IMG/VR virus record: IMGVR_UViG_3300042923_000319
Coordinates: 8,677-72,676 of that record
Strand: one strand, 5' to 3'
From: a virus
Length of the DNA stretch: 64,000 bases
The notes beneath the pieces were generated by a model. It was given only the letters and a program-made list of their open reading frames with translations, did no database searches and had not been told where the DNA came from. This document shows positions 1 through 64,000 of the stretch, piece by piece. Position 1 is the stretch's first letter. The number at the start of each line of letters is the position of its first letter. A program made the position numbers and the translations under genes.

Positions 1-413
1 CGCATTGAAAATCAAAGATTTACCTGTGAAGGACGGTGTGGTGTGTGACTAGACGTAAGAGGTGGGCGTGGTTTAGAATACGGAACACCAATAAGTATAA
101 TCTAAAGAAAAACGATGTACTTCACTTGGATCATGGAATATACACTGGTGATTATTATATTGATGACATTAAATATTCAGAGGACAACTCTGATTTTGCA
201 ATGCATTTAACGGAGGTTGAACCATGACCTATCAATACTTTATATCATATGTACAACAAGGTGGACTTTTTGGTAATTGTGATATAAGTTCGACAACAAG
301 AGCAGAGGAAAATATTAGCGGATTCATTAAAGAAACAACGAAAGCTCTTGAGTCAAAAGGATTCAGTAATGTTGTCGTATTGTTCTACAAGAGGATATAG
401 CTGTGTCTATAGT

Positions 414-431
414 GTCCACTGATGTGTGGAC
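414..431. promoter_or_regulatory. 18-bp operator-like site GTCCAC-TGATGT-GTGGAC upstream of the dnaE RBS
   Basis: Member of the GTNNAC-N6-GTNNAC family seen 15 times in the window. Confidence 0.75.
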
Positions 432-451
432 AAGGAGAATAGGAGGAGACA

Positions 452-3400
452 ATGGAAATTATAGATGAGGCAGTAAATGTCCATACGCATACACAGTATT
501 CATTAATGGACTCAACAAACAAACCAAAGGAACTCGTAGCTAAAGTGAAAGCTATGGGGCAAGCATCAATATGTATTACGGACCACGGTGAAACTAGTGG
601 ATTAATCGAAGTGTATAACGAATGTAAAAAACAAGGAATTCACATGGTATTCGGTTGTGAGCACTACCTAGTACCCGATGTTTTAATCAAAGAAGGTGGC
701 TATAAGCACATCATATTTTGGGCTAAGAATAACATTGGATACAATAATTTACTCAAGCTGACCACAGAAGCACATCAGAATTTCTATCGTAAACCACGTG
801 TTGACATTGATATGATTCGTAAGTATTCAGAAGGACTTGCGATGTCAACAGCGTGTATCGGTGGATGGCTTAGAATCAAAGATGAGTATGGGAATAACAC
901 AGTTGACATAGATTTACTTGAGCAATTTATTGAAATATTCCCTAATGATCTATGGATAGAACTCCACACTTACTCTATTAATGAGCAGAAGTGGTGGAAT
1001 AGGATTCTTATTGATATAGCAGAGAAATATAATCTACCACTCATAACAGCCTGTGATGCCCATTATACAAACAAAGAAGATGCCTATGCTCATAAAATGT
1101 GGATCACACAAGGGAAAGAGCGTGAAGATGGCTACTATCAACATCCAGAGTTTTTTCTTCATAGTGGTCAAGAAATACGTGAAGCATTATCATATCTACC
1201 TAGTGACATTGTTGAAGAAGCTATAGCTAATACTAAGGTTCTCGCTGATAGTTGCCAAGTAGAAATAAAGTTTGGTGAACAGCATTATCCAAAGGTTGAA
1301 TCAGAGAATTCAAAGGAATCAGTAAGACAGATAATGTTGAAAAATTGGAGATCAAAGGTTCCAAGGAGTGAATGGAAAGATCATGAAGCACGAGTGAATC
1401 ATGAGATGCCAATCTTAGAGAAAGCAGATTATTTCCCTTATTTTCTTATTATGCATGACTTTATGGAGCACTGTCAGTCACATGGAATTCCTGTATACCC
1501 AGATTCCCGTGGTAGTGCTGGTGGCTGTGACGTAGCTTATATTATGGATATCCATAAGACTAATCCAATAAAGTATGATTTGATGTTTGCTAGGTTTCTG
1601 CATGAGGCTAGGATCACCCCATGTGACATAGATATTGATGTCTCACAGAAAAAACGTGGAGAAGCAATAGAATACATTAAAAATAAATATGGTCACGACA
1701 GAGTGTTCCAAGCAAGAACCTATGGGTACATGAGTGCTAAGGGAGCATTAAAGAGAGCTGGGAGAAGCCTTGGGTATGACCCACAGTATATTAACGATTT
1801 ATCAAAAGGTATCTCAAAGTTTGGCGATGATGAATTCAAGGGTGAAGCGAAGGATAGACATCTGCTTGACCAATTGGACGCACCTAAAGACCTTATTGAG
1901 TTAGCTAAGTCTTTCGTTGGGATACTTCAAAGTTATTCTGTACATGCCAGTGGGGTCATCGTTTTCCCAGACGATCCAAACAATTATTGTGCCATTGAAA
2001 AATCTGGTGACAATTATGTAACAGCCTATGAGTTTCATACATTGGAAAAATTAGGCATCTTAAAACTGGACATTCTTGGAATAAAAACAATAGATGTTAT
2101 CTACGATACCTTAAAACTCATAGATAATCCACCAGATATCATTAACTTACCTCCAGCAGACACGAAGACATTCGATATGTTATGCAAAGGTAAAACAGCA
2201 GGAGTATTCCAGATTGAAGGCAGAGGATTTACGCAGTTGGTTCAAGCAATTCAACCGAGAACCTTTGAAGACCTTGCTCCACTTATGGCAGTTTACAGAC
2301 CAGCTATTATATCAGCAGGATTACTTCAAACGTATATCGATAGGAGAACTGGGAAAGAGCAGGTAGAGTACCTACATCCAGACCTTGAACCTTTACTTGG
2401 ACAAGTCTATGGTCTAATGATTTATCAAGAAAATATCATTGAGGTAGCAAAGACTATCTGTGGTTATTCCGCAGGTGAAGCTGATATGATCCGTAGAGCT
2501 TGCGGTAGAAAACTCCCAGAAGAAATGGCAAAAATTAAGCCAGACTTCATACAGCACGGGATCAGCAAAGGTTACGATATAACATTCATTGAAAGATTAT
2601 GGGAATTAATTGAATTCTTTGCAGAATATGGTTTTGGGAAAGCCCACACTTACGGGTATGGGACAAGGGCGTACATTACTGCATATCTCAAAGCTAATCA
2701 CACAAAAGAATTTATGGTTTCTCTTATCAATTCAGAGGATAACCAAGAAGATACAATACCATACATTGAAGAGTGTAAATCATTAGGTATTCCAATACTT
2801 CCACCAGATTTATCCGTCTGTAATACTCAATGGATAATCGAAGGTGATTCCATTCGTATTGGCTTACATTACCTCAAAGGTGTTGGAAATAATCTCTGTA
2901 CTGATTACACAGAAACACTCAATGATATCATAGCGCATAACCATAAGAATACTATTGAATCACTCATCAAATCTGGAGCCTTGGATTACCTCGGCCACAC
3001 CCGTGCATATATGCTGACCAACCTTAGCTCACTCCAAGATACAATGAAGCGTGTTAAGCAATGCCAGCAGAAAATACGGGATAACCAAGAGTTACTGCAA
3101 TCGTCCACGCTCGACAAGGACAAGCGTAAATATGAACGACAGATAAACTCATGGACACAGAAGTTAAACGAAGCACAGGCTCACACAGAGCTTACAGAAG
3201 AGTCCTATGATGAAGTCAAGGGTGAATGTGAGGTACTTGGGTTCAGCTTCAAAGAAATTCCAAAGGTTAAACTAGGGAAACTCACAAACATATTCAAGAA
3301 GAATGATAAGAACTCACACGAGATGGCTTGGCTCACAATGGATTCAGATTATGGAGAATACCGATGTACAGTCTTTGCAAGCGGATGGAAACTCATAGCT

Positions 3401-3520
3401 GACAAAGTTATCGTTGGTGAATCATATAAGTTCATTGTTGGTGACACGAATATATTGGAAGAACTCAAGGTTAACGGTGAAGTCATTAAGTTAAACGAAA
3501 GGAAGTTTTGGAAACGATGA
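452..3520 (+). CDS. dnaE: DNA polymerase III alpha subunit (family C, DnaE-type)
   Basis: PHP motifs HTHTQYS, TDHG and DAHY; catalytic SRGSAGG and CDIDID; KLDILG; AGVFQ; YGLMIYQE; strong RBS GGAGG. Confidence 0.96.
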   Translation: MEIIDEAVNVHTHTQYSLMDSTNKPKELVAKVKAMGQASICITDHGETSGLIEVYNECKKQGIHMVFGCEHYLVPDVLIKEGGYKHIIFWAKNNIGYNNLLKLTTEAHQNFYRKPRVDIDMIRKYSEGLAMSTACIGGWLRIKDEYGNNTVDIDLLEQFIEIFPNDLWIELHTYSINEQKWWNRILIDIAEKYNLPLITACDAHYTNKEDAYAHKMWITQGKEREDGYYQHPEFFLHSGQEIREALSYLPSDIVEEAIANTKVLADSCQVEIKFGEQHYPKVESENSKESVRQIMLKNWRSKVPRSEWKDHEARVNHEMPILEKADYFPYFLIMHDFMEHCQSHGIPVYPDSRGSAGGCDVAYIMDIHKTNPIKYDLMFARFLHEARITPCDIDIDVSQKKRGEAIEYIKNKYGHDRVFQARTYGYMSAKGALKRAGRSLGYDPQYINDLSKGISKFGDDEFKGEAKDRHLLDQLDAPKDLIELAKSFVGILQSYSVHASGVIVFPDDPNNYCAIEKSGDNYVTAYEFHTLEKLGILKLDILGIKTIDVIYDTLKLIDNPPDIINLPPADTKTFDMLCKGKTAGVFQIEGRGFTQLVQAIQPRTFEDLAPLMAVYRPAIISAGLLQTYIDRRTGKEQVEYLHPDLEPLLGQVYGLMIYQENIIEVAKTICGYSAGEADMIRRACGRKLPEEMAKIKPDFIQHGISKGYDITFIERLWELIEFFAEYGFGKAHTYGYGTRAYITAYLKANHTKEFMVSLINSEDNQEDTIPYIEECKSLGIPILPPDLSVCNTQWIIEGDSIRIGLHYLKGVGNNLCTDYTETLNDIIAHNHKNTIESLIKSGALDYLGHTRAYMLTNLSSLQDTMKRVKQCQQKIRDNQELLQSSTLDKDKRKYERQINSWTQKLNEAQAHTELTEESYDEVKGECEVLGFSFKEIPKVKLGKLTNIFKKNDKNSHEMAWLTMDSDYGEYRCTVFASGWKLIADKVIVGESYKFIVGDTNILEELKVNGEVIKLNERKFWKR

Positions 3521-3813
3521 AAGTTTATGTACTAGAATATTACGATGATGAACACAGTGGCATCCATAATATTTACCTCAGTAAAGCCAAAGCGGAGCAG
3601 GACAAACTAGAGCTTGAACAAAAGGAAATCGAAAGAAGTTTCAAAGACTTGCTGAGTTATTATAATGATTTTACACCAGAGGAAAGAACCCTTGTTGAAC
3701 AAGAGGAAGGCTATGGTTTCTTCTCAGTTGAGCATGTTCAATCGATAGAGAAAGACGCGAAATCATATGTAGAATATTGGTATATCATTGATGAACATGA
3801 GGCGATCGAGTAA
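3517..3813 (+). CDS. hypothetical protein
   Basis: ATGA overlap with the dnaE stop; acidic ORF of about 98 aa. Confidence 0.65.
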   Translation: MKVYVLEYYDDEHSGIHNIYLSKAKAEQDKLELEQKEIERSFKDLLSYYNDFTPEERTLVEQEEGYGFFSVEHVQSIEKDAKSYVEYWYIIDEHEAIE

Positions 3814-3828
3814 AGAAAAAGCAGAGGA

Positions 3829-4428
3829 TTAACCTCTGCTCAACTCATATAACTTTATTAATTTATCCGCTGTATCTCCCTTGAGTAGCCACTGATACAC
3901 CTCAGTCGGTAGTTTTTCGCGTAACTCAATGAAACTATAGAATTCAGTGCGATCATCTTGGGATACATTGGCAAATTTATCAATAGTCTCTGCTGTTTTA
4001 TTGGTATCTGTGAGAACCTCTAATGTTGTTCCCAATGCAGCAGCGAATCTCTTTGCTTCACTAGCTCTTATCGGATTCTTGCGAGATTCTTTTATGTGAA
4101 TCCCTTGTCTACCTTTGAAGCCCAATGTTTTAGCAAGTTCATCCGTTGGTATCTCTTTAGCTATTCTATATTTCTTCTCATTGTCCCAAAATGGCATCGG
4201 TGTAATGAAGTAATCCCAAAGTTCTTCTATAGTCTTATCAAGGAGTATCGATGCTTTGCTTTGGAGTTCCTGTGACACTTCTTTGGTTGAATTATTTTCG
4301 ATTTCAGAGTAGTTATTAGGGTTGATACCTAAAGCTTCAGCTATGACATCTATAGTAATATGCTTGGTCATCCTGTAGGTTTTAACGTTGTTCCAAAAGA
4401 TTCTTGAATCCATTATCGTCATCTCCAT
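3829..4428 (-). CDS. transcriptional regulator with two tandem XRE-type HTH domains; candidate master repressor
   Basis: Internal duplication FWNNVKTYRMTKHITIDVIAEALG / FWDNEKKYRIAKEIPTDELAKTLG; divergent from xis; an operator copy lies in its promoter. Confidence 0.75.
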   Translation of the reverse strand: MEMTIMDSRIFWNNVKTYRMTKHITIDVIAEALGINPNNYSEIENNSTKEVSQELQSKASILLDKTIEELWDYFITPMPFWDNEKKYRIAKEIPTDELAKTLGFKGRQGIHIKESRKNPIRASEAKRFAAALGTTLEVLTDTNKTAETIDKFANVSQDDRTEFYSFIELREKLPTEVYQWLLKGDTADKLIKLYELSRG

Positions 4429-4445
4429 TTCTTTGTGTATCTATA

Positions 4446-4463
4446 GTATACCATAAAGTATAC
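4446..4463 (-). promoter_or_regulatory. operator variant GTATAC-CATAAA-GTATAC inside the putative promoter of the two-HTH gene
   Basis: Minus strand reads TTTACT-acc-GTATAC-tttatg-GTATAC-TAT, the same geometry as the TTGACA...TACAAT operator-promoters. Confidence 0.55.
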
Positions 4464-4506
4464 GGTAGTAAACACAAAATATCAAAAATATTTAGGAGGC
4501 ACTATT

Positions 4507-4686
4507 ATGAATAAACCAGAGTTTTATACCGTTGATGAGGTTAAGGAAATCTTACGAGCAAAAAAGAGAGACACTGTGTACAATATGTGTCGTGCTGGAG
4601 AAATACCAGCGATACAGTTTAATAGGGGTGGAACGTGGTTAATACCCAAGGATAAATTCCATAGAATGATTGAGCATATGATGTAA
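4507..4686 (+). CDS. xis: excisionase / recombination directionality factor (HTH_17-like), absent from the ORF track
   Basis: MNKPEFYTVDEVKEILRAKKRDTVYNMCRAGEIPAIQFNRGGTWLIPKDKF; RBS AGGAGG; adjacent to attP. Confidence 0.85.
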   Translation: MNKPEFYTVDEVKEILRAKKRDTVYNMCRAGEIPAIQFNRGGTWLIPKDKFHRMIEHMM

Positions 4687-4707
4687 TCTACGGTGTAATC
4701 AGGGAAT

Positions 4708-4737
4708 AAAAAAGAGTCCGTGAAAACCCACGGACTC
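4708..4737 (-). terminator. intrinsic terminator downstream of the attP tRNA half
   Basis: GAGTCCGTG-aaaacc-CACGGACTC hairpin followed by a T-run on the minus strand. Confidence 0.75.
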
Positions 4738-4749
4738 GCTGTTTCACTA

Positions 4750-4797
4750 TGGAGCTGATAATAGGATTTGAACCTACGACCTACTCATTACGAATGA
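4750..4797 (-). other. attP core: 3' half of tRNA-Thr(CGT)
   Basis: Reverse complement TCATTCGTAATGAGTAGGTCGTAGGTTCAAATCCTATTATCAGCTCCA gives anticodon CGT, T-arm and CCA with no 5' half; lies between xis and int; GGTGTAATC-type arm repeats at ~4680-4700 and ~4913-4934. Confidence 0.88.
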
Positions 4798-4909
4798 TAA
4801 GATATTGCAATGTGTTGACAATCGTCAACTAGCATTATCAATGGCTCAAAACTCTGGTTTCTCATTTGTGTTGACGACATGTCCACTAATTTACACAACA
4901 AAAATAAGG

Positions 4910-6109
4910 CTATGGTGTAATCGATGGTGTAATGAAATCACTCTCAAATAAATCTGCTGACTTCTGCTCTGCGAAACTAATGTAATGAGCATAGGTATCT
5001 AAGGTTATCTGCACACTAGCATGTCCAAGCCTTAATGACACTGTTTTGATATTAATATTGTTCCCAATGAGCTTCGTTGCATGTGTATGTCTAATACTAT
5101 GGAATGTTATTTTTCGTTCTATTTTGGCACTACCGCATGCAACTTGGAAAGCTCTTAGAATATTCCTTGGTTGTATACAATTGCCAGTAACGGTGTGAAA
5201 TACATATTTAGACTTTGGTGACTCACGTTTCTTATAGATTTCCTTTAGCTCAAGCAACAGGATCGTCATCGAGTGAGGTATCAGAATATTACGGATTGAC
5301 TGTTGTGTTTTCGGAAGTCCTTCTTTTAGTCCATCCCCAGGTACATATGATATATTATTATTGATAAATATTCGATTTTCCTCTGGGAAGAACTGTGACC
5401 ACCTAAGTCCAGCCATTTCACCCTCACGAATGCCTGTACAGTATGCAAGCATATAGATTACATAGGTTAGCCAGCCAGTTTTCTGTTTAGATTCTTTGTA
5501 TTGATCAAATACTCCCTTGGTGTACTTTAGTATCGCCTTATGCTCATCACTAGAAATAACAGTGATATTGCCAATAGTACCTCTTTTGCTCTTAAAGCTC
5601 TTACAGGCAGTCACAGGGTTGTCTATGACGGTTCCCTTGGTTACAGCCAGTGTAAACATATTATTCATTATGGTTCTATATTTGGTAACAGTGGATTGGC
5701 TAAGATTCCCTTTAATAACCAAATTTGACAAGTAGAATTCTATTGATTCAGTGTCTATCTTGCGAATATCATCGAAGTCAAAGTGCTTCCCTATATACTT
5801 TGATATTTCCTTGTAGTCAAAGGCTGTCTTAGGTTTCATGTGTATAGCAGCTACTTTGTTATCAAGGGAATCCTCCCAGAGTTCACGTAAACTCTTGAAT
5901 GTTATTTTCTTGCGAGAACTTATGGTGGGCAATTTGTTTTTCTCTTTAAGGTTCTGTAGTAACCTCAGTTCTCTCTCAGCTTCAGTTTTACCATTGCGAG
6001 TTTTAGTGATTTTTCTACGCTTACCATTTTGTGGTGATAGTTCTACAACAGCTTGCCATCGTCCATCTGGTAGTTGTCTAAGAAACCCAAGTCCTTTAGT
6101 GCCACTCAT
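4910..6109 (-). CDS. int: tyrosine integrase
   Basis: TGIREGE, HSIRHTHAT, LGHAS and catalytic Y in TLDTYAH; N-terminal arm-binding region. Confidence 0.95.
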   Translation of the reverse strand: MSGTKGLGFLRQLPDGRWQAVVELSPQNGKRRKITKTRNGKTEAERELRLLQNLKEKNKLPTISSRKKITFKSLRELWEDSLDNKVAAIHMKPKTAFDYKEISKYIGKHFDFDDIRKIDTESIEFYLSNLVIKGNLSQSTVTKYRTIMNNMFTLAVTKGTVIDNPVTACKSFKSKRGTIGNITVISSDEHKAILKYTKGVFDQYKESKQKTGWLTYVIYMLAYCTGIREGEMAGLRWSQFFPEENRIFINNNISYVPGDGLKEGLPKTQQSIRNILIPHSMTILLLELKEIYKKRESPKSKYVFHTVTGNCIQPRNILRAFQVACGSAKIERKITFHSIRHTHATKLIGNNINIKTVSLRLGHASVQITLDTYAHYISFAEQKSADLFESDFITPSITP

Positions 6110-6328
6110 TGTATCCCTCCTATTTACAGATTACCCATGATTTACTTGTATATTATCAATATTTGTTATGGTAAAATTGACCTATGGTTTATTAAATATA
6201 CTAGGAGATGGAGCAGATGAAAGAGTATATAGAAAGTATCAATATTAATATCATCAAAGATAACGGAATATTCAGATGGTGCTGGTATCATGGAGAATAT
6301 TGGGTAACAGAGTCTTATGAAGATGAAC

Positions 6329-6667
6329 TCATTGAGAAACTTTCCGCGAAGCTAGAGGTTTCAGCATAGCTCTAACATCAGATATCGTTAAATTAGCATC
6401 TTTAACTTCAGGTATCATCGCATATACAATGTCTTCATTAGTAGATATATGTTCAATAGACGCATTGTCCTCATCGAAATATCGAGGTGGCAATCCAGCG
6501 ATCCGAATAAGGGTCGCTTCTTTTTGTCTGCTAAGTCTTTTGGTATTTGTTGGGCTTTCAAGTGTTGAGATGTATTTCTGTGTTACTCCAATAGCCTCTC
6601 CTAGTTGAAGCTGTGTCATTCCAAGGGATTCCCTGGCATTTCTCATTTTCTCATTATAGGTTAACAA
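6329..6667 (-). CDS. XRE-family HTH regulator
   Basis: RNARESLGMTQLQLGEAIGVTQKYISTLE; RBS AGGAGAGG. Confidence 0.85.
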   Translation of the reverse strand: MLTYNEKMRNARESLGMTQLQLGEAIGVTQKYISTLESPTNTKRLSRQKEATLIRIAGLPPRYFDEDNASIEHISTNEDIVYAMIPEVKDANLTISDVRAMLKPLASRKVSQ

Positions 6668-6839
6668 AATTGAACCTCTCCTTTACAAAATAAAATAATA
6701 CCCTCAGAAAGTTCTTGACTTACAGAACCATGAGTAGTATTATGTGTTTATAGGGTAATTATACCACAAAATTACATAAAATACAGAAGAAAAATATGAC
6801 AATTTCGTTAGCATTCATTACACTCATAAAAATAAAGTG

Positions 6840-6869
6840 TTGACATGCGTATACAGATGAGTGTACAAT
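6840..6869 (+). promoter_or_regulatory. sigmaA-type promoter with embedded operator (6849-6866)
   Basis: TTGACA-tgc-GTATAC-agatga-GTG-TACAAT. Confidence 0.8.
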
Positions 6870-7007
6870 ATGGATACAGGAAAGGAGGACAGCACATGAA
6901 CAAATATGAACGAAGGCGATTCTTTGAGTGCTTAAGGATCACAATGATGGTCACAGTAATTCTAGCATCACTAAAATTTATAATGATAGGGTAAGGAGAG
7001 AACAGAA

Positions 7008-7259
7008 ATGGATAACGAAAGCAACATGAAATACATCTTAGAAAGCACCATGAGAAATGCATCAGAAAATCATGAAGCATACCAACAGTTTCAATTGGAA
7101 TATCATATGCATCTCAGTAAACGCACAGTGAAGAACATTAGCATCTTAGATTACATCGATGAGTACTTAGGAATGATCCCAGAGCTGTACAAAATTACCT
7201 GCGAGTTGCATAAGAATAAAGCTAAGGAATTTACTAAAGGGATTCATGGGGTAGCATAA
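7008..7259 (+). CDS. hypothetical protein
   Basis: RBS AAGGAG; coupled to the next ORF. Confidence 0.6.
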   Translation: MDNESNMKYILESTMRNASENHEAYQQFQLEYHMHLSKRTVKNISILDYIDEYLGMIPELYKITCELHKNKAKEFTKGIHGVA

Positions 7260-7483
7260 TGAGATTTGTTGATGGAACTAAAGAACCAACGGTAAAAGTG
7301 AACGGTGAAATTGATGAAGATGGTAATTTTGTAATATTGGTCGACAATATCCCAATAGCGTATTTAGATCACATAAATGGTAGACTAATGTTAATACGAA
7401 TTAGCTCATATAATTCAAAAGAATACTTAGAAAAACTTGGAATAGATTTTTCTACTGACTATATATCGATCAGCGTTCTGTAG
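7259..7483 (+). CDS. hypothetical protein
   Basis: TAATG overlap with the previous ORF. Confidence 0.6.
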   Translation: MRFVDGTKEPTVKVNGEIDEDGNFVILVDNIPIAYLDHINGRLMLIRISSYNSKEYLEKLGIDFSTDYISISVL

Positions 7484-7585
7484 TTAGTTTTAAGCACTAC
7501 GTAAAAATATTCGCTTATGATTGTCTACGAAACACATTAAAAACGCTTAGAGGGAGCGTGAGATACCTTAGAAATGGTTCAGTGG
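7470..7585. repeat. copy A of a dispersed ~110-bp element (CTTATGATTG...TAAAAACGCTTAGA...GCGTGAGA..CCTTAGAA)
   Basis: Similar to copies at ~8805-8916, ~10370-10480 and ~38815-38905. Confidence 0.7.
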
Positions 7586-7773
7586 TTTTTACGCCCCACA
7601 AGGTAGTCTATGGAGACATCAAAGTAGTCAGCGAGAGCTATTAAGGAAGATAGTGGGATATCAACGGTTCCTGCTTCGTATCTTCGATATTGTCTTTCGG
7701 ACAAACTAAGCGCATCCGACAATTCTTTTTGAGTTAAACCTTTATTATTTCGAAGTATTTTAAAATTATTCAT
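7579..7773 (-). CDS. XRE-family HTH regulator
   Basis: LRNNKGLTQKELSDALSLSERQYRRYEAG...LADYFDVSIDYLVGR. Confidence 0.9.
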   Translation of the reverse strand: MNNFKILRNNKGLTQKELSDALSLSERQYRRYEAGTVDIPLSSLIALADYFDVSIDYLVGRKNH

Positions 7774-7791
7774 AATTCACCTCAAAAAGTG

Positions 7792-7846
7792 TTGACAGGA
7801 CATAAAACGTCCTATATAATAAACATATGAGGACATAAGAAGTCCT
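7792..7846 (+). promoter_or_regulatory. consensus promoter with two AGGAC-N7-GTCCT operators
   Basis: TTGACA(7792)-17-TATAAT(7815); palindromes at 7797-7813 and 7830-7846 between the divergent HTH and antirepressor genes. Confidence 0.85.
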
Positions 7847-7877
7847 CCAATAAAAAACAAAGGAGACTAAAACAAAC

Positions 7878-8639
7878 ATGGAGACTAACTTAGTAAAAAT
7901 TGAAAATGGACAACCAGTAACATCCAGTAGAAAAGTAGCACAGGATTTCGAAAGACTTCATAAGAATGTATTGGTAAACGTAGAAGAAATTATTGGGGTG
8001 GCTGAGAAGTCAGCTGACCTATTCTTCAAAACAACCTACACTCATCCGCAAAACAAACAACAATATCCTGAGTACCTAATGAACCGCGACGGATTCACAC
8101 TGTTAGCAATGAGCTTTAAGGGAGCTAAAGCTATCAAATGGAAAATGAAGTACATCGCAGCTTTCAATGAGATGGAACAACAGCTTGCAACCTTGGATCA
8201 ACCATCGTATCAAATCGAGGATAAAATCAAGAGAGCTGAGAAGTGGATCGTGGAAGCTAGAGAACTCATGGATACACAATTGCAACTCCATGAAACTAAA
8301 CAACAGCTTACTGAAGCCAAACCTAAAGCCGACTTTGTAGATAAATATGTTGACAAAGGAATTACCTATAGTATTCGTCAAACAGCGAAGATTCTCAATA
8401 TCCCTGAAAGACAATTCGTTGATATTCTAATGACATCTAAAATTGTCTTTCGCCAATCTGGTTGCATTATGCCATATGCTAATAAACAAAGCGAAGGATA
8501 TTTTGAAGTAAAAGTTGGTTATAACTACGGATGGCAGTATGACCAAACACGGTTTACTACAAAAGGTATCTACTGGATTGCTAAAAGACTTAAAGACATC
8601 GCTGATCCTAATTGGGAATCAAAGTTACGCATAGCATGA
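7878..8639 (+). CDS. Rha-family / KilAC-domain antirepressor
   Basis: VTSSRKVAQDF, YLMNRDGFTLLAM (Rha); EAKPKADFVD...QTRFTTKG (KilAC). Confidence 0.9.
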   Translation: METNLVKIENGQPVTSSRKVAQDFERLHKNVLVNVEEIIGVAEKSADLFFKTTYTHPQNKQQYPEYLMNRDGFTLLAMSFKGAKAIKWKMKYIAAFNEMEQQLATLDQPSYQIEDKIKRAEKWIVEARELMDTQLQLHETKQQLTEAKPKADFVDKYVDKGITYSIRQTAKILNIPERQFVDILMTSKIVFRQSGCIMPYANKQSEGYFEVKVGYNYGWQYDQTRFTTKGIYWIAKRLKDIADPNWESKLRIA

Positions 8640-8804
8640 ATTTGTTCTGGCACATCTTGGGATTCTGTATATTCGTTTACGGAATCATAGTTTGCTACGG
8701 TAACTATCTAATGTACAAACTTTGGAGTTCATATTGTACATTGTCTGTATTCTGTGGTGTTATGAGTTCGATCATCGGACTAGCAATGATGCTCGGAATA
8801 AAAT

Positions 8805-8916
8805 GACGCTCTACAATCGTTTCTCAGCGGTTTAATCTATGTGTCACTTACGATTGCACTCGTAATACACTAAAAACGCTTAGAACTAACGTGGGACACC
8901 TTAAAAACGATTCAGT
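8805..8916. repeat. copy B of the dispersed ~110-bp element
   Basis: CTTACGATTG at 8847 and TAAAAACGCTTAGAA at 8871, the same 24-nt offset as copy A. Confidence 0.7.
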
Positions 8917-9049
8917 CCATTTAAGGAGGTGAACATCGGTGCTACAACACCAACGAGGTCATCCACTGATATTATTATATCATAAAACCATTAGAAATAT
9001 TCATGTAAATTAAAAAATATTTTCAAAGAAAATAGACGGAGGGTTAACC

Positions 9050-9274
9050 ATGATAGCAATACGTTGGACTTACACAGAAGGGTTTGGGATAAAACCAGAG
9101 CAAAAATATGACACAGTAATGGTAGAAACACAAGATGAACTAGAGGACGCACTACAAATTATCAATGATGATTACAATAGAACAATCAGTGAAGAGGACT
9201 ATGAAGTTAAAGTAGATTCTATTGAGTATTTCCAATGTACAGCAGTGGACAACCCTAAAGAATTCTTAAAATAA
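9050..9274 (+). CDS. hypothetical protein
   Basis: RBS GGAGGG; acidic ORF. Confidence 0.6.
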   Translation: MIAIRWTYTEGFGIKPEQKYDTVMVETQDELEDALQIINDDYNRTISEEDYEVKVDSIEYFQCTAVDNPKEFLK

Positions 9275-9300
9275 TTAACGAAAAGGAATGTGATGTATAA

Positions 9301-9921
9301 ATGGCAACTAACAAAACAATTAAGAGAGTCCCAGAAAAAACACCTGAAGGATTGGCAATGTGGGCTAAAGTTAATACGGTAGTAGATGAGTTTAAAGGCG
9401 GTAGAAAATACAATATCAAGCTTGAGTTACCAGAAAAAGACGAAAAAGAATTCATTGCAAAAATCGAAAAAACATACAAAGACTTTCAGGCACTACCAGA
9501 AAACAAAGGTAAACTATGGAGACCAGACGACAGAAAACGCTTAAGTTTCAAGCCAGATAAAAAATCAGGTAAAATTCAGTTTACATTCAGTACCAATGCT
9601 TTCTACAAAGACAAAGATAACAAGGAACAAAAGAAAGTTATCTCTGTTAGAAATCGCTATGGGCAACACATTGAAGACCAAGCTATCGGTAATGGTTCAT
9701 TAGTTAAAATTGGATATCTTATGAAACCATACTGGGAAAATGAAGATCAAAACGGTATCAAGCTGTACCTCAATGAGATCATCGTTAAAAAATTAGTTGA
9801 ATTTGGTAATTCTTCATTATTTGATGATGAATTTGAAGAATTTGATGGAGAAACACCAACCACAGGCAATGATGACTTCCCAGATGATGACGATGATTTT
9901 CCAGACAAAATCAATATCTAA
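9301..9921 (+). CDS. single-stranded DNA-binding protein (T7 gp2.5-like)
   Basis: TPEGLAMWAKVN, IGNGSLVKIGY and a very acidic C-terminal tail. Confidence 0.75.
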   Translation: MATNKTIKRVPEKTPEGLAMWAKVNTVVDEFKGGRKYNIKLELPEKDEKEFIAKIEKTYKDFQALPENKGKLWRPDDRKRLSFKPDKKSGKIQFTFSTNAFYKDKDNKEQKKVISVRNRYGQHIEDQAIGNGSLVKIGYLMKPYWENEDQNGIKLYLNEIIVKKLVEFGNSSLFDDEFEEFDGETPTTGNDDFPDDDDDFPDKINI

Positions 9922-10131
9922 GGGCTAACCACAGCCCTTCCCTTTGAGGGAGCATTAAAATACGAAGGAGACAATAATTATGAACAAAGAAGAAATCAAA
10001 GCACAAATCATCGACATCTTAAATGATGCTAAAATCACTACTGCAGAATGCAAAGAAATTCTTAAAGATTTAAACAAGACAATCGATGGTGCGCTAGGCA
10101 AAATCCCATTTAATATCAAAGGAGAGTAATT

Positions 10132-10386
10132 ATGACGCCACAAGAATTCAAAGAACAACTAGATGAGTTTATGGATAAAATTAAAGAGCTTAGAGGAGTG
10201 CTTAGCTTAATTGATAAAGGCTTAAATTTACTTGATGATAAACTGAATGATAACTATTCGCTTTCTGATAATTTTGCGATGATGCATTGTCATACTCGCC
10301 GAGATATGCTTAGAGAGCGCAATAGTATCCGTAGTAGTCTCAAGGAATACGAAAAAATTATCCAACGGTTAAAATCGACTCTCTGA
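10132..10386 (+). CDS. hypothetical protein
   Basis: RBS AAGGAGAG. Confidence 0.6.
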   Translation: MTPQEFKEQLDEFMDKIKELRGVLSLIDKGLNLLDDKLNDNYSLSDNFAMMHCHTRRDMLRERNSIRSSLKEYEKIIQRLKSTL

Positions 10387-10480
10387 GTTAACCTGTGGTG
10401 ATACTTTATAACATCACTAGATAACTTGTAAGTATAACACAATAAAAACGCTTAGAACGAGCGTGAGACATCTTAGAATT
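10370..10480. repeat. copy C of the dispersed ~110-bp element
   Basis: TAAAAACGCTTAGAACGAGCGTGAGACATCTTAGAA at 10443. Confidence 0.7.
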
Positions 10481-10497
10481 GAAACGGAGGAATATCG

Positions 10498-11172
10498 ATG
10501 GAATTATTCAAGGTAAAAATAAAAGGTGTACGCGAATTACGCAAAAGTAAAGACTATACGGAAGAATTAGATGAGTATGCTGGTGAAACATCGGAAGTCA
10601 TTAGAAAGTACACAGGTAACACTAGAAGAGAATTCTATAAATTAACAGTAGATGATGGTTACTGGGCTTGGGGTATGGATATGGTGGATTTAATAGAACC
10701 ATCGCACTCCATCACAATCACCTCAGATAGACACAGAAAAACAACCGCGACCTACAATGGTAAATCCGCAGTAGCTAAATGTAATCCAAGCGACACATTC
10801 GATATCTTCAAGGGTACAAAGTTAGCATTGGAACGCTTAGAAGCAGCGGAGAACTTTAAGCCACATTTGGAATGCCAAGGAAAATCTTATGGTGTCTTAG
10901 GAACACCTACAAAAATCAAGGATGAACTAGGAATACCATTAAAAATTGGTGATATTACTACAGTGTACGATAAATATCATCAATCAAACTGTGGTGATGG
11001 TGTAATTATCAATGATGGTAGTGGTGATTATGTCAGTGGAATACGCTACGCATGTAACAAAGACGGAACAATTTATTCTGAGTGGTTAATCATTAAAAAG
11101 CAATCACATAACGAAGTAACCGAAGATGAGGTTGATGAGTATCGCTACATCAGAACCCCTCGCTTATCGTAA
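10498..11172 (+). CDS. hypothetical multidomain phage protein
   Basis: RBS GGAGG; AVAKCNPSDTFDIFKGTKLALERL is a recurrent phage domain. Confidence 0.7.
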   Translation: MELFKVKIKGVRELRKSKDYTEELDEYAGETSEVIRKYTGNTRREFYKLTVDDGYWAWGMDMVDLIEPSHSITITSDRHRKTTATYNGKSAVAKCNPSDTFDIFKGTKLALERLEAAENFKPHLECQGKSYGVLGTPTKIKDELGIPLKIGDITTVYDKYHQSNCGDGVIINDGSGDYVSGIRYACNKDGTIYSEWLIIKKQSHNEVTEDEVDEYRYIRTPRLS

Positions 11173-11485
11173 GTTAACGCCACCCAAGCAACTCCACGCA
11201 CTCACCATAGCATTCTTTGATAAAGCAACGGATGAACCTATGGTAGTCAATAAGAAACTATCGTCTGGCTTCTGGAAGGTCAAAGCTTTCTTTAAGAAAC
11301 AAACATTAGAACAACAACATTTACTCTATGATTATCTGTGGAGTATCGAAGAGAAAACACCACATACAATGACGGAGTTGTTTCAGAAAGCTGATGAATA
11401 TAACCAAGGATTGAAATTTAAGGATACAACAGTTGTTACAGAGAAATATGAAGATTTTATGGAGGTGCTCCAGAAATGGAACTAG
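11126..11485 (+). CDS. hypothetical protein
   Basis: ORF in the operon; likely start at ATG 11135 after GAGG. Confidence 0.55.
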   Translation: MRLMSIATSEPLAYRKLTPPKQLHALTIAFFDKATDEPMVVNKKLSSGFWKVKAFFKKQTLEQQHLLYDYLWSIEEKTPHTMTELFQKADEYNQGLKFKDTTVVTEKYEDFMEVLQKWN

Positions 11486-11943
11486 AAGAACTCGAAAGAA
11501 AATATAGAGAACTCGGTGAAGAAATCGAGAGAATCAAAAGTAAGCCAGAGGAGCTATGGATAGTAGATTGGTCAGGCTTAGATGGAAACATCGCTTATCA
11601 TGCTCATCACATTGTTCGTACTAATGATTGCGACAGTAAGGCTTGTGTCCGTCAATCCAATGCTTTCTCCACGGAACTCGAAGCAGCACGCATGGCTGAA
11701 CGGTTCAACCTTGAGTTAGAAATCAGTAAATTCATCAAGGATAATCATGGGGAGGTCGATTGGAAGAACAACAAAGGATTCTATATTGACTATTATAAAA
11801 ACAATGATTCCTTAGGAGCCTATTGGAGCGCAGATTATCACAATGGTGCATTTGAGTTTTCCACTAAGACTCTCGCACAACGCGCCATCGATATCTACGG
11901 TTCACGCCTAAAATTTGCATGGGGTATCACTGATGAGAGATGA
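11476..11943 (+). CDS. hypothetical protein
   Basis: RBS GGAGGTG. Confidence 0.65.
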   Translation: MELEELERKYRELGEEIERIKSKPEELWIVDWSGLDGNIAYHAHHIVRTNDCDSKACVRQSNAFSTELEAARMAERFNLELEISKFIKDNHGEVDWKNNKGFYIDYYKNNDSLGAYWSADYHNGAFEFSTKTLAQRAIDIYGSRLKFAWGITDER

Positions 11944-12327
11944 CATTAGACAACTCCTGGAAATATCCACAACAGCACCATGGATGCCTACAGATAAACT
12001 ACTGGACATTGCAGAACGCAATGGATTTCGAGTGATGAGCGATGGAAGTATAATGGATATCTATGATAGATTCGAGGAGTGTTGAATGAATAAGACAATA
12101 ATTAAAACACTAGAATATTTAGGATTTACTGTTGATCGAAATGAAAAATTTCAAGTATCTGCTAAAAGAGAAGAAGGTGCAATATCGTTTTCTGTGTGGA
12201 TAAAAATAAGCTACAAAGGATATTTTTTAGAATTAGATGAATTTATTGGCAATAACTTTGGTAAGATTAGTCGATATAACTCAACAAAACAAAAAGATAT
12301 CGCTGAATATTTAAAACACAATGTAAG

Positions 12328-12618
12328 ATGACACAATCTACCGCAGGTCGCATTAAGCAACTCCGCAGAGGATTAATGGTCAACAGATGTTTATACTATG
12401 TGTTCGATGCAACCTGTCTCATCACTGATGAAGACTATGATCGCTATAATAGAGAACTCAATGATCTCGAACGTGATTACCCAGAGATTGCATCCAAGGT
12501 TGAATTCGCGGATATTTCGCCAAATAGGGTTGTTGGATCATCGGATGTCAGTGATTATCCACTAGACATCGTGAGAACCGCAGAGTATTTAATGAATAGA
12601 GCAAAGGAGAAACGATGA
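12328..12618 (+). CDS. stand-alone NAD-dependent DNA ligase domain Ia-like protein
   Basis: LYYVFD...ITDEDYDRYNRELNDLERDYPE...SPNRVVG resembles the LigA N-terminus YY..D.P.ISDAEYD.L..EL..LE..YP. Confidence 0.7.
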   Translation: MTQSTAGRIKQLRRGLMVNRCLYYVFDATCLITDEDYDRYNRELNDLERDYPEIASKVEFADISPNRVVGSSDVSDYPLDIVRTAEYLMNRAKEKR

Positions 12619-12697
12619 AAATTATTATAGGTTTCCTATCATTACCACTATTACTATTAGATATCTATTATTATATTAAGGAAAGCGAAGTGACACT

Positions 12698-13069
12698 ATA
12701 GAATTCACATTTACACTACTTTTGTGCCTCCTTAGTCCACACATCAGTGGACATTGGACACTACAGGACAACTCAGAAATTATGCAGGTCAAGCAAGAAT
12801 ATCGCGAGGTGTACGCTGAAACCACAGGATATACATTGGGTGACGGTAATACACCAAGTACAATCATGGCAAACGGGGAGAAACCCCATAGCGGAGCAGT
12901 GGCTTACAATAGAGTACCACTGGGAACACGGTTGGAAATACAAGGAAAAATCTATGTAGTCAGTGATAGAGCAATGAATGATGACATTGTTGATATTTAT
13001 ATGGATAGCATTGAAGAATGCATGATGTACGGTAGGAGAATACAGAAGATAAAAATATTGGAGGATTGA
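12698..13069 (+). CDS. 3D-domain (cell-wall associated) protein, probable ATA start
   Basis: TTGYT...TIMANGE...VAYNRVPLGTRLEI...SDR...VDIYM; hydrophobic N-terminus from ATA 12698. Confidence 0.7.
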   Translation: MEFTFTLLLCLLSPHISGHWTLQDNSEIMQVKQEYREVYAETTGYTLGDGNTPSTIMANGEKPHSGAVAYNRVPLGTRLEIQGKIYVVSDRAMNDDIVDIYMDSIEECMMYGRRIQKIKILED

Positions 13070-14070
13070 CAATGGAAATACTCAGAAACATCAAAGTACC
13101 AACAGGCAATATTTTAATTGTCAGTGGTGACAGGGGTAAACTCGAATGTGTTTCGTTGGGTGACTATGGAAAAGAGAATAATCTCAAAGCTGATTTTTTA
13201 GGATTAACTAAGGAAATCACCAAAGTTAAATCACAAAAAATAATGCCACTCACAGATAAATGGGTGATAACCGTTAGCACTCAATATGGTTGCTCAATGG
13301 GGTGTAAATTTTGTGATGTTCCAAAAGTTGGCGCAGGTATTAACGCAACATGCGATGATTTAAAACAACAGATTATCACAGGGTTATCAACGCATTCCAA
13401 TATCAAATCAACGAAACGCTTAAACGTTCATTATGCTCGTATGGGAGAACCAACGTGGAACTATAGTGTCATTGATTTTACATTATGGATGAAAGAAGAG
13501 CTTAAGCCATACATTGGTGACTCATTAATTCATCCAGTAATATCAACAATGTTACCAAAGAACAATGCACTTCTTGAGCAGTATCTAAGAGATTGGATGG
13601 TAATAAAAAATGATACATTCAATGGTGATGCAGGACTACAGTTTTCAATCAATAGCACATCTGACGATGAGCGTGATGAAATGTTTAATGGTAACTCATG
13701 CAGTCTTGATGAGATTTCACGCATCGGTAAAGCATTGAGATTCCCTAAAGGTCGTAAGATTACATTGAATTTTGCTATTGCTGGCTATGAAATCGACGCT
13801 GAAAAACTTCGCAAACTCTTTGACCCTAAGAAATTCGTAGTAAAATTAACGCCTATGCATAAAACATCTTCAGCATTGCAGAACGACATCAAGACTGATG
13901 GTGACTACACAACATTTTACCCATACAGACACATTGAAGAACAATTGAAAACCGTTGGGTTTGATGTACTGGTATTCATTGCTTCTGACGATGAAGACCT
14001 GGGAAGAATCACATGTGGTAATGCAATATTGTCTGGTAGTGAACCATTGTGTGAATACGAGGAGGATTGA
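13066..14070 (+). CDS. RlmN/Cfr-like radical SAM enzyme
   Basis: VSTQYGCSMGCKFC (CxxxCxxC), RMGEP, LQFSINS, C-terminal ITCGNA (compare AACGQL). Confidence 0.8.
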   Translation: MTMEILRNIKVPTGNILIVSGDRGKLECVSLGDYGKENNLKADFLGLTKEITKVKSQKIMPLTDKWVITVSTQYGCSMGCKFCDVPKVGAGINATCDDLKQQIITGLSTHSNIKSTKRLNVHYARMGEPTWNYSVIDFTLWMKEELKPYIGDSLIHPVISTMLPKNNALLEQYLRDWMVIKNDTFNGDAGLQFSINSTSDDERDEMFNGNSCSLDEISRIGKALRFPKGRKITLNFAIAGYEIDAEKLRKLFDPKKFVVKLTPMHKTSSALQNDIKTDGDYTTFYPYRHIEEQLKTVGFDVLVFIASDDEDLGRITCGNAILSGSEPLCEYEED

Positions 14071-15357
14071 CAGTGGAAGAAACATGGCAAGACCCTAAGT
14101 TCTGGACATTTATATTACAACTCATTAGCATCCCATTAGGAACACTAGTCGCTTGTTGTATTTTGAAGTATTTAATAGGTGATGCCCAATGATCGACAAT
14201 AGTAAATTCGTGATGTCAAAGTTTATCACCAAAGAAGAACTATTGGAAGCCAAATGTGAAGCGTACAAAGCAGAGCTAAAGAAAACGGAGGAACTATTGA
14301 GAGAAACACAACCGTATGTAGTATCAGACATCTCTAATGAAAACATAATTCTCTCAATGATAGCTAAGGGATTGTATGACAAAATCAATAATTATTTTAA
14401 GGAGGACTAATGAATAACCGTAGTCGCTCAAAGAAGCGAGCAGGAATGTGGTTCACTAGATTAATCAAAAGAGATTACAATAGCATGATTCATGATATGG
14501 CTATGTATCAAATGAATGTATTATGGAATGGAGGAACAATAAATGAAAATGCTTAAAGTATCGGCTGAGATCAGATACACCGTAGCCAACAAATTAAATC
14601 ACCCTGACACGCCAATATTCACAAGAGAATTTATAAAAGAAATGATAGGGTACGGTATAGAAGATGTTGAAACGGTTGATGTCTGGAATGTGACAGTAGA
14701 AGAAGTGGAGGACTAAGCAATGATTAAAGTATCCATCGAACCACCAAAGGAACGCATTGTAACAATACAGATGACCGAGGGTGAAGCGAGAACACTTAGC
14801 ACTTTATCGGCAAACATTAGCTATACTGTGATTCAAGACTTTGGTGGATGTCATAAAATTGCCGTTGATGGTTCAAAGTTATTCAAAAATATCAGAAAAG
14901 TGCTTAGGGAGGGAAACCTATGAAAACCATCGATTTAACCTTATACAACAACACAGAATTACTAACACTCAGTCGCAAGGTTGACATTGAAGTAGCTAAG
15001 AGACTCACAGATATGACCAAGGAGCGCGATGCGTTGGCGAGTAAGGTATCGAAGAATGATTAGAGCTGCTAGTGGCATAATGTGGTTAATGTCAATTATA
15101 GTAGGCAGTCTTGCAGCGTCAAGAGGTGACATTGCTTTTACTATTGTTTTTACAGGAATGTCAATAATGTATTGTATGATTTTTCTATGGTTACGCAATG
15201 ACTAAGCTCAATACCACAGAATCCATCGGTATCGGCTCGGTTATCTTAGGTATCGCCTATGTCATCGGTGCAATCGCTAGATACCTGTGGAGCAACCCAG
15301 AAGTAATATTGAATATCATAGTGTGGACACTAGCAGCTTATGTAATCGGTAGAGTAC

Positions 15358-16281
15358 TTGGGGATTGGGTGGGAAATACAAAGGAAGAAAAGCGGTGATA
15401 CAGAATTGAGTGTCGTAGATATACTCCGATCAAAAAACATGGTTGAATACATTCCAGAACTAGAGCGACAATCCGATGGTTCATGGCGTTGCACGTGCCC
15501 CATGCATACCAATGCTACTAATCCAACGTCATTCGCTGTATTCGGTGGTAATCGAGGATACTGCTTTAGTTGTGGCTGGAGTGGTGACTTAATTCAATAC
15601 AAAATGGACAAAGATGGGCTTGAGTTTAACCCAGCGGTGCGAGCGTTATGCGATGATTTTGGCATCGATATCGACAAGGATGAAACCTATGTTAAACAAC
15701 AGTCAATCGCAGATAGAAATGAGCAATACGTCAGGTCATGGGAGAAGAAAGTCGATGTCTGTTATGATTATCTAACGAAGAAGCGTGGGTTGACCGATGA
15801 AACCATAAAACACTATCGGATCGGCTGGAGCGAGAAAGGTTCATGTATTACAATTCCAATGACTAATCAATATAATCAAACCGTTGGATTTCTATATCGT
15901 TTCTTTGATAAGCAACCAAAGTATAAGAACAGTAAAGCTAATGAGTTATTTCATAAAGGTTCATTTTTGTTCAATATCAATAATGTACCGAAATTACTAA
16001 GAAAAACGAAGAGACTTTGGGTATGCGAAGGCGGATTCGATAGTATGTCAGCATATCAGCAAGGAGAAGCCAGCGTTTCCTATTGTGGAATAACGTTCTC
16101 TAAGGATCATGTCATGTTAATCAAAGACCTCACAAAGAGAATTGATGGATGTCAGATAATACTCGTACCCGATGCGGACGGTAAAGCATGCAAGTTTGTA
16201 TCGAGAGGTCGAGAGTTATTCGAGCAGAATTTCCCAGACGCCAATGTTAAAGTTGCAGTAATCGGTGGTGATGAACATTAA
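15358..16281 (+). CDS. DNA primase (CHC2 zinc finger plus TOPRIM); likely start TTG ~15406
   Basis: CPMH...CFSC, PKYKNS, VCEGGFD, VPDADG. Confidence 0.9.
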   Translation: MGIGWEIQRKKSGDTELSVVDILRSKNMVEYIPELERQSDGSWRCTCPMHTNATNPTSFAVFGGNRGYCFSCGWSGDLIQYKMDKDGLEFNPAVRALCDDFGIDIDKDETYVKQQSIADRNEQYVRSWEKKVDVCYDYLTKKRGLTDETIKHYRIGWSEKGSCITIPMTNQYNQTVGFLYRFFDKQPKYKNSKANELFHKGSFLFNINNVPKLLRKTKRLWVCEGGFDSMSAYQQGEASVSYCGITFSKDHVMLIKDLTKRIDGCQIILVPDADGKACKFVSRGRELFEQNFPDANVKVAVIGGDEH

Positions 16282-17455
16282 AGACCTCAACGATTTGCTC
16301 GTAGCAGGGCTAGAAATATCCTCGCTACCCTTAGTCCCCATCGACATCTATGTGGCACAACAGTTACTAAAGCAGTACCCAGAGGACACACAGGCTCAAC
16401 AGAAGGCAATTGAGAAATTCTCGAAGACAATCCGCAATCCACTTGTGAAGAGTGATTTGGCTAATCTATTGGTGAAAACATGGGGTAAAGAATTAGGAGA
16501 TATCAAAGAGTTTCTGTCAATGGCTAATGTCGAAACATCAGACGAAATACTTGATGAATTCAAAGATCCCCTCACGTGCATCAGAGAGATGGAAGAAAGT
16601 ATATTGAACTTCGAAGGATTAACCATCGGATATCCATCGTTTGATAAGGCAACAAGAGGACTTAGTTTAAGCGATGTGTTCTTTATTGCTGCAAGACCAA
16701 GCGTTGGTAAAACATTTGTTGCAATGGAAATAGCTCTTCATATGGCGATAAGGCTAAAGTTAAATATAGTGTTTTTCTCTTTAGAAATGTCTGCTGCTAA
16801 ACTATATAAACGCCTCGTTGCTAATGTTTATAAGATTACCGTTGAAGAATTAGAACAACAAGTAAAAGAAAAACGTATTGATTATCAAAAAATACTTTCG
16901 CAAATCCAAGAATTTATATATGTGAACGATAATCCATCATTAACAATCGACGATATGGAAAAAAGAATAGTCGCTTTAAATTCTAAAGGTAAATTCAAGC
17001 ATAACAATGGTAAAGCACAGGTTATTTTAATAGATTATGTACAAATGATGCCAAAGATGAGTGACTTTAATTACTTTGAAGAGAAAGTTATGTCATTCAA
17101 GCCAGTGGCAAGACGTTTAAATATTATATTAATTGCATTGTCTCAATTAACAAGAACAGTTAAATCGTGGGAGGAACCAGATATTTCTAACATGAAGGGA
17201 GGAGGAGCTATAGAAGCTGTTGGTGATCTTGCATGGCTTCTATGGAAAGAATCAGAAGACCCCAAGATATCACAAATAGACCGCGAAGCAATGGAAAAAT
17301 CTGGTGAGGATAACATTATAAAATCAAAGATAGGCAAAGCTAGAAATGGGATTGAGAGTGGTTGTTCAAAGTATTGTAAATTGATATCCAACAAGAAAAC
17401 CACGAGTGTTCGAGAGTATACTCTAGAAAAACCAAAGGAAGATGTAGATAAGTAA
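16265..17455 (+). CDS. DnaB-like replicative helicase
   Basis: AARPSVGKT, FSLEMS, ILIDYVQ, LSQLTR, KARNG. Confidence 0.93.
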   Translation: MVMNIKDLNDLLVAGLEISSLPLVPIDIYVAQQLLKQYPEDTQAQQKAIEKFSKTIRNPLVKSDLANLLVKTWGKELGDIKEFLSMANVETSDEILDEFKDPLTCIREMEESILNFEGLTIGYPSFDKATRGLSLSDVFFIAARPSVGKTFVAMEIALHMAIRLKLNIVFFSLEMSAAKLYKRLVANVYKITVEELEQQVKEKRIDYQKILSQIQEFIYVNDNPSLTIDDMEKRIVALNSKGKFKHNNGKAQVILIDYVQMMPKMSDFNYFEEKVMSFKPVARRLNIILIALSQLTRTVKSWEEPDISNMKGGGAIEAVGDLAWLLWKESEDPKISQIDREAMEKSGEDNIIKSKIGKARNGIESGCSKYCKLISNKKTTSVREYTLEKPKEDVDK

Positions 17456-17482
17456 CATCTCGGTTATCTGAGAAATAAAACG

Positions 17483-17512
17483 TTGACAAGCGTATACGCA
17501 TCGGTATACAAT
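17483..17512 (+). promoter_or_regulatory. sigmaA-type promoter with embedded operator (17492-17509)
   Basis: TTGACA-agc-GTATAC-gcatcg-GTA-TACAAT. Confidence 0.82.
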
Positions 17513-17533
17513 AAGAACACAGGAGGAGATACA

Positions 17534-18160
17534 ATGAATAATTTAGAGAGATTCCGTAGAGGAGAAATAGTATTACACACGCCAACACAAGAGTTGTACG
17601 ATAGGTTGATGCAGTGGTGTGATGAGGAAGGATTACGGTGGGGTTATAGTAATAACCAAGCAACACATGGTAGTTATTATAGTACATTTAATGAATCAAC
17701 CTATGTTACTCTTAAATACCAAGGATTAATGTATAGTTCGATACTATATAACGGCACTGACACCATCGTCACCCTAACAAACAAAGATTTCGAGGAGGAA
17801 CATCAAATGACCAAAGAAGATTTAAAGGTAGGACAAGTGGTAGAAACCAAAGATAACGCTAAACATGTCTTAGTTAAAAACAATGATATCGAAGTTTTAT
17901 ATCAGCTAAACAATGATGATTTTATGCAACTTGATGATTTTAGTGATGATTTAACCAATGATTACGACGATGATTTTAACATCACCAAAGTATACACCAC
18001 GTCCGACCTAGTGTCAGTCCTAAGTGGTAACTATGATTCCCTAGAACTCATCTGGACACGTGAGAATCCCGAAGTTACAGCAATGAAAGCCAATGTTGCG
18101 AAGATGGAAGCTGAACTAGAGAATATGAAGGAAAACCTTAGAAAAATGGAGGAGGTGTGA
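17534..18160 (+). CDS. hypothetical two-domain protein with an internal start at 17807
   Basis: RBS AGGAGGAG before ATG 17534; second GAGGAGG before ATG 17807. Confidence 0.7.
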   Translation: MNNLERFRRGEIVLHTPTQELYDRLMQWCDEEGLRWGYSNNQATHGSYYSTFNESTYVTLKYQGLMYSSILYNGTDTIVTLTNKDFEEEHQMTKEDLKVGQVVETKDNAKHVLVKNNDIEVLYQLNNDDFMQLDDFSDDLTNDYDDDFNITKVYTTSDLVSVLSGNYDSLELIWTRENPEVTAMKANVAKMEAELENMKENLRKMEEV

Positions 18161-18408
18161 TGAACAACACAACTGAATCTTATATAATCCTTAAGCCTAT
18201 CTCTGAAAGATTCAATAGAATAGCCAAGGAAATTACTGATGATGAAATTAAGTATTTAATCAAAGATACTATCAAAGAACAGCTTATAAAAACAGTGAGT
18301 CTATGGAAAGCACAAGATGTAATTGATGAATTTATTTATGACCATGAGGATGAAATCAAAGAATTAACAATGGCATCGATCAAAGATAAGCTGAAAGGAG
18401 TTCGTTAA
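18157..18408 (+). CDS. hypothetical protein
   Basis: RBS GGAGG; coupled in the operon. Confidence 0.6.
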   Translation: MMNNTTESYIILKPISERFNRIAKEITDDEIKYLIKDTIKEQLIKTVSLWKAQDVIDEFIYDHEDEIKELTMASIKDKLKGVR

Positions 18409-18647
18409 TGACTAAACAAAAGAAACAACCCAAAGCACAAAAACCCACCAACCCCATCGTATCAACCTTAGAAGCCATCGTATCCAATAGGCAAGTCACA
18501 ACTCCCGAAGGTAAGTTCATAATTGATCGGTTGTATCGCAGAGGATATATCATGAAAGACGTTGTGAGCTGTGAGTATTCATTGAATGACCATGGAGAAT
18601 CATTGTTGAGACAGATGACGAAGGAGGAAACAAATGAGCTTTTATAA
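18408..18647 (+). CDS. hypothetical protein
   Basis: RBS AAGGAG; TAATG coupling. Confidence 0.6.
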   Translation: MTKQKKQPKAQKPTNPIVSTLEAIVSNRQVTTPEGKFIIDRLYRRGYIMKDVVSCEYSLNDHGESLLRQMTKEETNELL

Positions 18648-19377
18648 CATGTTTTTCGGAATGAACCAAAATACAGAATTGATATTAGCACTGATTAAAC
18701 TAAAAAAATGTGATATCGAACGTTTTAGAGATTGTGATATTGATTACAGCAGTAGAGAAATTAGTATATACACACGTACTGGCGGAGGAAATCGAGAAGA
18801 TTATCCTAATGAATTACTCCTAGATAATTCATATTACAAATACGACGAAGATGATGAATATGACTCGACATATGCTACATTTTATTTTGAATTTCCTAAA
18901 GAAATAGCGGGTGATATCTTGTAGTTTCAAGATATTAAAACTAATGGTATTCCAGCAAGTATTATTCAATGGGTAATAGAGGTATCCAATAGACCAAAGA
19001 CTGATAATGAAAAATATATGGAACATTATGACAAACAAAAGAAAACTATAGAAAATCTTCAGAGAAGTTTTATGCTATCAGAAGCGTTTAACGGACATAC
19101 AATAGTCCCTCTTTGTGATAATGGAATGGAAGCAATGTTAAAAGTCGTTGAAGAGAATAATGGAGAATCAATTGTTTATTGGTTAACCCCATATAAGCTT
19201 AAAGTAATCCAAAATGCTCCAAAGTATTCATTCGACAAAGATTCCATCACTAGGATTGGTATTGATATTGAATGGAAAGTTGATATAGAAACATGGGAAA
19301 GATACAAGAAAAAATTCAGTAAAAAATATCCAAAATCAATTGCTAAACTAAAAGAAAAATTAGAGGAGTGTGAGTAA
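18634..19377 (+). pseudogene. ORF interrupted by a single in-frame TAG (18922-18924)
   Basis: 18634..18924 and 19018..19377 are in the same frame with no other stop between them; YTRTGGGNR motif. Confidence 0.6.
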
Positions 19378-20259
19378 TTGCCAGCAAAATACTTCCTATG
19401 TTCCGATGGTCAAACCTGTGAAATAGAACAATGTAAAAAACAATGTAGGCTCAATGAGCGTTGTATGGCTCTCCCTGCGATACTTGCTGTGGGAAGGCAA
19501 AGGGGATGGAAAGGTAAACCATCGGTTACACAGCTAATCAAACCAACACGACCAGCGTATCTTGAGATCGTCAATGATTTTACCATTGATCCACTCAAAC
19601 AAATCGCTAGTATGATTGGGACAAACAGCCACAGTCTGATGGAAGGCAATGTTCCTAACGGTTGGTTATCAGAGGTAAGACTAGAGGATGACATCACGAG
19701 TGGCGCATTTGATGCCTATGATTGCGCAACACAAACATTGTGGGATTATAAATTCTTCGGATCTTTCCGTGTAGCTAAGGCTCTAGGTCATCGCTCACGT
19801 TGGGTTAACAAAGGTGTATATGCCAGAGGCTCCAAGAAAGGTGAACAAAAGTGGGAGCAAGTGTTCGAACCTGGTGGAGTCAGAGATATTATGGAAATCG
19901 CAATACAGCTATCGTATTACAAGATTTTACTTGAGAAACACAATATGAAAGTCAAAGATATTAACGTGCAGATGTTCCTCAGAGGTGGCTTAGATAAGGT
20001 AGCGAAATCCTATGGATTAACTAAGCAAGCCTATATTGTACCGATACATCCGTTGAGTGAACATTGGGTCAACCTGTTTATGAGAGCAAAGCACAAAGCA
20101 TTGATGACAGCATTAGAAACCAATACACTACCAAAGGTTTGCTCAAAGAAAGAGCGGTGGGACAGCTCAAAAAGTTACCCAGATCGCAAATGTAGAGACT
20201 GGTGCTCGGTCAATATATTCTGCCCATATTGGCAAGAGCATTACGGAGGTAAACAATGA
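19378..20259 (+). CDS. Cas4/PD-(D/E)XK-family exonuclease
   Basis: GTNSH, SGAFD...WDYK, QLSYY, C-terminal CRDWC...FCPY cysteine cluster. Confidence 0.8.
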   Translation: MPAKYFLCSDGQTCEIEQCKKQCRLNERCMALPAILAVGRQRGWKGKPSVTQLIKPTRPAYLEIVNDFTIDPLKQIASMIGTNSHSLMEGNVPNGWLSEVRLEDDITSGAFDAYDCATQTLWDYKFFGSFRVAKALGHRSRWVNKGVYARGSKKGEQKWEQVFEPGGVRDIMEIAIQLSYYKILLEKHNMKVKDINVQMFLRGGLDKVAKSYGLTKQAYIVPIHPLSEHWVNLFMRAKHKALMTALETNTLPKVCSKKERWDSSKSYPDRKCRDWCSVNIFCPYWQEHYGGKQ

Positions 20260-20765
20260 AAGAACTACTAAAAACAATAGTGTTCACAATGTTAGGATCA
20301 ATAGTTATAGCTGCATATATTTATTTGTTTATCATTAGTTTTAGCCTTGGATATATAGTATCAGTATTGCTTGTACTTGGATATCTGTTTCAGTTAGCCG
20401 TAAGAGCGTATATTGACTATAAAAGTTAACCACCGTCCACACATCGGTATACACCAAGTATACCATAGAAAGGAGCAATCAATACATGAAACTTTACAAA
20501 AACGTGAAGATTTCCATAGATTCTAAAAGAAAATCCAATGATACCACAAAGAAATTAATCATGGAATTTGTGAGAAGATATCGGATTGACGAGGTGAGAG
20601 CGTGAGTATTTTAGCCCCAAACCTTGCGTTCATCGTTGTGGACAGGCAAGGTAAGTACATTAAATCCTATGACAAACTACGGTACGCCAAGAGTTTCCGC
20701 ACGAGAAACGGTGGACTCTATGATATTTACCGCACAGTAACTGTGGAGAAAGTTGAGGTGGAGTA

Positions 20766-21281
20766 ATGAAAGTCATTGCACTCGCAGGAAAAATGAGGTC
20801 AGGCAAAGATACCACAGCAGACATCATCGCTTCCTCTCCAGATTTTGCCTATCGTACAGCCTTTGCAGACCATCTAAAAAACATCGCATTAATCCTTGGT
20901 TGGAACGGTGTTAAAGACAAAAGAGGTCGTAAGTTTCTTCAGCAATTAGGCGATGTAATCCGAGCGTACAACCCAGACTATTTCATTAATAAAACCATTA
21001 TAGATATCAAAAGTAGAGCACCATATTTACCCAATGAACTGGTTTGCATAACCGATGTACGCTACCAGAATGAGCTACAGGCGATCATTGATTCATTTCC
21101 TAATGTAACTACGATACGCATTGAACGCAACGCCACCAGCGACCTCACAGACGCTCAGAGAGCACACCAAAGTGAAACCGAGTTAGACTCATATCTCAAC
21201 TTTGATTACATCGTACACAACAACGGTACGCTCGATGATCTCGAAAGAGAAATAAAGTTCATACTGGAGGAGATAAACTAA
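20766..21281 (+). CDS. deoxynucleoside monophosphate kinase
   Basis: GKMRSGKDT, FADHLK, RKFLQQLG, ITDVRYQNE, HQSE. Confidence 0.88.
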   Translation: MKVIALAGKMRSGKDTTADIIASSPDFAYRTAFADHLKNIALILGWNGVKDKRGRKFLQQLGDVIRAYNPDYFINKTIIDIKSRAPYLPNELVCITDVRYQNELQAIIDSFPNVTTIRIERNATSDLTDAQRAHQSETELDSYLNFDYIVHNNGTLDDLEREIKFILEEIN

Positions 21282-21507
21282 TGATATCAGTAGCCATAGA
21301 AAATGAAGAAGTAAACATTAAAATGTCCATTAATGAAGCAAAGAAAACCGCAGCCCTTATCGGTGCAACAACACTCGAAGATGTTGAAAGATTAATTGCG
21401 GAAGACCCCGAAAATTTATATGCAAATCAATATTCACTAGAAGATATTGATAGTACAGCTTACGACTTATTTGAAGCATTAGCTAATGAATTAGGAGCTG
21501 GGCAACA

Positions 21508-22020
21508 ATAGCCTCCAAGCGTAGAAGTCTCAAAACACTCTACAATGGTATCCTATATGACTCCAGAATGGAAGCACAGTACGCGGAGCATCTAGACAAG
21601 CTCATGAAAGCTGGAGAAATACTAGAGATTAAACGTCAGATACATTGTCAGATCATCCCTAAGTTCGAGAAGTACGGCAAGAAATTCCGTGGCTCCCAAT
21701 ATACTCCAGATTTCTGGGTGAGGTACAAAGATGGCTCGACCGCGTACATCGAAGTCAAAGGTATGTCTGATACAGCAGCAGATTTGAGAAGAAAAGCCTT
21801 TGACTCACAGTATCCCGATACACTACTTTGGGTTACTGGTGTTGACTCAGTGAATAAACGATGGACACGGTGGCTTCCCTATGATGATGTAGTGAAGATG
21901 CGTAAGGCGAAACGGAAAGAAAAGGCATCTAATAGTGCCAAAGTTGAGACGTCGGATACCTTTGTTTACCATGTAGACCCTAAGATAAGCAAAAGAAAAA
22001 AGAATGTGAGGAAAAGCTAA
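21508..22020 (+). CDS. DUF1064-like PD-(D/E)XK endonuclease, probable ATA start
   Basis: In-frame extension gives YNGILYDSRMEA; YTPDF...IEVKG. Confidence 0.78.
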   Translation: MASKRRSLKTLYNGILYDSRMEAQYAEHLDKLMKAGEILEIKRQIHCQIIPKFEKYGKKFRGSQYTPDFWVRYKDGSTAYIEVKGMSDTAADLRRKAFDSQYPDTLLWVTGVDSVNKRWTRWLPYDDVVKMRKAKRKEKASNSAKVETSDTFVYHVDPKISKRKKNVRKS

Positions 22021-22595
22021 TGAAAATTAAAGCTAAACTTAAAGACAATTCAAATAAGTATTTCTCCGATGTATTAAGTTATAAATTCTTAAATTGCGAC
22101 GATGGTGTTTTAGAAATCCATATGAATAATCCACTTAATAATTGTTATGTTGTTAATGTTAAATCAGTAGAACAGATCAAGGAGGAAACAATGAATACAT
22201 TTAAGAAATCCGATCTAAAAACTGGGATGATGGTGCAGATGAGTAATGGACAATGGTCTCTTGTGTTGACTAGTAATGAACCATACGAAAGTGAAGATTT
22301 AATATTAGTACAATTTGGTGGAGATGAGTTCATGACTGGTCGATATTATGATGATAATTTAGATTATACTGGATCTTACCCAGGAATTTTTATGATTACT
22401 AAAATTGCCTCTTGTAGTGGATTCCAAATAGGTACTATGAAATCATTCGTCAACCACAGCGACCCCACAGCTATCCCAGAATTCCACATCATCTGGTCGC
22501 GGGAATCCGATGAGAAAGCCAAGGTTATCAGTGTTATCGAAGGATTACAAAAGGAACTCAATGATGCCAAAAGAAAACTGGAGGAATTGGGATGA
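22020..22595 (+). CDS. hypothetical two-domain protein with an internal start at 22191
   Basis: C-terminal KSDLKTGMMV...IIWSRE domain is paralogous to the C-terminus of 17534..18160. Confidence 0.65.
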   Translation: MKIKAKLKDNSNKYFSDVLSYKFLNCDDGVLEIHMNNPLNNCYVVNVKSVEQIKEETMNTFKKSDLKTGMMVQMSNGQWSLVLTSNEPYESEDLILVQFGGDEFMTGRYYDDNLDYTGSYPGIFMITKIASCSGFQIGTMKSFVNHSDPTAIPEFHIIWSRESDEKAKVISVIEGLQKELNDAKRKLEELG

Positions 22596-22920
22596 GTAAG
22601 AATTGTGGCACTTGTTTATACCAAGGAACACCAACTTATAAGCACCCATGCGACACATGTTGGCTACAGAAAAACTGGGAACCACAGGAAGAAGAACCAG
22701 TAAAACTAGCAGTGGATTACTATTGTTTCCCATCACCTCCTTGTGCTCCCACCACCTCTAAAGAAATCCACGATCAACTCCATGTACTCTACAGTCAATA
22801 CAATGATCTCGGTGAGGCACTATCACGAATAGACGATGTGGACAACTCATACACCTATGAGTTAATCCAAGCGAGATACAATGCACTGGCACAGGAAATT
22901 GAAAGTATATCTAAGAAGGA

Positions 22921-23271
22921 GTGGAGAGAAGCGTGAAAGATATCATTAAAGCATTTTTAGGATTTCTAATGTTTATTATAGTATTCCTTGGTGTCGCATG
23001 GTTTATCCAAGGTAGTAACTTCTTTATGTACAAAGTATTTGCACCGCAATACGAGCAAGTTCGTAGAGAAACCTTTGAAGAATCCAAAGCTTATAACCAA
23101 GGTGTAGCACAGGATATATCAAACTTTGAACAACAGTATGCACAGGCAAGCGATAGTCAAAAGGACGCATTGGCTTCTGTAATTATCCATCGATATGCTG
23201 ATTATGATTTAGGTAAATTACAACCAAGCCAAAGACAATTCATTGAAAAATTAAGAAGAGGTGATAGATAA
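22921..23271 (+). CDS. membrane-anchored hypothetical protein
   Basis: N-terminal TM helix; VRRETFEESKAYNQG. Confidence 0.7.
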   Translation: MERSVKDIIKAFLGFLMFIIVFLGVAWFIQGSNFFMYKVFAPQYEQVRRETFEESKAYNQGVAQDISNFEQQYAQASDSQKDALASVIIHRYADYDLGKLQPSQRQFIEKLRRGDR

Positions 23272-23740
23272 CATGAAGAAAATTATTGGAGCATGTTTGA
23301 TTGGAGTTATGGCGTTGTCATTGGTTGGATGTTCAAAATCTAGTGGAATGAAGGAATATCAATCGCAAGAAAAACTTCAACAAGAATCCATTGCTCAAGC
23401 AGGGTTGCCAGCAATACAGCAATTTAGAGAGAAGAAATTACTCAAAGATATCTATGAACTCCGTGACCAAGATGGTTTAGTGACCTACACGTATATCGTA
23501 GCAGAAAACACTGGTAAACTTGTGTTGCTCGGTGAATCTATCGGCTATGGCATTCCAGCAGCTACACAATATAACAACCCAATGAAATCATCAGGTGTAC
23601 CACAAGCTGAACCTAATGGATTATATTCACCGCAATCAGCAGAAGGTACATGGGTAATGCTTAAAGACCCTAATGGTAAAACAGTGAAACCAGTGTATGT
23701 CGAAGCTAGAGTCATTGTAAGTCCATATAAATTACAGTAA
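23261..23740 (+). CDS. lipoprotein
   Basis: Lipobox LVGC after MKKIIG...; PQAEPNGLY. Confidence 0.8.
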   Translation: MIDNMKKIIGACLIGVMALSLVGCSKSSGMKEYQSQEKLQQESIAQAGLPAIQQFREKKLLKDIYELRDQDGLVTYTYIVAENTGKLVLLGESIGYGIPAATQYNNPMKSSGVPQAEPNGLYSPQSAEGTWVMLKDPNGKTVKPVYVEARVIVSPYKLQ

Positions 23741-23754
23741 TAAGGAGGAATCAT

Positions 23755-25965
23755 ATGTCATCAAATACAAACCTAAATGGTAACTGGTATGAACGCGAAG
23801 TTGGTTCACAGGTTCTACAAAAGAAATATCTACATGAAAACGAAGACTTTAACGGTATGATTGAGCGTGTCACCGCTACCGCTGGAGTTCCTGCAATGAA
23901 GGACTACCTTAGAAACGCTGATTTCTTCTTGGCTGGTCGCAGTCTCTACGGAGCAGGACTCAAGGATGTTAAAAAGGTCACAACATCGAACTGTTTTGTA
24001 CTCAAGACACCAGAAGACACCCTTGATTCAATCTATGATACATGCAAAGATGCAGCCATCATTGGTTCTCTTGGTGGTGGCGTTGGTGTAGCAGTGGATA
24101 ACATTAGACCCAAAGGTTCAATTATTAACAATTCAGCGAAGGAATCCAGTGGCGTAGAGTTCGTAATGAATCTCTTAAATGAAACAGGGCAGAACATTGG
24201 TCAACAAGGAAGACACATGGCTATCATGGTTATGCTTGATTGTAACCATCCAGATATCATTGAGTTTCTAGGGATAAAACAGCGGAATAACCGATTGGAC
24301 TCAATGAATATCTCAATAAAATTCACAGATAAATTCATGGAAGCTGTAAGAGACAATAAAGAATATACACTACAATTCGATGTGAAATCCACAGGTGAAC
24401 ACATTGAACGTACAATAAACGCCAAGGATTTCTTCATGAAGTTCTGTGAGTGCCAATATGACTGGGGTGATCCAGGAGGATGTTTTATTGACCGTGTGAA
24501 AGATTATCAGTTACTCAGTGGATACGATGATTATACGATAGATGCTTCAAATCCATGTGCAGAATTCTTTGGAAACGCTGGCAATGCATGTAACTTAGCT
24601 AGTATCAATTTGTATAATATAGTCGATGATCCATTCACTGATAATGCAACGATTAATTATAATAAACTCAGAAATCTCGTTCAAAATGGTGTGGTAGCTC
24701 TCAATAACATTCTAAATTATGGGTATGATATGCAACCATTAGACCAAAATCGTAAGTGTATCGATGATTGGCGTTCAATTGGGTTGGGTATCTTTGGTTT
24801 AGCAGATATGTTGATAGCATTGGGATTGCGATACGGCAGTGAAGAGGCTAATAAGAAAATTGATTATGTAATGGATTATATTTTATATAATGCACTAGTA
24901 ACATCGAACGACTTAGCAGAGGCAGAGGGGTCATTTGGTAAGTTTAATTGGAAATCAACAAAGAAATCTAAGATAATTGACAGTATTAAAGATACAGATC
25001 TCTACGACAACATTAAACAATATGGACTTCGCAATGGCACACTGCTCTCCATCGCTCCAGCAGGGACAATCAGTACAATGTGTGGCATCTCTAACGGATG
25101 TGAACCACTATTCATGATTTCCTACGAGCGCACAACGCACTCCTTAGAAAAACAAGGGAAATACTTTAAAGTCTACGCTAAATCCGTTGAAGACCTACTG
25201 AAACACCACGGTATCGACCCAGAATCAATCACAGTGGACGAAATAAAGAAACGCTTCCCATTTGTTGTGGACTCCCATGATATCACTCCAGAAGAACGTG
25301 TGAGAACCCAAGCAGTCATGCAGAAATACGTTGATAATGCCATCAGCTCTACAGTAAATCTCAAGGAATCAGCAACAGTACAGGATATCTTTGATACCTA
25401 TATGTTAGCATGGGAGCAAGGGTTGAAGGGGATTACAGTGTTTAGAGATGGATGTAAACGTGGATCAATCTTAGGTGGTTCTGGTGCAAATCCCGAACCA
25501 AAGAAATTCAACAGTATCTCACCAGTTAAACGCAACAATATCCGCAAGATGGACGGTAGCACATTCGTTGGTCATACAGCGTGTGTCAAGAATCTGTACA
25601 CTACAGTCAATAAAATGGGGGATGATGTGTTTGAAGTGTTTACTAATGCGTCTACAGGATGCCGTAGCAATATCAATACAATTACTCGGTTAGTATCATT
25701 AGCACTCCGTAGTAGAATCAAAGTTAGCGAAGTTGTTCATGAGTTAAAAGCAAACTCTTGTCCAGCGTGTACTGTACTAAAGGGTCAAGGGAAGAACATT
25801 AGTAACTCTTGCGGCACTTCTATTGCAGAGGCTATCGAAGAAGCTTATGGAGCCACGGAAGCCGATGAAACACTCGCGATTTGTCCAGAGTGTGGCAAAA
25901 GAGGATTAGTGCCTACTGGAAAGTGCGTTTCGTGCAATCAATGTGGCTATTCAAAATGTGATTAA
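23755..25965 (+). CDS. nrdJ: class II (B12-dependent) ribonucleotide reductase
   Basis: TSNCF, NPCAE, CNLASINL, IAPAGTIS, KGITVFRDG, C-terminal Zn ribbon; no beta subunit in the window. Confidence 0.9.
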   Translation: MSSNTNLNGNWYEREVGSQVLQKKYLHENEDFNGMIERVTATAGVPAMKDYLRNADFFLAGRSLYGAGLKDVKKVTTSNCFVLKTPEDTLDSIYDTCKDAAIIGSLGGGVGVAVDNIRPKGSIINNSAKESSGVEFVMNLLNETGQNIGQQGRHMAIMVMLDCNHPDIIEFLGIKQRNNRLDSMNISIKFTDKFMEAVRDNKEYTLQFDVKSTGEHIERTINAKDFFMKFCECQYDWGDPGGCFIDRVKDYQLLSGYDDYTIDASNPCAEFFGNAGNACNLASINLYNIVDDPFTDNATINYNKLRNLVQNGVVALNNILNYGYDMQPLDQNRKCIDDWRSIGLGIFGLADMLIALGLRYGSEEANKKIDYVMDYILYNALVTSNDLAEAEGSFGKFNWKSTKKSKIIDSIKDTDLYDNIKQYGLRNGTLLSIAPAGTISTMCGISNGCEPLFMISYERTTHSLEKQGKYFKVYAKSVEDLLKHHGIDPESITVDEIKKRFPFVVDSHDITPEERVRTQAVMQKYVDNAISSTVNLKESATVQDIFDTYMLAWEQGLKGITVFRDGCKRGSILGGSGANPEPKKFNSISPVKRNNIRKMDGSTFVGHTACVKNLYTTVNKMGDDVFEVFTNASTGCRSNINTITRLVSLALRSRIKVSEVVHELKANSCPACTVLKGQGKNISNSCGTSIAEAIEEAYGATEADETLAICPECGKRGLVPTGKCVSCNQCGYSKCD

Positions 25966-27310
25966 CGTCTACACATCGGTATACAGAAAAGGAGAACCTA
26001 TGAACCCAGATTATTTCATGTCAACCTTTGGATATCAAAGAGTAAGCGAGGAGAAACCAATGAATATGGCAACTATAAGTATAATCACAGAGGAACAATC
26101 CAAAGCTCTTCAAATGGTTCGCAAGGAAATTCCTATATTATGGAAAGAAATAACTATGAATAGTTGCTGTGAAATCTATTGTCCTAAAGAGCCAGTCTGT
26201 GAAATCTGTTGGAATAATGCAGCAGATAAACAACGAGGAGGAACCAATGAAAATTATTGTTCACACTGATGAACTAATCAATGATTTATCCCGTATCGCT
26301 GACCTAAAATTATCAAAGACGACTCGATTAGTTCTACACACCAACCAAGAAATAATCCCTGGCTCCACCTATGTCTTAATCGATGGTGAAGAAGTGTATC
26401 CCAGTGCTTTATCAATGTTTACCGAGATATATTCGCAGGGAAGAAAGGTGGAGATTTAGCCAATGGTCAAATATGTGATTCATCCTGGGTGGGTATGGAG
26501 TAAAACTGATGGGGATGACCACTATATAACTTATGGAAAACTCATCAGTTTATACAAAGTTAGCTCACATGAGTGTGTTAGGTATGATAACCATGGTTTT
26601 TCTATAGATAGAATTTGTGATAATTATATTCATTTATTCCCTAGATATGATGGCGACTACCAAATAACAAAGGAGGACACCAAATGAAAGCAATCGCAGA
26701 ATACATCGTTAAAATCAAGGTAATCGAAGATTGCACCGATGAACTAGCTAATAATATATTAAGCTTACCAAAAGAAGATATTGATAGCATCAGAGGAGTA
26801 ATCGAGGCTGACATTAAGGATGCAGTTGTAGATCATATGAAAGCTAATGCTGAGGTGTCCGTCAACACAATACGCTTTGAATTTCTGGAGGAAATGTGAT
26901 GCAAGCTACAAAAGAAACAAAGTTCAACATCGGTGATACCGTAAAACCAATTACGCTTTACAACAGTAATATAGCCATCGATATACTAAGGATTGAACCA
27001 GAAATCACCATCGTTGATTGCAAGGTGACACAAGTATCTTATCTTTGTGAATATCCCAATGGTGAACGAAAGTATATACAAGAAAATATGTTGTGTACTA
27101 CCGAAGGTGCTGACGAATTAGTTAAGGGGTATCTATAAAAATGCAAACCACTCTAACCTCAAAGCACAACATCGGTGATACCGCGATCCTACGAGCCATA
27201 CACTGGCGTGAACCAGTGACTATCCAAGATGTAATCTTTGACGACCATGAAAGAAAATTTAGATACCTCACAGACACTTATGACTGTTACATTGATGAAA
27301 CGGAGTTGGA

Positions 27311-27643
27311 TTGATGAAGATACCATTTGATACCGATGGAAACATGCAATCTTATGAATATTACGGTACAGAACTTAAAGATATTGAAGAACTCACCACT
27401 GAGCTGACATTAGTCAACTTTGAGCGTGGCAGAAGCGCAATGAATTTTATCTATAAGGATGTCTACAATCACACTTATTCAATGTTCCTTGGTGAATTTA
27501 AAAAGTTAACAAAGATGTTTAATGAAGGCAAACTTAGTAACCTTGGTAAAATCTACGGTAAATGGACATTCAGAAAGCAAGGAGCTAATTATAGTATAAC
27601 ACTGATTGAAACAATGGAACACGAAGATTATGGCTTTAGATAA
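27311..27643 (+). CDS. hypothetical protein
   Basis: ORF in the operon; GKWTFRKQGANY. Confidence 0.6.
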   Translation: MMKIPFDTDGNMQSYEYYGTELKDIEELTTELTLVNFERGRSAMNFIYKDVYNHTYSMFLGEFKKLTKMFNEGKLSNLGKIYGKWTFRKQGANYSITLIETMEHEDYGFR

Positions 27644-27655
27644 GGAGAGTGAACA

Positions 27656-28288
27656 ATGAAAGTTCTTAATGCAGGCTCAATAGAGCTACTAGATCACATG
27701 GGTACTGATGATTCAATCGTGAAAGCTGCTAGACAATGCTATGGAAGTTCTGGGAATGAACTAGCGGATGAACGATTGTTAGAATCAGTGGTTAAACATC
27801 GGCATACATCGTGTCTTGAGCATACAGCATTGACGTTCAAGGTTAAAGCACCGATATTCGTGGCTAGACAATGGATGCGCCACAGAGTCGGATGTAGTTA
27901 TAATGAGAAATCACTGAGATATACTGAAGCAACACCAGAGTTTTATATGCCATCCGATGAGCAATTTGAGAATTCTCCCTTATCATACAAACACAAGCCA
28001 TTGAAAGAATGGTGGCTTAGAACCATAGAAGAACAATATGATGAATACCTAATGTGGATAGACTATCTTCCCAAAGAGCAAGCTCGTGCAGTGCTTCCCC
28101 TTGGTATCTACACTGAATTTATCTTTAGTTGTAACATGGCAAGTCTATTGCATTTCTTAGAGTTACGTCTAGCAAAGTCAGCCCAAGTGGAAATCAGAGT
28201 CTACGCACAGGCAATACTTGAGCTGATTCAAGAAGTATTTCCTAAGACAACAAATATTATACGAAAGGAATTTGGAGGTAATCAATGA
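27656..28288 (+). CDS. thyX: flavin-dependent thymidylate synthase
   Basis: HTSCLEH, IFVARQWMRHR, SYNEKSLRY, LRLAKSAQVEIR. Confidence 0.96.
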   Translation: MKVLNAGSIELLDHMGTDDSIVKAARQCYGSSGNELADERLLESVVKHRHTSCLEHTALTFKVKAPIFVARQWMRHRVGCSYNEKSLRYTEATPEFYMPSDEQFENSPLSYKHKPLKEWWLRTIEEQYDEYLMWIDYLPKEQARAVLPLGIYTEFIFSCNMASLLHFLELRLAKSAQVEIRVYAQAILELIQEVFPKTTNIIRKEFGGNQ

Positions 28289-28698
28289 AACACACAATAA
28301 ATGAATGGGAGAAAATCGTCGGTATTACCATAGTTGACCCAGACGGATTCGATAGAAGCAATCCAAATTTATACAATGAATTATTTACAAAGGAAGAATT
28401 CGATGATGCTCTAATGAGATGCACAGTGATTGTGAGGTTAACCAATGCTTAAAATCAAAGACAACTATGATCTACAACAGCTTACCAAATATGGCTTTGT
28501 AAAGCTTGCCTATGGTAACATGTGGGAATATACAATGTTTGGTGAAAACGACCAAGAGCTGTGTTTGATTGTCAATGCTTACAATGAACAGAATCGTGAA
28601 ATCAAAGTAAATTATCTTGGTGATGGTGATGCGGACATTCTTGGTGATCTAACGGTACTCTATCAGATGATCATGGATGGAATCGTGGAGGTGGTTGA

Positions 28699-29460
28699 GT
28701 GAAGGTTGGAGATAGAGTAAGAGTTGTAAATATAATCAATGGTGCTCCAAAAGAAACACTAGGACAAGAAGGTATTCTCAAAGATATCACCGATTTTGAT
28801 GACTATATAAGTTGTAGAGTTGATTTTGGTGATGACTGGTGGCAATATGCAGGTCAAGAACTTGAGCTAATCCCCACTGGTGGAATCATAGATGAAAGCT
28901 GTGGAATTATCCCAGATACCGATGGATTAATCCTACCATATGACAGCAAATGTCTTGCTGATTGTCAAACATGGTATCCTGGAGGTAAATTGTTTGCATC
29001 TCATGGCGCTCGACCTCGTAAAACCCGTGGATTCGAAGCAGTCACAGGTTACTCCCCAGTCCTACCAAAGCGTTCCACAGCTAAATCCGCTGGCTATGAC
29101 ATAAGTGTCATCGGTGAAGCCATCGTACAGCCTGGACAAACCGTAGTATTCAACACAGGACTCAAAGCTTACATGCAGGACGATGAAGTTCTACAGATTC
29201 ACATTAGATCATCCGTGGGAATTAAGCGTAACCTAGTGTTATCCAATGGTACAGGCATAATTGACGCAGATTTCTACAATAATCCAGATAATGAAGGGCA
29301 CATTAGAATTGCTGTGACGAACATCGGTAATGAACCACAGTTAGTCAATGGTGGTAAGCCTATAGCACAGGGAATTTTCGTGAAGTATCTTACGACTGAC
29401 GATGATTGTGCCGATAGAGAAAGACTAGGTGGCATAGGTTCGACGGATGAAATTAATTAA
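28699..29460 (+). CDS. dut: trimeric dUTPase with an N-terminal extra domain
   Basis: SAGYD, RSS, GIIDADF, IAQGI, RLGGIGST. Confidence 0.92.
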   Translation: MKVGDRVRVVNIINGAPKETLGQEGILKDITDFDDYISCRVDFGDDWWQYAGQELELIPTGGIIDESCGIIPDTDGLILPYDSKCLADCQTWYPGGKLFASHGARPRKTRGFEAVTGYSPVLPKRSTAKSAGYDISVIGEAIVQPGQTVVFNTGLKAYMQDDEVLQIHIRSSVGIKRNLVLSNGTGIIDADFYNNPDNEGHIRIAVTNIGNEPQLVNGGKPIAQGIFVKYLTTDDDCADRERLGGIGSTDEIN

Positions 29461-29506
29461 TGTGTCCACTGATGTGTATACAACAATAAAACGATAGGAG
29501 AATTGG

Positions 29507-30145
29507 ATGAAAATTTTAGTAGCCTGTGAGGAAAGCCAAGCTGTAACCATCGAACTACGCAAGTTAGGTCATGAAGCATACTCATGTGATATCGAAGAAT
29601 GCTCTGGAGGACATCCAGAGTGGCATCTACAGCAAGACGTTACAACTTTATTACATGGTAGGTGCAGTTTTAAAACTATTGATGACAAATATCATGCAAT
29701 ATGTAGAAGATGGGATATGATCATTGCATTTCCACCGTGTACGTACCTGAGTAACGCTGGAGCAAGGCATTTATATCCTAACCATGTATTAAACGAAGAA
29801 AGATATCAAAAAGGCTTAGGGGCTAAAGAGTTTTTCATGATGTTCTACAATACTGATTGCGATAAAATTGCCATTGAAAATCCATTACCAAGTGGCATCT
29901 ATGGACTGCCAAAACATTCACAAGTTATTCAACCATACCAATTTGGACATCCATTCAAGAAAAGAACGCAGTTATGGCTTAAAGGATTACCTTTGCTAGA
30001 ACCAACGGATATTGTAAGTATCTCCCAGAGTACAAAGATTCCTGGCAATTGGTTCAACAAAGGTGGTAAAGAGAGACAAAAGAATAGATCAAAGACATTC
30101 CCTGGAATCGCAAAAGCAATCGCGACACAATGGACACAACTATGA
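29507..30145 (+). CDS. putative DNA cytosine methyltransferase (phage type)
   Basis: ILVACEES, AFPPCTYLS, IENP, QPYQFG, RSKTFPGIAKA. Confidence 0.78.
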   Translation: MKILVACEESQAVTIELRKLGHEAYSCDIEECSGGHPEWHLQQDVTTLLHGRCSFKTIDDKYHAICRRWDMIIAFPPCTYLSNAGARHLYPNHVLNEERYQKGLGAKEFFMMFYNTDCDKIAIENPLPSGIYGLPKHSQVIQPYQFGHPFKKRTQLWLKGLPLLEPTDIVSISQSTKIPGNWFNKGGKERQKNRSKTFPGIAKAIATQWTQL

Positions 30146-30472
30146 CCACGCCGTCTACACATCAGTACACGAAGGAGCTGACTCAATGATTCACCACGTA
30201 CTCATCGATATTGACAAAGACTATTACATGACAGCCATAGAAACATCAGCATCCAAAAGCGAAATCCTAGACTACTTCGAACAACACAGTCCAGACGTTA
30301 GATACCTCAGAGCAACCCATGAGCGTTCAAAGCATGATATAGGGACACGACAATGCCCCCTTGGTACCATCATTAAATGCTCATATTTTGACAATAAAAT
30401 TATGGCGTATAAAACCAAGAGTAAATATAAGTTGGATACATTGAATAATGCAGAGATTGATCGGAGGCATAA

Positions 30473-31246
30473 ATGTTAGAAATCAATAGAATTTACAATG
30501 AAGATTGCTTGGAAGGTATGAAGAAAATCGATGATGGTAGCGTGGATATGATACTATGTGATTTGCCGTATGGGACAACGCAAAACAAATGGGATTCAGT
30601 GATACCTTTGGATAAACTTTGGGAGCAATATAATCGCATCATTAAACCTAGTGGAGCTGTAGTGTTAACAGCGAGCGGAAGATTTACTGCAGAGTTGATG
30701 ATGTCTAATATTAAATATTGGAAATACAACCTTGTTTGGCAGAAAACAACTCCAACTGGATTCTTGAATGCAAAGAAAATGCCTCTAAGAATTCATGAAG
30801 ATATTTGCGTGTTCTATAAAAAACTGCCTATATATAATCCGCAGAAAACAAAAGGAAATCCTAGAAAAGTCAGCAAAGCAACTCATAAAATAAACTGTAA
30901 AGAAACCACAAATTATGGCAAGCATAACCTCAGCACCTACGATAGTACTGAAAGATATCCTACAAGTATATTTAAATTTCCGACAGATAAGCAAAAGAGT
31001 TCTTTACATCCTACACAAAAACCAGTGGCACTCTTTGAATATCTCATTAAGACCTACACCAACAAAGGCGACCTTGTGCTTGACAATTGTATTGGCTCTG
31101 GTACAACTGCAGTAGCAGCCATAGACACTAACAGAAACTTCATTGGTTTTGAGTTAGACAAGGATTACTTTGATATTGCCAATGAACGTATCAACGCTAC
31201 ACCTATGACTACACCGTCCACGCATCAGTATACAAAGGAGGCATAA
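30473..31246 (+). CDS. N6-adenine/N4-cytosine DNA methyltransferase (beta class)
   Basis: DLPYG, HPTQKPVAL, VLDNCIGSGTT. Confidence 0.92.
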   Translation: MLEINRIYNEDCLEGMKKIDDGSVDMILCDLPYGTTQNKWDSVIPLDKLWEQYNRIIKPSGAVVLTASGRFTAELMMSNIKYWKYNLVWQKTTPTGFLNAKKMPLRIHEDICVFYKKLPIYNPQKTKGNPRKVSKATHKINCKETTNYGKHNLSTYDSTERYPTSIFKFPTDKQKSSLHPTQKPVALFEYLIKTYTNKGDLVLDNCIGSGTTAVAAIDTNRNFIGFELDKDYFDIANERINATPMTTPSTHQYTKEA

Positions 31247-31249
31247 ACC

Positions 31250-31897
31250 ATCGACATACTAGAACAATACCTACAAGACTACAACGACGGCATCCTATCG
31301 ATCTCTACACTTACCGCAAGACTATCCTGTCATGAGCTGGCAGAGATATATAAACAGACACGCAAGACCAGTCGTGTAGTGTCCAAGCTATCCGATTATA
31401 TCTCACCGAAACTGCTGAACCCACAAGACATTGTGTGTGAGCGCGAGAGATTACAGGAGATATCAGGAGTTGTCCAGAGAATACTCACAACTCTACCCGA
31501 TAAGCAATATCAGATATTTCAGTTGGTTGTGATCGATGGTAGAACGCAGGAAGATGTAGGAGATACCCTTGGAATAGCACATCAAAATGTTAGTAAACAT
31601 CTAAAGAAAGCTATCGAATTCATCAAAGAAAACTTTGAACTATCCTGTTTACGTCCTATGTTACTCCCAACGTCATCTACGAAGGAAATCGGTGGAGCAC
31701 AGTACAAAGTAAGGTATCCCAGTGATTGGCTCTCTGAACGAAGCACAGGTGGTCACATGGGTAAACGTAAATGGATCGTGGATATACATTGTGATGTCGA
31801 TAGTTATCTCGATGATGCGTTTGGGGATAAACTGACAGTATGCGAAAAATGCGAACACTGTATCAACAAAGTAATGCGAAAGAGGGTTGAGGGGTAA
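31250..31897 (+). CDS. sigma-70 region-4-like transcription factor, probable ATC start
   Basis: LPDKQYQIF...TQEDVGDTLGIAHQNVSKHLKKA; frame is open back to ATC 31250 after AAGGAGG. Confidence 0.72.
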   Translation: MDILEQYLQDYNDGILSISTLTARLSCHELAEIYKQTRKTSRVVSKLSDYISPKLLNPQDIVCERERLQEISGVVQRILTTLPDKQYQIFQLVVIDGRTQEDVGDTLGIAHQNVSKHLKKAIEFIKENFELSCLRPMLLPTSSTKEIGGAQYKVRYPSDWLSERSTGGHMGKRKWIVDIHCDVDSYLDDAFGDKLTVCEKCEHCINKVMRKRVEG

Positions 31898-32116
31898 CAA
31901 TGGAAAATCTAAATACACTTCTTAACTGGATATTCCAAGACTTCTGGCATTTCATTGGAACATTATATTTACTCGCTGTAATATTTAGGAGGTAATAATG
32001 AATAAAGTTATCATCACACTTAACTGTACTATTATATTCTTTATTATATTTTACTGGAATTCAATTATTTCATGGTTATATTCTTAGACACCCAATGTGG
32101 TGTCTTATTTTTTTTA

Positions 32117-32145
32117 CTGACAATAAACTGTGGATATACTATAAT
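32117..32145 (+). promoter_or_regulatory. promoter of the orphan hicB
   Basis: CTGACA-17-TATAAT. Confidence 0.6.
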
Positions 32146-32176
32146 TTAACTTACAATTAATATTGGAGGTAATATT

Positions 32177-32575
32177 ATGCCCAAAGACAATTACATTTTT
32201 CCTGCTATTTTAGATTATGCAGATGATGGAATTACTATTGAGTTCCCCGATTTGCCGGGTTGTGTATCTTGTGCTGATACCGATGAAGAAGCTCTTTATA
32301 TGGCCAAAGATGCTCTGCGAGGTTGGTTGATGGTAGCAGAAGATAACGAAATGGAAATTTCAGAGCCGACTCCTTTAAAGAAAGTTGTATTAGAAGAAAA
32401 TCAACGTGTGGTCTTAGTAGAAGTTTGTTTGGCTTTTTATCGTGAAGCATATCGTAATAGATCAGTAAAGAAAACACTAACTATACCAGCATGGCTAAAC
32501 GATTTGGCGGAAAAAGAAAACGTAAATTTTTCTTTTGCGCTACAAAATGCATTAAAGCAGCAACTTAAACCCTAG
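32177..32575 (+). CDS. hicB: HicB-family antitoxin (orphan)
   Basis: FPDLPGCVS...EALYMAKDAL; C-terminal KKTLTIPAWLNDLAEKENVNFS. Confidence 0.9.
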   Translation: MPKDNYIFPAILDYADDGITIEFPDLPGCVSCADTDEEALYMAKDALRGWLMVAEDNEMEISEPTPLKKVVLEENQRVVLVEVCLAFYREAYRNRSVKKTLTIPAWLNDLAEKENVNFSFALQNALKQQLKP

Positions 32576-32651
32576 AATACCTCTGGCGCTTCCTGTGTGC
32601 CTTACTGTGAAGTTTTTATGTATATACCTACGTAACTGTATTAGTGGACAT

Positions 32652-32685
32652 AAAAAGAACGCCCAGAGATTAATCTGAGGCGTTC
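32652..32685. terminator. terminator at the convergence of the two transcription arms
   Basis: AAAAA-GAACGCCCAGA...TCTGAGGCGTTC hairpin. Confidence 0.7.
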
Positions 32686-33216
32686 ATTGGGTTGTCAATA
32701 ATTTATTCTCTATATTCATCATAGATTTCAATCTCTGCTTTCTTTCTAAAGAATATTATAAGGTCTTCTTCTATTATTTCTTGAAACTGTAACAACTCTT
32801 CCAAAGTTTTTATCTCTATATACCAATACTTTCCCTTTTGATACGCTTGTTCGCATGGCTTACTGGTATCGTCACAAGTTCTACCTATTTTAAATTCCAT
32901 TATTATTCCTCCTTGTCTAAAGTTTACAACTTTACATGTTCCTTGTAATTACTAGGTATTTCATTGTATATATTTATTTCCATGACACGAATATCGCTTG
33001 AATGATAGTCTTGAGTTTCAATATATTCCCTTGCTAATTCTTCTGTTGAGAAAATCAAGTCATCCATAATTTTCCCATTATAACTTGACAAGTAATAGAT
33101 TAAGTATGCTTTTGTTATAACTTTATTAGCTTTTAATTGCTCATTTTCTATACGATATTTTTCCTTAAGTTCAAACATTGCTTTGATAGTTGAATTATCC
33201 ATTGTTCTTCCTCCTA

Positions 33217-33999
33217 TTATCCAAATACTCTACCTATGGCATTCTTTACCTGTTTACCGCTGATATTCAAGTACATCTGCGTACTCGCCATTGATTTATG
33301 CCCCATAGCAGCCTGTATGACTGATATTGGCACATTATTATCATTCAATGTATTAGCAAAAAGTCTCCTAAAGCTATGCATATGATATTCACCGCATCCA
33401 CAGTCTCTATAGACTTCCTTGAGTGTATCTTGGATTTGCTTTATGGATAACCTACCGCGATTCGATGTGAACAATGCGTCACACGTGTTCTGACGAACAC
33501 TCAGATATTTCTGTAGTGCTTCCTTGACATTTGTTGTCATTGGCTTTGCTATATCTGTGTGATTCTTTGTATCCCTAACGATAATATCGTCTTGCTTGAT
33601 ATCCTCCAAGTCAATCCCTGTCATCTCAGACACACGCAAGCCCATCTCTGATGCCATCAAGAAAGCAAGACGATACTTTGGGTCGCTAACGCTTCCCAAT
33701 ATTTTCTGATATTCTTCCTGAGTAGGGCAGGGTTGGAGCTTGCGGTTGACCTTGAAATTCTTGATTATGTCCAGGGATTTTGGAGAGTCCTTCCTTGAGT
33801 ATTTCAAGAATTGACCAAGGATAACAAGGCGATTCTTTATAGTTACATCGGATTGACTGCGTTGGCTTTCGATGTAGCGTAGGATATCCTGTGGTTCAAA
33901 CGTGCGATAGCCAGAGAATGTCTTGAGTGCTTCCATGTAGGTTTTATAAGTGTTCTCTGTGCGTGTTATGCGGATTTCATTGAGGAATTGTTGGAACAT
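33217..33999 (-). CDS. XerC/D-like tyrosine recombinase
   Basis: GLRVSE, HSFRR, MGHKS, TQMY; lacks an arm-binding domain. Confidence 0.88.
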   Translation of the reverse strand: MFQQFLNEIRITRTENTYKTYMEALKTFSGYRTFEPQDILRYIESQRSQSDVTIKNRLVILGQFLKYSRKDSPKSLDIIKNFKVNRKLQPCPTQEEYQKILGSVSDPKYRLAFLMASEMGLRVSEMTGIDLEDIKQDDIIVRDTKNHTDIAKPMTTNVKEALQKYLSVRQNTCDALFTSNRGRLSIKQIQDTLKEVYRDCGCGEYHMHSFRRLFANTLNDNNVPISVIQAAMGHKSMASTQMYLNISGKQVKNAIGRVFG

Positions 34000-34013
34000 T
34001 TATTGCCACCACC

Positions 34014-34454
34014 TTAATAGTACAATTGTTCTTTCAATGCTTTTACTTCTGCTTCCTTTGTCTTTAATTCATTGAGCTTATCCTCGATTTCACTAGGTAT
34101 TACATAGATTCTCCTTTGTTCATCCCATTCAACCTTGATAAGCATAGTGTCACAAAATTGAGAAGCCCTAGGAGTATCAAGATGATACACTAAATGTTCT
34201 GAATTATACACCTTGTCTTTTTCGATGCTCACAACCCTAAATTGTTTACCGCAATATTCCTCGTCTTTTCTAATAAATAACAGTCCACTTGTCTTTGTGC
34301 AGTCTGTGCGTATTCTTTTGTTATGCTCATAGTATCCATATTGCTCTACCATTTGATCCCAACCTTTGATTATAACCATGTCGCCAACTTGAGGTAGAGT
34401 AGAGGATTTCTCTGGTTTACTATAGAGCCAATTGTGTATAAATGTAAACATCAT
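34014..34454 (-). CDS. hypothetical protein
   Basis: RBS GGAGGG; QVGDMVIIKGWDQM is a recurrent phage domain. Confidence 0.65.
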   Translation of the reverse strand: MMFTFIHNWLYSKPEKSSTLPQVGDMVIIKGWDQMVEQYGYYEHNKRIRTDCTKTSGLLFIRKDEEYCGKQFRVVSIEKDKVYNSEHLVYHLDTPRASQFCDTMLIKVEWDEQRRIYVIPSEIEDKLNELKTKEAEVKALKEQLYY

Positions 34455-34537
34455 TATCCCTCCATTCGCTTTCGCTTATATTTTCGATGGTGCTACACAG
34501 AATACCAATAGTATCACGATTGCAGAGAGTACCATTG

Positions 34538-35173
34538 TTAGTCACCAGCTTTCATATGTTGTTCAAGGAATGGTTTAAAGTATTTTTCTTCAGCTTCCTT
34601 ACGTGCTTTTATAGCATCGTTTTTATTTGTAAAGCTTCCTATCCATATTTTTCTTTTTTGGAATCCAATATAAACACGCCATCTTTCATGTTTGCTATCG
34701 TAATAAACACCCCTATGCCCACTTGTATTATTTCTGGGAATTGTTTCGTTTTGTATTCTGCCCACATTGGTATTATCAACAACATTTATTTTTATTAAAT
34801 CTGTAATATTGCCTACTCGTATACACCCACATGAATTTATTTTACCTTTCCTCATACAATGTCCATCAATAATTTTCTCAGTACCACAGTCGCATCTACA
34901 TAGCCATTTTGAGCCATGCTCAGTTGTCTCAATAAATGATAAAACGGTTAGCTTACCGAATCTATTACCAGTAATATCCTTATACGTTCCTTTTGCGCTC
35001 GGTGGGATACGTTTGATCTGTTCTGGTCTTTTTATATCTTCTTTATTGATAACCCATATCCTTCCTGATTTTACTCCTTTTAATTTCCCATGAATTAACC
35101 ATTCTCTTACTGTCTCTCTAGTAACATTCATCAATACAGCTACTTGCTCTACAGTATATTTCATCATTAACAC
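34538..35173 (-). CDS. HTH_17 plus AP2-domain DNA-binding protein (homing-endonuclease related)
   Basis: YTVEQVA..., GNRFGKLTV, WLCRCDCG, SCGC, NTSGHRGVY...AIKARKEAEEKY. Confidence 0.82.
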   Translation of the reverse strand: MLMMKYTVEQVAVLMNVTRETVREWLIHGKLKGVKSGRIWVINKEDIKRPEQIKRIPPSAKGTYKDITGNRFGKLTVLSFIETTEHGSKWLCRCDCGTEKIIDGHCMRKGKINSCGCIRVGNITDLIKINVVDNTNVGRIQNETIPRNNTSGHRGVYYDSKHERWRVYIGFQKRKIWIGSFTNKNDAIKARKEAEEKYFKPFLEQHMKAGD

Positions 35174-36897
35174 TCCTTAGTTCTTTGAACTGTCATAATT
35201 TCTTTTACAGTTAATACCTTCGCCATACCCTATGAAACGCTACCGCTGAGCACACCCAAGACTATCATAGGGTATAACCAGGATATCATTATGCGACTCT
35301 TTGTAGATTGCTGTGTTTAGTTGTACGGTTGTATTCATTGGCTACCTGTGTAAATGCTTGGTTGTACTTATATGTATCCGCTAAGGCTAACGTAGGCAGT
35401 GTAGATGCGATGTTTGCCACTGATACACGAAAGAGTTTTTCCTTAAATACCTGTGGATACATTGATGTTAGCTTTAGGAATTCTATAGAGATTTCATTGG
35501 TGATATCATCAAGATAGCTACTTGAAATGTTCGATAGTTTAGCGTTGATGTCCTCCTGTAGGTCTTGTAGCATTTCCTCTAGTAAGTCGATGGTTTTCAT
35601 AGTCATGATCGTTATTCTCCTTTAGTTTTATTTTAGATTTAGAATTGGTAATCCAATGAATTCATTAAACATCGTGTGTATCAGTATAGGTTGACCGTTG
35701 TATTCCTTTATTTTATCAATAAACCATTCTACAGAAATACTGTTATCAACCATTTCCATTATGTTGAAGCATTCTATGGCTATTTCATTTGCTATATCTG
35801 AATCATAACCTTTGGCTATAATCATTTTGGTAGCTTTACGCATATTATTGTAAGTTCTTATTTTCACCCTAAACACTCCTTTGCAACTTCATAGATTTTA
35901 TAGACACCACACCAGAATACAATAGCTATCAATATGCAGGCTATGAGTGCACTAACCTTACGCCAGTCGATGTTGCTCATGGTTTCACCTGTGCTTTCTG
36001 CTGTGATACCGCTAACAATAACCGTTTGAAGTCTTTGTTTTTACCTTTAAATGACATTGATGCACGTTTCATTTCTGTGAGCCTCCTTGAAGTGGTGTTA
36101 AATCGTTAGGTTTTACCAAGGTGACAAGGACTCTATGCCCTATATTAATTTCTATTTTTGACCACCCAAGTTTCATAAGTTGTTCATAGCCATAAGTCCA
36201 TGAGTTTGCACTTTCACATTCATAAAGATATATTGCATTCCGATATTTTTCTAAATTATTTAAAGATAATACATTTTGTTCATCTTCTGTTAATTCATAG
36301 CTTTTCATTTATTCGCACCATCCTTTGATTTATCAATGTAGTTCACCATGAGGATCAATAGTAATTCACGTTTGATTGTGGTTTTCATAACGCTGCGCTT
36401 GCCTCCTGTAGTTCTGTTTTGAAGAAATATAATATTTCATTACCGACTTTATCAAAATAACCTTTGTATGATTTTATATATTCATCATGTTTAACCCCAT
36501 ATCTAAACCATTGGTTACTCTCTGTGCCATAAGCACCCTCTAAGTCAACTATAGTTCCATTACCATATTTTGTGATTACTCTTTGTCCGACTTTCATCAT
36601 TAACTCATTCCTTTCAATAAAATGTATAGTTTCCTTGGTTGACACCACATTCAATAATAGAGTCTAATTCTTCCTCTAGTTCTCTTTGTGTATTGTGCGC
36701 TGATACTACAGTATTTGTGTTATCAAAGCAGATAAACCAGCTTTTACCATAGTATCTATCATCGTAGTTAATAGGATTATCAGTAACATACATTGATTTT
36801 AGTTTATTGACTTTCTCTGCAATTCTTTTAATCATTTGTAATCACTCACTTTCTATGTTATAATTTAGGGAAATATTGATAAGATAGGGGTAGTATT

Positions 36898-37158
36898 ATG
36901 GAAATTGATAAAATGAAAAATTTAGCTATGGCAGTTTGTAATCGCACTATGAGGTTTAGAGATAATCATAGTATCCAGAAGTTTGTCTATGAGCTTACAG
37001 AGAATCGAATGAGCAGTGACACCATTAACATTAAACTTCTACAGTTGTTTTCTAGTGCTTCTATGCCAGTCCCAATGTTTGACACAGAAGAGGAACTAAG
37101 GAAATTTAGGTTGGTTGTTTGTTGGTGTGCTACACAACATTTTAAGAAGAAAGCTTAG
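36898..37158 (+). CDS. hypothetical protein on the opposite strand (moron-like)
   Basis: Occupies a gap in the leftward cluster; AGGGG before ATG. Confidence 0.5.
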   Translation: MEIDKMKNLAMAVCNRTMRFRDNHSIQKFVYELTENRMSSDTINIKLLQLFSSASMPVPMFDTEEELRKFRLVVCWCATQHFKKKA

Positions 37159-37858
37159 TTAATTTTAAATATTTATCAAAGATTGTCTTTGGATTTACGT
37201 TGTATTCACATTCGCCATACCATAGAATTCTAAAGGTGTTCGATAGCTCGAATTGTGAGCCGTAGAGTTCTAAGGTGTAGCCGTGGAAGCGGTAGCGTTT
37301 CATAGTGGTGCTCTCACTTTCTTGATTTTTATCCCAGTTAATCCACTAGCATTTTCACGATAACATTTGAGCTGTGTCTTAGCTTCTTTATATGTTTCTT
37401 CCGTGAGTTCAACTTCCCAACCATAGCCATAATTAGTGATAAGCTGATATTCGTCTTTGGTTTTGCGTATATACATTTTGTATTCCCTCCGTTTATTTAT
37501 TAGTTTATCATTGGTATACCGATGCGTATACGGTGGGTATCGGTTTGTAACGTTGTTACATTTCAACGATTCTTAGTGCTATTTTGTTACCGTCTTGTAT
37601 TGCTCCGTCCCATACATAAGTATCATTAAATAGTGCGTGGTGGATACCATCGATTTTTACATAGCCTGTTCTATGATACCCTACTTGTTCCAAGAATTTA
37701 GTCAAGAAGTCGAGTAAGTTGTCTATGTTACGATCTACCTGTAGTTCCCAAACTTTAGCTTTTACTGGTCGTCCGTGGTTAACACTAAGGTTGCTTATAA
37801 ACTCTTCATATGCTGTCATTGTTTATCATAGTTTGCCTTTGTTATCTTCTGTATCTCT

Positions 37859-37888
37859 ATTGTATACCAATGTGTATACGTTTGTCAA
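37859..37888 (-). promoter_or_regulatory. leftward promoter with embedded operator (37862-37879)
   Basis: Minus strand TTGACA-aac-GTATAC-acattg-GTA-TACAAT. Confidence 0.8.
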
Positions 37889-38493
37889 CGTTTTATTTGT
37901 GTAATTCTCTGTATTTCTTTCTACCAATCTCAGTATAATAAGTGTCTACCTTAATATCTAAATCTTTCATTATCTCATATATAGCGTTTGCTTTATCTGC
38001 TAGTTTTTCTATAGTACTTGCTAAGCTTATTCTATCAGTTTCATTATGCGTATGTTCAAGTTCTTCTAGGTAAAATCCATATGATATAATATATTCTGCA
38101 TAATGCTCAATAATTATTTGACGTTCATTTTTAGTCATTTCAATGATTCTCCTTTATCTTAATTTGTGATGGTTCGATATCATAACCGATGCAGTAATCA
38201 AAGGCATCTGAGAAGGTTGGAAAGGTGTGAGAGAGGACTGTGTAGGTCATAGGTTGTCACTCCTTTGAGAAACAGCAGTTGACTGAAGTGTATGACCACA
38301 ACAAGGACATTTAAAACTTTTAACAATTACTGTCTTGTCATCATTATTAATAAATGATTTTCTTGCAACTCTTAGAAGAGTTATGTTAGTGCCTCTAAGT
38401 CTTTTACAGCTAGTACAGTAATTTTGATTATGTAATTTCATTGTTATTCACTCGCTTTCTTTGTTGTCTTTAGTATCTCTTTTCTATGTCTTT

Positions 38494-38522
38494 ATTATAC
38501 TATGGTTGAGCATTGTTGTCAA
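38494..38522 (-). promoter_or_regulatory. consensus leftward promoter
   Basis: Minus strand TTGACA-17-TATAAT. Confidence 0.8.
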
Positions 38523-38621
38523 TAGTTTTTCTTACAAATCAATAAAATATTATTACGAATTATACATTTGCATTACTCATATGATATAATGATTAATCAA
38601 TAGATAAGTGGAGGAGATAGC

Positions 38622-38813
38622 ATGAGCATATCAAATGAGATAAAAGGCTACATCATCACAGCAGGGCAGAGTATACAAGGCGTGGCGGGGCTACTGGGCA
38701 TCACAAGGCAATCATTGTATACTAAGCTTAACAATGAGTCTATAAGGTATAAGGACGCACAAGAGATTGCTCGTTTGCTTGGCTATGAGATACAATGGGT
38801 TAAGCGTGAGTAA
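38622..38813 (+). CDS. Cro-like HTH protein
   Basis: SIQGVAGLLGITRQSLYTKLNN; RBS GGAGG. Confidence 0.8.
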   Translation: MSISNEIKGYIITAGQSIQGVAGLLGITRQSLYTKLNNESIRYKDAQEIARLLGYEIQWVKRE

Positions 38814-38814
38814 G

Positions 38815-38905
38815 CCTGAATGGCTCTATGAGCGTTGTTTGTTGGTTGTACTTATGATTGGCTATGTATGAGCGCTAAGTATGCGTAGAGGTAGCGTGAG
38901 AGTAT
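38815..38905. repeat. copy D of the dispersed ~110-bp element
   Basis: CTTATGATTG at 38851; TAAGTATGCGTAGAGGTAGCGTGAGA matches copy A at 21/26. Confidence 0.6.
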
Positions 38906-39248
38906 ATTGTCTAAATAGTAGTATTCTTATTTAGGTCATAGTAAGCATAGCGATGTACTATGTATTACATTGATTATCATTGGTGTAGTATTGATAAAGC
39001 ATAGTATGACAGTATGTGTTATACGAGATAGCGTTAGTGCGACAAGGTGTAGTACTTGACAGGTGCATTGGATAGCATTGGTAGTTCATTGCTTTACTGT
39101 GGTAAAACATAGTAGTCATATATGACATCATTGGTAAACTGTGGATAGGCATTAGTGTATCATTGTTGCGCTAGTGTATTAAATAGTAATATTCTTATGT
39201 AGTAACATTAGTAATACGACAAAGCGCAATTCATACCTTGATTTTAGT

Positions 39249-39276
39249 TAGATGTCTAACTATTATTATGTTAAAA
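39249..39276. other. dif-like site (XerD-type arm TTATGTTAAA)
   Basis: TAGATGTCTAA-ctatta-TTATGTTAAAA, 11-6-11 layout. Confidence 0.5.
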
Positions 39277-39377
39277 CTTGGTAAAACTGCTGTATACTGC
39301 ACTACTATGCACCATAGTTATACATTGGACTACATTGTATGCACATTGGCTATCATCATTCGCTCTATCAGTACTTA

Positions 39378-39405
39378 ACCGCGTATAATTATAGTTATGC
39401 GAGGT
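39378..39405. other. symmetric tyrosine-recombinase core-like site
   Basis: ACCGCGTATAA-ttatag-TTATGCGAGGT; arms are 9/11 inverted-complementary. Confidence 0.55.
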
Positions 39406-39661
39406 AACAAACGTTGAAGTACCGCCATTGCTGCATTTGTGAGTGTTCAATGTATGTCTATGGAGGACACTTTGATAGGCGGTGGGGTGACTTTTGTGAT
39501 TCCAAAGAGGGTACTTTGTTGTGCTGAGGGTACGGTATTACCCTACGCTACTCCACAGCTATATTCACTAAAATTTACCATGGAGTACCATCGAACTACA
39601 TCGAATTTACCACAGATATACATGTGTTACCTATGGTATACCTATGTATGCATAGAAGGTA

Positions 39662-39752
39662 CACTGGAGCCTTATTGTATCTACATTGGTAAGTCATTGA
39701 ACTTCATTGGTATACATTGGGTGATATTGGAGTATTGTAAACTATCACTGGG
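39662..39752 (+). repeat. helically phased YAYTGN (CATTGG-like) array
   Basis: Units at 39662, 39673, 39684, 39695, 39705, 39715, 39725, 39733 and 39746; shorter arrays at 39066-39092 and 39323-39350. Confidence 0.65.
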
Positions 39753-40480
39753 TTTACCATAAAACACTTACATAAGTGTATCATCAGAAAAACAAATGAC
39801 AAAACACTGATATCAATCAGAAAAACAAATAGCAAGTATATGGTAAATTACATAGCTCTACACCATTGATTTCATTGGGTTCATAGGTATCATAAGTTTT
39901 AACTATGGCTATCATAAAAATTTAGTATGGTAAAAACATCAAAAATAGGGTGCAAAGGTTCCTAAATCTGACCATTACTATGTAGGGGTTAAACAAGTGG
40001 TACTAGGGTATATCAATGAAGAGCTTAAGGGATACTTAGGATAACCTAAAATATAATCATAATAAATCGTAACGAGTGAAACGAGGTTACGGAGATATAC
40101 GTAAACGTATATCTCAACTCATCGCTTACGCTTGAGTTATTCTTAATCAAATAAATATTGACCAGACTTAGAACAGAGCCTAAGATATACTTTGGTAAGC
40201 TTTAGTCCAATATAGTTATTCTTATGAAATCCGCTTCGCAGTGAACATAAGTTAATCTATAGTATATTAAAGTGATTCAAAGTAACTACTTAGGTATATA
40301 ACCACATCAGCTTATATTTATTGATAATGCGTTCTAGACGAAGCGTAGCGAAGTGATTGTCATCAGACAATCTAACCCACTTTAGCTATATATTGAATAC
40401 AACCAAATAAACATTTTTTAAATACACCTTTGATAATTCATTGGTGTATTTTTTATGTTCAAAAACAGGAGGTTATAACA

Positions 40481-41344
40481 ATAATAGATTTAGAACAGCT
40501 TGTTCAAACAACATGGTGCTCTGCAAATAAAGATTTGTATGTGAGCAAAGGATATGTTTACACAAAGATGTTTGATAAATTTTATGTCCATGCTAAAGAC
40601 TTACCATTAAAATATGCTGTCAAAGTAAAATATACTTGCAATGCTTGTAGAGAAGAATTTGAAATTAATTACTATAGTTTTAATATTAGTAATAGTTGTT
40701 TATGTAACCATTGTGCCACTAAAACTATCGTAGCGCAAAAGCTAAAAAAGCCATTTAGTGATGTCAGAGCAGCGTTTTTAGCTCGTGGGTATATATTAAT
40801 ATCACCTAAAGGCGATTACAGGAATAGCACAAGTAAATTAGTATGCACATGTAAAGTACATGGGGAATTCACCACAACGTATCAATCTATTTCTATGGGT
40901 CAAGGTTGTCCGCAATGCGCCATAGATAACCATAAAGGCTTAGGCAATCCAAACTACAAAGGTGGCATTACCGAAATCGCAAAATATCTCCGCAACCAAT
41001 TATCGCCTTGGATTCAACAGCAGTTACAACGAGCTGGTTGCAAATGCGAAATAACTGGAAAAACAGGAATTTTAAATGTGCATCATATGTATTCTTTTAA
41101 AAACATTCTCGATAAAACTATGGAAGAACTTAATATTGATATTCGTCCAAACATAGGAAACTATAGCGGAGATGAACTTCAACTAATTACAGTAAATTTC
41201 CTCAAGAACAACATTCTTCTAGCCAAACCCATAGTAATGCTAGAATCAATTCATAGAGATTTCCACAAGTTTTGCGGAGGAACAGCTAAAGAAACCACCT
41301 ATGCACAACTAAGAGAATTCAAGAAACAACTCTTATCAGCATAA
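40481..41344 (+). CDS. zinc-ribbon HNH-like (homing) endonuclease, probable ATA start
   Basis: CxxC repeats; CEITG...VHHMYSF...IHRDFH; paralog of 53327..54193. Confidence 0.72.
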   Translation: MIDLEQLVQTTWCSANKDLYVSKGYVYTKMFDKFYVHAKDLPLKYAVKVKYTCNACREEFEINYYSFNISNSCLCNHCATKTIVAQKLKKPFSDVRAAFLARGYILISPKGDYRNSTSKLVCTCKVHGEFTTTYQSISMGQGCPQCAIDNHKGLGNPNYKGGITEIAKYLRNQLSPWIQQQLQRAGCKCEITGKTGILNVHHMYSFKNILDKTMEELNIDIRPNIGNYSGDELQLITVNFLKNNILLAKPIVMLESIHRDFHKFCGGTAKETTYAQLREFKKQLLSA

Positions 41345-41380
41345 TGTCTACACATCAGTATACAATGAAAGGAGATACCA

Positions 41381-42019
41381 ATGTCAGAACCAAAGAAAAG
41401 ACCAGGTAGTAAAGCCAGACCTCCATTGAATACATCAGCGAAATCACCATTAGCTGGACTCGCAGTTAACCGTGTTGACCTATATGGGCTACAAGAGGTT
41501 GTCCGAAGATGTAGAGAAGAATATCATTGGGGTTCGATGAAGATCAAAAAATACATCGAAGATAACAACTTGCTTCCAGAAGGCAAAGATATAGCGAATA
41601 TGAGTATCTATCGTTGGTACAAAAAGAACGTTGACCAACAAGAGGATGACACTACTACAGATTTTGCTGTTGACACTGCTGCTCAAGAGAGGTCAATGCT
41701 CAGGGCAATTAACGACAGTATTGATACGATAACTGAATGCCTTGATAACATTAGTGATACAAACAATGTAAAGGACATTAAAGACTTGGTGCTTGCTCAA
41801 GAAAAGTTAATAGCTCGTAAGCAATGTCTCAATGCCACTATAGGCACAACACAAGAAAAAATATACACATACGATAGATTTGCTGAGATCGTCAACACAA
41901 TGCTTGACGTATCGAAATCATTCGGAATTGATTTATATGCAGCTATCAAAGCTAGAATCGAAGCTGACCCAATGTTAGCTGAGGGGTTCCGTAGAATTGA
42001 GTCCAGTAAGCAAAAATAG
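41381..42019 (+). CDS. candidate terminase small subunit
   Basis: HTH-like N-half (NMSIYRWY) plus coiled coil; position at the head of the late region. Confidence 0.5.
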   Translation: MSEPKKRPGSKARPPLNTSAKSPLAGLAVNRVDLYGLQEVVRRCREEYHWGSMKIKKYIEDNNLLPEGKDIANMSIYRWYKKNVDQQEDDTTTDFAVDTAAQERSMLRAINDSIDTITECLDNISDTNNVKDIKDLVLAQEKLIARKQCLNATIGTTQEKIYTYDRFAEIVNTMLDVSKSFGIDLYAAIKARIEADPMLAEGFRRIESSKQK

Positions 42020-42091
42020 CCAACCCATACAACTACATTGGAAAACTACAAAACACGCTCAAAAGGTCACACAGAGAGCACAGGAGGAATA

Positions 42092-42466
42092 ATGGAACAC
42101 ATTGAGAATGTTATAGCGTTCATGGATACACCTTATGATTTGCGTGACGAACAAATAAAGGATCGATGTATTGTCTATAGAGCTGACATGGTGCGTAGCG
42201 ACACAATATCGATGAGAGTCATGGGTATTGGCAGTAAAATCTGTGGTATCTCATTTAAAGGGCAAAGACCAAGCAGAGTATTAATCAAGGAACCAACTAT
42301 AAACACTCAGACAGAACTCAAGCAGTACATTAATTGGCTATCAAAAGAAGTATTGACATGCGCTAGTAATGACTGTGAATTCACCTATGGAACCAACTAT
42401 ACATCAACGAAATTCACCGGGCGTAAAGAGTTCAGTGAATGGCTATCTAGGGTGCGCCAATGCTAG
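42092..42466 (+). CDS. protein resembling a fragment of the terminase ATPase domain
   Basis: GIGSKICGISFKGQRPSRVLIKE...NWLSKEV vs TerL GTGSKIRGMAKRGRRPGIFIMDE...SWLTKAV. Confidence 0.6.
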   Translation: MEHIENVIAFMDTPYDLRDEQIKDRCIVYRADMVRSDTISMRVMGIGSKICGISFKGQRPSRVLIKEPTINTQTELKQYINWLSKEVLTCASNDCEFTYGTNYTSTKFTGRKEFSEWLSRVRQC

Positions 42467-42771
42467 TCTTATTAATCACCGACTCAAACTCTCATTTCTT
42501 CGACGATGCCAACGTTATACCAACAGATATTTTAATGCTTCGACGCTCTACCGATGACCTATCCAATGTATCCGACACTGACGGCAATGTTCCAGACAAA
42601 GTTATTATTGATGCTGAAGCAAATGTTGATTTCCAAAGATACGTTGATTTAGCAAAGACACTCAAAGATGACGCAGAAATAATCTATAGAATTTCTGGTG
42701 TAAATCGAATAGCAACAAGGAATTTGTTCATAGAAATGTTAGAAATAATTTTAGGGAAAAGAGGAATGTAA
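42460..42771 (+). CDS. hypothetical protein with a Walker-B-like PDKVIID segment
   Basis: Coupled ORF with similar size and architecture to the preceding gene. Confidence 0.55.
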   Translation: MLVLLITDSNSHFFDDANVIPTDILMLRRSTDDLSNVSDTDGNVPDKVIIDAEANVDFQRYVDLAKTLKDDAEIIYRISGVNRIATRNLFIEMLEIILGKRGM

Positions 42772-42774
42772 ATA

Positions 42775-43062
42775 ATGGCAGCGATATCAACAGCAACACC
42801 AATACAGATTAACGGGAGCATTACGGCTTCAACTGACACAGAAGCAACGATAACAGCAACAGAAATGCTCGTGGGTAGTGTTTACTATACATTCGTTATA
42901 CCAAAGACATTCACAGTAGCAACCACAGACTACTCAACGACAGCACTAAGTCCATCCGAAGAAGCAGTCGCAGTAAAGCTAGCAACTGGCACAACGCTAC
43001 AATCGAATTTAACACAGATTGAAAAATTGGCATCAACGAGTTTAGCACAGAAATTAGCATGA
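42775..43062 (+). CDS. Thr/Ala/Ser-rich protein, possibly virion-associated
   Basis: Amino-acid composition; RBS AGAGG. Confidence 0.55.
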   Translation: MAAISTATPIQINGSITASTDTEATITATEMLVGSVYYTFVIPKTFTVATTDYSTTALSPSEEAVAVKLATGTTLQSNLTQIEKLASTSLAQKLA

Positions 43063-43253
43063 TGGAAGACCAATACAGACCACCGAATGTAACGTTAGAA
43101 TCTTATGATTGCGGTAGATTCAAGGTATTTATCGATGGTAAACATATGGAAACTGTACAGAAATTCAACATATCTGGTGGTATTGGTGAATGTTCATTAG
43201 TTAAACTTGAGTTTCTAGCGGATGTAAATATTAAATAAATCGTTGGAGGTACA

Positions 43254-43508
43254 ATGATACCAAAAGGTACAATCATAAAATGTCCAGAGTGTGGCACTAA
43301 ACTTTATAAGTACACCGCAGATATAACTGGTGATATGAATATGGTTATTGTACACATGCAATCAATGTTTTATTATGGTAAACAACCAAAGTTAGACATG
43401 AGTAGTTTAACAAGACAACATTGTTATAAGTGTGGTCATTCATTTGATATGCGTGATTTAGAAAGAGATGTTTACATGAAATTCAAGTACAACACGGAGG
43501 TACAATGA
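43254..43508 (+). CDS. zinc-ribbon protein
   Basis: CPECG...CYKCG. Confidence 0.6.
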   Translation: MIPKGTIIKCPECGTKLYKYTADITGDMNMVIVHMQSMFYYGKQPKLDMSSLTRQHCYKCGHSFDMRDLERDVYMKFKYNTEVQ

Positions 43509-43867
43509 ATAATCCAATTACAAACCTAAGACTAGCTGCTGAAAAGTTCAAATTGGACTATGATAAACAATCATTTTGCGAAGTCGAGCTTGAATGTTAC
43601 AAAAAGGGCATCGAAATAGAAGATGACATAATCCCTACTATCGATTATATAAAAGAAATATGTAAGAAAACTGGGTATGAGCTATGGATTAAAAAGGGTG
43701 GACTTAAATTCTACAAAGCTATATCGAGACAGACCTTTGATTTACCATTTATGTTACTCGAAGAAGGCGATATTATAACCTTTGGTACTAGTACTGGTAT
43801 TTCCTATAAGTATACTGTGTTTGCTACTAATTATGTTGATGGCAGACTTAAGGTGACTGTTGAATGA
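43505..43867 (+). CDS. hypothetical protein
   Basis: RBS GGAGG. Confidence 0.6.
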   Translation: MNNPITNLRLAAEKFKLDYDKQSFCEVELECYKKGIEIEDDIIPTIDYIKEICKKTGYELWIKKGGLKFYKAISRQTFDLPFMLLEEGDIITFGTSTGISYKYTVFATNYVDGRLKVTVE

Positions 43868-44161
43868 GCAAGGAAGAACAAGATCGTCACAAGCGGAAAA
43901 CCATAAAGAAACCACGGAATATCAAGAAATACATCAAAGAAAAGCTCAATAAACTTGAGTACATGGAGGAAATCTATGGAAAACGATGAATTAATCGAGG
44001 TTATCGATGATCTACGTGAAGAAAATGAATACTTAAGAGATACATTGATTGTAGCATTGGTTAAACTGTCGAAATATCAGCAGGAAGAGATCGATGGCTA
44101 TGATAAATACTTCGCTGGATTCGGCAATAGGTCTAACTAAGGTGTCTACTGATGTGTAGAC

Positions 44162-44430
44162 AATGTAACTGGAGTAGCTACCAGTGAGGGCGTGGCGGTA
44201 GTCACAAATACTGTGATAGCGTGGATGGGGCAATTGCAGACTTTATTACAGACGCTGCATCGACACGGTGGCAGCGATGGTGTGCGGCGATTCGGGTTGG
44301 GGCTGTGCATATTCTAGTCTTAACCTTCATTGGTTGACATTGCCTGGGGTTACACCTGGGTTACATAGCGGGGTGGAAATCTGCGGATGACACTTTGGAT
44401 ACTCGGATGCGTCTGAGTATCCTTACGCTG
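44162..44430 (+). ncRNA. candidate structured non-coding RNA upstream of the tRNAs
   Basis: GC-rich with no credible ORF; end pairing ATGTAACT/GGTTACAT, internal GGGCAAT/ATTGCCT, and several hairpins including GGATACTCGGA-tgcg-TCTGAGTATCC. Confidence 0.5.
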
Positions 44431-44434
44431 ATAT

Positions 44435-44509
44435 GATTCGATAGTTCAATGGTAGAACAGCGGTCTCCAAAACCGTTAGATCAAGGTTCAAATCCTTGTC
44501 GGATCGCCA
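44435..44509 (+). tRNA. tRNA-Trp(CCA)
   Basis: Full cloverleaf, anticodon loop CTCCAAA, T-loop TTCAAAT, encoded CCA end. Confidence 0.92.
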
Positions 44510-44511
44510 AT

Positions 44512-44585
44512 GCTTCCTTAGTTTAACGGTAGAACGAGGATTTTGTAAATCTTTAGCGATAGTTCAACTCTATCAGGAAGCTCCA
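44512..44585 (+). tRNA. tRNA-Thr(TGT)
   Basis: GCTTCCT/AGGAAGC acceptor stem, anticodon loop TTTGTAA, encoded CCA end. Confidence 0.88.
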
Positions 44586-44619
44586 AAATAAAACTAAATA
44601 TTAACTAAGATATAAACCG

Positions 44620-44653
44620 AGAGCACCAGTGAGAAATCGCTGGTGCTCTTATT
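44620..44653 (+). terminator. hairpin after the tRNA pair
   Basis: AGAGCACCAGTGA-gaaa-TCGCTGGTGCTCT. Confidence 0.7.
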
Positions 44654-44670
44654 AATCTAAGGAGGAAACA

Positions 44671-44928
44671 ATGTTAAAGATTGAAAAACTTCAAGAAGCT
44701 TTAGAGGCAACAAGAGGTAGAGGTAATACGACACATTTGCTAAAGTCGGTTCAAGGAACCAATGTTGACTTGTTGGTTGATACTGAATGCACTAGAGAGA
44801 TTTTAGGACATACAAATGTAGTCTCGTTTAAATCGTACAGTCCCGACAGAGCATTTGTGCTAGATAACAACGTTATACAAGATGCAATTAATGAAGCATT
44901 AGAACTAATCGCTAGATTAAGAAAATAG
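44671..44928 (+). CDS. small protein with degenerate P-loop-like RGRGNTT
   Basis: RBS AGGAGG; RGRGNTT...AFVLDN. Confidence 0.6.
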   Translation: MLKIEKLQEALEATRGRGNTTHLLKSVQGTNVDLLVDTECTREILGHTNVVSFKSYSPDRAFVLDNNVIQDAINEALELIARLRK

Positions 44929-45099
44929 CTTGAGTATATACTCCGAGGGACTCATGAGAAATCATGGGTCTTTTTTGTATGCACTCAAGTGCAGAGCGTT
45001 GGGTTGATCCCCTGATGCTAGGGTGTTTGGTACGTCTCCGCTGAACACCCTAAAACAATTTTATGGAGACACAGAATAAAACGAATGGGGCGATGTTAA

Positions 45100-46083
45100 A
45101 TGACAAAAGAATTACAAGTGTTTAAACAGCAGGAAGTTTTAGGAAAAATGTTCACAATTTATGGTGATGCAGAAAATCCATTATTCTTAGCTAAAGAGGT
45201 TGCTGAGTGGATTGATTATAACAAAGACAAAATCGGGCAAATGCTTAAGACTATTGACGAGGAAGAAAAAGAAACCTCACCGATATTTTATAGCGGTCAG
45301 GTTAGAGATATGTGGTTTATCAGTGAAGATGGTCTTTATGAAGTACTTATGCAATCACATAAACCAATCGCTAAACAATTTAAGAAACAAGTCAAATTTA
45401 TCCTTAAGACCATCCGCAAAACTGGTCACTACGAAACACCAGAATACAAAATTATGATAGAAACCCAAAATGAACTTAAAGAAATGAAAACAATGTTAAT
45501 TGAAAGTGGTGTCATAGGAGCTTATGTGAATCCAACCCACTTATTTTATAGACTCAATGTATCATACAAAATAACTACTAATGATAATAGTCACAGGGGT
45601 ATCCACGAAGCCATCGGTAATTACTTTGGAGTTAACGTTCCATATAGTGATCAAATCCCAGTTACATTAAGAGACTACTTGATCGACAAAGTTGGTATCG
45701 AAGAAATTCGTAAGTTTATCGTAGGAATCCAATCGGGTAGAATTGTTAAATCTAAACGTGGTAACTATGTAAACCTCAATGGGTTCGGTAGTAATAACTA
45801 TGAGTGGTCAAAAGTAGTTGATGAGTTTGATCACAAATGTGCTTACTGCGGAATATCTGAAGATAAAACTAAAATGATTCCAGAGCATATCGTTGCTCAA
45901 TCAATAATGTCTGAGGAACATCCAGAATTATGCGACCTTGTTGGTTCTATCGTTCCAGCCTGTGGATGTTGCAATGGCTCCAAGAATACTTCTGATATGG
46001 AAACATGGTTCCGCAAGCAATCATTCTTCTCAGAGTATAGACTCCAGAAAATCCAAAGACACATCAAAAAATATGAACTTTAG
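45100..46083 (+). CDS. BRO-N domain plus C-terminal HNH nuclease
   Basis: NPLFLAKEVAEWI...SEDGLYEVLMQSHKPIAKQFK; CAYCG...EHIV...VPACGCCNGSK. Confidence 0.85.
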   Translation: MTKELQVFKQQEVLGKMFTIYGDAENPLFLAKEVAEWIDYNKDKIGQMLKTIDEEEKETSPIFYSGQVRDMWFISEDGLYEVLMQSHKPIAKQFKKQVKFILKTIRKTGHYETPEYKIMIETQNELKEMKTMLIESGVIGAYVNPTHLFYRLNVSYKITTNDNSHRGIHEAIGNYFGVNVPYSDQIPVTLRDYLIDKVGIEEIRKFIVGIQSGRIVKSKRGNYVNLNGFGSNNYEWSKVVDEFDHKCAYCGISEDKTKMIPEHIVAQSIMSEEHPELCDLVGSIVPACGCCNGSKNTSDMETWFRKQSFFSEYRLQKIQRHIKKYEL

Positions 46084-46130
46084 AAGCCACCGAACAAACG
46101 GTGGTTATTTTTTATTTATAGGAGGATTCA

Positions 46131-46670
46131 ATGACTTGTATCGTTGGCTTTATTGATAAAGGTAATGTTTATATCGGCGGAGATTCAGCGTCATCCAACC
46201 AATCAATCATAAGGACTCGCAAAGCACCAAAGGTATTTACTAATGGCGAATTTCTAATTGGCACAAGTGGTTCATTTCGTATGAGTGGCCTTATTAGATA
46301 TTCATTCAATCCACCTAAATATATTGAAGCTGCACATGGAGATATCTGTAGATATATGTGTACAGCTTTTGTTGATTCGTTACGTAACTGCTTGACAAGC
46401 GGTGGATTCGCGAAGGTTTCATGCAATGAAGAGACTGGCGGATTTTTCTTAGTTGGATTCAAGGGAAAGTTGTTCACAGTCGAGGCTGATTACCAAGTTG
46501 AAGAATGTGTTGATCAATACACTTCTATTGGTTCTGGAGAATCATACGCCCTCGGTTCGCTCTTTAGCTCAACCAAAGAAACACCAAAAGAAAAGATAGA
46601 AGATGCATTAAAATGTGCTGAATACTTTAATCCATTCGTTAGAAGTCCATTCACAATACTGAAGATATAG
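46131..46670 (+). CDS. HslV/proteasome-beta-like Ntn protease
   Basis: N-terminal Thr (M-TCIVG), IGGDSA, SIGSGESYALG. Confidence 0.75.
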   Translation: MTCIVGFIDKGNVYIGGDSASSNQSIIRTRKAPKVFTNGEFLIGTSGSFRMSGLIRYSFNPPKYIEAAHGDICRYMCTAFVDSLRNCLTSGGFAKVSCNEETGGFFLVGFKGKLFTVEADYQVEECVDQYTSIGSGESYALGSLFSSTKETPKEKIEDALKCAEYFNPFVRSPFTILKI

Positions 46671-46683
46671 GAGGTGAGAACCA

Positions 46684-48294
46684 ATGGATGACATAGTACT
46701 ACATGACTTATTCCTCGGTTCAGACGAAACAAGACCAGATGAAGATCAGCCACTCAAAGAACAATGTAGATATTCACTAAAACTATTCTGTGAAACCTAT
46801 CTCAAACATTGGTTCTACGCTCCATGGTGTGGTTTTCACTTAGAAATTATCCAGATGCTCGAAGATTTAACCTTTGCTAAAACACGAAGAAAACAATACA
46901 CAGCAGTGGCAAGTCCTAGAAAGCATGCCAAGACAACCATAGTGTCCAAGGCTTATTCATTATGGCTTATATGTTACAAACATGAGCCAAACATCGTACT
47001 TATCGCTGATACCATCGGTCAATCGTGTGAGTACTTAGATGACGTTAAGAATGAGATTGAATCCAATGATTTACTCATAGCTGACTTCGGTAATCTCATG
47101 GGTAAACTGTGGAGAAACAATCAGATCACAACGGCAAACGAAGTCACTATAACATGCAAAGGTACTGGCAGTAAAATTCGTGGGATGGCTAAGAGAGGTC
47201 GTCGTCCAGGTATTTTCATAATGGATGAATTGGAAAATGATGAGTTCGTAGAAAACGCCAATATCCGTAAGAAACTTCGCTCATGGCTCACTAAGGCTGT
47301 CATTCCATCATCCTGTGAAACTGGTAAGTTCTTCATTATCGGAACCATCATGCATGAAGATAGTCTTTTGAATAATCTTCTGAACAGCAAAGAGTTCTCT
47401 TATTGGAAGCGATATTTTTACCAAGCAGTCCAAGAGTTCAGCGAAAGTCCTCTGTGGGATGAATGGGTAGCCATCATGGAAAACGAGGAATCCAATGATT
47501 CCGAGGAACAAGCCTACCAGTTCTATAAGGATCACAGAGATGAGATGCTGAAGGGTGTTAAGGCTCTCTGGATGGACAACTATGATGATTACTACTATGA
47601 CATGATGGTAATGAAGTGGTCTGACCCAGATGCATTCTCAAGTGAAGAAATGAATGTCGCGATATCACCAGAAAATCAAACGTTTACCGCAGAGTTGCTT
47701 GATAGTGTTACATTCGATGATATTCCATGCAAGATAACCGAGATAAAAATTGGTGTAGACCCTAGCCTTGGCAAGAGTAAGAAAAGCGATCTATCGTCAA
47801 TCTGTGCTGTAGCCAGAGGTGAAAACGGCAAACTCTACGTTATTGACGTTGACGCCAAGCGCAGGAAGGTTGATATTCTCGTCGAGGATGTCTTTAGTAT
47901 GGCTATGAAATACAATGATAAATTATCGAAAATCAATATTGAAGCCAACGGATTGCAACATTTGTTCTTAGAACAATTTGTGATGGCTAGTGAGAAAACT
48001 GGCGTTTACTTTGCATACGAAGGTATCAAAACAGATAGCAATAAGGAAATCAAGATTCAAGCATTGGCTCCTAAGATGAAGCAAGGCTCACTTAAGATAC
48101 ACCGTAGACTCAAGACATTACGCAATGAATTACTGGCGTTTCCAAAAGGCAAGACTGATGACATCATGGATTCTGTTTGTTTGGCTATTGATGGTGCGTT
48201 CACATCTTCTGGATTCTGCTTCACATCATTGCCAGGATCAAGAGAGTCTCATCGACACGTAGGTATCAATAATTTTCTTAATAGGAGGAGGTGA
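46684..48294 (+). CDS. terminase large subunit
   Basis: PRKHAKTT, IFIMDE, GTIMHED, GVDPS, FPKGKTDDIMDS. Confidence 0.92.
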   Translation: MDDIVLHDLFLGSDETRPDEDQPLKEQCRYSLKLFCETYLKHWFYAPWCGFHLEIIQMLEDLTFAKTRRKQYTAVASPRKHAKTTIVSKAYSLWLICYKHEPNIVLIADTIGQSCEYLDDVKNEIESNDLLIADFGNLMGKLWRNNQITTANEVTITCKGTGSKIRGMAKRGRRPGIFIMDELENDEFVENANIRKKLRSWLTKAVIPSSCETGKFFIIGTIMHEDSLLNNLLNSKEFSYWKRYFYQAVQEFSESPLWDEWVAIMENEESNDSEEQAYQFYKDHRDEMLKGVKALWMDNYDDYYYDMMVMKWSDPDAFSSEEMNVAISPENQTFTAELLDSVTFDDIPCKITEIKIGVDPSLGKSKKSDLSSICAVARGENGKLYVIDVDAKRRKVDILVEDVFSMAMKYNDKLSKINIEANGLQHLFLEQFVMASEKTGVYFAYEGIKTDSNKEIKIQALAPKMKQGSLKIHRRLKTLRNELLAFPKGKTDDIMDSVCLAIDGAFTSSGFCFTSLPGSRESHRHVGINNFLNRRR

Positions 48295-48299
48295 TAAAA

Positions 48300-49610
48300 C
48301 TGAAATGGTATCAAAAATTATTCTCAGCAAGACCTAGATCAATCCCTGCTCCAACAGCAGAAACATCCGAAGCAGACTCATGGGGACTTAATAAGTTGCT
48401 CCCACGCAGATATCGAACCTATGGGTTAAACAAGAATAAGCAAAGGCAATTACGACAGTTATCTCGTAGCGGTATCATAAGGCGTGGTATTGAGCGAATT
48501 AAGCGTGGCGTAAAGAACCTCGATTATGAGCTTGAAATCCAAGGTAAGATGAGTAACAAACAACAGGAACAATTAAGAGCAGCCATTGATACAGTTCTGC
48601 AATCACCAAATATAATCCATGATTATGATGCGTTTATCGACATGATACTTGAGGATTTGATAGTGCTTGATGCAGGAGTATTTAATGTAGTTAAGGGTGG
48701 CAATCCAATGCGACCTCTCTTTTTATACCCTGTTGACTCTATGACAATTGAGATACTACAACCGTATGACTTTACTAACCCCAATGGTGATCGATATGTA
48801 CAACGAGCATCATGGGCTATCGACGAGAAAACGTTTAGTACAACCGATATGGCATATCTACAGATCAACCACTTTACTGATACACCGTATGGCTTAAGTC
48901 CAATTGAGAAACTATGGCGATATCTTAACTACTTTATGGATGCTCTTGATAATGCTTCTGATATCGCATCTGCTGATACACCAAAATTCATAGTCGGTCT
49001 TAAGAATGCCGAAGATGGAAAACTCAAGAAATTCCAAGAATACATGCTTAATGAAATCGAAGGAACTGGACACATACCGATAGTTGGCGGTGAGGTTGAT
49101 AGTAAGCAAATAGGAGCTATCAATAGTGATTCATTATTCCTTGAATGGCAAAAGTTCTTACTGACACTCGTCGCTAAATGCTTTGACTTACCAGAGTCAT
49201 TCTTTATTACTGCTGATGTTAATGACCGCAATAACTTATCTGAGGTTGAACAGCAGGTACTCATGGAAGCTGTTAAACCTTATGCAAAGGTTATTCAAAG
49301 GGCTATTAATGTAAACGTCATACAGGCTATGGGAATTTACAATGTTAAATTCAAGTTTAAATATGACGAAACAGAAACAGAGAAGAAAACCAAGGAAGAC
49401 AGAATCAGTAACAAATATTTACGTGGTGTTATTACTCAGAATCAAGCATTGGTTGAACTTGGTTATCAATTGAGCACATCGAAATACGCTGATTTAACCA
49501 TAACTGAAGCCAAGGCTAAAATCAATAAAGACTTTGCTGTAAACACTGGCGGATTTAACGGTCAAGGTTCAGCAAAAGACAATAGTAATCCAGAAACTAA
49601 GACGGGTTAA
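48300..49610 (+). CDS. portal protein (probable CTG start; GTG 48291 lies within the RBS)
   Basis: Follows TerL; LYPVDSMTI, PYGLSPIE. Confidence 0.85.
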   Translation: MKWYQKLFSARPRSIPAPTAETSEADSWGLNKLLPRRYRTYGLNKNKQRQLRQLSRSGIIRRGIERIKRGVKNLDYELEIQGKMSNKQQEQLRAAIDTVLQSPNIIHDYDAFIDMILEDLIVLDAGVFNVVKGGNPMRPLFLYPVDSMTIEILQPYDFTNPNGDRYVQRASWAIDEKTFSTTDMAYLQINHFTDTPYGLSPIEKLWRYLNYFMDALDNASDIASADTPKFIVGLKNAEDGKLKKFQEYMLNEIEGTGHIPIVGGEVDSKQIGAINSDSLFLEWQKFLLTLVAKCFDLPESFFITADVNDRNNLSEVEQQVLMEAVKPYAKVIQRAINVNVIQAMGIYNVKFKFKYDETETEKKTKEDRISNKYLRGVITQNQALVELGYQLSTSKYADLTITEAKAKINKDFAVNTGGFNGQGSAKDNSNPETKTG

Positions 49611-49623
49611 GGAGGTGATAACG

Positions 49624-50589
49624 ATAGATAAACTACAGTTACAAATACAAGATTTAAGTTTTACAACAGACCAAAAGCATTGTAATGTTATGACTTGGAC
49701 AGGCGCAGTAACAAAGGTTGGTGTTCCTAGCGATTACACGCCAGGTGGCGCAGAGACACCTGTGGTATGGGAAAGAGAAGCTGTAGAAGCTGCCAAGGAT
49801 ACAATGTTAGAAATGCCATTGAACTGCGAATATCCAGATGATGAATGGTTCAGTAATCCAGCACTGGCTTTTACACAGCATAACACCAGATTTGTCATTG
49901 GCTCTGTGCGAAAGACATGGATTGATGGTGAAAACTTTATGTGCTCAGGGATTATCTGGAAGGATAACTTTGCAGATGTCGCATGGATGATTCAAAATGC
50001 TAAAGATGCACTAGGATTTTCCGTAGAGCTTTATCCATTAGAGCACGAGGCACAAGCTGATGGTTATGACCATATTACCAAACTTGAATTTACAGGTTTG
50101 ACTATATGTTGGAAAAACGTAGCTGCATTTTCCGATACATTCTTAACTCAATTAGCAGCATCAAGAAAAATCAAAAACGAAAAGGTGGATGATACAATGA
50201 CTCCAGAAGAAATGAAAGCAATGTTAGAAGGTTTTACCCAAAGCATGACAGCAGAAATTGCTAAAGTACAATCCAGTGTTGAATCTAAGGTAGACGCATT
50301 GGAATCCAAAATTAAAGTACAGGAAGAAGCAGAGAAAGTCGAAGCTTCTAAAAAGGTCGAAGCCGATGCATTAGCTAAGGTAGAAGCTGAAAAAGAAGCA
50401 TTGAAAGCGGAATTAGCTAAAGTTCAAGCATCAGTAATTCCAGCTCCAGCAGCAGTGCAAACAGCAGCATCTAAAGATAATACAGTGGATTATACTGGCG
50501 AGTTCGCTAAAATTAACCAAATGAATTGCAGTGTTTCAGAAAAAGTAAAACTTAGAGCTTCATTGGCACTTAAAGCAACAGCAATCTAA
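49624..50589 (+). CDS. prohead protease/scaffold protein (probable ATA start)
   Basis: Between portal and capsid; GFSVE, FTG...AAF; Ala/Glu/Lys-rich C-terminus; possible internal start MTPEEMK. Confidence 0.72.
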   Translation: MDKLQLQIQDLSFTTDQKHCNVMTWTGAVTKVGVPSDYTPGGAETPVVWEREAVEAAKDTMLEMPLNCEYPDDEWFSNPALAFTQHNTRFVIGSVRKTWIDGENFMCSGIIWKDNFADVAWMIQNAKDALGFSVELYPLEHEAQADGYDHITKLEFTGLTICWKNVAAFSDTFLTQLAASRKIKNEKVDDTMTPEEMKAMLEGFTQSMTAEIAKVQSSVESKVDALESKIKVQEEAEKVEASKKVEADALAKVEAEKEALKAELAKVQASVIPAPAAVQTAASKDNTVDYTGEFAKINQMNCSVSEKVKLRASLALKATAI

Positions 50590-50662
50590 TATCAATAATT
50601 TCTTATGGATCACCAATGGGTGGTCTTTTTTATTTACCCAAAAATGAGAGGATGATGAATTA

Positions 50663-51730
50663 ATGAATAACAGTTTTTTATTTAATCAATACGCAGGGGA
50701 AACTTATAACAAGTATGTTAATGCAGTACAACAAAGAGCTACGGCTAGAAAAATGGCAGCAGCAGGTATCACGACTCCGACATTAAACGAAGGTCATAAC
50801 ATTCACTTAGCATTGTTTGAAGATACGATTTATGACTACTTAAACCGTGATCTTTCAATCTACAACTTGATCCCTTCTTATGAAGCTACTGGGCAACCTA
50901 CATTGTGGTTTGAACAAACGAAACGTCCAGAAAATGAACAGTTTAGTTCTCCTACGAGCTTAACATATAAAGCTATCGATGCAGACTATGGTCGTGTTCC
51001 AAAATCAGCGATGATCAAATGTATTACCTCTAAATTTAATGTTCCATTCTTCAATACCTTGGTGGCTCGTCAACAAAACGCATTGCCAGACTTTGTTGCT
51101 AAGGATATTGAAGATTGGGCTTACAGCTTAAAACGCTTTATAAACACTAAATTATACTATGGCTCTGACACTGACTTGGCTACGCCAACTACTACAGAAT
51201 ACATGGGTATTATGAAGCAAATAACTAACATTGCTACAAAAGCTTATACTGATACCGCTACTCATATCACAGACATTCTTGAAACTGAAATTGCAGCTAT
51301 GGATTCTGACATTGTTAACAACACTGGTTCTGGTAATGATTTAATCATTATGATGAATGGTATGACGATGGACAAATGGGTTAAACAGGAACGTGCGTTA
51401 AATTCTAACTTCCGTCCTGAAACTGCTGAAGTTCGTCCTGGTTTCAATATTCCAGCAATCAGAACAGCTAAAGGATTAATCCCAGTTATTACCGATAATT
51501 TCATCAATACCACTGCTGAAACTGGTTATACAAATCACCCAATTGTCGTATTGAACCGTCGCATGGTTGAACGTCGTTACATCGGTTCTCCAGACCCAAT
51601 GGTATTTGATTGGAATATGGGGAATGACCAATTAACCACTGATAAACTTGCGGTATTATTCGACAACGTAATTGTTCGTGGTGGTTCATTTGCTCATGCG
51701 TTAGTTAATTATCAAGTAGCAACAGCATAA
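50663..51730 (+). CDS. major capsid protein
   Basis: Position and size, flanking terminators, biased codon usage. Confidence 0.8.
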   Translation: MNNSFLFNQYAGETYNKYVNAVQQRATARKMAAAGITTPTLNEGHNIHLALFEDTIYDYLNRDLSIYNLIPSYEATGQPTLWFEQTKRPENEQFSSPTSLTYKAIDADYGRVPKSAMIKCITSKFNVPFFNTLVARQQNALPDFVAKDIEDWAYSLKRFINTKLYYGSDTDLATPTTTEYMGIMKQITNIATKAYTDTATHITDILETEIAAMDSDIVNNTGSGNDLIIMMNGMTMDKWVKQERALNSNFRPETAEVRPGFNIPAIRTAKGLIPVITDNFINTTAETGYTNHPIVVLNRRMVERRYIGSPDPMVFDWNMGNDQLTTDKLAVLFDNVIVRGGSFAHALVNYQVATA

Positions 51731-51735
51731 TCTAT

Positions 51736-51759
51736 GGGAGCTTAACGGCTCCCTTTTTT
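51736..51759 (+). terminator. intrinsic terminator after the capsid gene
   Basis: GGGAGC-ttaacg-GCTCCC-TTTTTT. Confidence 0.85.
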
Positions 51760-51990
51760 ATTTTCAAGAAAGGGTGAGTAAATGGCTGGTAAAACTATGG
51801 CAATCAAAAAAGATACCAAAGAAAAAATAGAATCAGTAAAAGTAAAGTTAAACAAAAAGAAAATCGAAGCAAAACTTGGACATGCCCCAGCTTCTATATA
51901 TGTCAATGGTAATAGACTAGTTGTACATGAGGATGAACGTAATGTTTCTGCTGAATTTGCAGAGTTATTAAAGAGTGAAGGATTGATCTA

Positions 51991-52545
51991 ATGCCTAAAT
52001 ATCTACAGCTTTCAGAAGTTCCAACCTATTGTGAATACTTCGACGATATCACAGAAACAACAATAGACCATGCTGAGTCGCTTGTGGATTCCTACTTAGG
52101 TCAAGACCTTATGGAAGCTACGGATACTTGGGAAGGTAAACTCACAAGAAAAAACACAGGGAAGCTTGGACATACCAATGTTACTACAATATTGAGCGTT
52201 AAAGCTGTGTATAAGACACCTGTTGGATTCCAAGAATCACCAATTGATGTATCAAGTGTCTACTGTGACCATAATGGGTATTTTGAGTACACCCCGTTCA
52301 TATCTGCGATGTCAATTAATGCTTTCTTAGGATATCCACTGTATCGTATGAAGATTGACTATAAGCATGGTTATTTAACAGCTCCTACTAATTTAAAACG
52401 TGCGGTTGCTATGATTGCTCAGAATATGAGTGAGAAGAAAACATTTGGTAATATCAAAAGCTATTCTAACCTTGAAGGACAAATGGCACTCTTTGATGAG
52501 TCGGTATTCACTAAAGATATTAGAATGTTGTTGGATTCATTATGA
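51991..52545 (+). CDS. head-tail adaptor
   Basis: HAESLVDSYLG...YKHGY..APTNLKRAVAMI; position. Confidence 0.7.
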   Translation: MPKYLQLSEVPTYCEYFDDITETTIDHAESLVDSYLGQDLMEATDTWEGKLTRKNTGKLGHTNVTTILSVKAVYKTPVGFQESPIDVSSVYCDHNGYFEYTPFISAMSINAFLGYPLYRMKIDYKHGYLTAPTNLKRAVAMIAQNMSEKKTFGNIKSYSNLEGQMALFDESVFTKDIRMLLDSL

Positions 52546-53081
52546 TAGAACCATTAAATATGTTTAGGTCACAATGGCAGACTGCAAAAATCAAAGGTAA
52601 GGCTGATGAGCACATTGTGATCACAAGGTCTGAAAAAAGTAATTCTCAAACTAACTATAATTATATCCGTAAAGGTACTGTGAAACGAAAAACAGCTATT
52701 GTAAACGGTGATTTTATTACAGTTGATAATGATGATTACTTTGTAACTGGATCAATGCCCACACAGGTTAAATTGATAAAAACCAACTGTACTGTTGATA
52801 TCTACAAAGTAACTGGTAGTAACGCTAGTGGATTTACAAAAGCATTGTTATCCACTAGCAACCCAAGCTTTCAAAGGACTGTTAGTGATAATATGAGGCT
52901 TTACGACGCTGGTTTACTACCACTGACAGTAAAGAAATTCATATTACCTGCGTTAGACATTACACTTACCAATAGGATTGTATTTAATGGTATCAATTAT
53001 TCAATTAATGCAATTGACAATAGTAAATACGAGAATCTATTGGAAGTCCAAGTTGAACCAGATAAGAGAAACGCTAAATAG
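52542..53081 (+). CDS. head closure/stopper-like protein
   Basis: Position; NRIVFNGINYSINAID. Confidence 0.6.
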   Translation: MIEPLNMFRSQWQTAKIKGKADEHIVITRSEKSNSQTNYNYIRKGTVKRKTAIVNGDFITVDNDDYFVTGSMPTQVKLIKTNCTVDIYKVTGSNASGFTKALLSTSNPSFQRTVSDNMRLYDAGLLPLTVKKFILPALDITLTNRIVFNGINYSINAIDNSKYENLLEVQVEPDKRNAK

Positions 53082-53092
53082 GAGTGATTTAG

Positions 53093-53269
53093 ATTAAACC
53101 AAATAACTTCATCAATGAGTATCCTTGTACTTTCGTCGAAGAGCATAAGTTTCTTCAACAGAATGGATTTAAATATAACTTTGTCAAAGTAGTTGATGGA
53201 GTTACTACTTGGAAATATCCGAAGTCACGAGAAATATATCAAAAGTTACAAGAATTTTATTACAAATAA
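53093..53269 (+). CDS. small conserved-looking protein with ATT start, absent from the ORF track
   Basis: AGGAGTG RBS; IKPNNFINEYPCTFVEEHKFLQQNGFKYNFVKVVDGVTTWKYPKSREIYQKLQEFYYK fills the gap exactly. Confidence 0.65.
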   Translation: MKPNNFINEYPCTFVEEHKFLQQNGFKYNFVKVVDGVTTWKYPKSREIYQKLQEFYYK

Positions 53270-53326
53270 CCACTTGAGAGAAATCTTGGGTGGTTATTTT
53301 TATGTTCAAAATAGGAGGGTTATAGA

Positions 53327-54193
53327 GTGATAGATATGGAGCAAATAGTTGAAACAAAATGGTCTTCTGGTAATAGATGGTTGTATGAAGAAAAAGGATA
53401 CGTATTTACTAAAAAGAACGATACTTTATATGTTAAAGTAAAAGATTTATCATTAAATTCTCATATAAAGGTAAAATATACTTGTGATATGTGTGGTAAA
53501 GATTTACAAGGTTCTTATCAAATGTTTAATAGAAGTAAAGATAGTTTATGCTGTGCTTGCGCCACTAAAACAAAATCAGCAGATAAACGCAAGAAATCAT
53601 TTGAAAAAGTAAAAGAAACTATAGAATCAAGAGGTTATCAGTTATTATCCACGGAAAATGATTATAAAAGAAATACGAGCAAATTATTATGCGTGTGTAA
53701 AGAACATGGTAATTTTATATCGACGTATAAATTAATATTCAAAGGGTGTGGATGTCAAACTTGCGGAGTAAAAAGAAGAAGTGGTGAGAATCATCCATTC
53801 TGGAATGGTGGAACAACTGCAATAGGACATTATCTCCGAGATATTATTGTTCCATGGACTCACCAACAACTACAACGTACTGGTTGTAAATGTGAATTGA
53901 CTGGCAAATATGGCACTCTTAATGTTCATCACATGTATTCTTTTAGCAATATTATTAAAGATACTATGGAAGAATTACAACTTGATATTAGACCAAATAT
54001 AAGCGACTACAGTGAAGACGAGCTTCAACTGATAGTCGTTAATTTTTTGAAAAATAACGAACTAAAAGCTAAACCAATTGTGATGCTTGAGTCAGTTCAT
54101 AGGGACTTTCACAAGTTTTGTGGTGGCACATCTAAAGATACTTCATTCAAACAACTAGAAGAATTTAAGAAGATGTTTAAGGAGGTGGTTTAA
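53327..54193 (+). CDS. zinc-ribbon HNH-like (homing) endonuclease
   Basis: Paralog of 40481..41344; CELTG...VHHMYSF...VHRDFH. Confidence 0.75.
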   Translation: MIDMEQIVETKWSSGNRWLYEEKGYVFTKKNDTLYVKVKDLSLNSHIKVKYTCDMCGKDLQGSYQMFNRSKDSLCCACATKTKSADKRKKSFEKVKETIESRGYQLLSTENDYKRNTSKLLCVCKEHGNFISTYKLIFKGCGCQTCGVKRRSGENHPFWNGGTTAIGHYLRDIIVPWTHQQLQRTGCKCELTGKYGTLNVHHMYSFSNIIKDTMEELQLDIRPNISDYSEDELQLIVVNFLKNNELKAKPIVMLESVHRDFHKFCGGTSKDTSFKQLEEFKKMFKEVV

Positions 54194-54727
54194 ATTTTTG
54201 AACCACAGATAGCTTTAATTCTCCATTCATGGAGCCGAGGAGTTGCAGCAACATTAGAAGCAAAATGGGGGAATTTGAGTGGCATCGACGGTACAGGTAA
54301 AGTTCTCGAAGATTCACCATTTGTTCAAAGCGGTAACATTGTTGAGTATATACGATGCGTTGGTGCTCGTGCGTGGATTGGAGAATATGGAGGTGGTTCG
54401 GAAGCTGATTTATTGAATCCTTATTTGGACGAATACGTTAATAATCCTAACTTCAACCATTACCGTAGTAAATCAGACATGACGGTTCGCGGTCGTGACG
54501 CTGGCGAGTATCTTGACCTTAACGGAGAAGCCCACGAATCTACAGGCAGAGCTGCTGGTAAGGACTTGGAATTAAAGCCAGTATATCAAGGAATGTCGAT
54601 GCCACCGATGCACATTATCGAAGAAAATATCCAAGCATCACTCCCAGATTTGTATGCTAGGCTCAGCGTCGTAATCCCACAGCTCATAGCACAACAACTT
54701 GCCATCGATTTCACAGTAACCATATAG
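54194..54727 (+). CDS. neck/tail completion protein (probable ATT start)
   Basis: GGAGGTG RBS then ATT, in frame with the 54275 ORF; AWIGEYGGGS. Confidence 0.6.
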   Translation: MFEPQIALILHSWSRGVAATLEAKWGNLSGIDGTGKVLEDSPFVQSGNIVEYIRCVGARAWIGEYGGGSEADLLNPYLDEYVNNPNFNHYRSKSDMTVRGRDAGEYLDLNGEAHESTGRAAGKDLELKPVYQGMSMPPMHIIEENIQASLPDLYARLSVVIPQLIAQQLAIDFTVTI

Positions 54728-54737
54728 GAGGTGAGTT

Positions 54738-55160
54738 ATGGATAACGCCTTCAGAGCACAAGAGAAAATGTTCCAATGTTTCCTCTCAGATGAACCACTA
54801 TGTACACTGTTTGGTATCACAGATATCACTGATATGACATTGGTTGATGCGAAGGTACGACGTGTAGCAGCGGACACGACCGTGCTAGACCCTTCAAATA
54901 CCGATGTGTTCCCATTTTTTGATTTTACGTTTCTGCCTATGTATGGAGCTACGAACAACTACCTAACTTATCGAAGTACTCTTGAGTTTAATATCTATGT
55001 GTCAGAGCTAGGACAAGCCCAAGATATCTATGAAACAATCAAGAGGATACTTGATGATAATTATGATGAAAGTGCAGTGATATACCAAGGTCAAGGCAGT
55101 AGTGGAATAAAAGATGTGTACAAATATACTTTCAGAATACACCTCTTGATTAGATCGTAA
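54738..55160 (+). CDS. tail terminator-like protein
   Basis: Position before the tail tube gene; LEFNIY. Confidence 0.6.
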   Translation: MDNAFRAQEKMFQCFLSDEPLCTLFGITDITDMTLVDAKVRRVAADTTVLDPSNTDVFPFFDFTFLPMYGATNNYLTYRSTLEFNIYVSELGQAQDIYETIKRILDDNYDESAVIYQGQGSSGIKDVYKYTFRIHLLIRS

Positions 55161-55214
55161 GGACACCATCGAGTGTCTATTTTTTATACCCAAAAACGAA
55201 AGGATGATGCATAA

Positions 55215-55976
55215 ATGGCTTTTGATTTAAACAAAGAATTAGTGCTCCACAAAATTGGTAAAGGATACCTTAAAACAAAATCTGGTAATTTCAATGAAGT
55301 AACCTATGGACAAAAAATGACTTTCGATGTTAAAGCAACACTAGTCGATGTAGAGGGCGGTGATTCACTGTTTCCGATCTATACATTCATCTCGAAAAAA
55401 GAAGGAACAATCACGATTGACTCTGCAACATTCAGTTTATCGCAGTCTTCCATTGCAAACCAAGTGAATATCACAACAGCAAGCTTGAAGAAAATCAATA
55501 GATTACTATTATCAAGCACTGCAACAACCCTTGGAACTTACACTGGAGTTATTGATGTTAACTGTATTTCTCCATCTGGAGTTCCAATTACAGTTACAAC
55601 CACAGGTATTGCTCCAGTAGATACAGCAGGTGTTGACGTAAGTGCGACTGGTGCTATTCTGTGGGGTTCCGCAGTGGTGGCTGGTGAATATAAATTCTGG
55701 TTTAAATCCGATGCTCCTAGCGAATCTGCTTCTATGGGAATGCTGAAAAATGCAATGCCAGAAGTTAGTGAATTCGTATGGACTATCGAAGGTGCAGAGT
55801 TAGATGGAGATATTTATCAAGTTGATATCTATGCAAACAGAGTGCGTGCTGATGGAGCATTTACTATTGATGTTGCTAAATCTACCGCTACGGTGCCCAA
55901 GCTCCAGCTCAAAGTGCTTGATCCTGGCGATGGCTCTGAGGATTTTGCGAAAATTGTATTGTCAAAAGTTAGTTAA
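55215..55976 (+). CDS. major tail tube protein
   Basis: Position before the chaperone and tape measure; beta-rich composition; terminator follows. Confidence 0.7.
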   Translation: MAFDLNKELVLHKIGKGYLKTKSGNFNEVTYGQKMTFDVKATLVDVEGGDSLFPIYTFISKKEGTITIDSATFSLSQSSIANQVNITTASLKKINRLLLSSTATTLGTYTGVIDVNCISPSGVPITVTTTGIAPVDTAGVDVSATGAILWGSAVVAGEYKFWFKSDAPSESASMGMLKNAMPEVSEFVWTIEGAELDGDIYQVDIYANRVRADGAFTIDVAKSTATVPKLQLKVLDPGDGSEDFAKIVLSKVS

Positions 55977-56024
55977 TTATAGGAGGGCTTCGGCTCTCCT
56001 TATTTTTATTTATAGGAGGTACTT

Positions 56025-56444
56025 ATGGCTGATGTAATTGAAGACCCGTGTGTTTACATTGACAAGAACAATGATGAACATCAAATTTTTTGCATGTTGA
56101 TTAATGACTTACCAGAGGTTAATCGTCTGATATCAAAGTTAAGATCGACAGAATTTACTTATTTAAATGTTCCACTTCCTAAAACGCATATAAGAGGTAA
56201 ATTAAAAGGTTTACCTATGATAGATAAAGCTACCAATGAGCCAATTTTAGACTCTACAGCATGGGACGCATTAATGAAATTATTAGAAATGGCATTGCGT
56301 GAGTCTAAAGAGGAATTCGGTAATTGGGTTGATTTTAAAAATGCTATGGATATCATAGATGTTTTTCAGCAGATTTCTGAAATAAAAAAAAAAGTGACCC
56401 AACAGATGGTGATGGAAGCCTTGCAAAACTTTTCGCAGCAATGA
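56025..56444 (+). CDS. tail assembly chaperone (gpG-like)
   Basis: Position; slippery A-run near 56384-56393. Confidence 0.8.
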   Translation: MADVIEDPCVYIDKNNDEHQIFCMLINDLPEVNRLISKLRSTEFTYLNVPLPKTHIRGKLKGLPMIDKATNEPILDSTAWDALMKLLEMALRESKEEFGNWVDFKNAMDIIDVFQQISEIKKKVTQQMVMEALQNFSQQ

Positions 56445-56623
56445 TAGAGAACACAAGCGAAACAAGAGAATCGCTTGGTAGATACACAATTCCACAGCTT
56501 GAAACAATGGTTGAAGCAATATCAGAAAACAACAAATCACCAGAAGATAAAACAACTGGCAAAGAAAGATTAGAAGACGAAGATGCTCTTAGATTCTTAT
56601 TGAATAATCAAGGTCGTGTATAG
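56391..56623 (+). CDS. -1 frameshift extension of the tail chaperone (gpGT-like)
   Basis: The -1 frame is open from the A-run to TAG 56623 (KSDPTDGDGSLAKLFAAMIENT...YTIPQLE). Confidence 0.75.
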
Positions 56624-56635
56624 GGAGGTGAGTCA

Positions 56636-59600
56636 ATGGCAGATACAGAGAATCAAATAGTAAATCGCATCGTTGTTACAGGTTTAGATGAGAGTGGTCA
56701 GAAGATAAAAACTCTTCAGCAACAATTGAAAGAGCTTAAAGATGCCAAGGATAGAGCCTTCCAATCCGAAGATAGCCAATCGATGTTCAAAGGCGAAGCA
56801 AAAGGTCTTGATGAACTCGGCAAGCTTTACGAAGCTAAATACAGAGAGCTACAAGAGTTTCAATCAACACTAACTCAAGCAACTGACAAAAGAGCACAGC
56901 AAGAAATAGCTATAGCCAATAAAAAGGCACAAGCTGAAGTAAACTCTGCTGTTAAAGCTTCAGAAGAACTTGACAAAATACACAAAGAAACACTTAGGAA
57001 GCAAGCACAAGCCGACAAGCAATCTACTGATGATTTCCTTAAGTTAGGTAAGGAAACTATTAGGAAACAACAAGAGCAAATCGATGCTCAAACCAAGGAA
57101 CAAATAAGACAAGTCACTGGAAATCCAGCGCAAGAAAAGAAAGAGCTTGCAAAGACTGATAGCGTATCTCATGCGAATAAGCAGAGTGATCTTAACGCAG
57201 CTTTTGCAATCCCTCCATCATATATGCAGCAAATGAGTTCATTAAACGATGCTTTTAGAAAGACCTTTACAGAATACAAAAGTGGAGCAATACAACTTGA
57301 TGAATACGCAAGTAAATTAGCAGGATACAAAAAAGACGTTGCTGATATAAATAAATCACAAAAAGATTTTAATTCTGCTATTGGTAACACTAGTAATTCA
57401 TTAGAAGCATTCTCACAAAGAGTTAAGAGTCATTTGACATGGATTGTTGCTGGCGGACTTATTGCCAGTGCTGTAGCTATTCCTGTAGAAGTTACTCAAC
57501 AACTACGAGAAACTGAGTCATTAACAGCTAAAATTAAGCAAAACCTCGAATTAGCTCCAAAATATGAAGGTAATATGTCTGGATTGAATGATGATGTTAA
57601 ACACCTCCAAGACGTTGCTGCTACATTTGCTATGGGTTATGGGGTTAACCTTAAAGACACAATGGAAATGATGCAAGTTTTATCTCGTCGTTTTAAATCT
57701 CCAGAAGAACTAACTTATTACACTAATCTAGCAATGACAATGTCAAAGCTTGACTTTGTTGCGCCTAAAAAAGCGGCAGAAGATCTTGAAGCAACAATAT
57801 TATCTATGGGTTTAAACTTTGATCAATCAAAGAGATTCATAGACGAATTCTCTGTTGCTGTTCATGTGGCTCGTATTACTGGTACAGAGCTACTTACAGG
57901 ATTGCAAAGGTCGGCTGCAACATTCCATAACATGAATTTTAATACAGCAGAAGCAATAGCAATGATTTCTACACTGACTACGGTAACGGCTAAAGCTGGT
58001 GCTAATGTTGGTGCATCATTGAATTCAATACTTATCAACATCGACTTTAAAAAGGCTGCCGATGCGCTTAAAGCCTACTCAATACAAGTTTATGATTCTA
58101 GCGGTCAGATGCGTGATGGCGTTGAAATTTGGAGAGATATTGCTAAAACATTCAATGGGTTAAATACACAAAAAGCCAATGAATTCGCCAACGCAATGAG
58201 CGGAGGTAAATTCAGAGCAAATGACCTTAGAGCACTCATTGGAAACTGGGAAACGTTTGAAAAAATTCTCACAGATATTAACGAAAAAGCGAGTCCAGAG
58301 TTAACAGCAAAATTACTCCAGACGGGTATGGCAACATTGGATACCAATATCACTCAATGTACTGCATCATTACAAGTATTTGGTATGACTATTGGTAACG
58401 CCACGCTTCCACAGTTAAAGGAAATGGTCAATGGGTTAACTCAAGGTGTTCAATGGTTGAATCAAAATAAAGAATCTGTATCAGAATGCGTGAAAGGATT
58501 AGGTGTATTTGTAGAGGCTTTGGTATTATATAGGGCACAGCAAATATTAGCTAGTGGAGCATTAGGTAGATTCATCGAAAATCTATTATTAGAAGCAAAG
58601 ACAGCACCAACTTTTAATGCAGCCATGAGTGGCATGGGTGGTGCTGTGATGGGTTTTGCGACAACATTAGGATTAGCTGTGTTAAAAATGGGTGCTTTCT
58701 ACGCTGCTGCACAATTACTCAACAAGGTTATCGAAGGTAAGAGTCAAGGTAAAAAAGAGGATGACTTCTTAGCATCTATCCAAAGTAAAGAAACACTGAC
58801 AGTCGAAGAGCAAGAAGCTCTCGATGCCATTAATTCTCGTAATGAATATGCTAACCAAAATGCAACATACCAAGGTGAGAATTCACTAACTGGTAAATGG
58901 ACACTATGGGCAGGATCAAGCGATAGTTTTTGGGACAAAGATGGAAAAAACTCTGTAGAAAAAGAAGATTACTGGAATAATCTAAACGACCAAGCTTCAA
59001 AAGCTGTAGATAAAGTGGTGACAAATAAGTCCCTTGATGATGTTAACAAAATGGTTGAAGAAGCTGCAAAGAAACTTCAGGAAAATCCGCCAGCATCACC
59101 AAGCCCATATCAAACAATAGAAGGTCAAGACCTTGGCGGCAACAAAGGTAAAGGCGCAAAGAATCCTCCATCGGATGTCTCAGATAAGCTAGAGCAGAAG
59201 GTTGACACTTACAACACCAAATCTACCTTAGATCAACAAAAGATCGCCACAGACAACTACAAGGCATCTGTAGACAATCTTACGGATTCAGAGAACCGTC
59301 TTGGTAAAACCTATGAATCACTAACACAACGCAGACAACTCATGATTGATCATATGGCAACCACACAGCAAACTATCGCCACACTCACAGCTCAAATGCA
59401 GGAAGACCTAGGTAAAGTCAATACACTCGCTGATGAAACTGGTGCTACAATCACAGTAAACGGTGGTGGTAATAGCCCAGAAGCTACAGCGTTCAGCTAC
59501 TTGACAAACGCAGGATATAACCCAGAAATGGCAGCAGGTATCATTGGTAATCTTATGACCGAATCTGGACTTAACCCTAATGCACAAGCACAGGACGGTT

Positions 59601-61408
59601 CTGGATCATATGGTATAGGTCAATGGCTAGGCGATAGAAAACAAGGGTTGTTTGACTTTGCTAATACCAATGGTTCCGATGCTAGTGCCTTAGAAACACA
59701 GCTAGCTTACTTGGTTCAAGAAATGAAAACCACTGAGTCTGGCTCTATGGCTAAAGTCACTGGATCAACTCCAGAGGAATTCGCTTATGCTATATCTAAG
59801 TATTACGAACGTCCTGCATGGGCAGAAAACCCAGATAGACAACAGAATGCCAGAAGTGTATATCAACAGTATCTCGGTGGAGAATTACAAGGTTCTCCAC
59901 AGCAAGTATCTATAGAGGGTCTCGGAGATACATTGGGTTCCGCAGGTATCAGCAAGGAAGTTTGGAAAGGTATGTCGGCAGAATCTAAGACAGCTTTCAT
60001 TGAAGAACATAAGAAAGACGTTAAGGATGCTGGGTTACTCATTGGATACCTTAAAGCAATCTCTGATAAACAGAAGGATATTGCTAAACTCCAAAAAGAA
60101 ATCGCTGATGGCAATAAGAAAGTTTATGAAGAAACTGTGAATGGTCTTGTGGCTGTTCAAGAATATCAAAACAAAATCAGTGAACTTCGTAAGCGTTCAG
60201 CCATTGCAGTATATGGCGTTGGTGTCACGGATGTTCAGAAAGATCAATCGATACTTGATGACTTAGTTGAGCAGAAAAAGAACTCTGATGAAATGCTTAG
60301 ACAAGCCAAGAAGTTTGGTATAGATATCTTTAAAGACCCTAAGATAAATGAAGAACGTATCAAGAATCTTGAACTAGGGAACTCAATAGATTCGCAGAAG
60401 AATAAAGGCATCACAGATCAATATAAAGAAACTGCTGATGACATTGAGTATCGTAAGAAAATCAGCGAATACAATATTGGTTCTGATAATACTGTCGATC
60501 AAAACCAAAGTAAACGCATAGTAGATATTGATTCAGCCAGAGAAAAAGTTAAGGCTCTACAGGATGCTATTGATAGACTTAGGGTTCGCAATAATGGTGC
60601 TTTCGATACAAAAGAAATCAAGGATTATAACTTACAGCTCCTTGAGGCTAAAAAGACATATAAGGAATTAGCTGAAGCTCAGAATAAGCAGATCAGAGAA
60701 AGCCTTGAAGGCATTACAAACAGTGTTCTACTCCAAGGCGAGTCCCTTAAGAGCGTCTGGAAGAAGCTATGGAGCGACTTAGCGAATGAAGCGTTAAAAG
60801 CATTGTTCCATGTCCAAGACGGCACCCAGAGCACACTAGGGAAGTTACTAAGCTCATTCAGTGGAAGTAAAGCAACGAATTCTCAATCTGGTAACTTTGC
60901 AGGTTTATTAGGTAACACTGATTGGCTAGGAACAAACAAAAAATCTACCGCTTCCAGTAACACTGACTGGGGTGGTATGATAGGCAGTGTTTCAAAGCTA
61001 TTTCATGCCAAAGGTGGCATTGTTGACACCCCTGCAATCGCTGGTGAAGATGGTGAGGAAGTCATAGTTCCCGTACAGAATCACACTGGAAACTCAGCGA
61101 ATCTCATGCAGTACGCAGCGAATAAACTAGGAATGAAAAACTATGGAGTAACACCAGACTTCAAGAATGCTGACATTGCAACTAAAGCAGCGAATATCAC
61201 AGTGAACAGCACAGCGCAAATGGCGAAGACCAATTCGATATTGGCTACTCAGAATACTATATTGACTACCATGTTGAATCAAATGGCGAACAATAGTGGT
61301 AACAATGGGACGGCTGTGGTAGTTGCTGGTGGTGGACAACAGAGTCCTACTATGGATGACTTTACGAATATGTATAGTAAAGCTATGGCGATGCGGAATA
61401 TAAAATAA
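56636..61408 (+). CDS. tape measure protein with a phage tail lysozyme domain
   Basis: 1590 aa; TP901-like core; AAGIIGNLMTESGLNP...YGIGQWLGDRK; HAKGGIV..AGEDGEE. Confidence 0.9.
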   Translation: MADTENQIVNRIVVTGLDESGQKIKTLQQQLKELKDAKDRAFQSEDSQSMFKGEAKGLDELGKLYEAKYRELQEFQSTLTQATDKRAQQEIAIANKKAQAEVNSAVKASEELDKIHKETLRKQAQADKQSTDDFLKLGKETIRKQQEQIDAQTKEQIRQVTGNPAQEKKELAKTDSVSHANKQSDLNAAFAIPPSYMQQMSSLNDAFRKTFTEYKSGAIQLDEYASKLAGYKKDVADINKSQKDFNSAIGNTSNSLEAFSQRVKSHLTWIVAGGLIASAVAIPVEVTQQLRETESLTAKIKQNLELAPKYEGNMSGLNDDVKHLQDVAATFAMGYGVNLKDTMEMMQVLSRRFKSPEELTYYTNLAMTMSKLDFVAPKKAAEDLEATILSMGLNFDQSKRFIDEFSVAVHVARITGTELLTGLQRSAATFHNMNFNTAEAIAMISTLTTVTAKAGANVGASLNSILINIDFKKAADALKAYSIQVYDSSGQMRDGVEIWRDIAKTFNGLNTQKANEFANAMSGGKFRANDLRALIGNWETFEKILTDINEKASPELTAKLLQTGMATLDTNITQCTASLQVFGMTIGNATLPQLKEMVNGLTQGVQWLNQNKESVSECVKGLGVFVEALVLYRAQQILASGALGRFIENLLLEAKTAPTFNAAMSGMGGAVMGFATTLGLAVLKMGAFYAAAQLLNKVIEGKSQGKKEDDFLASIQSKETLTVEEQEALDAINSRNEYANQNATYQGENSLTGKWTLWAGSSDSFWDKDGKNSVEKEDYWNNLNDQASKAVDKVVTNKSLDDVNKMVEEAAKKLQENPPASPSPYQTIEGQDLGGNKGKGAKNPPSDVSDKLEQKVDTYNTKSTLDQQKIATDNYKASVDNLTDSENRLGKTYESLTQRRQLMIDHMATTQQTIATLTAQMQEDLGKVNTLADETGATITVNGGGNSPEATAFSYLTNAGYNPEMAAGIIGNLMTESGLNPNAQAQDGSGSYGIGQWLGDRKQGLFDFANTNGSDASALETQLAYLVQEMKTTESGSMAKVTGSTPEEFAYAISKYYERPAWAENPDRQQNARSVYQQYLGGELQGSPQQVSIEGLGDTLGSAGISKEVWKGMSAESKTAFIEEHKKDVKDAGLLIGYLKAISDKQKDIAKLQKEIADGNKKVYEETVNGLVAVQEYQNKISELRKRSAIAVYGVGVTDVQKDQSILDDLVEQKKNSDEMLRQAKKFGIDIFKDPKINEERIKNLELGNSIDSQKNKGITDQYKETADDIEYRKKISEYNIGSDNTVDQNQSKRIVDIDSAREKVKALQDAIDRLRVRNNGAFDTKEIKDYNLQLLEAKKTYKELAEAQNKQIRESLEGITNSVLLQGESLKSVWKKLWSDLANEALKALFHVQDGTQSTLGKLLSSFSGSKATNSQSGNFAGLLGNTDWLGTNKKSTASSNTDWGGMIGSVSKLFHAKGGIVDTPAIAGEDGEEVIVPVQNHTGNSANLMQYAANKLGMKNYGVTPDFKNADIATKAANITVNSTAQMAKTNSILATQNTILTTMLNQMANNSGNNGTAVVVAGGGQQSPTMDDFTNMYSKAMAMRNIK

Positions 61409-61682
61409 AAGAAAAATCGAAGGTGTCCTATAATGGATGCCTTCGATAATTGTTGTGTGTACAAATATTAAATTTAAAGGAATGTGATAAAAATGACTAA
61501 AGAACAAGCAATTGAAAGAACAGAATCCATCGGAATTGGCAGAGGTAAATACACAGAGGAAGCGATAGAGGAAATACGTGTGCGCTATGCTATGCGTGAA
61601 TCTCATATTATCCAGTCGCTAAAAACTGCTATTTATGAAGCCGAAACCAAAGCCGAAAAAGATAAGGCAATCGAAGAACTTG

Positions 61683-61937
61683 CTAAATATCTTTAGAAAT
61701 TAATTTTTGAATATCATCGTTAATTTTCTTATTGTTAGCATCGATTAAGTCGGCTAGCATCTGAGGAACAATAGTATCTATGTACCAAAGGAAGAATTGC
61801 TCAATATACTTTATTGATCCATTACCAAATTGTGCTATTAGTGAATTCCTTTCTTGGGTATATAACTGCTCATATTTGGTTCCATTTAGCTCATCCAGCT
61901 TTCCTAAAACTTCATCCCTCGTGAATCCAATAATCAT
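61683..61937 (-). CDS. hypothetical protein (moron)
   Basis: RBS AGGAGG on the minus strand. Confidence 0.6.
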   Translation of the reverse strand: MIIGFTRDEVLGKLDELNGTKYEQLYTQERNSLIAQFGNGSIKYIEQFFLWYIDTIVPQMLADLIDANNKKINDDIQKLISKDI

Positions 61938-62034
61938 TTGTAAAACCTCCTGCTATTTTTAGTATATTATGGTAGTTCGACAGGAGGTAAAGTTTTCCTG
62001 CAAATATTTACAAAAAAATAAACAAAAGAGAGCC

Positions 62035-62283
62035 TTAGTTGGCTCTCTTGATTTCTTTATGGCAATGCTTACAAATTGTTGCTTCTGACTGTATTAGCTC
62101 AGCACAGAAAGGACATTGTTTCTTTTTGCTTATCCATAATGAATGAATAAAAGCGACAGGGAATAAAATGAGCCCATACAATAGCCACTTGCGAAAATTT
62201 CTTCCTTTATAATCTGCAATAAGTGCAGATATAAGAGCAATTACCGCTGGAATTAAAAGATATGATGTAGATATATTGACCAT
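62035..62283 (-). CDS. membrane protein with a zinc ribbon (moron)
   Basis: Two TM segments; CPFCAE...CKHC. Confidence 0.75.
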   Translation of the reverse strand: MVNISTSYLLIPAVIALISALIADYKGRNFRKWLLYGLILFPVAFIHSLWISKKKQCPFCAELIQSEATICKHCHKEIKRAN

Positions 62284-62298
62284 GATGTTATCCTCCCT

Positions 62299-62451
62299 TT
62301 ATCCTGGTTTGATATCGAATTCTTTCTTCAATATTACAGCAATCATATTACTGATTGTTCTTTGTTCATTTTTTGCTTTAATCTCTAATTCTTTATATAA
62401 ATCTGTTGGTAATGTTATAGAAAACCTTTTACTGTTTTGTGAAATAGTCAC
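62299..62451 (-). CDS. ribbon-helix-helix (Arc/CopG-like) regulator, absent from the ORF track
   Basis: MTISQNSKRFSITLPTDLYKELEIKAKNEQRTISNMIAVILKKEFDIKPG; RBS GAGGTG. Confidence 0.75.
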   Translation of the reverse strand: MTISQNSKRFSITLPTDLYKELEIKAKNEQRTISNMIAVILKKEFDIKPG

Positions 62452-62617
62452 TCGTCCTCACCTCTGTGTTTTAGTGTAACACCATTGTATCATAAATATT
62501 CACTCGTGTGTAAAAATATGATAAAAATATGATAAAAATATATTGACACAAATAATCCATAGTGTTATTATTGATTACAGGTGATGCACCTTAAATAACA
62601 CATAGGAGGAACAAAAA

Positions 62618-62845
62618 ATGGTAAGAGTAATTTTCAACGAACTAAACAATGGACAATCCGTGACAAGCAAGGAAATACTTCATGGACAAACAGTGGAGCT
62701 TCTCAAGCTAATCAAAGAGGTAGATGATGTTTATATTGAAGACAACCAATATAAATACAATGCTTCTTCATTAAAACTAGCGACTTACGCTAATGAGATT
62801 GATACACTGTCGGTCTACATGGAAGTACCAGAGGATGAACAATAA
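62618..62845 (+). CDS. hypothetical protein
   Basis: RBS AGGAGG; TTGACA promoter at ~62543. Confidence 0.65.
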   Translation: MVRVIFNELNNGQSVTSKEILHGQTVELLKLIKEVDDVYIEDNQYKYNASSLKLATYANEIDTLSVYMEVPEDEQ

Positions 62846-62856
62846 AAAATAAAGTG

Positions 62857-62886
62857 TTGACATTCGTATACAAATGAGTATACAAT
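62857..62886 (+). promoter_or_regulatory. promoter with embedded operator (62866-62883)
   Basis: TTGACA-ttc-GTATAC-aaatga-GTA-TACAAT; near-copy of the 6840 promoter. Confidence 0.82.
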
Positions 62887-62932
62887 AAAGGCACAGGGAC
62901 AACCTGAAATAAATTTAAAGGGAGACGAAAGA

Positions 62933-63721
62933 ATGGACAAGGGTAAACTGGAGATTAAAAAGGTAAATTTTATGGGTGATGAACTGGTGGCAATTCGGGA
63001 GAATGACAGTGGAAAGATTTATGCTGGAGTAAGATGGTTATGTGATGGATTGGCATTAACTGAGAATCAGAGAATTCATCAAACTACTAAGATTCACGGG
63101 GATAGGGTGTTATCTAAAGGGGTAAGGAAAATCTTACTCCCTACTAAAGGTGGAGAGCAAGAGGTTGTATGTTTGGAGTTAAAGATGGTCACTCTTTGGT
63201 TGGCTAAAATTAACGCTAATGTTGTTAAAGATATTGAAACACAAGAAAAACTTGTTGAATATCAATTGCACGCGGCTGATGTCCTGGCAGACGAATTCTT
63301 ACCGCATAATCTTATTCAACAAGCAACTAAAGATATTATAGCACAAATACCTAAATCTGTGTCAGAATTATTTAGAATGTTAGCAGATAAAACTGAAGAA
63401 AACGATGAACTCAAACCTAAAGCTCAAGCATTCGATAAATTCATTGAAGCAACCAATGTTCAAACATGGTTACAAGTAGCAAAAGTTTTAGGTACTGGCA
63501 GAACTCGTCTATGTAAATTACTAAGACAACAAGAAATACTTATGAGTGACAATGTTCCATATCAACAATACATTGATAGAGGATACTTTGTCACAAAGGA
63601 AATCACAGCATACGATGGAATTACAGCGTTCAACTATACACAAACATTAGTCACAGCGAAAGGCATTGATTTTATATTCAAGTTATTGAATGAAATCAAT
63701 GTTATAGCAAAAGCAAACTAA
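62933..63721 (+). CDS. antirepressor (P22 Ant N-terminal plus KilAC)
   Basis: VNFMGDELVA...LWLAKIN...YQLHAADVLA; KPKAQAFDKF...QTLVTAKG. Confidence 0.88.
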   Translation: MDKGKLEIKKVNFMGDELVAIRENDSGKIYAGVRWLCDGLALTENQRIHQTTKIHGDRVLSKGVRKILLPTKGGEQEVVCLELKMVTLWLAKINANVVKDIETQEKLVEYQLHAADVLADEFLPHNLIQQATKDIIAQIPKSVSELFRMLADKTEENDELKPKAQAFDKFIEATNVQTWLQVAKVLGTGRTRLCKLLRQQEILMSDNVPYQQYIDRGYFVTKEITAYDGITAFNYTQTLVTAKGIDFIFKLLNEINVIAKAN

Positions 63722-63826
63722 GGTAATCATGTGGGAAAATCCCGCTCGACAATAATTTTATATTGGTAATCTAAGGGGTGAAATAATTTTCACTCCTTTT
63801 TCTATGTCCAAAAACGGAGGTGAACC

Positions 63827-64000
63827 ATGGAAGATATATCAAAATACATCGGAATCCCGCATATATTCGCTGAATGGTCATTAGAAGGCTGTGATTGTGT
63901 TGGGTTAGTTCGAAGATTTTACGTTGATCATCATTGGAAGCCCGATTGTGATGATGGTGAATTTGCAGAGGATTGGTACATCACTGATCCACGGAAGATG
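63827..64000 (+). CDS. NlpC/P60-like tail-associated protein, truncated by the window edge
   Basis: KYIGIP...GCDCVGLVRRFY; RBS GGAGGTG. Confidence 0.75.
   Translation, partial: MEDISKYIGIPHIFAEWSLEGCDCVGLVRRFYVDHHWKPDCDDGEFAEDWYITDPRKM

What the first reader, a model, noticed from the sequence alone, without database searches (positions are those of the whole stretch)
414..62883. Genome-wide network of an 18-bp bipartite operator GTNNAC-N6-GTNNAC (stoperator-like)
Seen: 15 copies at 414, 4446, 6849, 12735, 17492, 20435, 25967, 29464, 30153, 31216, 37514, 37862, 41346, 44144 and 62866. Each is two GTNNAC hexamers (GTATAC, GTCCAC, GTCTAC, GTACAC or complements) around a 6-bp spacer that is usually RCATCR in either orientation; 4446 has a variant spacer. 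Four copies sit exactly 3 bp after TTGACA with the right hexamer overlapping a TACAAT -10 (6849, 17492, 37862, 62866). Most others lie at or near a stop/RBS junction with no promoter nearby, for example before dnaE, after nrdJ, after dut, before the sigma-like gene, before terS and before the ncRNA/tRNAs. Established: mycobacteriophage L5 repressor uses dispersed stoperators to block elongation. Inference: a similar silencing network covers replication, early and late genes here, but with a two-fold symmetric, orientation-independent site.
Basis: partly seen in the sequence, partly recalled or inferred. Interest (0 to 1): 0.85.

Follow-up and report, generated by a model that had tools for sequence, protein, structure and literature searches.

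The report
Genome-wide repressor site network in phage
An uncultured temperate soil phage carries 17 copies of one 18-bp protein-binding site, in its early promoters and between its genes, and this looks like a low-GC-phage counterpart of the "stoperator" silencing networks known from phages of actinobacteria.

Summary
GTNNAC-N6-GTNNAC occurs 16 times in the window against 0.7 expected, and 18 times in the whole 72.7-kb phage genome. I judge 17 copies real; 16 of the 18 lie outside called ORFs. Five copies sit 3 bp after TTGACA and overlap a TACAAT -10. One variant overlaps the promoter of a 199-aa XRE repressor gene (R1). Eleven sit in stop/RBS junctions with no promoter.

The only relative found is G004 (DnaE 59% identical, syntenic). 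It has none of these sites. Instead it has 23 copies of a different palindrome, GACAC-N5-GTGTC, in the same layout, including two syntenic promoters, and it carries an unrelated repressor at the R1 locus.

R1 contains an internal duplication of its HTH unit. That fits the arm asymmetry: GTCYAC faces upstream in 7 of 7 mixed-arm junction sites. RNA-hairpin and sigma-promoter readings fit poorly.

Best reading: these are operators of a phage repressor, and the junction copies probably act as roadblocks. Binding and roadblocking are untested.

Verdict: a new variant of a known kind.

The parts
414..431 (+). Junction-type site GTCCAC TGATGT GTGGAC, 13 nt after the upstream stop and 20 nt before the dnaE start
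   Evidence: DnaE identified
3829..4428 (-). R1, a 199-aa XRE-family protein with two HTH units (about residues 11-70 and 80-140). Best candidate binder of the sites.
   Evidence: Pfam HTH_3 at residues 16-70. Second unit: HTH_3 over profile positions 2-55 at E 0.17; phrog_4 at 82-144 and phrog_2967 at 85-155. hhalign of unit 1 against unit 2: 94.6% probability, E 7e-8. Only 3 proteins found in the 5.8-billion-protein collection.
4446..4463 (-). Variant site GTATAC CATAAA GTATAC (central TA instead of AT), overlapping promoter-like hexamers for R1 on the - strand and facing the divergent HTH_17 (excisionase-like) gene
   Evidence: TTGATA-17-TATACT, 10 of 12, on the - strand; HTH_17
6329..6667 (-). 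R2, a 112-aa XRE HTH protein next to the integrase. It has a 34%-identical homologue in G004. Second candidate binder.
6849..6866 (+). Promoter-type site inside TTGACA-18-TACAAT (6840-6869), divergent from R2
12735..12752 (+). Intergenic site GTCCAC ACATCA GTGGAC in a 163-nt gap, with no promoter and no clear RBS next to it
17492..17509 (+). Promoter-type site inside TTGACA-18-TACAAT (17483-17512), directly after the DnaB-like helicase gene. Syntenic with the G004 promoter-type site at 40209.
20435..20452 (+). Junction-type site GTCCAC ACATCG GTATAC, 5 nt after a stop
25638..25655 (.). Pattern match inside the nrdJ ORF with an atypical left arm (GTTTAC). Probably the one match expected by chance.
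25967..25984 (+). Junction-type site 1 nt after the nrdJ stop and 15 nt before the next start
29464..29481 (+). Junction-type site 3 nt after the dUTPase-domain gene and before DNA methyltransferase 1. The spacer is flipped relative to the arms.
30153..30170 (+). Junction-type site 7 nt after methyltransferase 1
31216..31233 (+). Junction-type site at the end of methyltransferase 2, followed by AAAGGAGG and an open frame (from ATC 31250) that encodes a sigma70-region-4 protein
37514..37531 (-). Junction-type site (GTATAC arms) between two - strand genes, 348 nt downstream of the - strand promoter
37862..37879 (-). Promoter-type site inside TTGACA-18-TACAAT on the - strand
41346..41363 (+). Junction-type site 1 nt after an HNH-like gene and 17 nt before a 212-aa gene of unknown family
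44144..44161 (+). Junction-type site GTCTAC TGATGT GTAGAC, 3 nt after a stop and 274 nt before tRNA-Trp and tRNA-Thr. Last site before the structural genes.
62866..62883 (+). Promoter-type site inside TTGACA-18-TACAAT, before an antirepressor gene (P22_AR_N and KilAC domains)

Best explanation
The 18-bp elements are DNA binding sites of one phage-encoded XRE-family repressor of a temperate, probably Bacillota-infecting, siphovirus. The most likely binder is R1 (window 3829-4428, - strand). R1 has two unlike HTH units in one chain, so one molecule could contact both hexamers.

At five near-identical early promoters the site fills the -35/-10 spacer and overlaps the -10, so a bound protein would block initiation. 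A variant copy over R1's own promoter region would give autoregulation. The eleven copies in stop/RBS junctions have no promoter. Their most likely role is to stop RNA polymerase that has started elsewhere (a roadblock, stoperator-like), keeping replication, nucleotide-metabolism and regulatory genes silent in the lysogen and after superinfection.

Shown: the family exists, where it lies, its asymmetry, and the specificity swap in a relative.

Inferred: that a protein binds, that the protein is R1, and that junction copies block elongation.

My odds for the steps:
- sites for a DNA-binding protein: 0.85
- a repressor of the early promoters: 0.75
- R1 is the binder: 0.5
- junction copies act as roadblocks: 0.4
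For: 1. Enrichment and sharpness. 18 copies against 0.7 expected. 16 of 18 lie outside ORFs. There is almost no degenerate tail.

2. Fixed register in promoters. In 5 of 5 copies of one repeated promoter cassette the site starts 3 nt after TTGACA and supplies TAC of TACAAT. Other consensus promoters lack it (window 7792, 38522 on the - strand, 62543). It therefore marks one regulon and is not part of promoters in general.

3. A variant site overlaps promoter-like hexamers of the R1 gene.

4. Swap in a relative. G004 shares 32 of my 132 called ORFs in the same order. It has 0 copies of this motif and 23 copies of GACAC-N5-GTGTC, against a null mean of 0.1 and a maximum of 1. Three of these overlap the -35 of TTGACA promoters. 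Most of the other 20 lie between a stop codon and an RBS (19 of all 23 sites lie outside called ORFs). Two promoter copies are syntenic: after the conserved 179-aa gene block and after the helicase.

5. At the R1 locus G004 has an unrelated 112-aa single-HTH protein. It is predicted to pair with itself: ipSAE 0.53 against a best control of 0.00; that mark was reached by 21 of 30 proteins solved as pairs and 0 of 23 solved as single chains; the runs agree in at least 93% of contacts; partner pLDDT is at least 88. XRE dimers have been solved, so this pass may come from memory. All 23 G004 arms are perfect palindromes. In G000, 8 of 18 arm pairs are unlike, and R1 has a duplicated HTH unit.

6. 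R2 is less likely. Both consensus-like promoters I read between G004's R2 homologue and the first site lack the palindrome.

7. Arm polarity with respect to transcription. 7 of 7 mixed-arm junction sites have GTCYAC upstream (two-sided binomial p 0.016, my arithmetic). L5 stoperators show the same kind of polarity (PMC9283540, passages).

8. Temperate lifestyle. The genome has an integrase and an excisionase-like gene. In several metagenome runs, contigs leave the phage at 4760 and 4796/4797 into tRNA-like letters.
Against: - There are no binding, transcript or ChIP data.
- Only two genomes of this lineage could be found. The covariation argument therefore rests on one pair.
- R1 and R2 are not separated by any direct test. 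A lineage-specific sigma70-region-4 protein (window 31250-31897), with no G004 homologue, is a third lineage-specific DNA-binding candidate.
- The AlphaFold model of R1 is poor beyond residue 82 (mean pLDDT 49.7). The second HTH rests on sequence evidence only.
- The spacer (ACATCA or TGATGT) flips independently of the arms at 29464, and it points either way in the three perfectly symmetric junction sites. A fixed-orientation monomer does not predict this.
- G004 junction sites share a further conserved box (TARCTATG, 10-17 nt upstream, often holding the upstream stop codon). The roadblock model does not explain it.
- The variant at G004's R1-locus promoter is only a half-site.
- Protein roadblocks are often leaky (general knowledge).
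Confidence: 0.5

Rival explanations
1. The same repressor binds all sites, but the junction copies are not roadblocks. They could be auxiliary sites (looping, cooperative loading, a local reservoir of repressor), or decayed copies of the repeated promoter cassette with little function of their own.
For: Three non-promoter or weak-promoter sites (414, 4446, genome 7094) carry, on the - strand, the same flank that follows the -10 in the promoter cassette (ATAG-A-ACAC-like). This suggests descent from promoter copies. The promoter cassette is a dispersed repeat that breaks metagenome contigs at 6826/6828 and 6870. In G004, 20 non-promoter sites share a roughly 37-bp cassette, which points to spread by duplication.
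Against: Eleven copies in G000 and about 20 in G004 keep perfect core matches while their flanks differ, and degenerate copies are nearly absent. That pattern indicates selection on each copy. The placement inside tight operons, and the arm polarity in 7 of 7, are what a transcription-linked role predicts.
Confidence: 0.2
2. The binder is a lytic-cycle regulator (Cro-like shut-off or temporal switch protein) and not the lysogeny repressor. It would turn off the five early promoters and modulate read-through at junctions during infection.
For: The sites lie only in the early, replication and regulatory part of both genomes. Each phage has several HTH proteins. In G004 the promoters next to the integrase-proximal repressor lack the motif.
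Against: No small HTH gene follows any of the five promoters. The first ORFs downstream have no Pfam or PHROG DNA-binding hit. The only gene whose own promoter carries a site is R1, which sits in the lysogeny module beside the xis-like gene, attP and the integrase.
Confidence: 0.15
3. The junction copies work as RNA: a hairpin just 5' of the Shine-Dalgarno sequence that serves as a translational operator, a processing site or a 5' stabiliser.
For: Most of the 11 G000 junction sites end 2-23 nt before an SD (counted by eye; 12735 has no SD beside it). In G004 every copy can form a 6-bp stem (-5.1 kcal/mol for the six copies folded). Polarity with respect to transcription is expected for an RNA element.
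Against: In G000, 7 of 11 junction sites do not fold (MFE 0 to -1.8 kcal/mol) because the arms mismatch. The arm sequences are invariant and do not covary. The same element sits in untranscribed promoter spacers in a fixed register. Distances to the SD and to the stop codon vary. Rfam finds nothing but two tRNAs.
Confidence: 0.05
4. The junction copies are promoters for a phage-specific sigma or activator, such as the sigma70-region-4 protein at 31250-31897, and start middle transcripts at the RBS.
For: A sigma-like gene exists: Sigma70_r4 at E 3e-8 and phrog_1740 at E 1e-11. The sites are oriented with transcription and lie directly upstream of genes.
Against: No conserved -10-like element lies at a fixed distance after the sites (by eye from the contexts; one search lists no sigma-A-type promoter of 10 or more of 12 next to a junction site). 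A start there would leave almost no leader before the SD. A palindrome is not what a sigma factor reads. G004 has the same architecture but no homologue of this sigma-like protein.
Confidence: 0.05
5. The sites are targets of DNA-level enzymes: the two phage methyltransferases, a GTNNAC-type restriction system, a recombinase, or a homing endonuclease that shuffles gene cassettes.
For: Three sites flank the two methyltransferase genes. The layout of 6-bp arms around a 6-bp asymmetric core resembles recombinase core sites (recalled). An HNH-like gene precedes 41346.
Against: Single GTNNAC hexamers are neither depleted nor special (269 against 232). The fixed register in promoters and the repressor-promoter copy are not explained. 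The two genomes are colinear, with no sign of inversions between sites.
Confidence: 0.03

Closest known systems
Repressor-stoperator system of Cluster A mycobacteriophages (L5 gp71; TipsytheTRex repressor structure). PMC9283540, passages read.
   Same: More than twenty sites for one immunity repressor are spread over the genome, in promoters and in short intergenic spaces. Site orientation follows the direction of transcription. The binder contacts an asymmetric site with two DNA-binding domains in one chain; here that is inferred from R1's duplicated HTH.
   Different: L5 sites are 13-mer and fully asymmetric; these are 18-bp pseudo-palindromes. R1 is an XRE HTH_3 protein with no detectable similarity to the solved mycobacteriophage repressor (no such hit at E up to 1). 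The host type is low-GC and Bacillota-like (inferred from SD and promoter signals), not actinobacterial. Elongation block is shown for L5 and untested here.
Streptomyces phage R4 / phiJoe repressor-stoperator system. PMC10276819, passages read.
   Same: One repressor acts at an early promoter and at eight or more intergenic sites.
   Different: These are actinophages. Homology to R1 was not tested. The site sequences are different.
phiC31 repressor c and its 17-bp conserved inverted repeats (recalled from memory; two searches of the paper library, did not retrieve the original papers).
   Same: A palindromic operator that autoregulates the repressor gene recurs in highly conserved copies in intergenic regions of the early region. 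This is the nearest match for a palindromic form of the idea.
   Different: A high-GC Streptomyces phage with a different repressor family, as far as I recall. Nothing here was compared with it by any tool.
SPbeta MrpR (YopR) and the SPbeta repeated element SPBRE. PMC10516654, abstract and passages read.
   Same: In a large Bacillota prophage, one master repressor binds a 15-bp element repeated in about ten promoter regions. This matches the promoter-type class here.
   Different: MrpR has a tyrosine-recombinase fold, and R1 is an XRE HTH protein. In the passages read, SPBRE copies are reported in promoter regions, not in promoter-less stop/RBS junctions.
Classical CI/Cro-type (XRE) repressor-operator modules of temperate phages (lambda, 434, P22; general knowledge).
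   Same: An HTH_3 protein in the lysogeny module, a 14-18-bp dyad operator inside promoter spacers, and a site at the repressor's own promoter.
   Different: Classical modules have 2-6 operators clustered at the immunity region. Here 17 are dispersed over 65 kb, most of them away from any promoter. The candidate repressor is a tandem-HTH chain.

Membership tests
Cluster A-type repressor-stoperator system | One motif, many copies, both in promoters and in short intergenic gaps of operons | tested here: met
   6 promoter-associated and 11 junction copies; 16 of 18 matches outside ORFs
Cluster A-type repressor-stoperator system | Site orientation correlated with the direction of transcription | tested here: met
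   GTCYAC arm upstream in 7 of 7 mixed-arm junction sites. Spacer orientation is not significantly biased (8 against 3).
Cluster A-type repressor-stoperator system | Asymmetric 13-bp site | tested here: not met
   18-bp bipartite pseudo-palindrome
Cluster A-type repressor-stoperator system | Repressor homologous to L5 gp71 or the TipsytheTRex repressor | tested here: not met
   phmmer of R1 against all PDB chains at E up to 1 finds only PezA, SinR, ClgR, YbaQ-type XRE proteins and a lectin. Pfam finds HTH_3 only.
Cluster A-type repressor-stoperator system | The bound repressor stops transcription elongation | not testable with these tools
   No RNA run holds the phage. Needs reporter or in vitro transcription assays.
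CI/Cro-type XRE repressor with operators | HTH_3 protein encoded in the lysogeny module | tested here: met
   R1 HTH_3 E 1.5e-7; R2 HTH_3 E 5e-7; integrase phrog_1 E 6e-60; HTH_17 xis-like
CI/Cro-type XRE repressor with operators | Operator overlaps the -35/-10 of the regulated promoters and the repressor's own promoter | tested here: met
   Fixed register in 5 of 5 cassette promoters; variant site over the R1 promoter-like hexamers
CI/Cro-type XRE repressor with operators | The protein binds the operator | not testable with these tools
   No protein-DNA prediction or assay was available
SPbeta MrpR-SPBRE | Tyrosine-recombinase-fold repressor | tested here: not met
   R1 and R2 are HTH_3 proteins. 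The only integrase-family ORF is the 399-aa integrase.
Intergenic RNA hairpins (processing or translational operators) | The stem is maintained across copies, with covariation | tested here: not met
   7 of 11 junction sites do not fold; arms are invariant or mismatched, never compensatory
Sigma-factor-dependent phage promoters | A conserved -10 element at a fixed distance, with room for a leader | tested here: not met
   No conserved element after the site (by eye; no sigma-A-type promoter beside a junction site); the SD follows within 0-25 nt

The most novel reading that the evidence does not exclude
A lineage of uncultured low-GC soil phages has independently evolved stoperator-type whole-genome silencing with XRE-family repressors. 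The repressor and all of its roughly 20 sites are exchanged as one specificity set between relatives. G000 uses a tandem-HTH single chain that reads an oriented 18-bp pseudo-palindrome. G004 uses a single-HTH homodimer that reads a perfect 15-bp palindrome. The junction copies would be portable stop-operator-RBS cassettes that spread through the operons.
Probability: 0.3. Interest if true: 0.75.

Novelty: new variant of a known kind. Interest (0 to 1): 0.6.

Why it matters
Genome-wide roadblock silencing by an immunity repressor has been shown only for actinobacteriophages (L5 and its relatives, R4). If the junction sites here block elongation, the strategy is general and has arisen with an ordinary XRE HTH scaffold. 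It could then be looked for in the many uncultured temperate phages by simple dyad counting.

The pair G000/G004 also gives a natural experiment. The genome plan is the same, but the repressor-and-site sets are different and orthogonal, one apparently single-chain and oriented, the other dimeric and symmetric. That would allow a direct test of whether roadblock polarity depends on repressor asymmetry, which is an open point for the L5 system (PMC9283540, passage).

There are practical uses. The sites predict immunity groups from sequence. They mark early promoters and operon structure in unannotated phage genomes. Compact repressor/site pairs of this kind could be tried as transcriptional insulators in Bacillota.

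Tried and rejected
Close relatives
- Megablast and blastn against 50,697 phage records gave nothing beyond short antirepressor matches. tblastn with DnaE and TerL gave at most about 35% identity.
- DnaE as a single query in viral contigs found one relative at 25%. With alignment A1 the best hit was G004 at 59%, and the next were 42% or less.
- Metagenome and genome-contig scans with alignment A2 gave only hits of 39% or less, mostly bacterial DnaE.
- R1 (alignment A3) found nothing in viral contigs.

Motif scans of viral contigs
- The junction consensus gave 60 loci, 59 with a single match (chance level). The one locus with two matches (L059) is a duplicated methyltransferase segment.
- The promoter-plus-operator pattern found one unrelated 56-kb phage (L066/G001) with two such promoters and no shared proteins in the locus. 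I did not use it.
- The G004 cassette patterns found multiple copies only in G004.
- G005-G008 have no copy of the motif and no comparable perfect dyad.

Other steps that led nowhere
- A first regex for G004 used the wrong spacer and found 0; it was corrected.
- AlphaFold2 of R1 from a 3-sequence alignment gave mean pLDDT 49.7, with residues 83-199 under 50. I neither used it nor sent it to a fold search.
- The Atlas gave only HTH_3-type leads for R1, and weak leads (Terminase_5, GerE, HTH families, all under 0.9) for the 212-aa protein.
- Sequencing runs: 6 DNA runs of soil metagenomes from 4 studies hold the stretch; no RNA holder is listed. Laying contigs showed variants, but the table of differences is cut to 40 of 893 rows. 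I could not read whether the sites vary, and I make no claim either way.
- Mosaic boundaries: by hand, 7 of 16 sites lie at a junction between a conserved and a non-conserved gene. That is about the background rate, so the idea was dropped.
- A second conserved box in G000 intergenic DNA: k-mer enrichment shows only the SD and the site itself.
- TARCTATG in G004: 13 of 23 forward copies lie within 25 nt upstream of a site. There are also 10 forward orphans and 8 reverse copies, so its meaning is open.
- Papers: the search for 'phage repressor', 'roadblock', 'operator', 'prophage' listed 6 papers, none on a dispersed network in Bacillota phages. The phiC31 searches did not find the original work. 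I therefore claim no absence from the literature beyond these searches.
- Supplementary files were not requested. Supplementary Table S3 of PMC10276819 and the supplementary figures of PMC10516654 may hold site lists that I did not see.

Full report
WHAT IS THERE

The pattern GTNNAC-N6-GTNNAC matches 16 times in the window. Dinucleotide shuffles give 0.71 (largest 4), and 0 of 100 shuffles reach 16. The extra one (25638) lies inside the nrdJ ORF, has an atypical arm, and is probably the one match expected by chance.

The window is bases 8677-72676 of a 72,676-bp virus record rated complete. The whole record has 18 matches against 4 for the reversed control pattern, and against a mean of 0.7 in 100 Markov simulations. 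The two copies outside the window are a promoter-type site (genome 6863) and a junction-type site (genome 7094). 16 of 18 lie outside my called ORFs, although about 82% of the genome is ORF. One-mismatch relatives are almost absent: 6, of which 5 are in ORFs. Single GTNNAC hexamers are not unusual (269 against 232 expected). The family is real and sharply defined.

THE PHAGE

It has no close relative among 50,697 phage records. It encodes:
- a DnaE-type polymerase, an integrase, an antirepressor and a Gp2.5-like SSB
- a DnaB-like helicase, a dUTPase-domain protein, a thymidylate synthase, two DNA methyltransferases and an exonuclease
- a long (1590-aa) ORF that I take to be the tape measure protein, and an ORF with terminase large-subunit matches
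- two tRNAs
- three XRE HTH proteins: R1 (199 aa, 3829-4428, - strand), R2 (112 aa, 6329-6667, - strand, next to the integrase) and a 64-aa protein at 7579-7773

An HTH_17 excisionase-like gene faces R1. In several soil-metagenome runs, contigs leave the phage sequence at 4760 and 4796/4797 and continue into tRNA-like letters. The attachment site therefore lies between the xis-like gene and the integrase, and the phage is temperate. In the prophage map, R2 and the integrase sit at one end and R1 and the xis-like gene at the other. The host is unknown. The AAGGAGG ribosome sites and the TTGACA/TACAAT promoters suggest Bacillota; this is an inference.

THREE CLASSES OF SITE

(a) Promoter-type. 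Five copies (genome 6863; window 6849, 17492, 62866 on the + strand, 37862 on the - strand) lie in near-identical promoter cassettes. The site begins 3 nt after TTGACA, and its right hexamer supplies TAC of TACAAT. Other consensus promoters (7792, 38522 on the - strand, 62543) lack it.

(b) R1 promoter. The variant at 4446 (central TA) overlaps promoter-like hexamers of R1 on the - strand.

(c) Junction-type. Eleven copies lie in promoter-less gaps. They sit 1-13 nt after a stop codon in eight cases, and 15-33 nt before the next called start in eight cases. Their contexts are:
- 414: before dnaE
- 25967: after nrdJ
- 29464: after the dUTPase-domain gene
- 29464, 30153 and 31216: around the two methyltransferase genes
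- 31216: before a sigma70-region-4 gene
- 41346: before a 212-aa gene of unknown family
- 44144: before the tRNAs

The frame that encodes the sigma70-region-4 protein is open from an ATC codon 8 nt after a strong SD. No site lies in the structural module.

SYMMETRY

The spacer has a central AT in all copies but 4446, and CAT on one strand. The arms are exact or G:T complements in 10 of 18 matches and unlike in 8. In all 7 junction sites with unlike arms, GTCYAC is on the transcription-upstream side and GTATAC or GTACAC on the downstream side (two-sided p 0.016 by my arithmetic). Spacer orientation is not significantly biased (8 against 3) and flips independently of the arms at 29464.

RNA OR DNA?

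Seven of the 11 junction sites do not fold as RNA (MFE 0 to -1.8 kcal/mol). The arms never show compensatory change. The same element sits in untranscribed promoter spacers in a fixed register. Rfam finds only the two tRNAs. No conserved -10 follows the junction sites: I read this by eye, and one search lists no sigma-A-type promoter beside them. A DNA-binding protein is by far the simplest reader of these sites.

THE RELATIVE

A profile search with DnaE found proteins at 66% and 65% identity. Among reachable contigs only one relative exists, G004 (80,215 bp, DnaE 59%). 32 of my 132 called ORFs have tblastn hits there, in the same order. G004 and four more distant DnaE phages have no copy of the G000 motif.

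G004 has its own motif: GACAC-N5-GTGTC occurs 23 times, against a null mean of 0.1 and a maximum of 1, with only 4 one-mismatch variants. Three copies overlap the -35 of TTGACA promoters (17157, 40209, 75753). Most of the other 20 lie between a stop codon and an RBS; 19 of the 23 sites lie outside called ORFs. Two promoter copies are syntenic with G000 promoter copies, one after the conserved 179-aa gene block and one directly after the helicase.

So the architecture is conserved while the sequence, the length (15 against 18 bp) and the position in the promoter (-35 against spacer and -10) are all different. That is what a swap of a repressor together with its sites predicts.

WHO BINDS

At the R1 locus (between dnaE and the xis-like gene, - strand) G004 has an unrelated 112-aa single-HTH XRE protein. 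Its promoter carries half a G004 site. It is predicted to pair with itself: ipSAE 0.53 against a best control of 0.00; that mark was reached by 21 of 30 proteins solved as pairs and 0 of 23 solved as single chains; the runs agree in at least 93% of contacts; partner pLDDT is at least 88. Similar XRE dimers have been solved, so this pass may come from memory.

G000's R1 holds an internal duplication. Residues 11-43 align with residues 80-112 at 94.6% hhalign probability, E 7e-8 and 39% identity. The second unit matches HTH_3 over the whole profile at a weak E of 0.17, and matches two PHROG repressor families.

A single-HTH dimer fits the perfect palindromes of G004. A two-HTH single chain fits the oriented, unequal arms of G000.

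R2 has a 34%-identical homologue in G004, but both consensus-like promoters I read between that homologue and the first site lack the G004 palindrome. That speaks against R2 as the binder. The 64-aa HTH protein has its own pair of local palindromes at the antirepressor promoter. The sigma-like protein has no G004 homologue and remains a weak third candidate. R1 occurs in only three forms in 5.8 billion proteins.

HOW IT MOST LIKELY WORKS

Bound repressor occludes the five cassette promoters and autoregulates R1. This is inferred from position.

The junction copies are maintained as perfect cores in tight operons, with polarity with respect to transcription. Their most likely role is to stop polymerases that start at unregulated promoters or leak through. 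The closest known cases are:
- L5 stoperators (PMC9283540, passages)
- R4-type Streptomyces phages (PMC10276819, passages)
- the palindromic intergenic operators of phiC31 (recalled only)
- SPbeta's MrpR/SPBRE for the promoter class (PMC10516654)

R1 is not homologous to the solved mycobacteriophage repressor. This is an analogue, not a member of that family.

WHAT REMAINS OPEN

- No binding or transcript data exist, and no RNA run holds the phage.
- Only one pair of genomes supports the covariation argument.
- The R1 model is poor.
- The spacer flips are unexplained.
- The extra TARCTATG box of the G004 cassettes is unexplained.
- Three G000 sites carry promoter-cassette flanks on the opposite strand. 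Junction copies may therefore descend from promoter copies, and some may be auxiliary sites and not roadblocks.

VERDICT

This is a new variant of a known kind, of moderate to high interest, and it can be tested with simple EMSA and reporter experiments.

Noticed in passing
window 4750-4800: In three to four soil-metagenome runs, contigs leave the phage sequence at 4760 and at 4796/4797 and continue into letters that look like part of a tRNA gene. Word depth also peaks in this region. The phage attachment site probably lies here, between the xis-like gene and the integrase, with a tRNA gene as the bacterial site.
   Followed up: partly
window 7579-7880: An immI-like module. A 64-aa XRE HTH gene (- strand, HTH_3 E 2e-14) diverges from a perfect TTGACA-17-TATAAT promoter for an antirepressor gene. 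Two copies of a separate palindrome (AGGACATAA-N3-GTCCT) lie in the promoter spacer and just downstream. The 64-aa protein and the antirepressor both have homologues that lie side by side in G004.
   Followed up: partly
window 31250-31897: The sigma70-region-4 protein (Sigma70_r4 E 3e-8; phrog_1740 sigma factor E 1e-11) has no ATG, GTG or TTG start with an SD. Its frame is open from an ATC codon 8 nt after AAAGGAGG, so it may use a non-canonical start. It has no homologue in G004.
   Followed up: partly
window 46131-46670: The gene directly upstream of the large terminase is an HslV/proteasome-like peptidase (PF00227 E 3e-5; phrog_1040 E 5e-23), not a recognisable small terminase. The small terminase is not identified. 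The 212-aa gene at 41381-42019 has only a weak Atlas lead to Terminase_5.
   Followed up: no
L001:1768-1980 (genome 7130-7342, upstream of the window): A 70-aa early ORF matches the signalling domain of methyl-accepting chemotaxis proteins (PF00015 E 8e-14). That is an odd fragment for a phage early gene.
   Followed up: no
G004 (L147-L151), 20 non-promoter sites: The G004 sites sit in a roughly 37-bp cassette: gG..TAACTATG.CCAA..TG, then the palindrome, then the RBS. The TAA is often the stop codon of the upstream gene. The box is unexplained. It could be a second binding site or a sign that the cassette spreads as a unit.
   Followed up: partly
L072 (a locus of a 66.8-kb viral contig, DnaE 35%) and G006: Other DnaE-encoding phages also carry dispersed palindromes. 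TATTC-N7-GAATA occurs 7 times in 22 kb of L072, several times just upstream of TTGAC promoters. AAACATGTTT occurs 8 times in G006 (null maximum 5). Multi-site regulons may be common in these large phages.
   Followed up: no
window 6826-6870: The early promoter cassette (UP-like AAATAAAGTG, TTGACA, site, TACAAT) is a dispersed repeat of about 45 bp. Metagenome contigs break or switch to the copy at 62866 exactly at its edges.
   Followed up: partly

What the first reader, a model, noticed from the sequence alone, without database searches (positions are those of the whole stretch)
42092..44928. Mini-proteins resembling fragments of the terminase ATPase, encoded between terS and terL
Seen: 42092..42466 contains MGIGSKICGISFKGQRPSRVLIKE...INWLSKEVL, aligning by eye with this phage's TerL KGTGSKIRGMAKRGRRPGIFIMDE...RSWLTKAVI, with the Walker B Asp lost. 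42460..42771 has an analogous DGNVPDKVIIDAE, and 44671..44928 has a Walker-A-like RGRGNTT plus FVLDN; these two resemblances are weaker. All have RBSs or translational coupling and intact frames. Established: Avs/AVAST NLR-like defences sense the terminase ATPase fold. Inference: catalytically dead terminase mimics acting as decoys or inhibitors of terminase-sensing immunity or satellite hijacking, or as packaging regulators.
Basis: partly seen in the sequence, partly recalled or inferred. Interest (0 to 1): 0.75.

Follow-up and report, generated by a model that had tools for sequence, protein, structure and literature searches.

The report
Small terminase-derived protein in a phage
One of the three small genes flagged is a real, conserved, enzymatically dead offshoot of the phage's DNA-packaging ATPase, while the other two show no such resemblance; what the offshoot does is still untested.

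Summary
The window is most of a 72.7-kb soil phage genome. ORF1 (42092..42466, 124 aa) really is homologous to the central ATPase core of the phage's large terminase, TerL (46684..48294). BLASTP gives E 2e-5. A TerL-family HMM hits only TerL and ORF1 among 578 frames of the window (E 3.5e-7; next best 1.3). Profile against profile gives 97.5 % probability, E 7e-12.

ORF1 is not a stray fragment. It has five small relatives (113-167 aa, 23-30 % identical to it in the alignment). They share its boundaries and deletions and form one group apart from 42 TerLs.

The family lacks Walker A, the lid and the nuclease domain. The Walker B Asp and the G-T motif are not conserved. A Gly, an Arg-Pro pair, a Glu and a Trp of TerL are kept in 6 of 6 members.

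The other two ORFs (42460..42771 and 44671..44928) show no TerL similarity.

The function is untested. I favour protein mimicry of a TerL surface, in packaging control or in phage-host or phage-phage conflict. The decoy idea is neither supported nor excluded.

The parts
42092..42466 (+). ORF1, the 'mini-TerL': a 124-aa protein homologous to TerL residues about 101-246. It lacks TerL 111-142 and a loop after Walker B, and has no Walker A, lid or nuclease domain.
   Evidence: homology. (five small relatives). (AF2 with a mixed alignment: pLDDT 84.9). (Atlas structure rows).
42082..42087 (+). Shine-Dalgarno-like AGGAGG, 4 nt upstream of the ORF1 ATG
   Evidence: Read directly from the sequence.
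46684..48294 (+). Resident full-length large terminase (TerL, 536 aa), the family from which ORF1's fold derives
   Evidence: phrog_38 at E 1.6e-83. Terminase_6C at E 2.3e-8. 43 relatives at E <= 1e-20.
41381..42019 (+). Its identity is unverified. It is in the same frame as ORF1, separated from it by a single TAG.
   Evidence: No family hit; PDB best E 0.38. Frame relation. Such in-frame neighbours are common here: 7 pairs among 80 frames of at least 100 aa.
42460..42771 (+). ORF2 (103 aa). Its start overlaps ORF1's stop. It is not TerL-like and its function is unknown.
   Evidence: negative. (overlap).
44671..44928 (+). 85-aa ORF with a P-loop-like RGRGNTT string. It is not TerL-like by any test run here.
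   Evidence: negative. (ribosome-binding site).

Best explanation
SHOWN. ORF1 is a real gene for a member of a small, previously unnamed family of 113-167-aa phage proteins. The family descends from the ATPase core of a large terminase. It keeps the segment that in TerL runs from the strand after the Walker A helix, through the beta-hairpin and the Walker B strand, to the following helix and strand. It has lost Walker A, an internal helix, the lid and the whole nuclease domain. The Walker B Asp and the G-T motif are not conserved. It therefore cannot be an ATPase or a nuclease.

INFERRED (structure). By the textbook ASCE strand order 5-1-4-3-2 (recalled), the retained strands 2, 3 and 4 are neighbours. 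The piece can then fold as a self-contained half-sheet with a free edge where the P-loop strand would lie.

INFERRED (mechanism, about 0.35). It works by protein mimicry. It presents a TerL surface, including the invariant Gly-x6-Arg-Pro loop just upstream of the Walker B strand. In some terminases the trans-acting arginine finger lies in that region (recalled for P74-26; not mapped here). It would dock onto full-length TerL, whether its own, a rival phage's or a satellite-redirected one, as a non-catalytic cap. That would modulate or poison assembly of the ATPase ring.

Its place in a gene-flux region, its narrow distribution and its long branches fit an accessory, conflict-related role better than a core packaging role.
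For: Homology to TerL:
- BLASTP E 2e-5.
- TerL HMM: E 3.5e-7 for the ORF1 frame against 1.3 for the next of 578 frames.
- hhalign: 93.8 %; family against family 97.5 %, E 7e-12 over 96 columns.
- The mini-family HMM gave a domain hit in 34 of 43 TerL proteins.
- In 155 fetched loci, all 84 of its hits lay in frames of at least 300 aa, none in a smaller frame; 60 of the 84 had E <= 0.01.
- In the phage's own genome it hits only ORF1 and TerL.
- A second member, P0048, has its only tblastn hit among 50,697 phage records inside the TerL gene of Bacillus phage BalMu-1 (E 0.2, weak).

A real family:
- Exhaustive phmmer found P0045-P0048; a profile search added P0049.
- Lengths are 113-167 aa, with seven invariant columns.
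- The six form one side of a branch against 42 TerLs (SH-aLRT 99 in the group table, 94 in the drawing). Their terminal branches are 0.23-0.97, against 0-0.13 in the resident TerL clade.

Loss of catalysis:
- Kept in 6 of 6: the TerL G167, R174, P175 and W201 columns, and Glu at the D182 column.
- Not kept: R166 in 2 of 6; the D181 column reads K, E, F, E, N, E; G220 and T221 are not conserved.
- The alignment starts after Walker A.

Structure:
- AF2 with the mixed alignment: pLDDT 84.9, pTM 0.79.
- The ESM Atlas's own model: 6 of 10 structure rows are terminase clusters at TM 0.49-0.53.
- BFVD: rank 1 and 4 more of the 50 rows are named terminases, all at E >= 0.1.

Accessory setting: contigs of related strains in soil runs join across neighbouring genes:
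- 43238->43496, side 89.
- 44418->44592, the two tRNAs, side 30.
- 46112->46667, the proteasome-like gene, side 30.
Against: - No result here shows binding to anything.
- Foldseek against the PDB found no terminase. Its best rows were unrelated proteins at E >= 0.088.
- The confident AF2 model used an alignment that contained TerLs, so its likeness to terminases is not independent. The single-sequence model was poor (pLDDT 43.9).
- The Atlas rows also include Lactamase_B and DUF3419 clusters at the same TM.
- The family has only six known members. Their genomic context could not be seen, so neither synteny with terL nor purifying selection at the DNA level is shown.
- The long branches make the tree placement unsure (warns of this).
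- Equating R59 with an arginine finger rests on recall, not on a structural alignment. HK97 terminase has no trans finger at all (PMC7617512, passages).
- The conserved residues could simply be fold-stabilising.
Confidence: 0.4

Rival explanations
1. Immune decoy or anti-sensor. The mini-protein occupies the TerL-binding pocket of Avs1-3-like STAND sensors without allowing activation, or it soaks up another TerL-binding host or satellite factor.
For: - It is a TerL-like fold without activity.
- It sits in a variable accessory region, has a narrow distribution and has long branches, all typical of arms-race genes.
- Avs1-3 recognise the TerL fold by direct binding (PMC13581612, passages).
- KpAvs2 is predicted to contact the TerL ATPase domain (PMC11564622).
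Against: - Avs sensors are described as enveloping the target core through broad shape-complementary interfaces (PMC13581612). A half-domain of 124 aa lacking the P-loop side and the nuclease domain would fill little of such a pocket.
- The one known small TerL-ATPase-like phage protein, Ksap2, activates Avs2 rather than inhibiting it.
- The anti-Avs proteins in the EVADES passages I read (ORF55, a ligase; ORF83, Smf-like) are not TerL mimics.
- The host and its defence repertoire are unknown.
Confidence: 0.18
2. An exapted scaffold with a function unrelated to packaging or TerL recognition. The half-Rossmann piece would be reused as, for example, a nucleic-acid- or protein-binding module of an early or accessory pathway.
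For: - The catalytic and most TerL-specific motifs are gone.
- The neighbours are a mix of unrelated accessory genes: zinc ribbon, tRNAs, Bro-N/HNH-like and proteasome-like.
- There is a family-specific invariant Cys95. The Asp16 column is also invariant in the family, but its counterpart in TerL was not checked.
Against: The residues kept in 6 of 6 members are those invariant (G167, R174, W201) or nearly invariant (P175; an acidic residue at the 182 column) in 42 TerLs. The gene lies between the packaging-module genes rather than in the early region.
Confidence: 0.27
3. A non-functional relic: a decaying piece of a duplicated or horizontally acquired terL that happens to keep an open frame.
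For: - HNH-type endonuclease genes, which can promote local rearrangement, flank the region.
- No expression data were obtained.
Against: - Six members at 23-30 % identity to ORF1 keep the same N- and C-terminal limits and the same loss of the TerL 111-142 segment. All lack a loop after Walker B, although ORF1 keeps four more residues there than the other five.
- They form one group, and each is an intact protein of 113-167 aa.
- ORF1 has a strong ribosome-binding site.
- No other terL-like debris lies beside it in any frame.
Confidence: 0.07
4. The C-terminal extension of the upstream 212-aa protein, made by occasional read-through of the single TAG at 42017-42019. This would give a TerS-like protein carrying a TerL-like domain.
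For: The two ORFs are in one frame, separated by one TAG and a hydrophilic Thr/Ser/Gly/Lys-rich stretch of 23 residues.
Against: - In-frame neighbours separated by one stop are common in this window: 7 pairs among 80 frames of at least 100 aa.
- ORF1 has its own AGGAGG and ATG.
- Its relatives are free-standing small proteins.
- No suppressor tRNA was found; the only tRNAs are Trp-CCA and Thr-TGT.
Confidence: 0.03

Closest known systems
Phage large terminase (TerL) ATPase domain: phrog_38 / Mu-like clade, with solved relatives T7 gp19 (4bij), the terminase chain of 8dgc, and T4 gp17 (2o0h)
   Same: Clear profile-level homology over about 96 columns. The G167, R174, P175 and W201 columns are kept in 6 of 6 members. 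The resident TerL profile matches the solved terminases.
   Different: There is no Walker A, no conserved Walker B Asp, no G-T motif, no lid and no nuclease domain. It is a quarter of the length. It forms a separate group from 42 TerLs and cannot be a packaging enzyme.
Ksap2 (Bas60_220), a small phage protein that activates KpAvs2 (Bechon et al. 2024, PMC11564622; passages read)
   Different: The authors report no sequence homology of Ksap2 to any terminase, whereas ORF1 has significant sequence and profile homology. I could not compare the two directly. Ksap2 is a trigger of immunity, not a shown inhibitor.
Shorter in-frame products of T4 gene 17 (gp17' and gp17''), made from internal starts (recalled, not looked up)
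   Same: These are N-terminally shortened terminase polypeptides that coexist with full-length TerL.
   Different: They are made from the terL gene itself and keep the C-terminal part. ORF1 is a separate, highly diverged gene that keeps only the middle of the ATPase domain.
Satellite-encoded packaging hijackers such as SaPI Ppi or PICI Rpp, which bind phage TerS (recalled, not looked up)
   Same: The concept is the same: a small protein that interferes with terminase assembly by protein-protein binding during conflict between mobile elements.
   Different: Those proteins target or mimic the small subunit and are encoded by satellites. ORF1 derives from the large subunit and is encoded by the phage itself.

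Membership tests
Large terminase (TerL), functional enzyme | Walker A P-loop (TerL 78-85, PRKHAKTT in the resident protein) | tested here: not met
   The family-to-family alignment starts at TerL residue 101. No row of the mini-family covers the P-loop columns in register.
Large terminase (TerL), functional enzyme | Walker B acidic pair (TerL D181-D/E182) and the following Glu | tested here: not met
   The D181 column reads K, E, F, E, N, E in the six members. Glu is kept at the 182 column in 6 of 6. The E184-N185-D186 loop is absent in ORF1.
Large terminase (TerL), functional enzyme | Invariant G220-T221 after the third core strand (coupling motif) | tested here: not met
   The columns read T, N, K, G, G, K and N, D, N, R, Q, S.
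Large terminase (TerL), functional enzyme | C-terminal RNase H-like nuclease domain (Terminase_6C) | tested here: not met
   ORF1 is 124 aa with no Terminase_6C hit. TerL has one at E 2.3e-8.
TerL ATPase-core homologue (evolutionary descent only) | Significant sequence or profile similarity to the ATPase core, in register | tested here: met
   The register was checked.
TerL ATPase-core homologue (evolutionary descent only) | Structural superposition on a solved TerL ATPase domain | tested here: inconclusive
   Foldseek against the PDB found no terminase. BFVD and Atlas rows include terminases only at weak scores. The VIA-align libraries were not available.
Mini-TerL family (unnamed; ORF1, P0045-P0049) | Free-standing protein of 113-167 aa with the conserved G-x6-R-P ... 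E ... W ... C pattern and the shared loss of the TerL 111-142 segment | tested here: met
   One group in the tree.
Anti-Avs or decoy protein | Binds or inhibits a TerL-sensing STAND (Avs1-3) | not testable with these tools
   The host and its sensors are unknown, and there is no assay. Only literature context is available.
Small terminase (TerS), for the neighbour 41381..42019 | Match to a TerS family or structure | tested here: inconclusive
   0 families in Pfam, PHROGs and NCBIfam; best PDB match E 0.38. Position and size are compatible with TerS but prove nothing.

The most novel reading that the evidence does not exclude
Some soil phages carry a domesticated, catalytically dead half of their own packaging ATPase. 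It acts as a molecular mimic in conflict. Either it blinds host NLR-like sensors that recognise the terminase fold, or it caps and poisons the terminase rings of competing phages or satellites. It would be the first TerL-derived counter-measure, and a ready-made probe of which TerL surface is sensed or assembled.
Probability: 0.22. Interest if true: 0.85.

Novelty: new variant of a known kind. Interest (0 to 1): 0.55.

Why it matters
Terminase is the most conserved protein of tailed phages and a main target of bacterial pattern-recognition immunity. A free-standing, inactive TerL derivative has been kept as its own gene across deep divergence. This shows that part of the ATPase core has a use beyond catalysis, most simply as a binding surface.

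If it binds TerL, it offers a natural handle on ring assembly and subunit communication in packaging motors. If it binds a sensor, it would be a new class of anti-defence protein.

I found no description of such a family in three full-text searches, read as listings only. That is not proof that none exists.

The evidence also corrects the original finding: one gene, not three, is terminase-like.

Tried and rejected
Relatives and their context:
- Close DNA or protein relatives were sought in phage records, IMG/VR, JGI metagenomes and GTDB genomes.
- Megablast of 41381-48294 found nothing.
- tblastn against phage records found nothing for ORF1, P0046 and P0049.
- The search for related loci with ORF1, TerL, P0046 and P0045 as single proteins found nothing.
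- A degenerate motif scan of IMG/VR gave 0 matches.
- TerL-alignment scans gave 80, 74 and 4 loci. All are at most 37 % identical, except one 61 % fragment that lacks the upstream region.
- None of these 155 loci, nor 5 whole viral records, holds a small member of the family.

Complex prediction: complex prediction of TerL with the mini-family gave no answer (score 0.01). This is no evidence either way.

Expression: no RNA holder was listed.

Cover by related strains: the bin 42004-42337 carries only the depth of the identical contigs, while the TerL bins carry extra depth from relatives. A part without cover is not evidence, so I draw nothing from it. The joint 42516->42771 has a side of only 24 letters and is not used.

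Structure:
- The single-sequence AF2 model was poor.
- Foldseek against the PDB gave no relevant hit.

Family libraries:
- Pfam, PHROGs and NCBIfam give ORF1 no terminase family.
- phrog_35887 (unknown function) matches 2 of 6 members weakly (best E 0.0034) and was not followed up.
- The PDB profile search with the mini-family gave nothing (best E 0.59).

Other points set aside:
- The promoter and terminator scans were at chance level.
- The weak hit of the mini-family HMM to a 339-aa ORF upstream of TerL in L004 (E 0.027 and 0.0018) covers about 32 residues. It looks like the W..VlP motif of Bro-N-type proteins (recalled). I rejected it as a relative.
- P0042 (45 % coverage) was left out of TerL alignment A1. 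It was included in the 43 proteins.
Full report
SETTING. The window is bases 8677-72676 of a 72,676-bp virus record that CheckV rates complete. Soil metagenome runs from four studies hold it almost word for word. G+C is 33-41 %.

Gene order on the + strand from 40.4 to 50.6 kb:
- 40430..41344: an HNH-type endonuclease-like gene (phrog_681 at 1.3e-15, phrog_559 at 1e-11).
- 42092..44140: a run of small ORFs.
- 44435-44585: tRNA-Trp and tRNA-Thr.
- 44671..44928: an 85-aa ORF.
- 45100..46083: a gene with a Bro-N domain (4.8e-13) and a weak HNH-like C-terminus.
- 46131..46670: a proteasome/HslV-like gene (PF00227 at 3.2e-5).
- 46684..48294: TerL (phrog_38 at 1.6e-83).
- 48291..49610: portal (PF04860 at 1.7e-24).

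The TerL is only about 33 % identical to any cultured phage's. All 321 matching records are below 60 % identity, the best being Mu-like phages of Firmicutes and Pseudomonas.

THE OBSERVATION: ORF1.
- BLASTP of the 142-aa TTG-start form against TerL gives 26/94 identities and E 2e-5, pairing ORF1 54-135 with TerL 151-241.
- With TerL masked, this is TerL's best tblastn hit in all six frames of the window: E 0.006, next 0.13.
- An HMM built from 42 TerLs was run against all 578 stop-to-stop frames of at least 40 aa. It scores TerL at 1e-218, the ORF1 frame at 3.5e-7 and nothing else better than 1.3.
- hhalign of the TerL profile against ORF1 gives 93.8 %, E 1.7e-7 over 90 columns.

The ATG at 42092 follows AGGAGG by 4 nt. 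The relatives' N-termini align to residues 4-13 of that form.

THE OBSERVATION: THE OTHER TWO ORFS. Neither stands up.
- ORF2 (42460..42771): BLASTP best E 12; hhalign 0.24 %; absent from the hits at E <= 50.
- 44671..44928: BLASTP best E 20; hhalign 1.07 %; E 28; no terminase among the ESM Atlas rows. Its only tblastn hits in phage records are at E 0.1, to an EccC-like translocase gene.

Both are intact ORFs with good start signals, but nothing makes them terminase-like.

ORF1 IS A FAMILY, NOT A FRAGMENT. A word-indexed search found only ORF1 itself. An exhaustive phmmer search of 1.84 billion representatives found four small relatives:
- P0045: 115 aa.
- P0046: 123 aa.
- P0047: 167 aa.
- P0048: 113 aa.
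Their E-values run from 5e-8 to 4e-4. No full-length TerL came up at E <= 1e-3. A profile search added P0049, 119 aa.

The six are 23-30 % identical to ORF1 in the alignment. P0046 is 41 % identical over the phmmer stretch. Seven columns are invariant: D16, G52, R59, P60, E67, W82 and C95 in ORF1 numbering.

The family profile against the TerL profile gives 97.5 %, E 7e-12 over 96 columns. The match now extends N-terminally, so that mini-protein residues 4-13 pair with the TerL strand at 101-110, and TerL 111-142 has no counterpart. MAFFT puts all 48 sequences in the same register.

The family HMM gave a domain hit in 34 of 43 TerLs. In 155 loci carrying distant TerLs, all 84 of its hits lay in frames of at least 300 aa (60 at E <= 0.01) and none in a small frame. 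In the phage's own genome it finds only ORF1 (7e-50) and TerL (4e-8).

In a quick maximum-likelihood tree of the 113 shared columns, the six form one side of a branch against all 42 TerLs (SH-aLRT 99 in the group table, 94 in the drawing). They do not nest in the resident TerL's clade. Their terminal branches are 0.23-0.97 against 0-0.13 for that clade. The program warns that such long branches make placement unsure.

The shared boundaries, the shared loss of the TerL 111-142 segment and intact frames in six deeply diverged members argue for one origin and long maintenance as a gene. They argue against independent decay of terL copies. No other terL-like debris lies nearby in any frame.

WHAT IS KEPT AND WHAT IS LOST.
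- Kept in 6 of 6: the columns of TerL G167, R174, P175 and W201, and a Glu at the D182 column.
- Lost or variable: R166 (Arg in 2 of 6); the Walker B Asp D181 (K, E, F, E, N, E); the loop E184-N185-D186 (absent in ORF1); G220-T221; the segment around N128.
- Everything before residue 101, which includes Walker A, is absent. So is everything after about residue 246: the lid and the nuclease domain.

The T4 gp17 'VRGNS' stretch just upstream of its Walker B aligns with TerL R166-G167. The protein cannot bind or hydrolyse ATP in the way TerL does.

By the canonical ASCE strand order 5-1-4-3-2 (established knowledge, recalled), the retained strands 2, 3 and 4 are adjacent. A stable half-sheet is therefore plausible. 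AF2 with the mixed alignment predicts such an alpha/beta unit with pLDDT 84.9 and pTM 0.79, but that alignment contained TerLs. Without an alignment the model was poor (pLDDT 43.9).

Structural searches are only weakly supportive.
- Foldseek against the PDB found no terminase.
- In BFVD, rank 1 and four other named rows of 50 are terminases. Rank 2 is an unnamed 488-aa protein with probability 0.99, TM 0.57 and rmsd 2.0 over 86 columns. No row has E <= 1e-3.
- The ESM Atlas's own model of this protein (pLDDT 0.58) is independent of my alignment. Six of its 10 structure rows are terminase clusters at TM 0.49-0.53, alongside Lactamase_B and DUF3419 rows.

CONTEXT. Contigs of related strains in the same soil runs join precisely across neighbouring genes:
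- 43238->43496 removes the 84-aa zinc-ribbon ORF (side 89, two runs).
- 44418->44592 removes both tRNAs (side 30, three runs).
- 46112->46667 removes the proteasome-like gene (side 30, two runs).

The stretch between the terS-like gene and terL is therefore a gene-flux region. The tool warns that joints with sides under 30 letters, or at low likeness, can be spurious. Two of these three are at the limit.

ORF1 is in the same frame as the upstream 212-aa ORF, with one TAG between them. Such pairs are common here, 7 among 80 long frames, so I give this little weight.

MECHANISM. Nothing here measures function.

Shown: descent from TerL, loss of catalytic motifs, and maintenance as a small gene.

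Inferred: the protein acts through a surface it inherited from TerL. My preferred version (about 0.35) is that it docks on full-length TerL as a non-catalytic cap, using the conserved Gly-x6-Arg-Pro loop before the Walker B strand.
- Trans-acting arginine fingers that reach into the neighbour's ATP site are documented for phi29, P74-26 and D6E terminases, but not for HK97 (PMC7617512, passages).
- Placing R59 at such a finger is my recollection of the P74-26 position. It was not tested.

The rivals, with my odds:
- An exapted scaffold with an unrelated role: 0.27.
- A relic: 0.07.
- A read-through extension of the upstream protein: 0.03.

On the decoy:
- KpAvs2 is predicted to contact the TerL ATPase domain (PMC11564622).
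- The one small phage protein reported to resemble a TerL ATPase domain, Ksap2, triggers Avs2.
- The anti-Avs proteins in the passages I read are a ligase and an Smf-like protein.

COMPARISON AND NOVELTY. ORF1 is a homologue of TerL but fails every test of being a terminase. The closest reported thing is Ksap2, which its authors found to lack sequence homology to terminases. I could not compare the two. Three full-text searches, read as listings only, turned up no description of free-standing TerL-derived mini-proteins. That is not proof of absence. Supplements that list Ksap2 homologues were closed.

I rate it a new variant of a known kind: inactive, truncated paralogues or mimics of a core viral protein.

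VERDICT.
- Interest 0.55.

Noticed in passing
window 46131..46670: A 179-aa proteasome-beta/HslV-like (Ntn-hydrolase) gene lies immediately upstream of terL (PF00227 at E 3.2e-5; weak NCBIfam hits to archaeal and bacterial proteasome beta and HslV). Contigs of related strains in two soil runs join across it (46112->46667, 7 other letters between, side 30).
   Followed up: partly
window 44435..44585: tRNA-Trp(CCA) and tRNA-Thr(TGT) sit inside the packaging module. Related contigs in three runs join across both (44418->44592). Depth in this bin is 2-5 times that of the neighbouring bins, probably from other organisms' tRNA genes.
   Followed up: partly
window 43254..43508: An 84-aa double CxxC zinc-ribbon ORF is precisely absent in related contigs of two runs (joint 43238->43496, side 89). 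This is a presence/absence polymorphism in the accessory stretch.
   Followed up: partly
window 41381..42466: The 212-aa terS-like ORF and ORF1 are in one frame, separated by a single TAG and a hydrophilic 23-residue stretch. In-frame neighbours are common in this window (7 pairs among 80 long frames), so this is probably chance.
   Followed up: yes
window 40430..41344 and 45100..46083: Two endonuclease-like genes flank the accessory stretch. One has a CapR domain, zinc ribbons and HNH-type PHROG hits. The other has a Bro-N domain and a weak HNH-like C-terminus (IscB HNH region, E 0.0039). HNH proteins next to terminase genes are known packaging cofactors in some cos phages (recalled).
   Followed up: no
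PHROGs family phrog_35887: This 98-position family of unknown function matches 2 of the 6 mini-TerL members weakly, almost end to end for ORF1 (best E 0.0034 among members; ORF1 E 0.019, residues 6-103 against profile 7-96). It may be a distant branch of the same family in cultured phages.
   Followed up: no
L004 8970..9986 (IMG/VR record, upstream of its TerL): A 339-aa ORF has a 32-residue stretch resembling the W..V.P.GS motif of the mini-family (E 0.027 among the loci; 0.0018 within that genome). I judged it a short-motif coincidence, Bro-N-like by recall.
   Followed up: partly
window 44620..44650: A 10-bp perfect hairpin (stem AGAGCACCAG) followed by a T-rich tail lies between the tRNAs and the 44671 ORF. 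It looks like a terminator, but the consensus scan did not list it.
   Followed up: no
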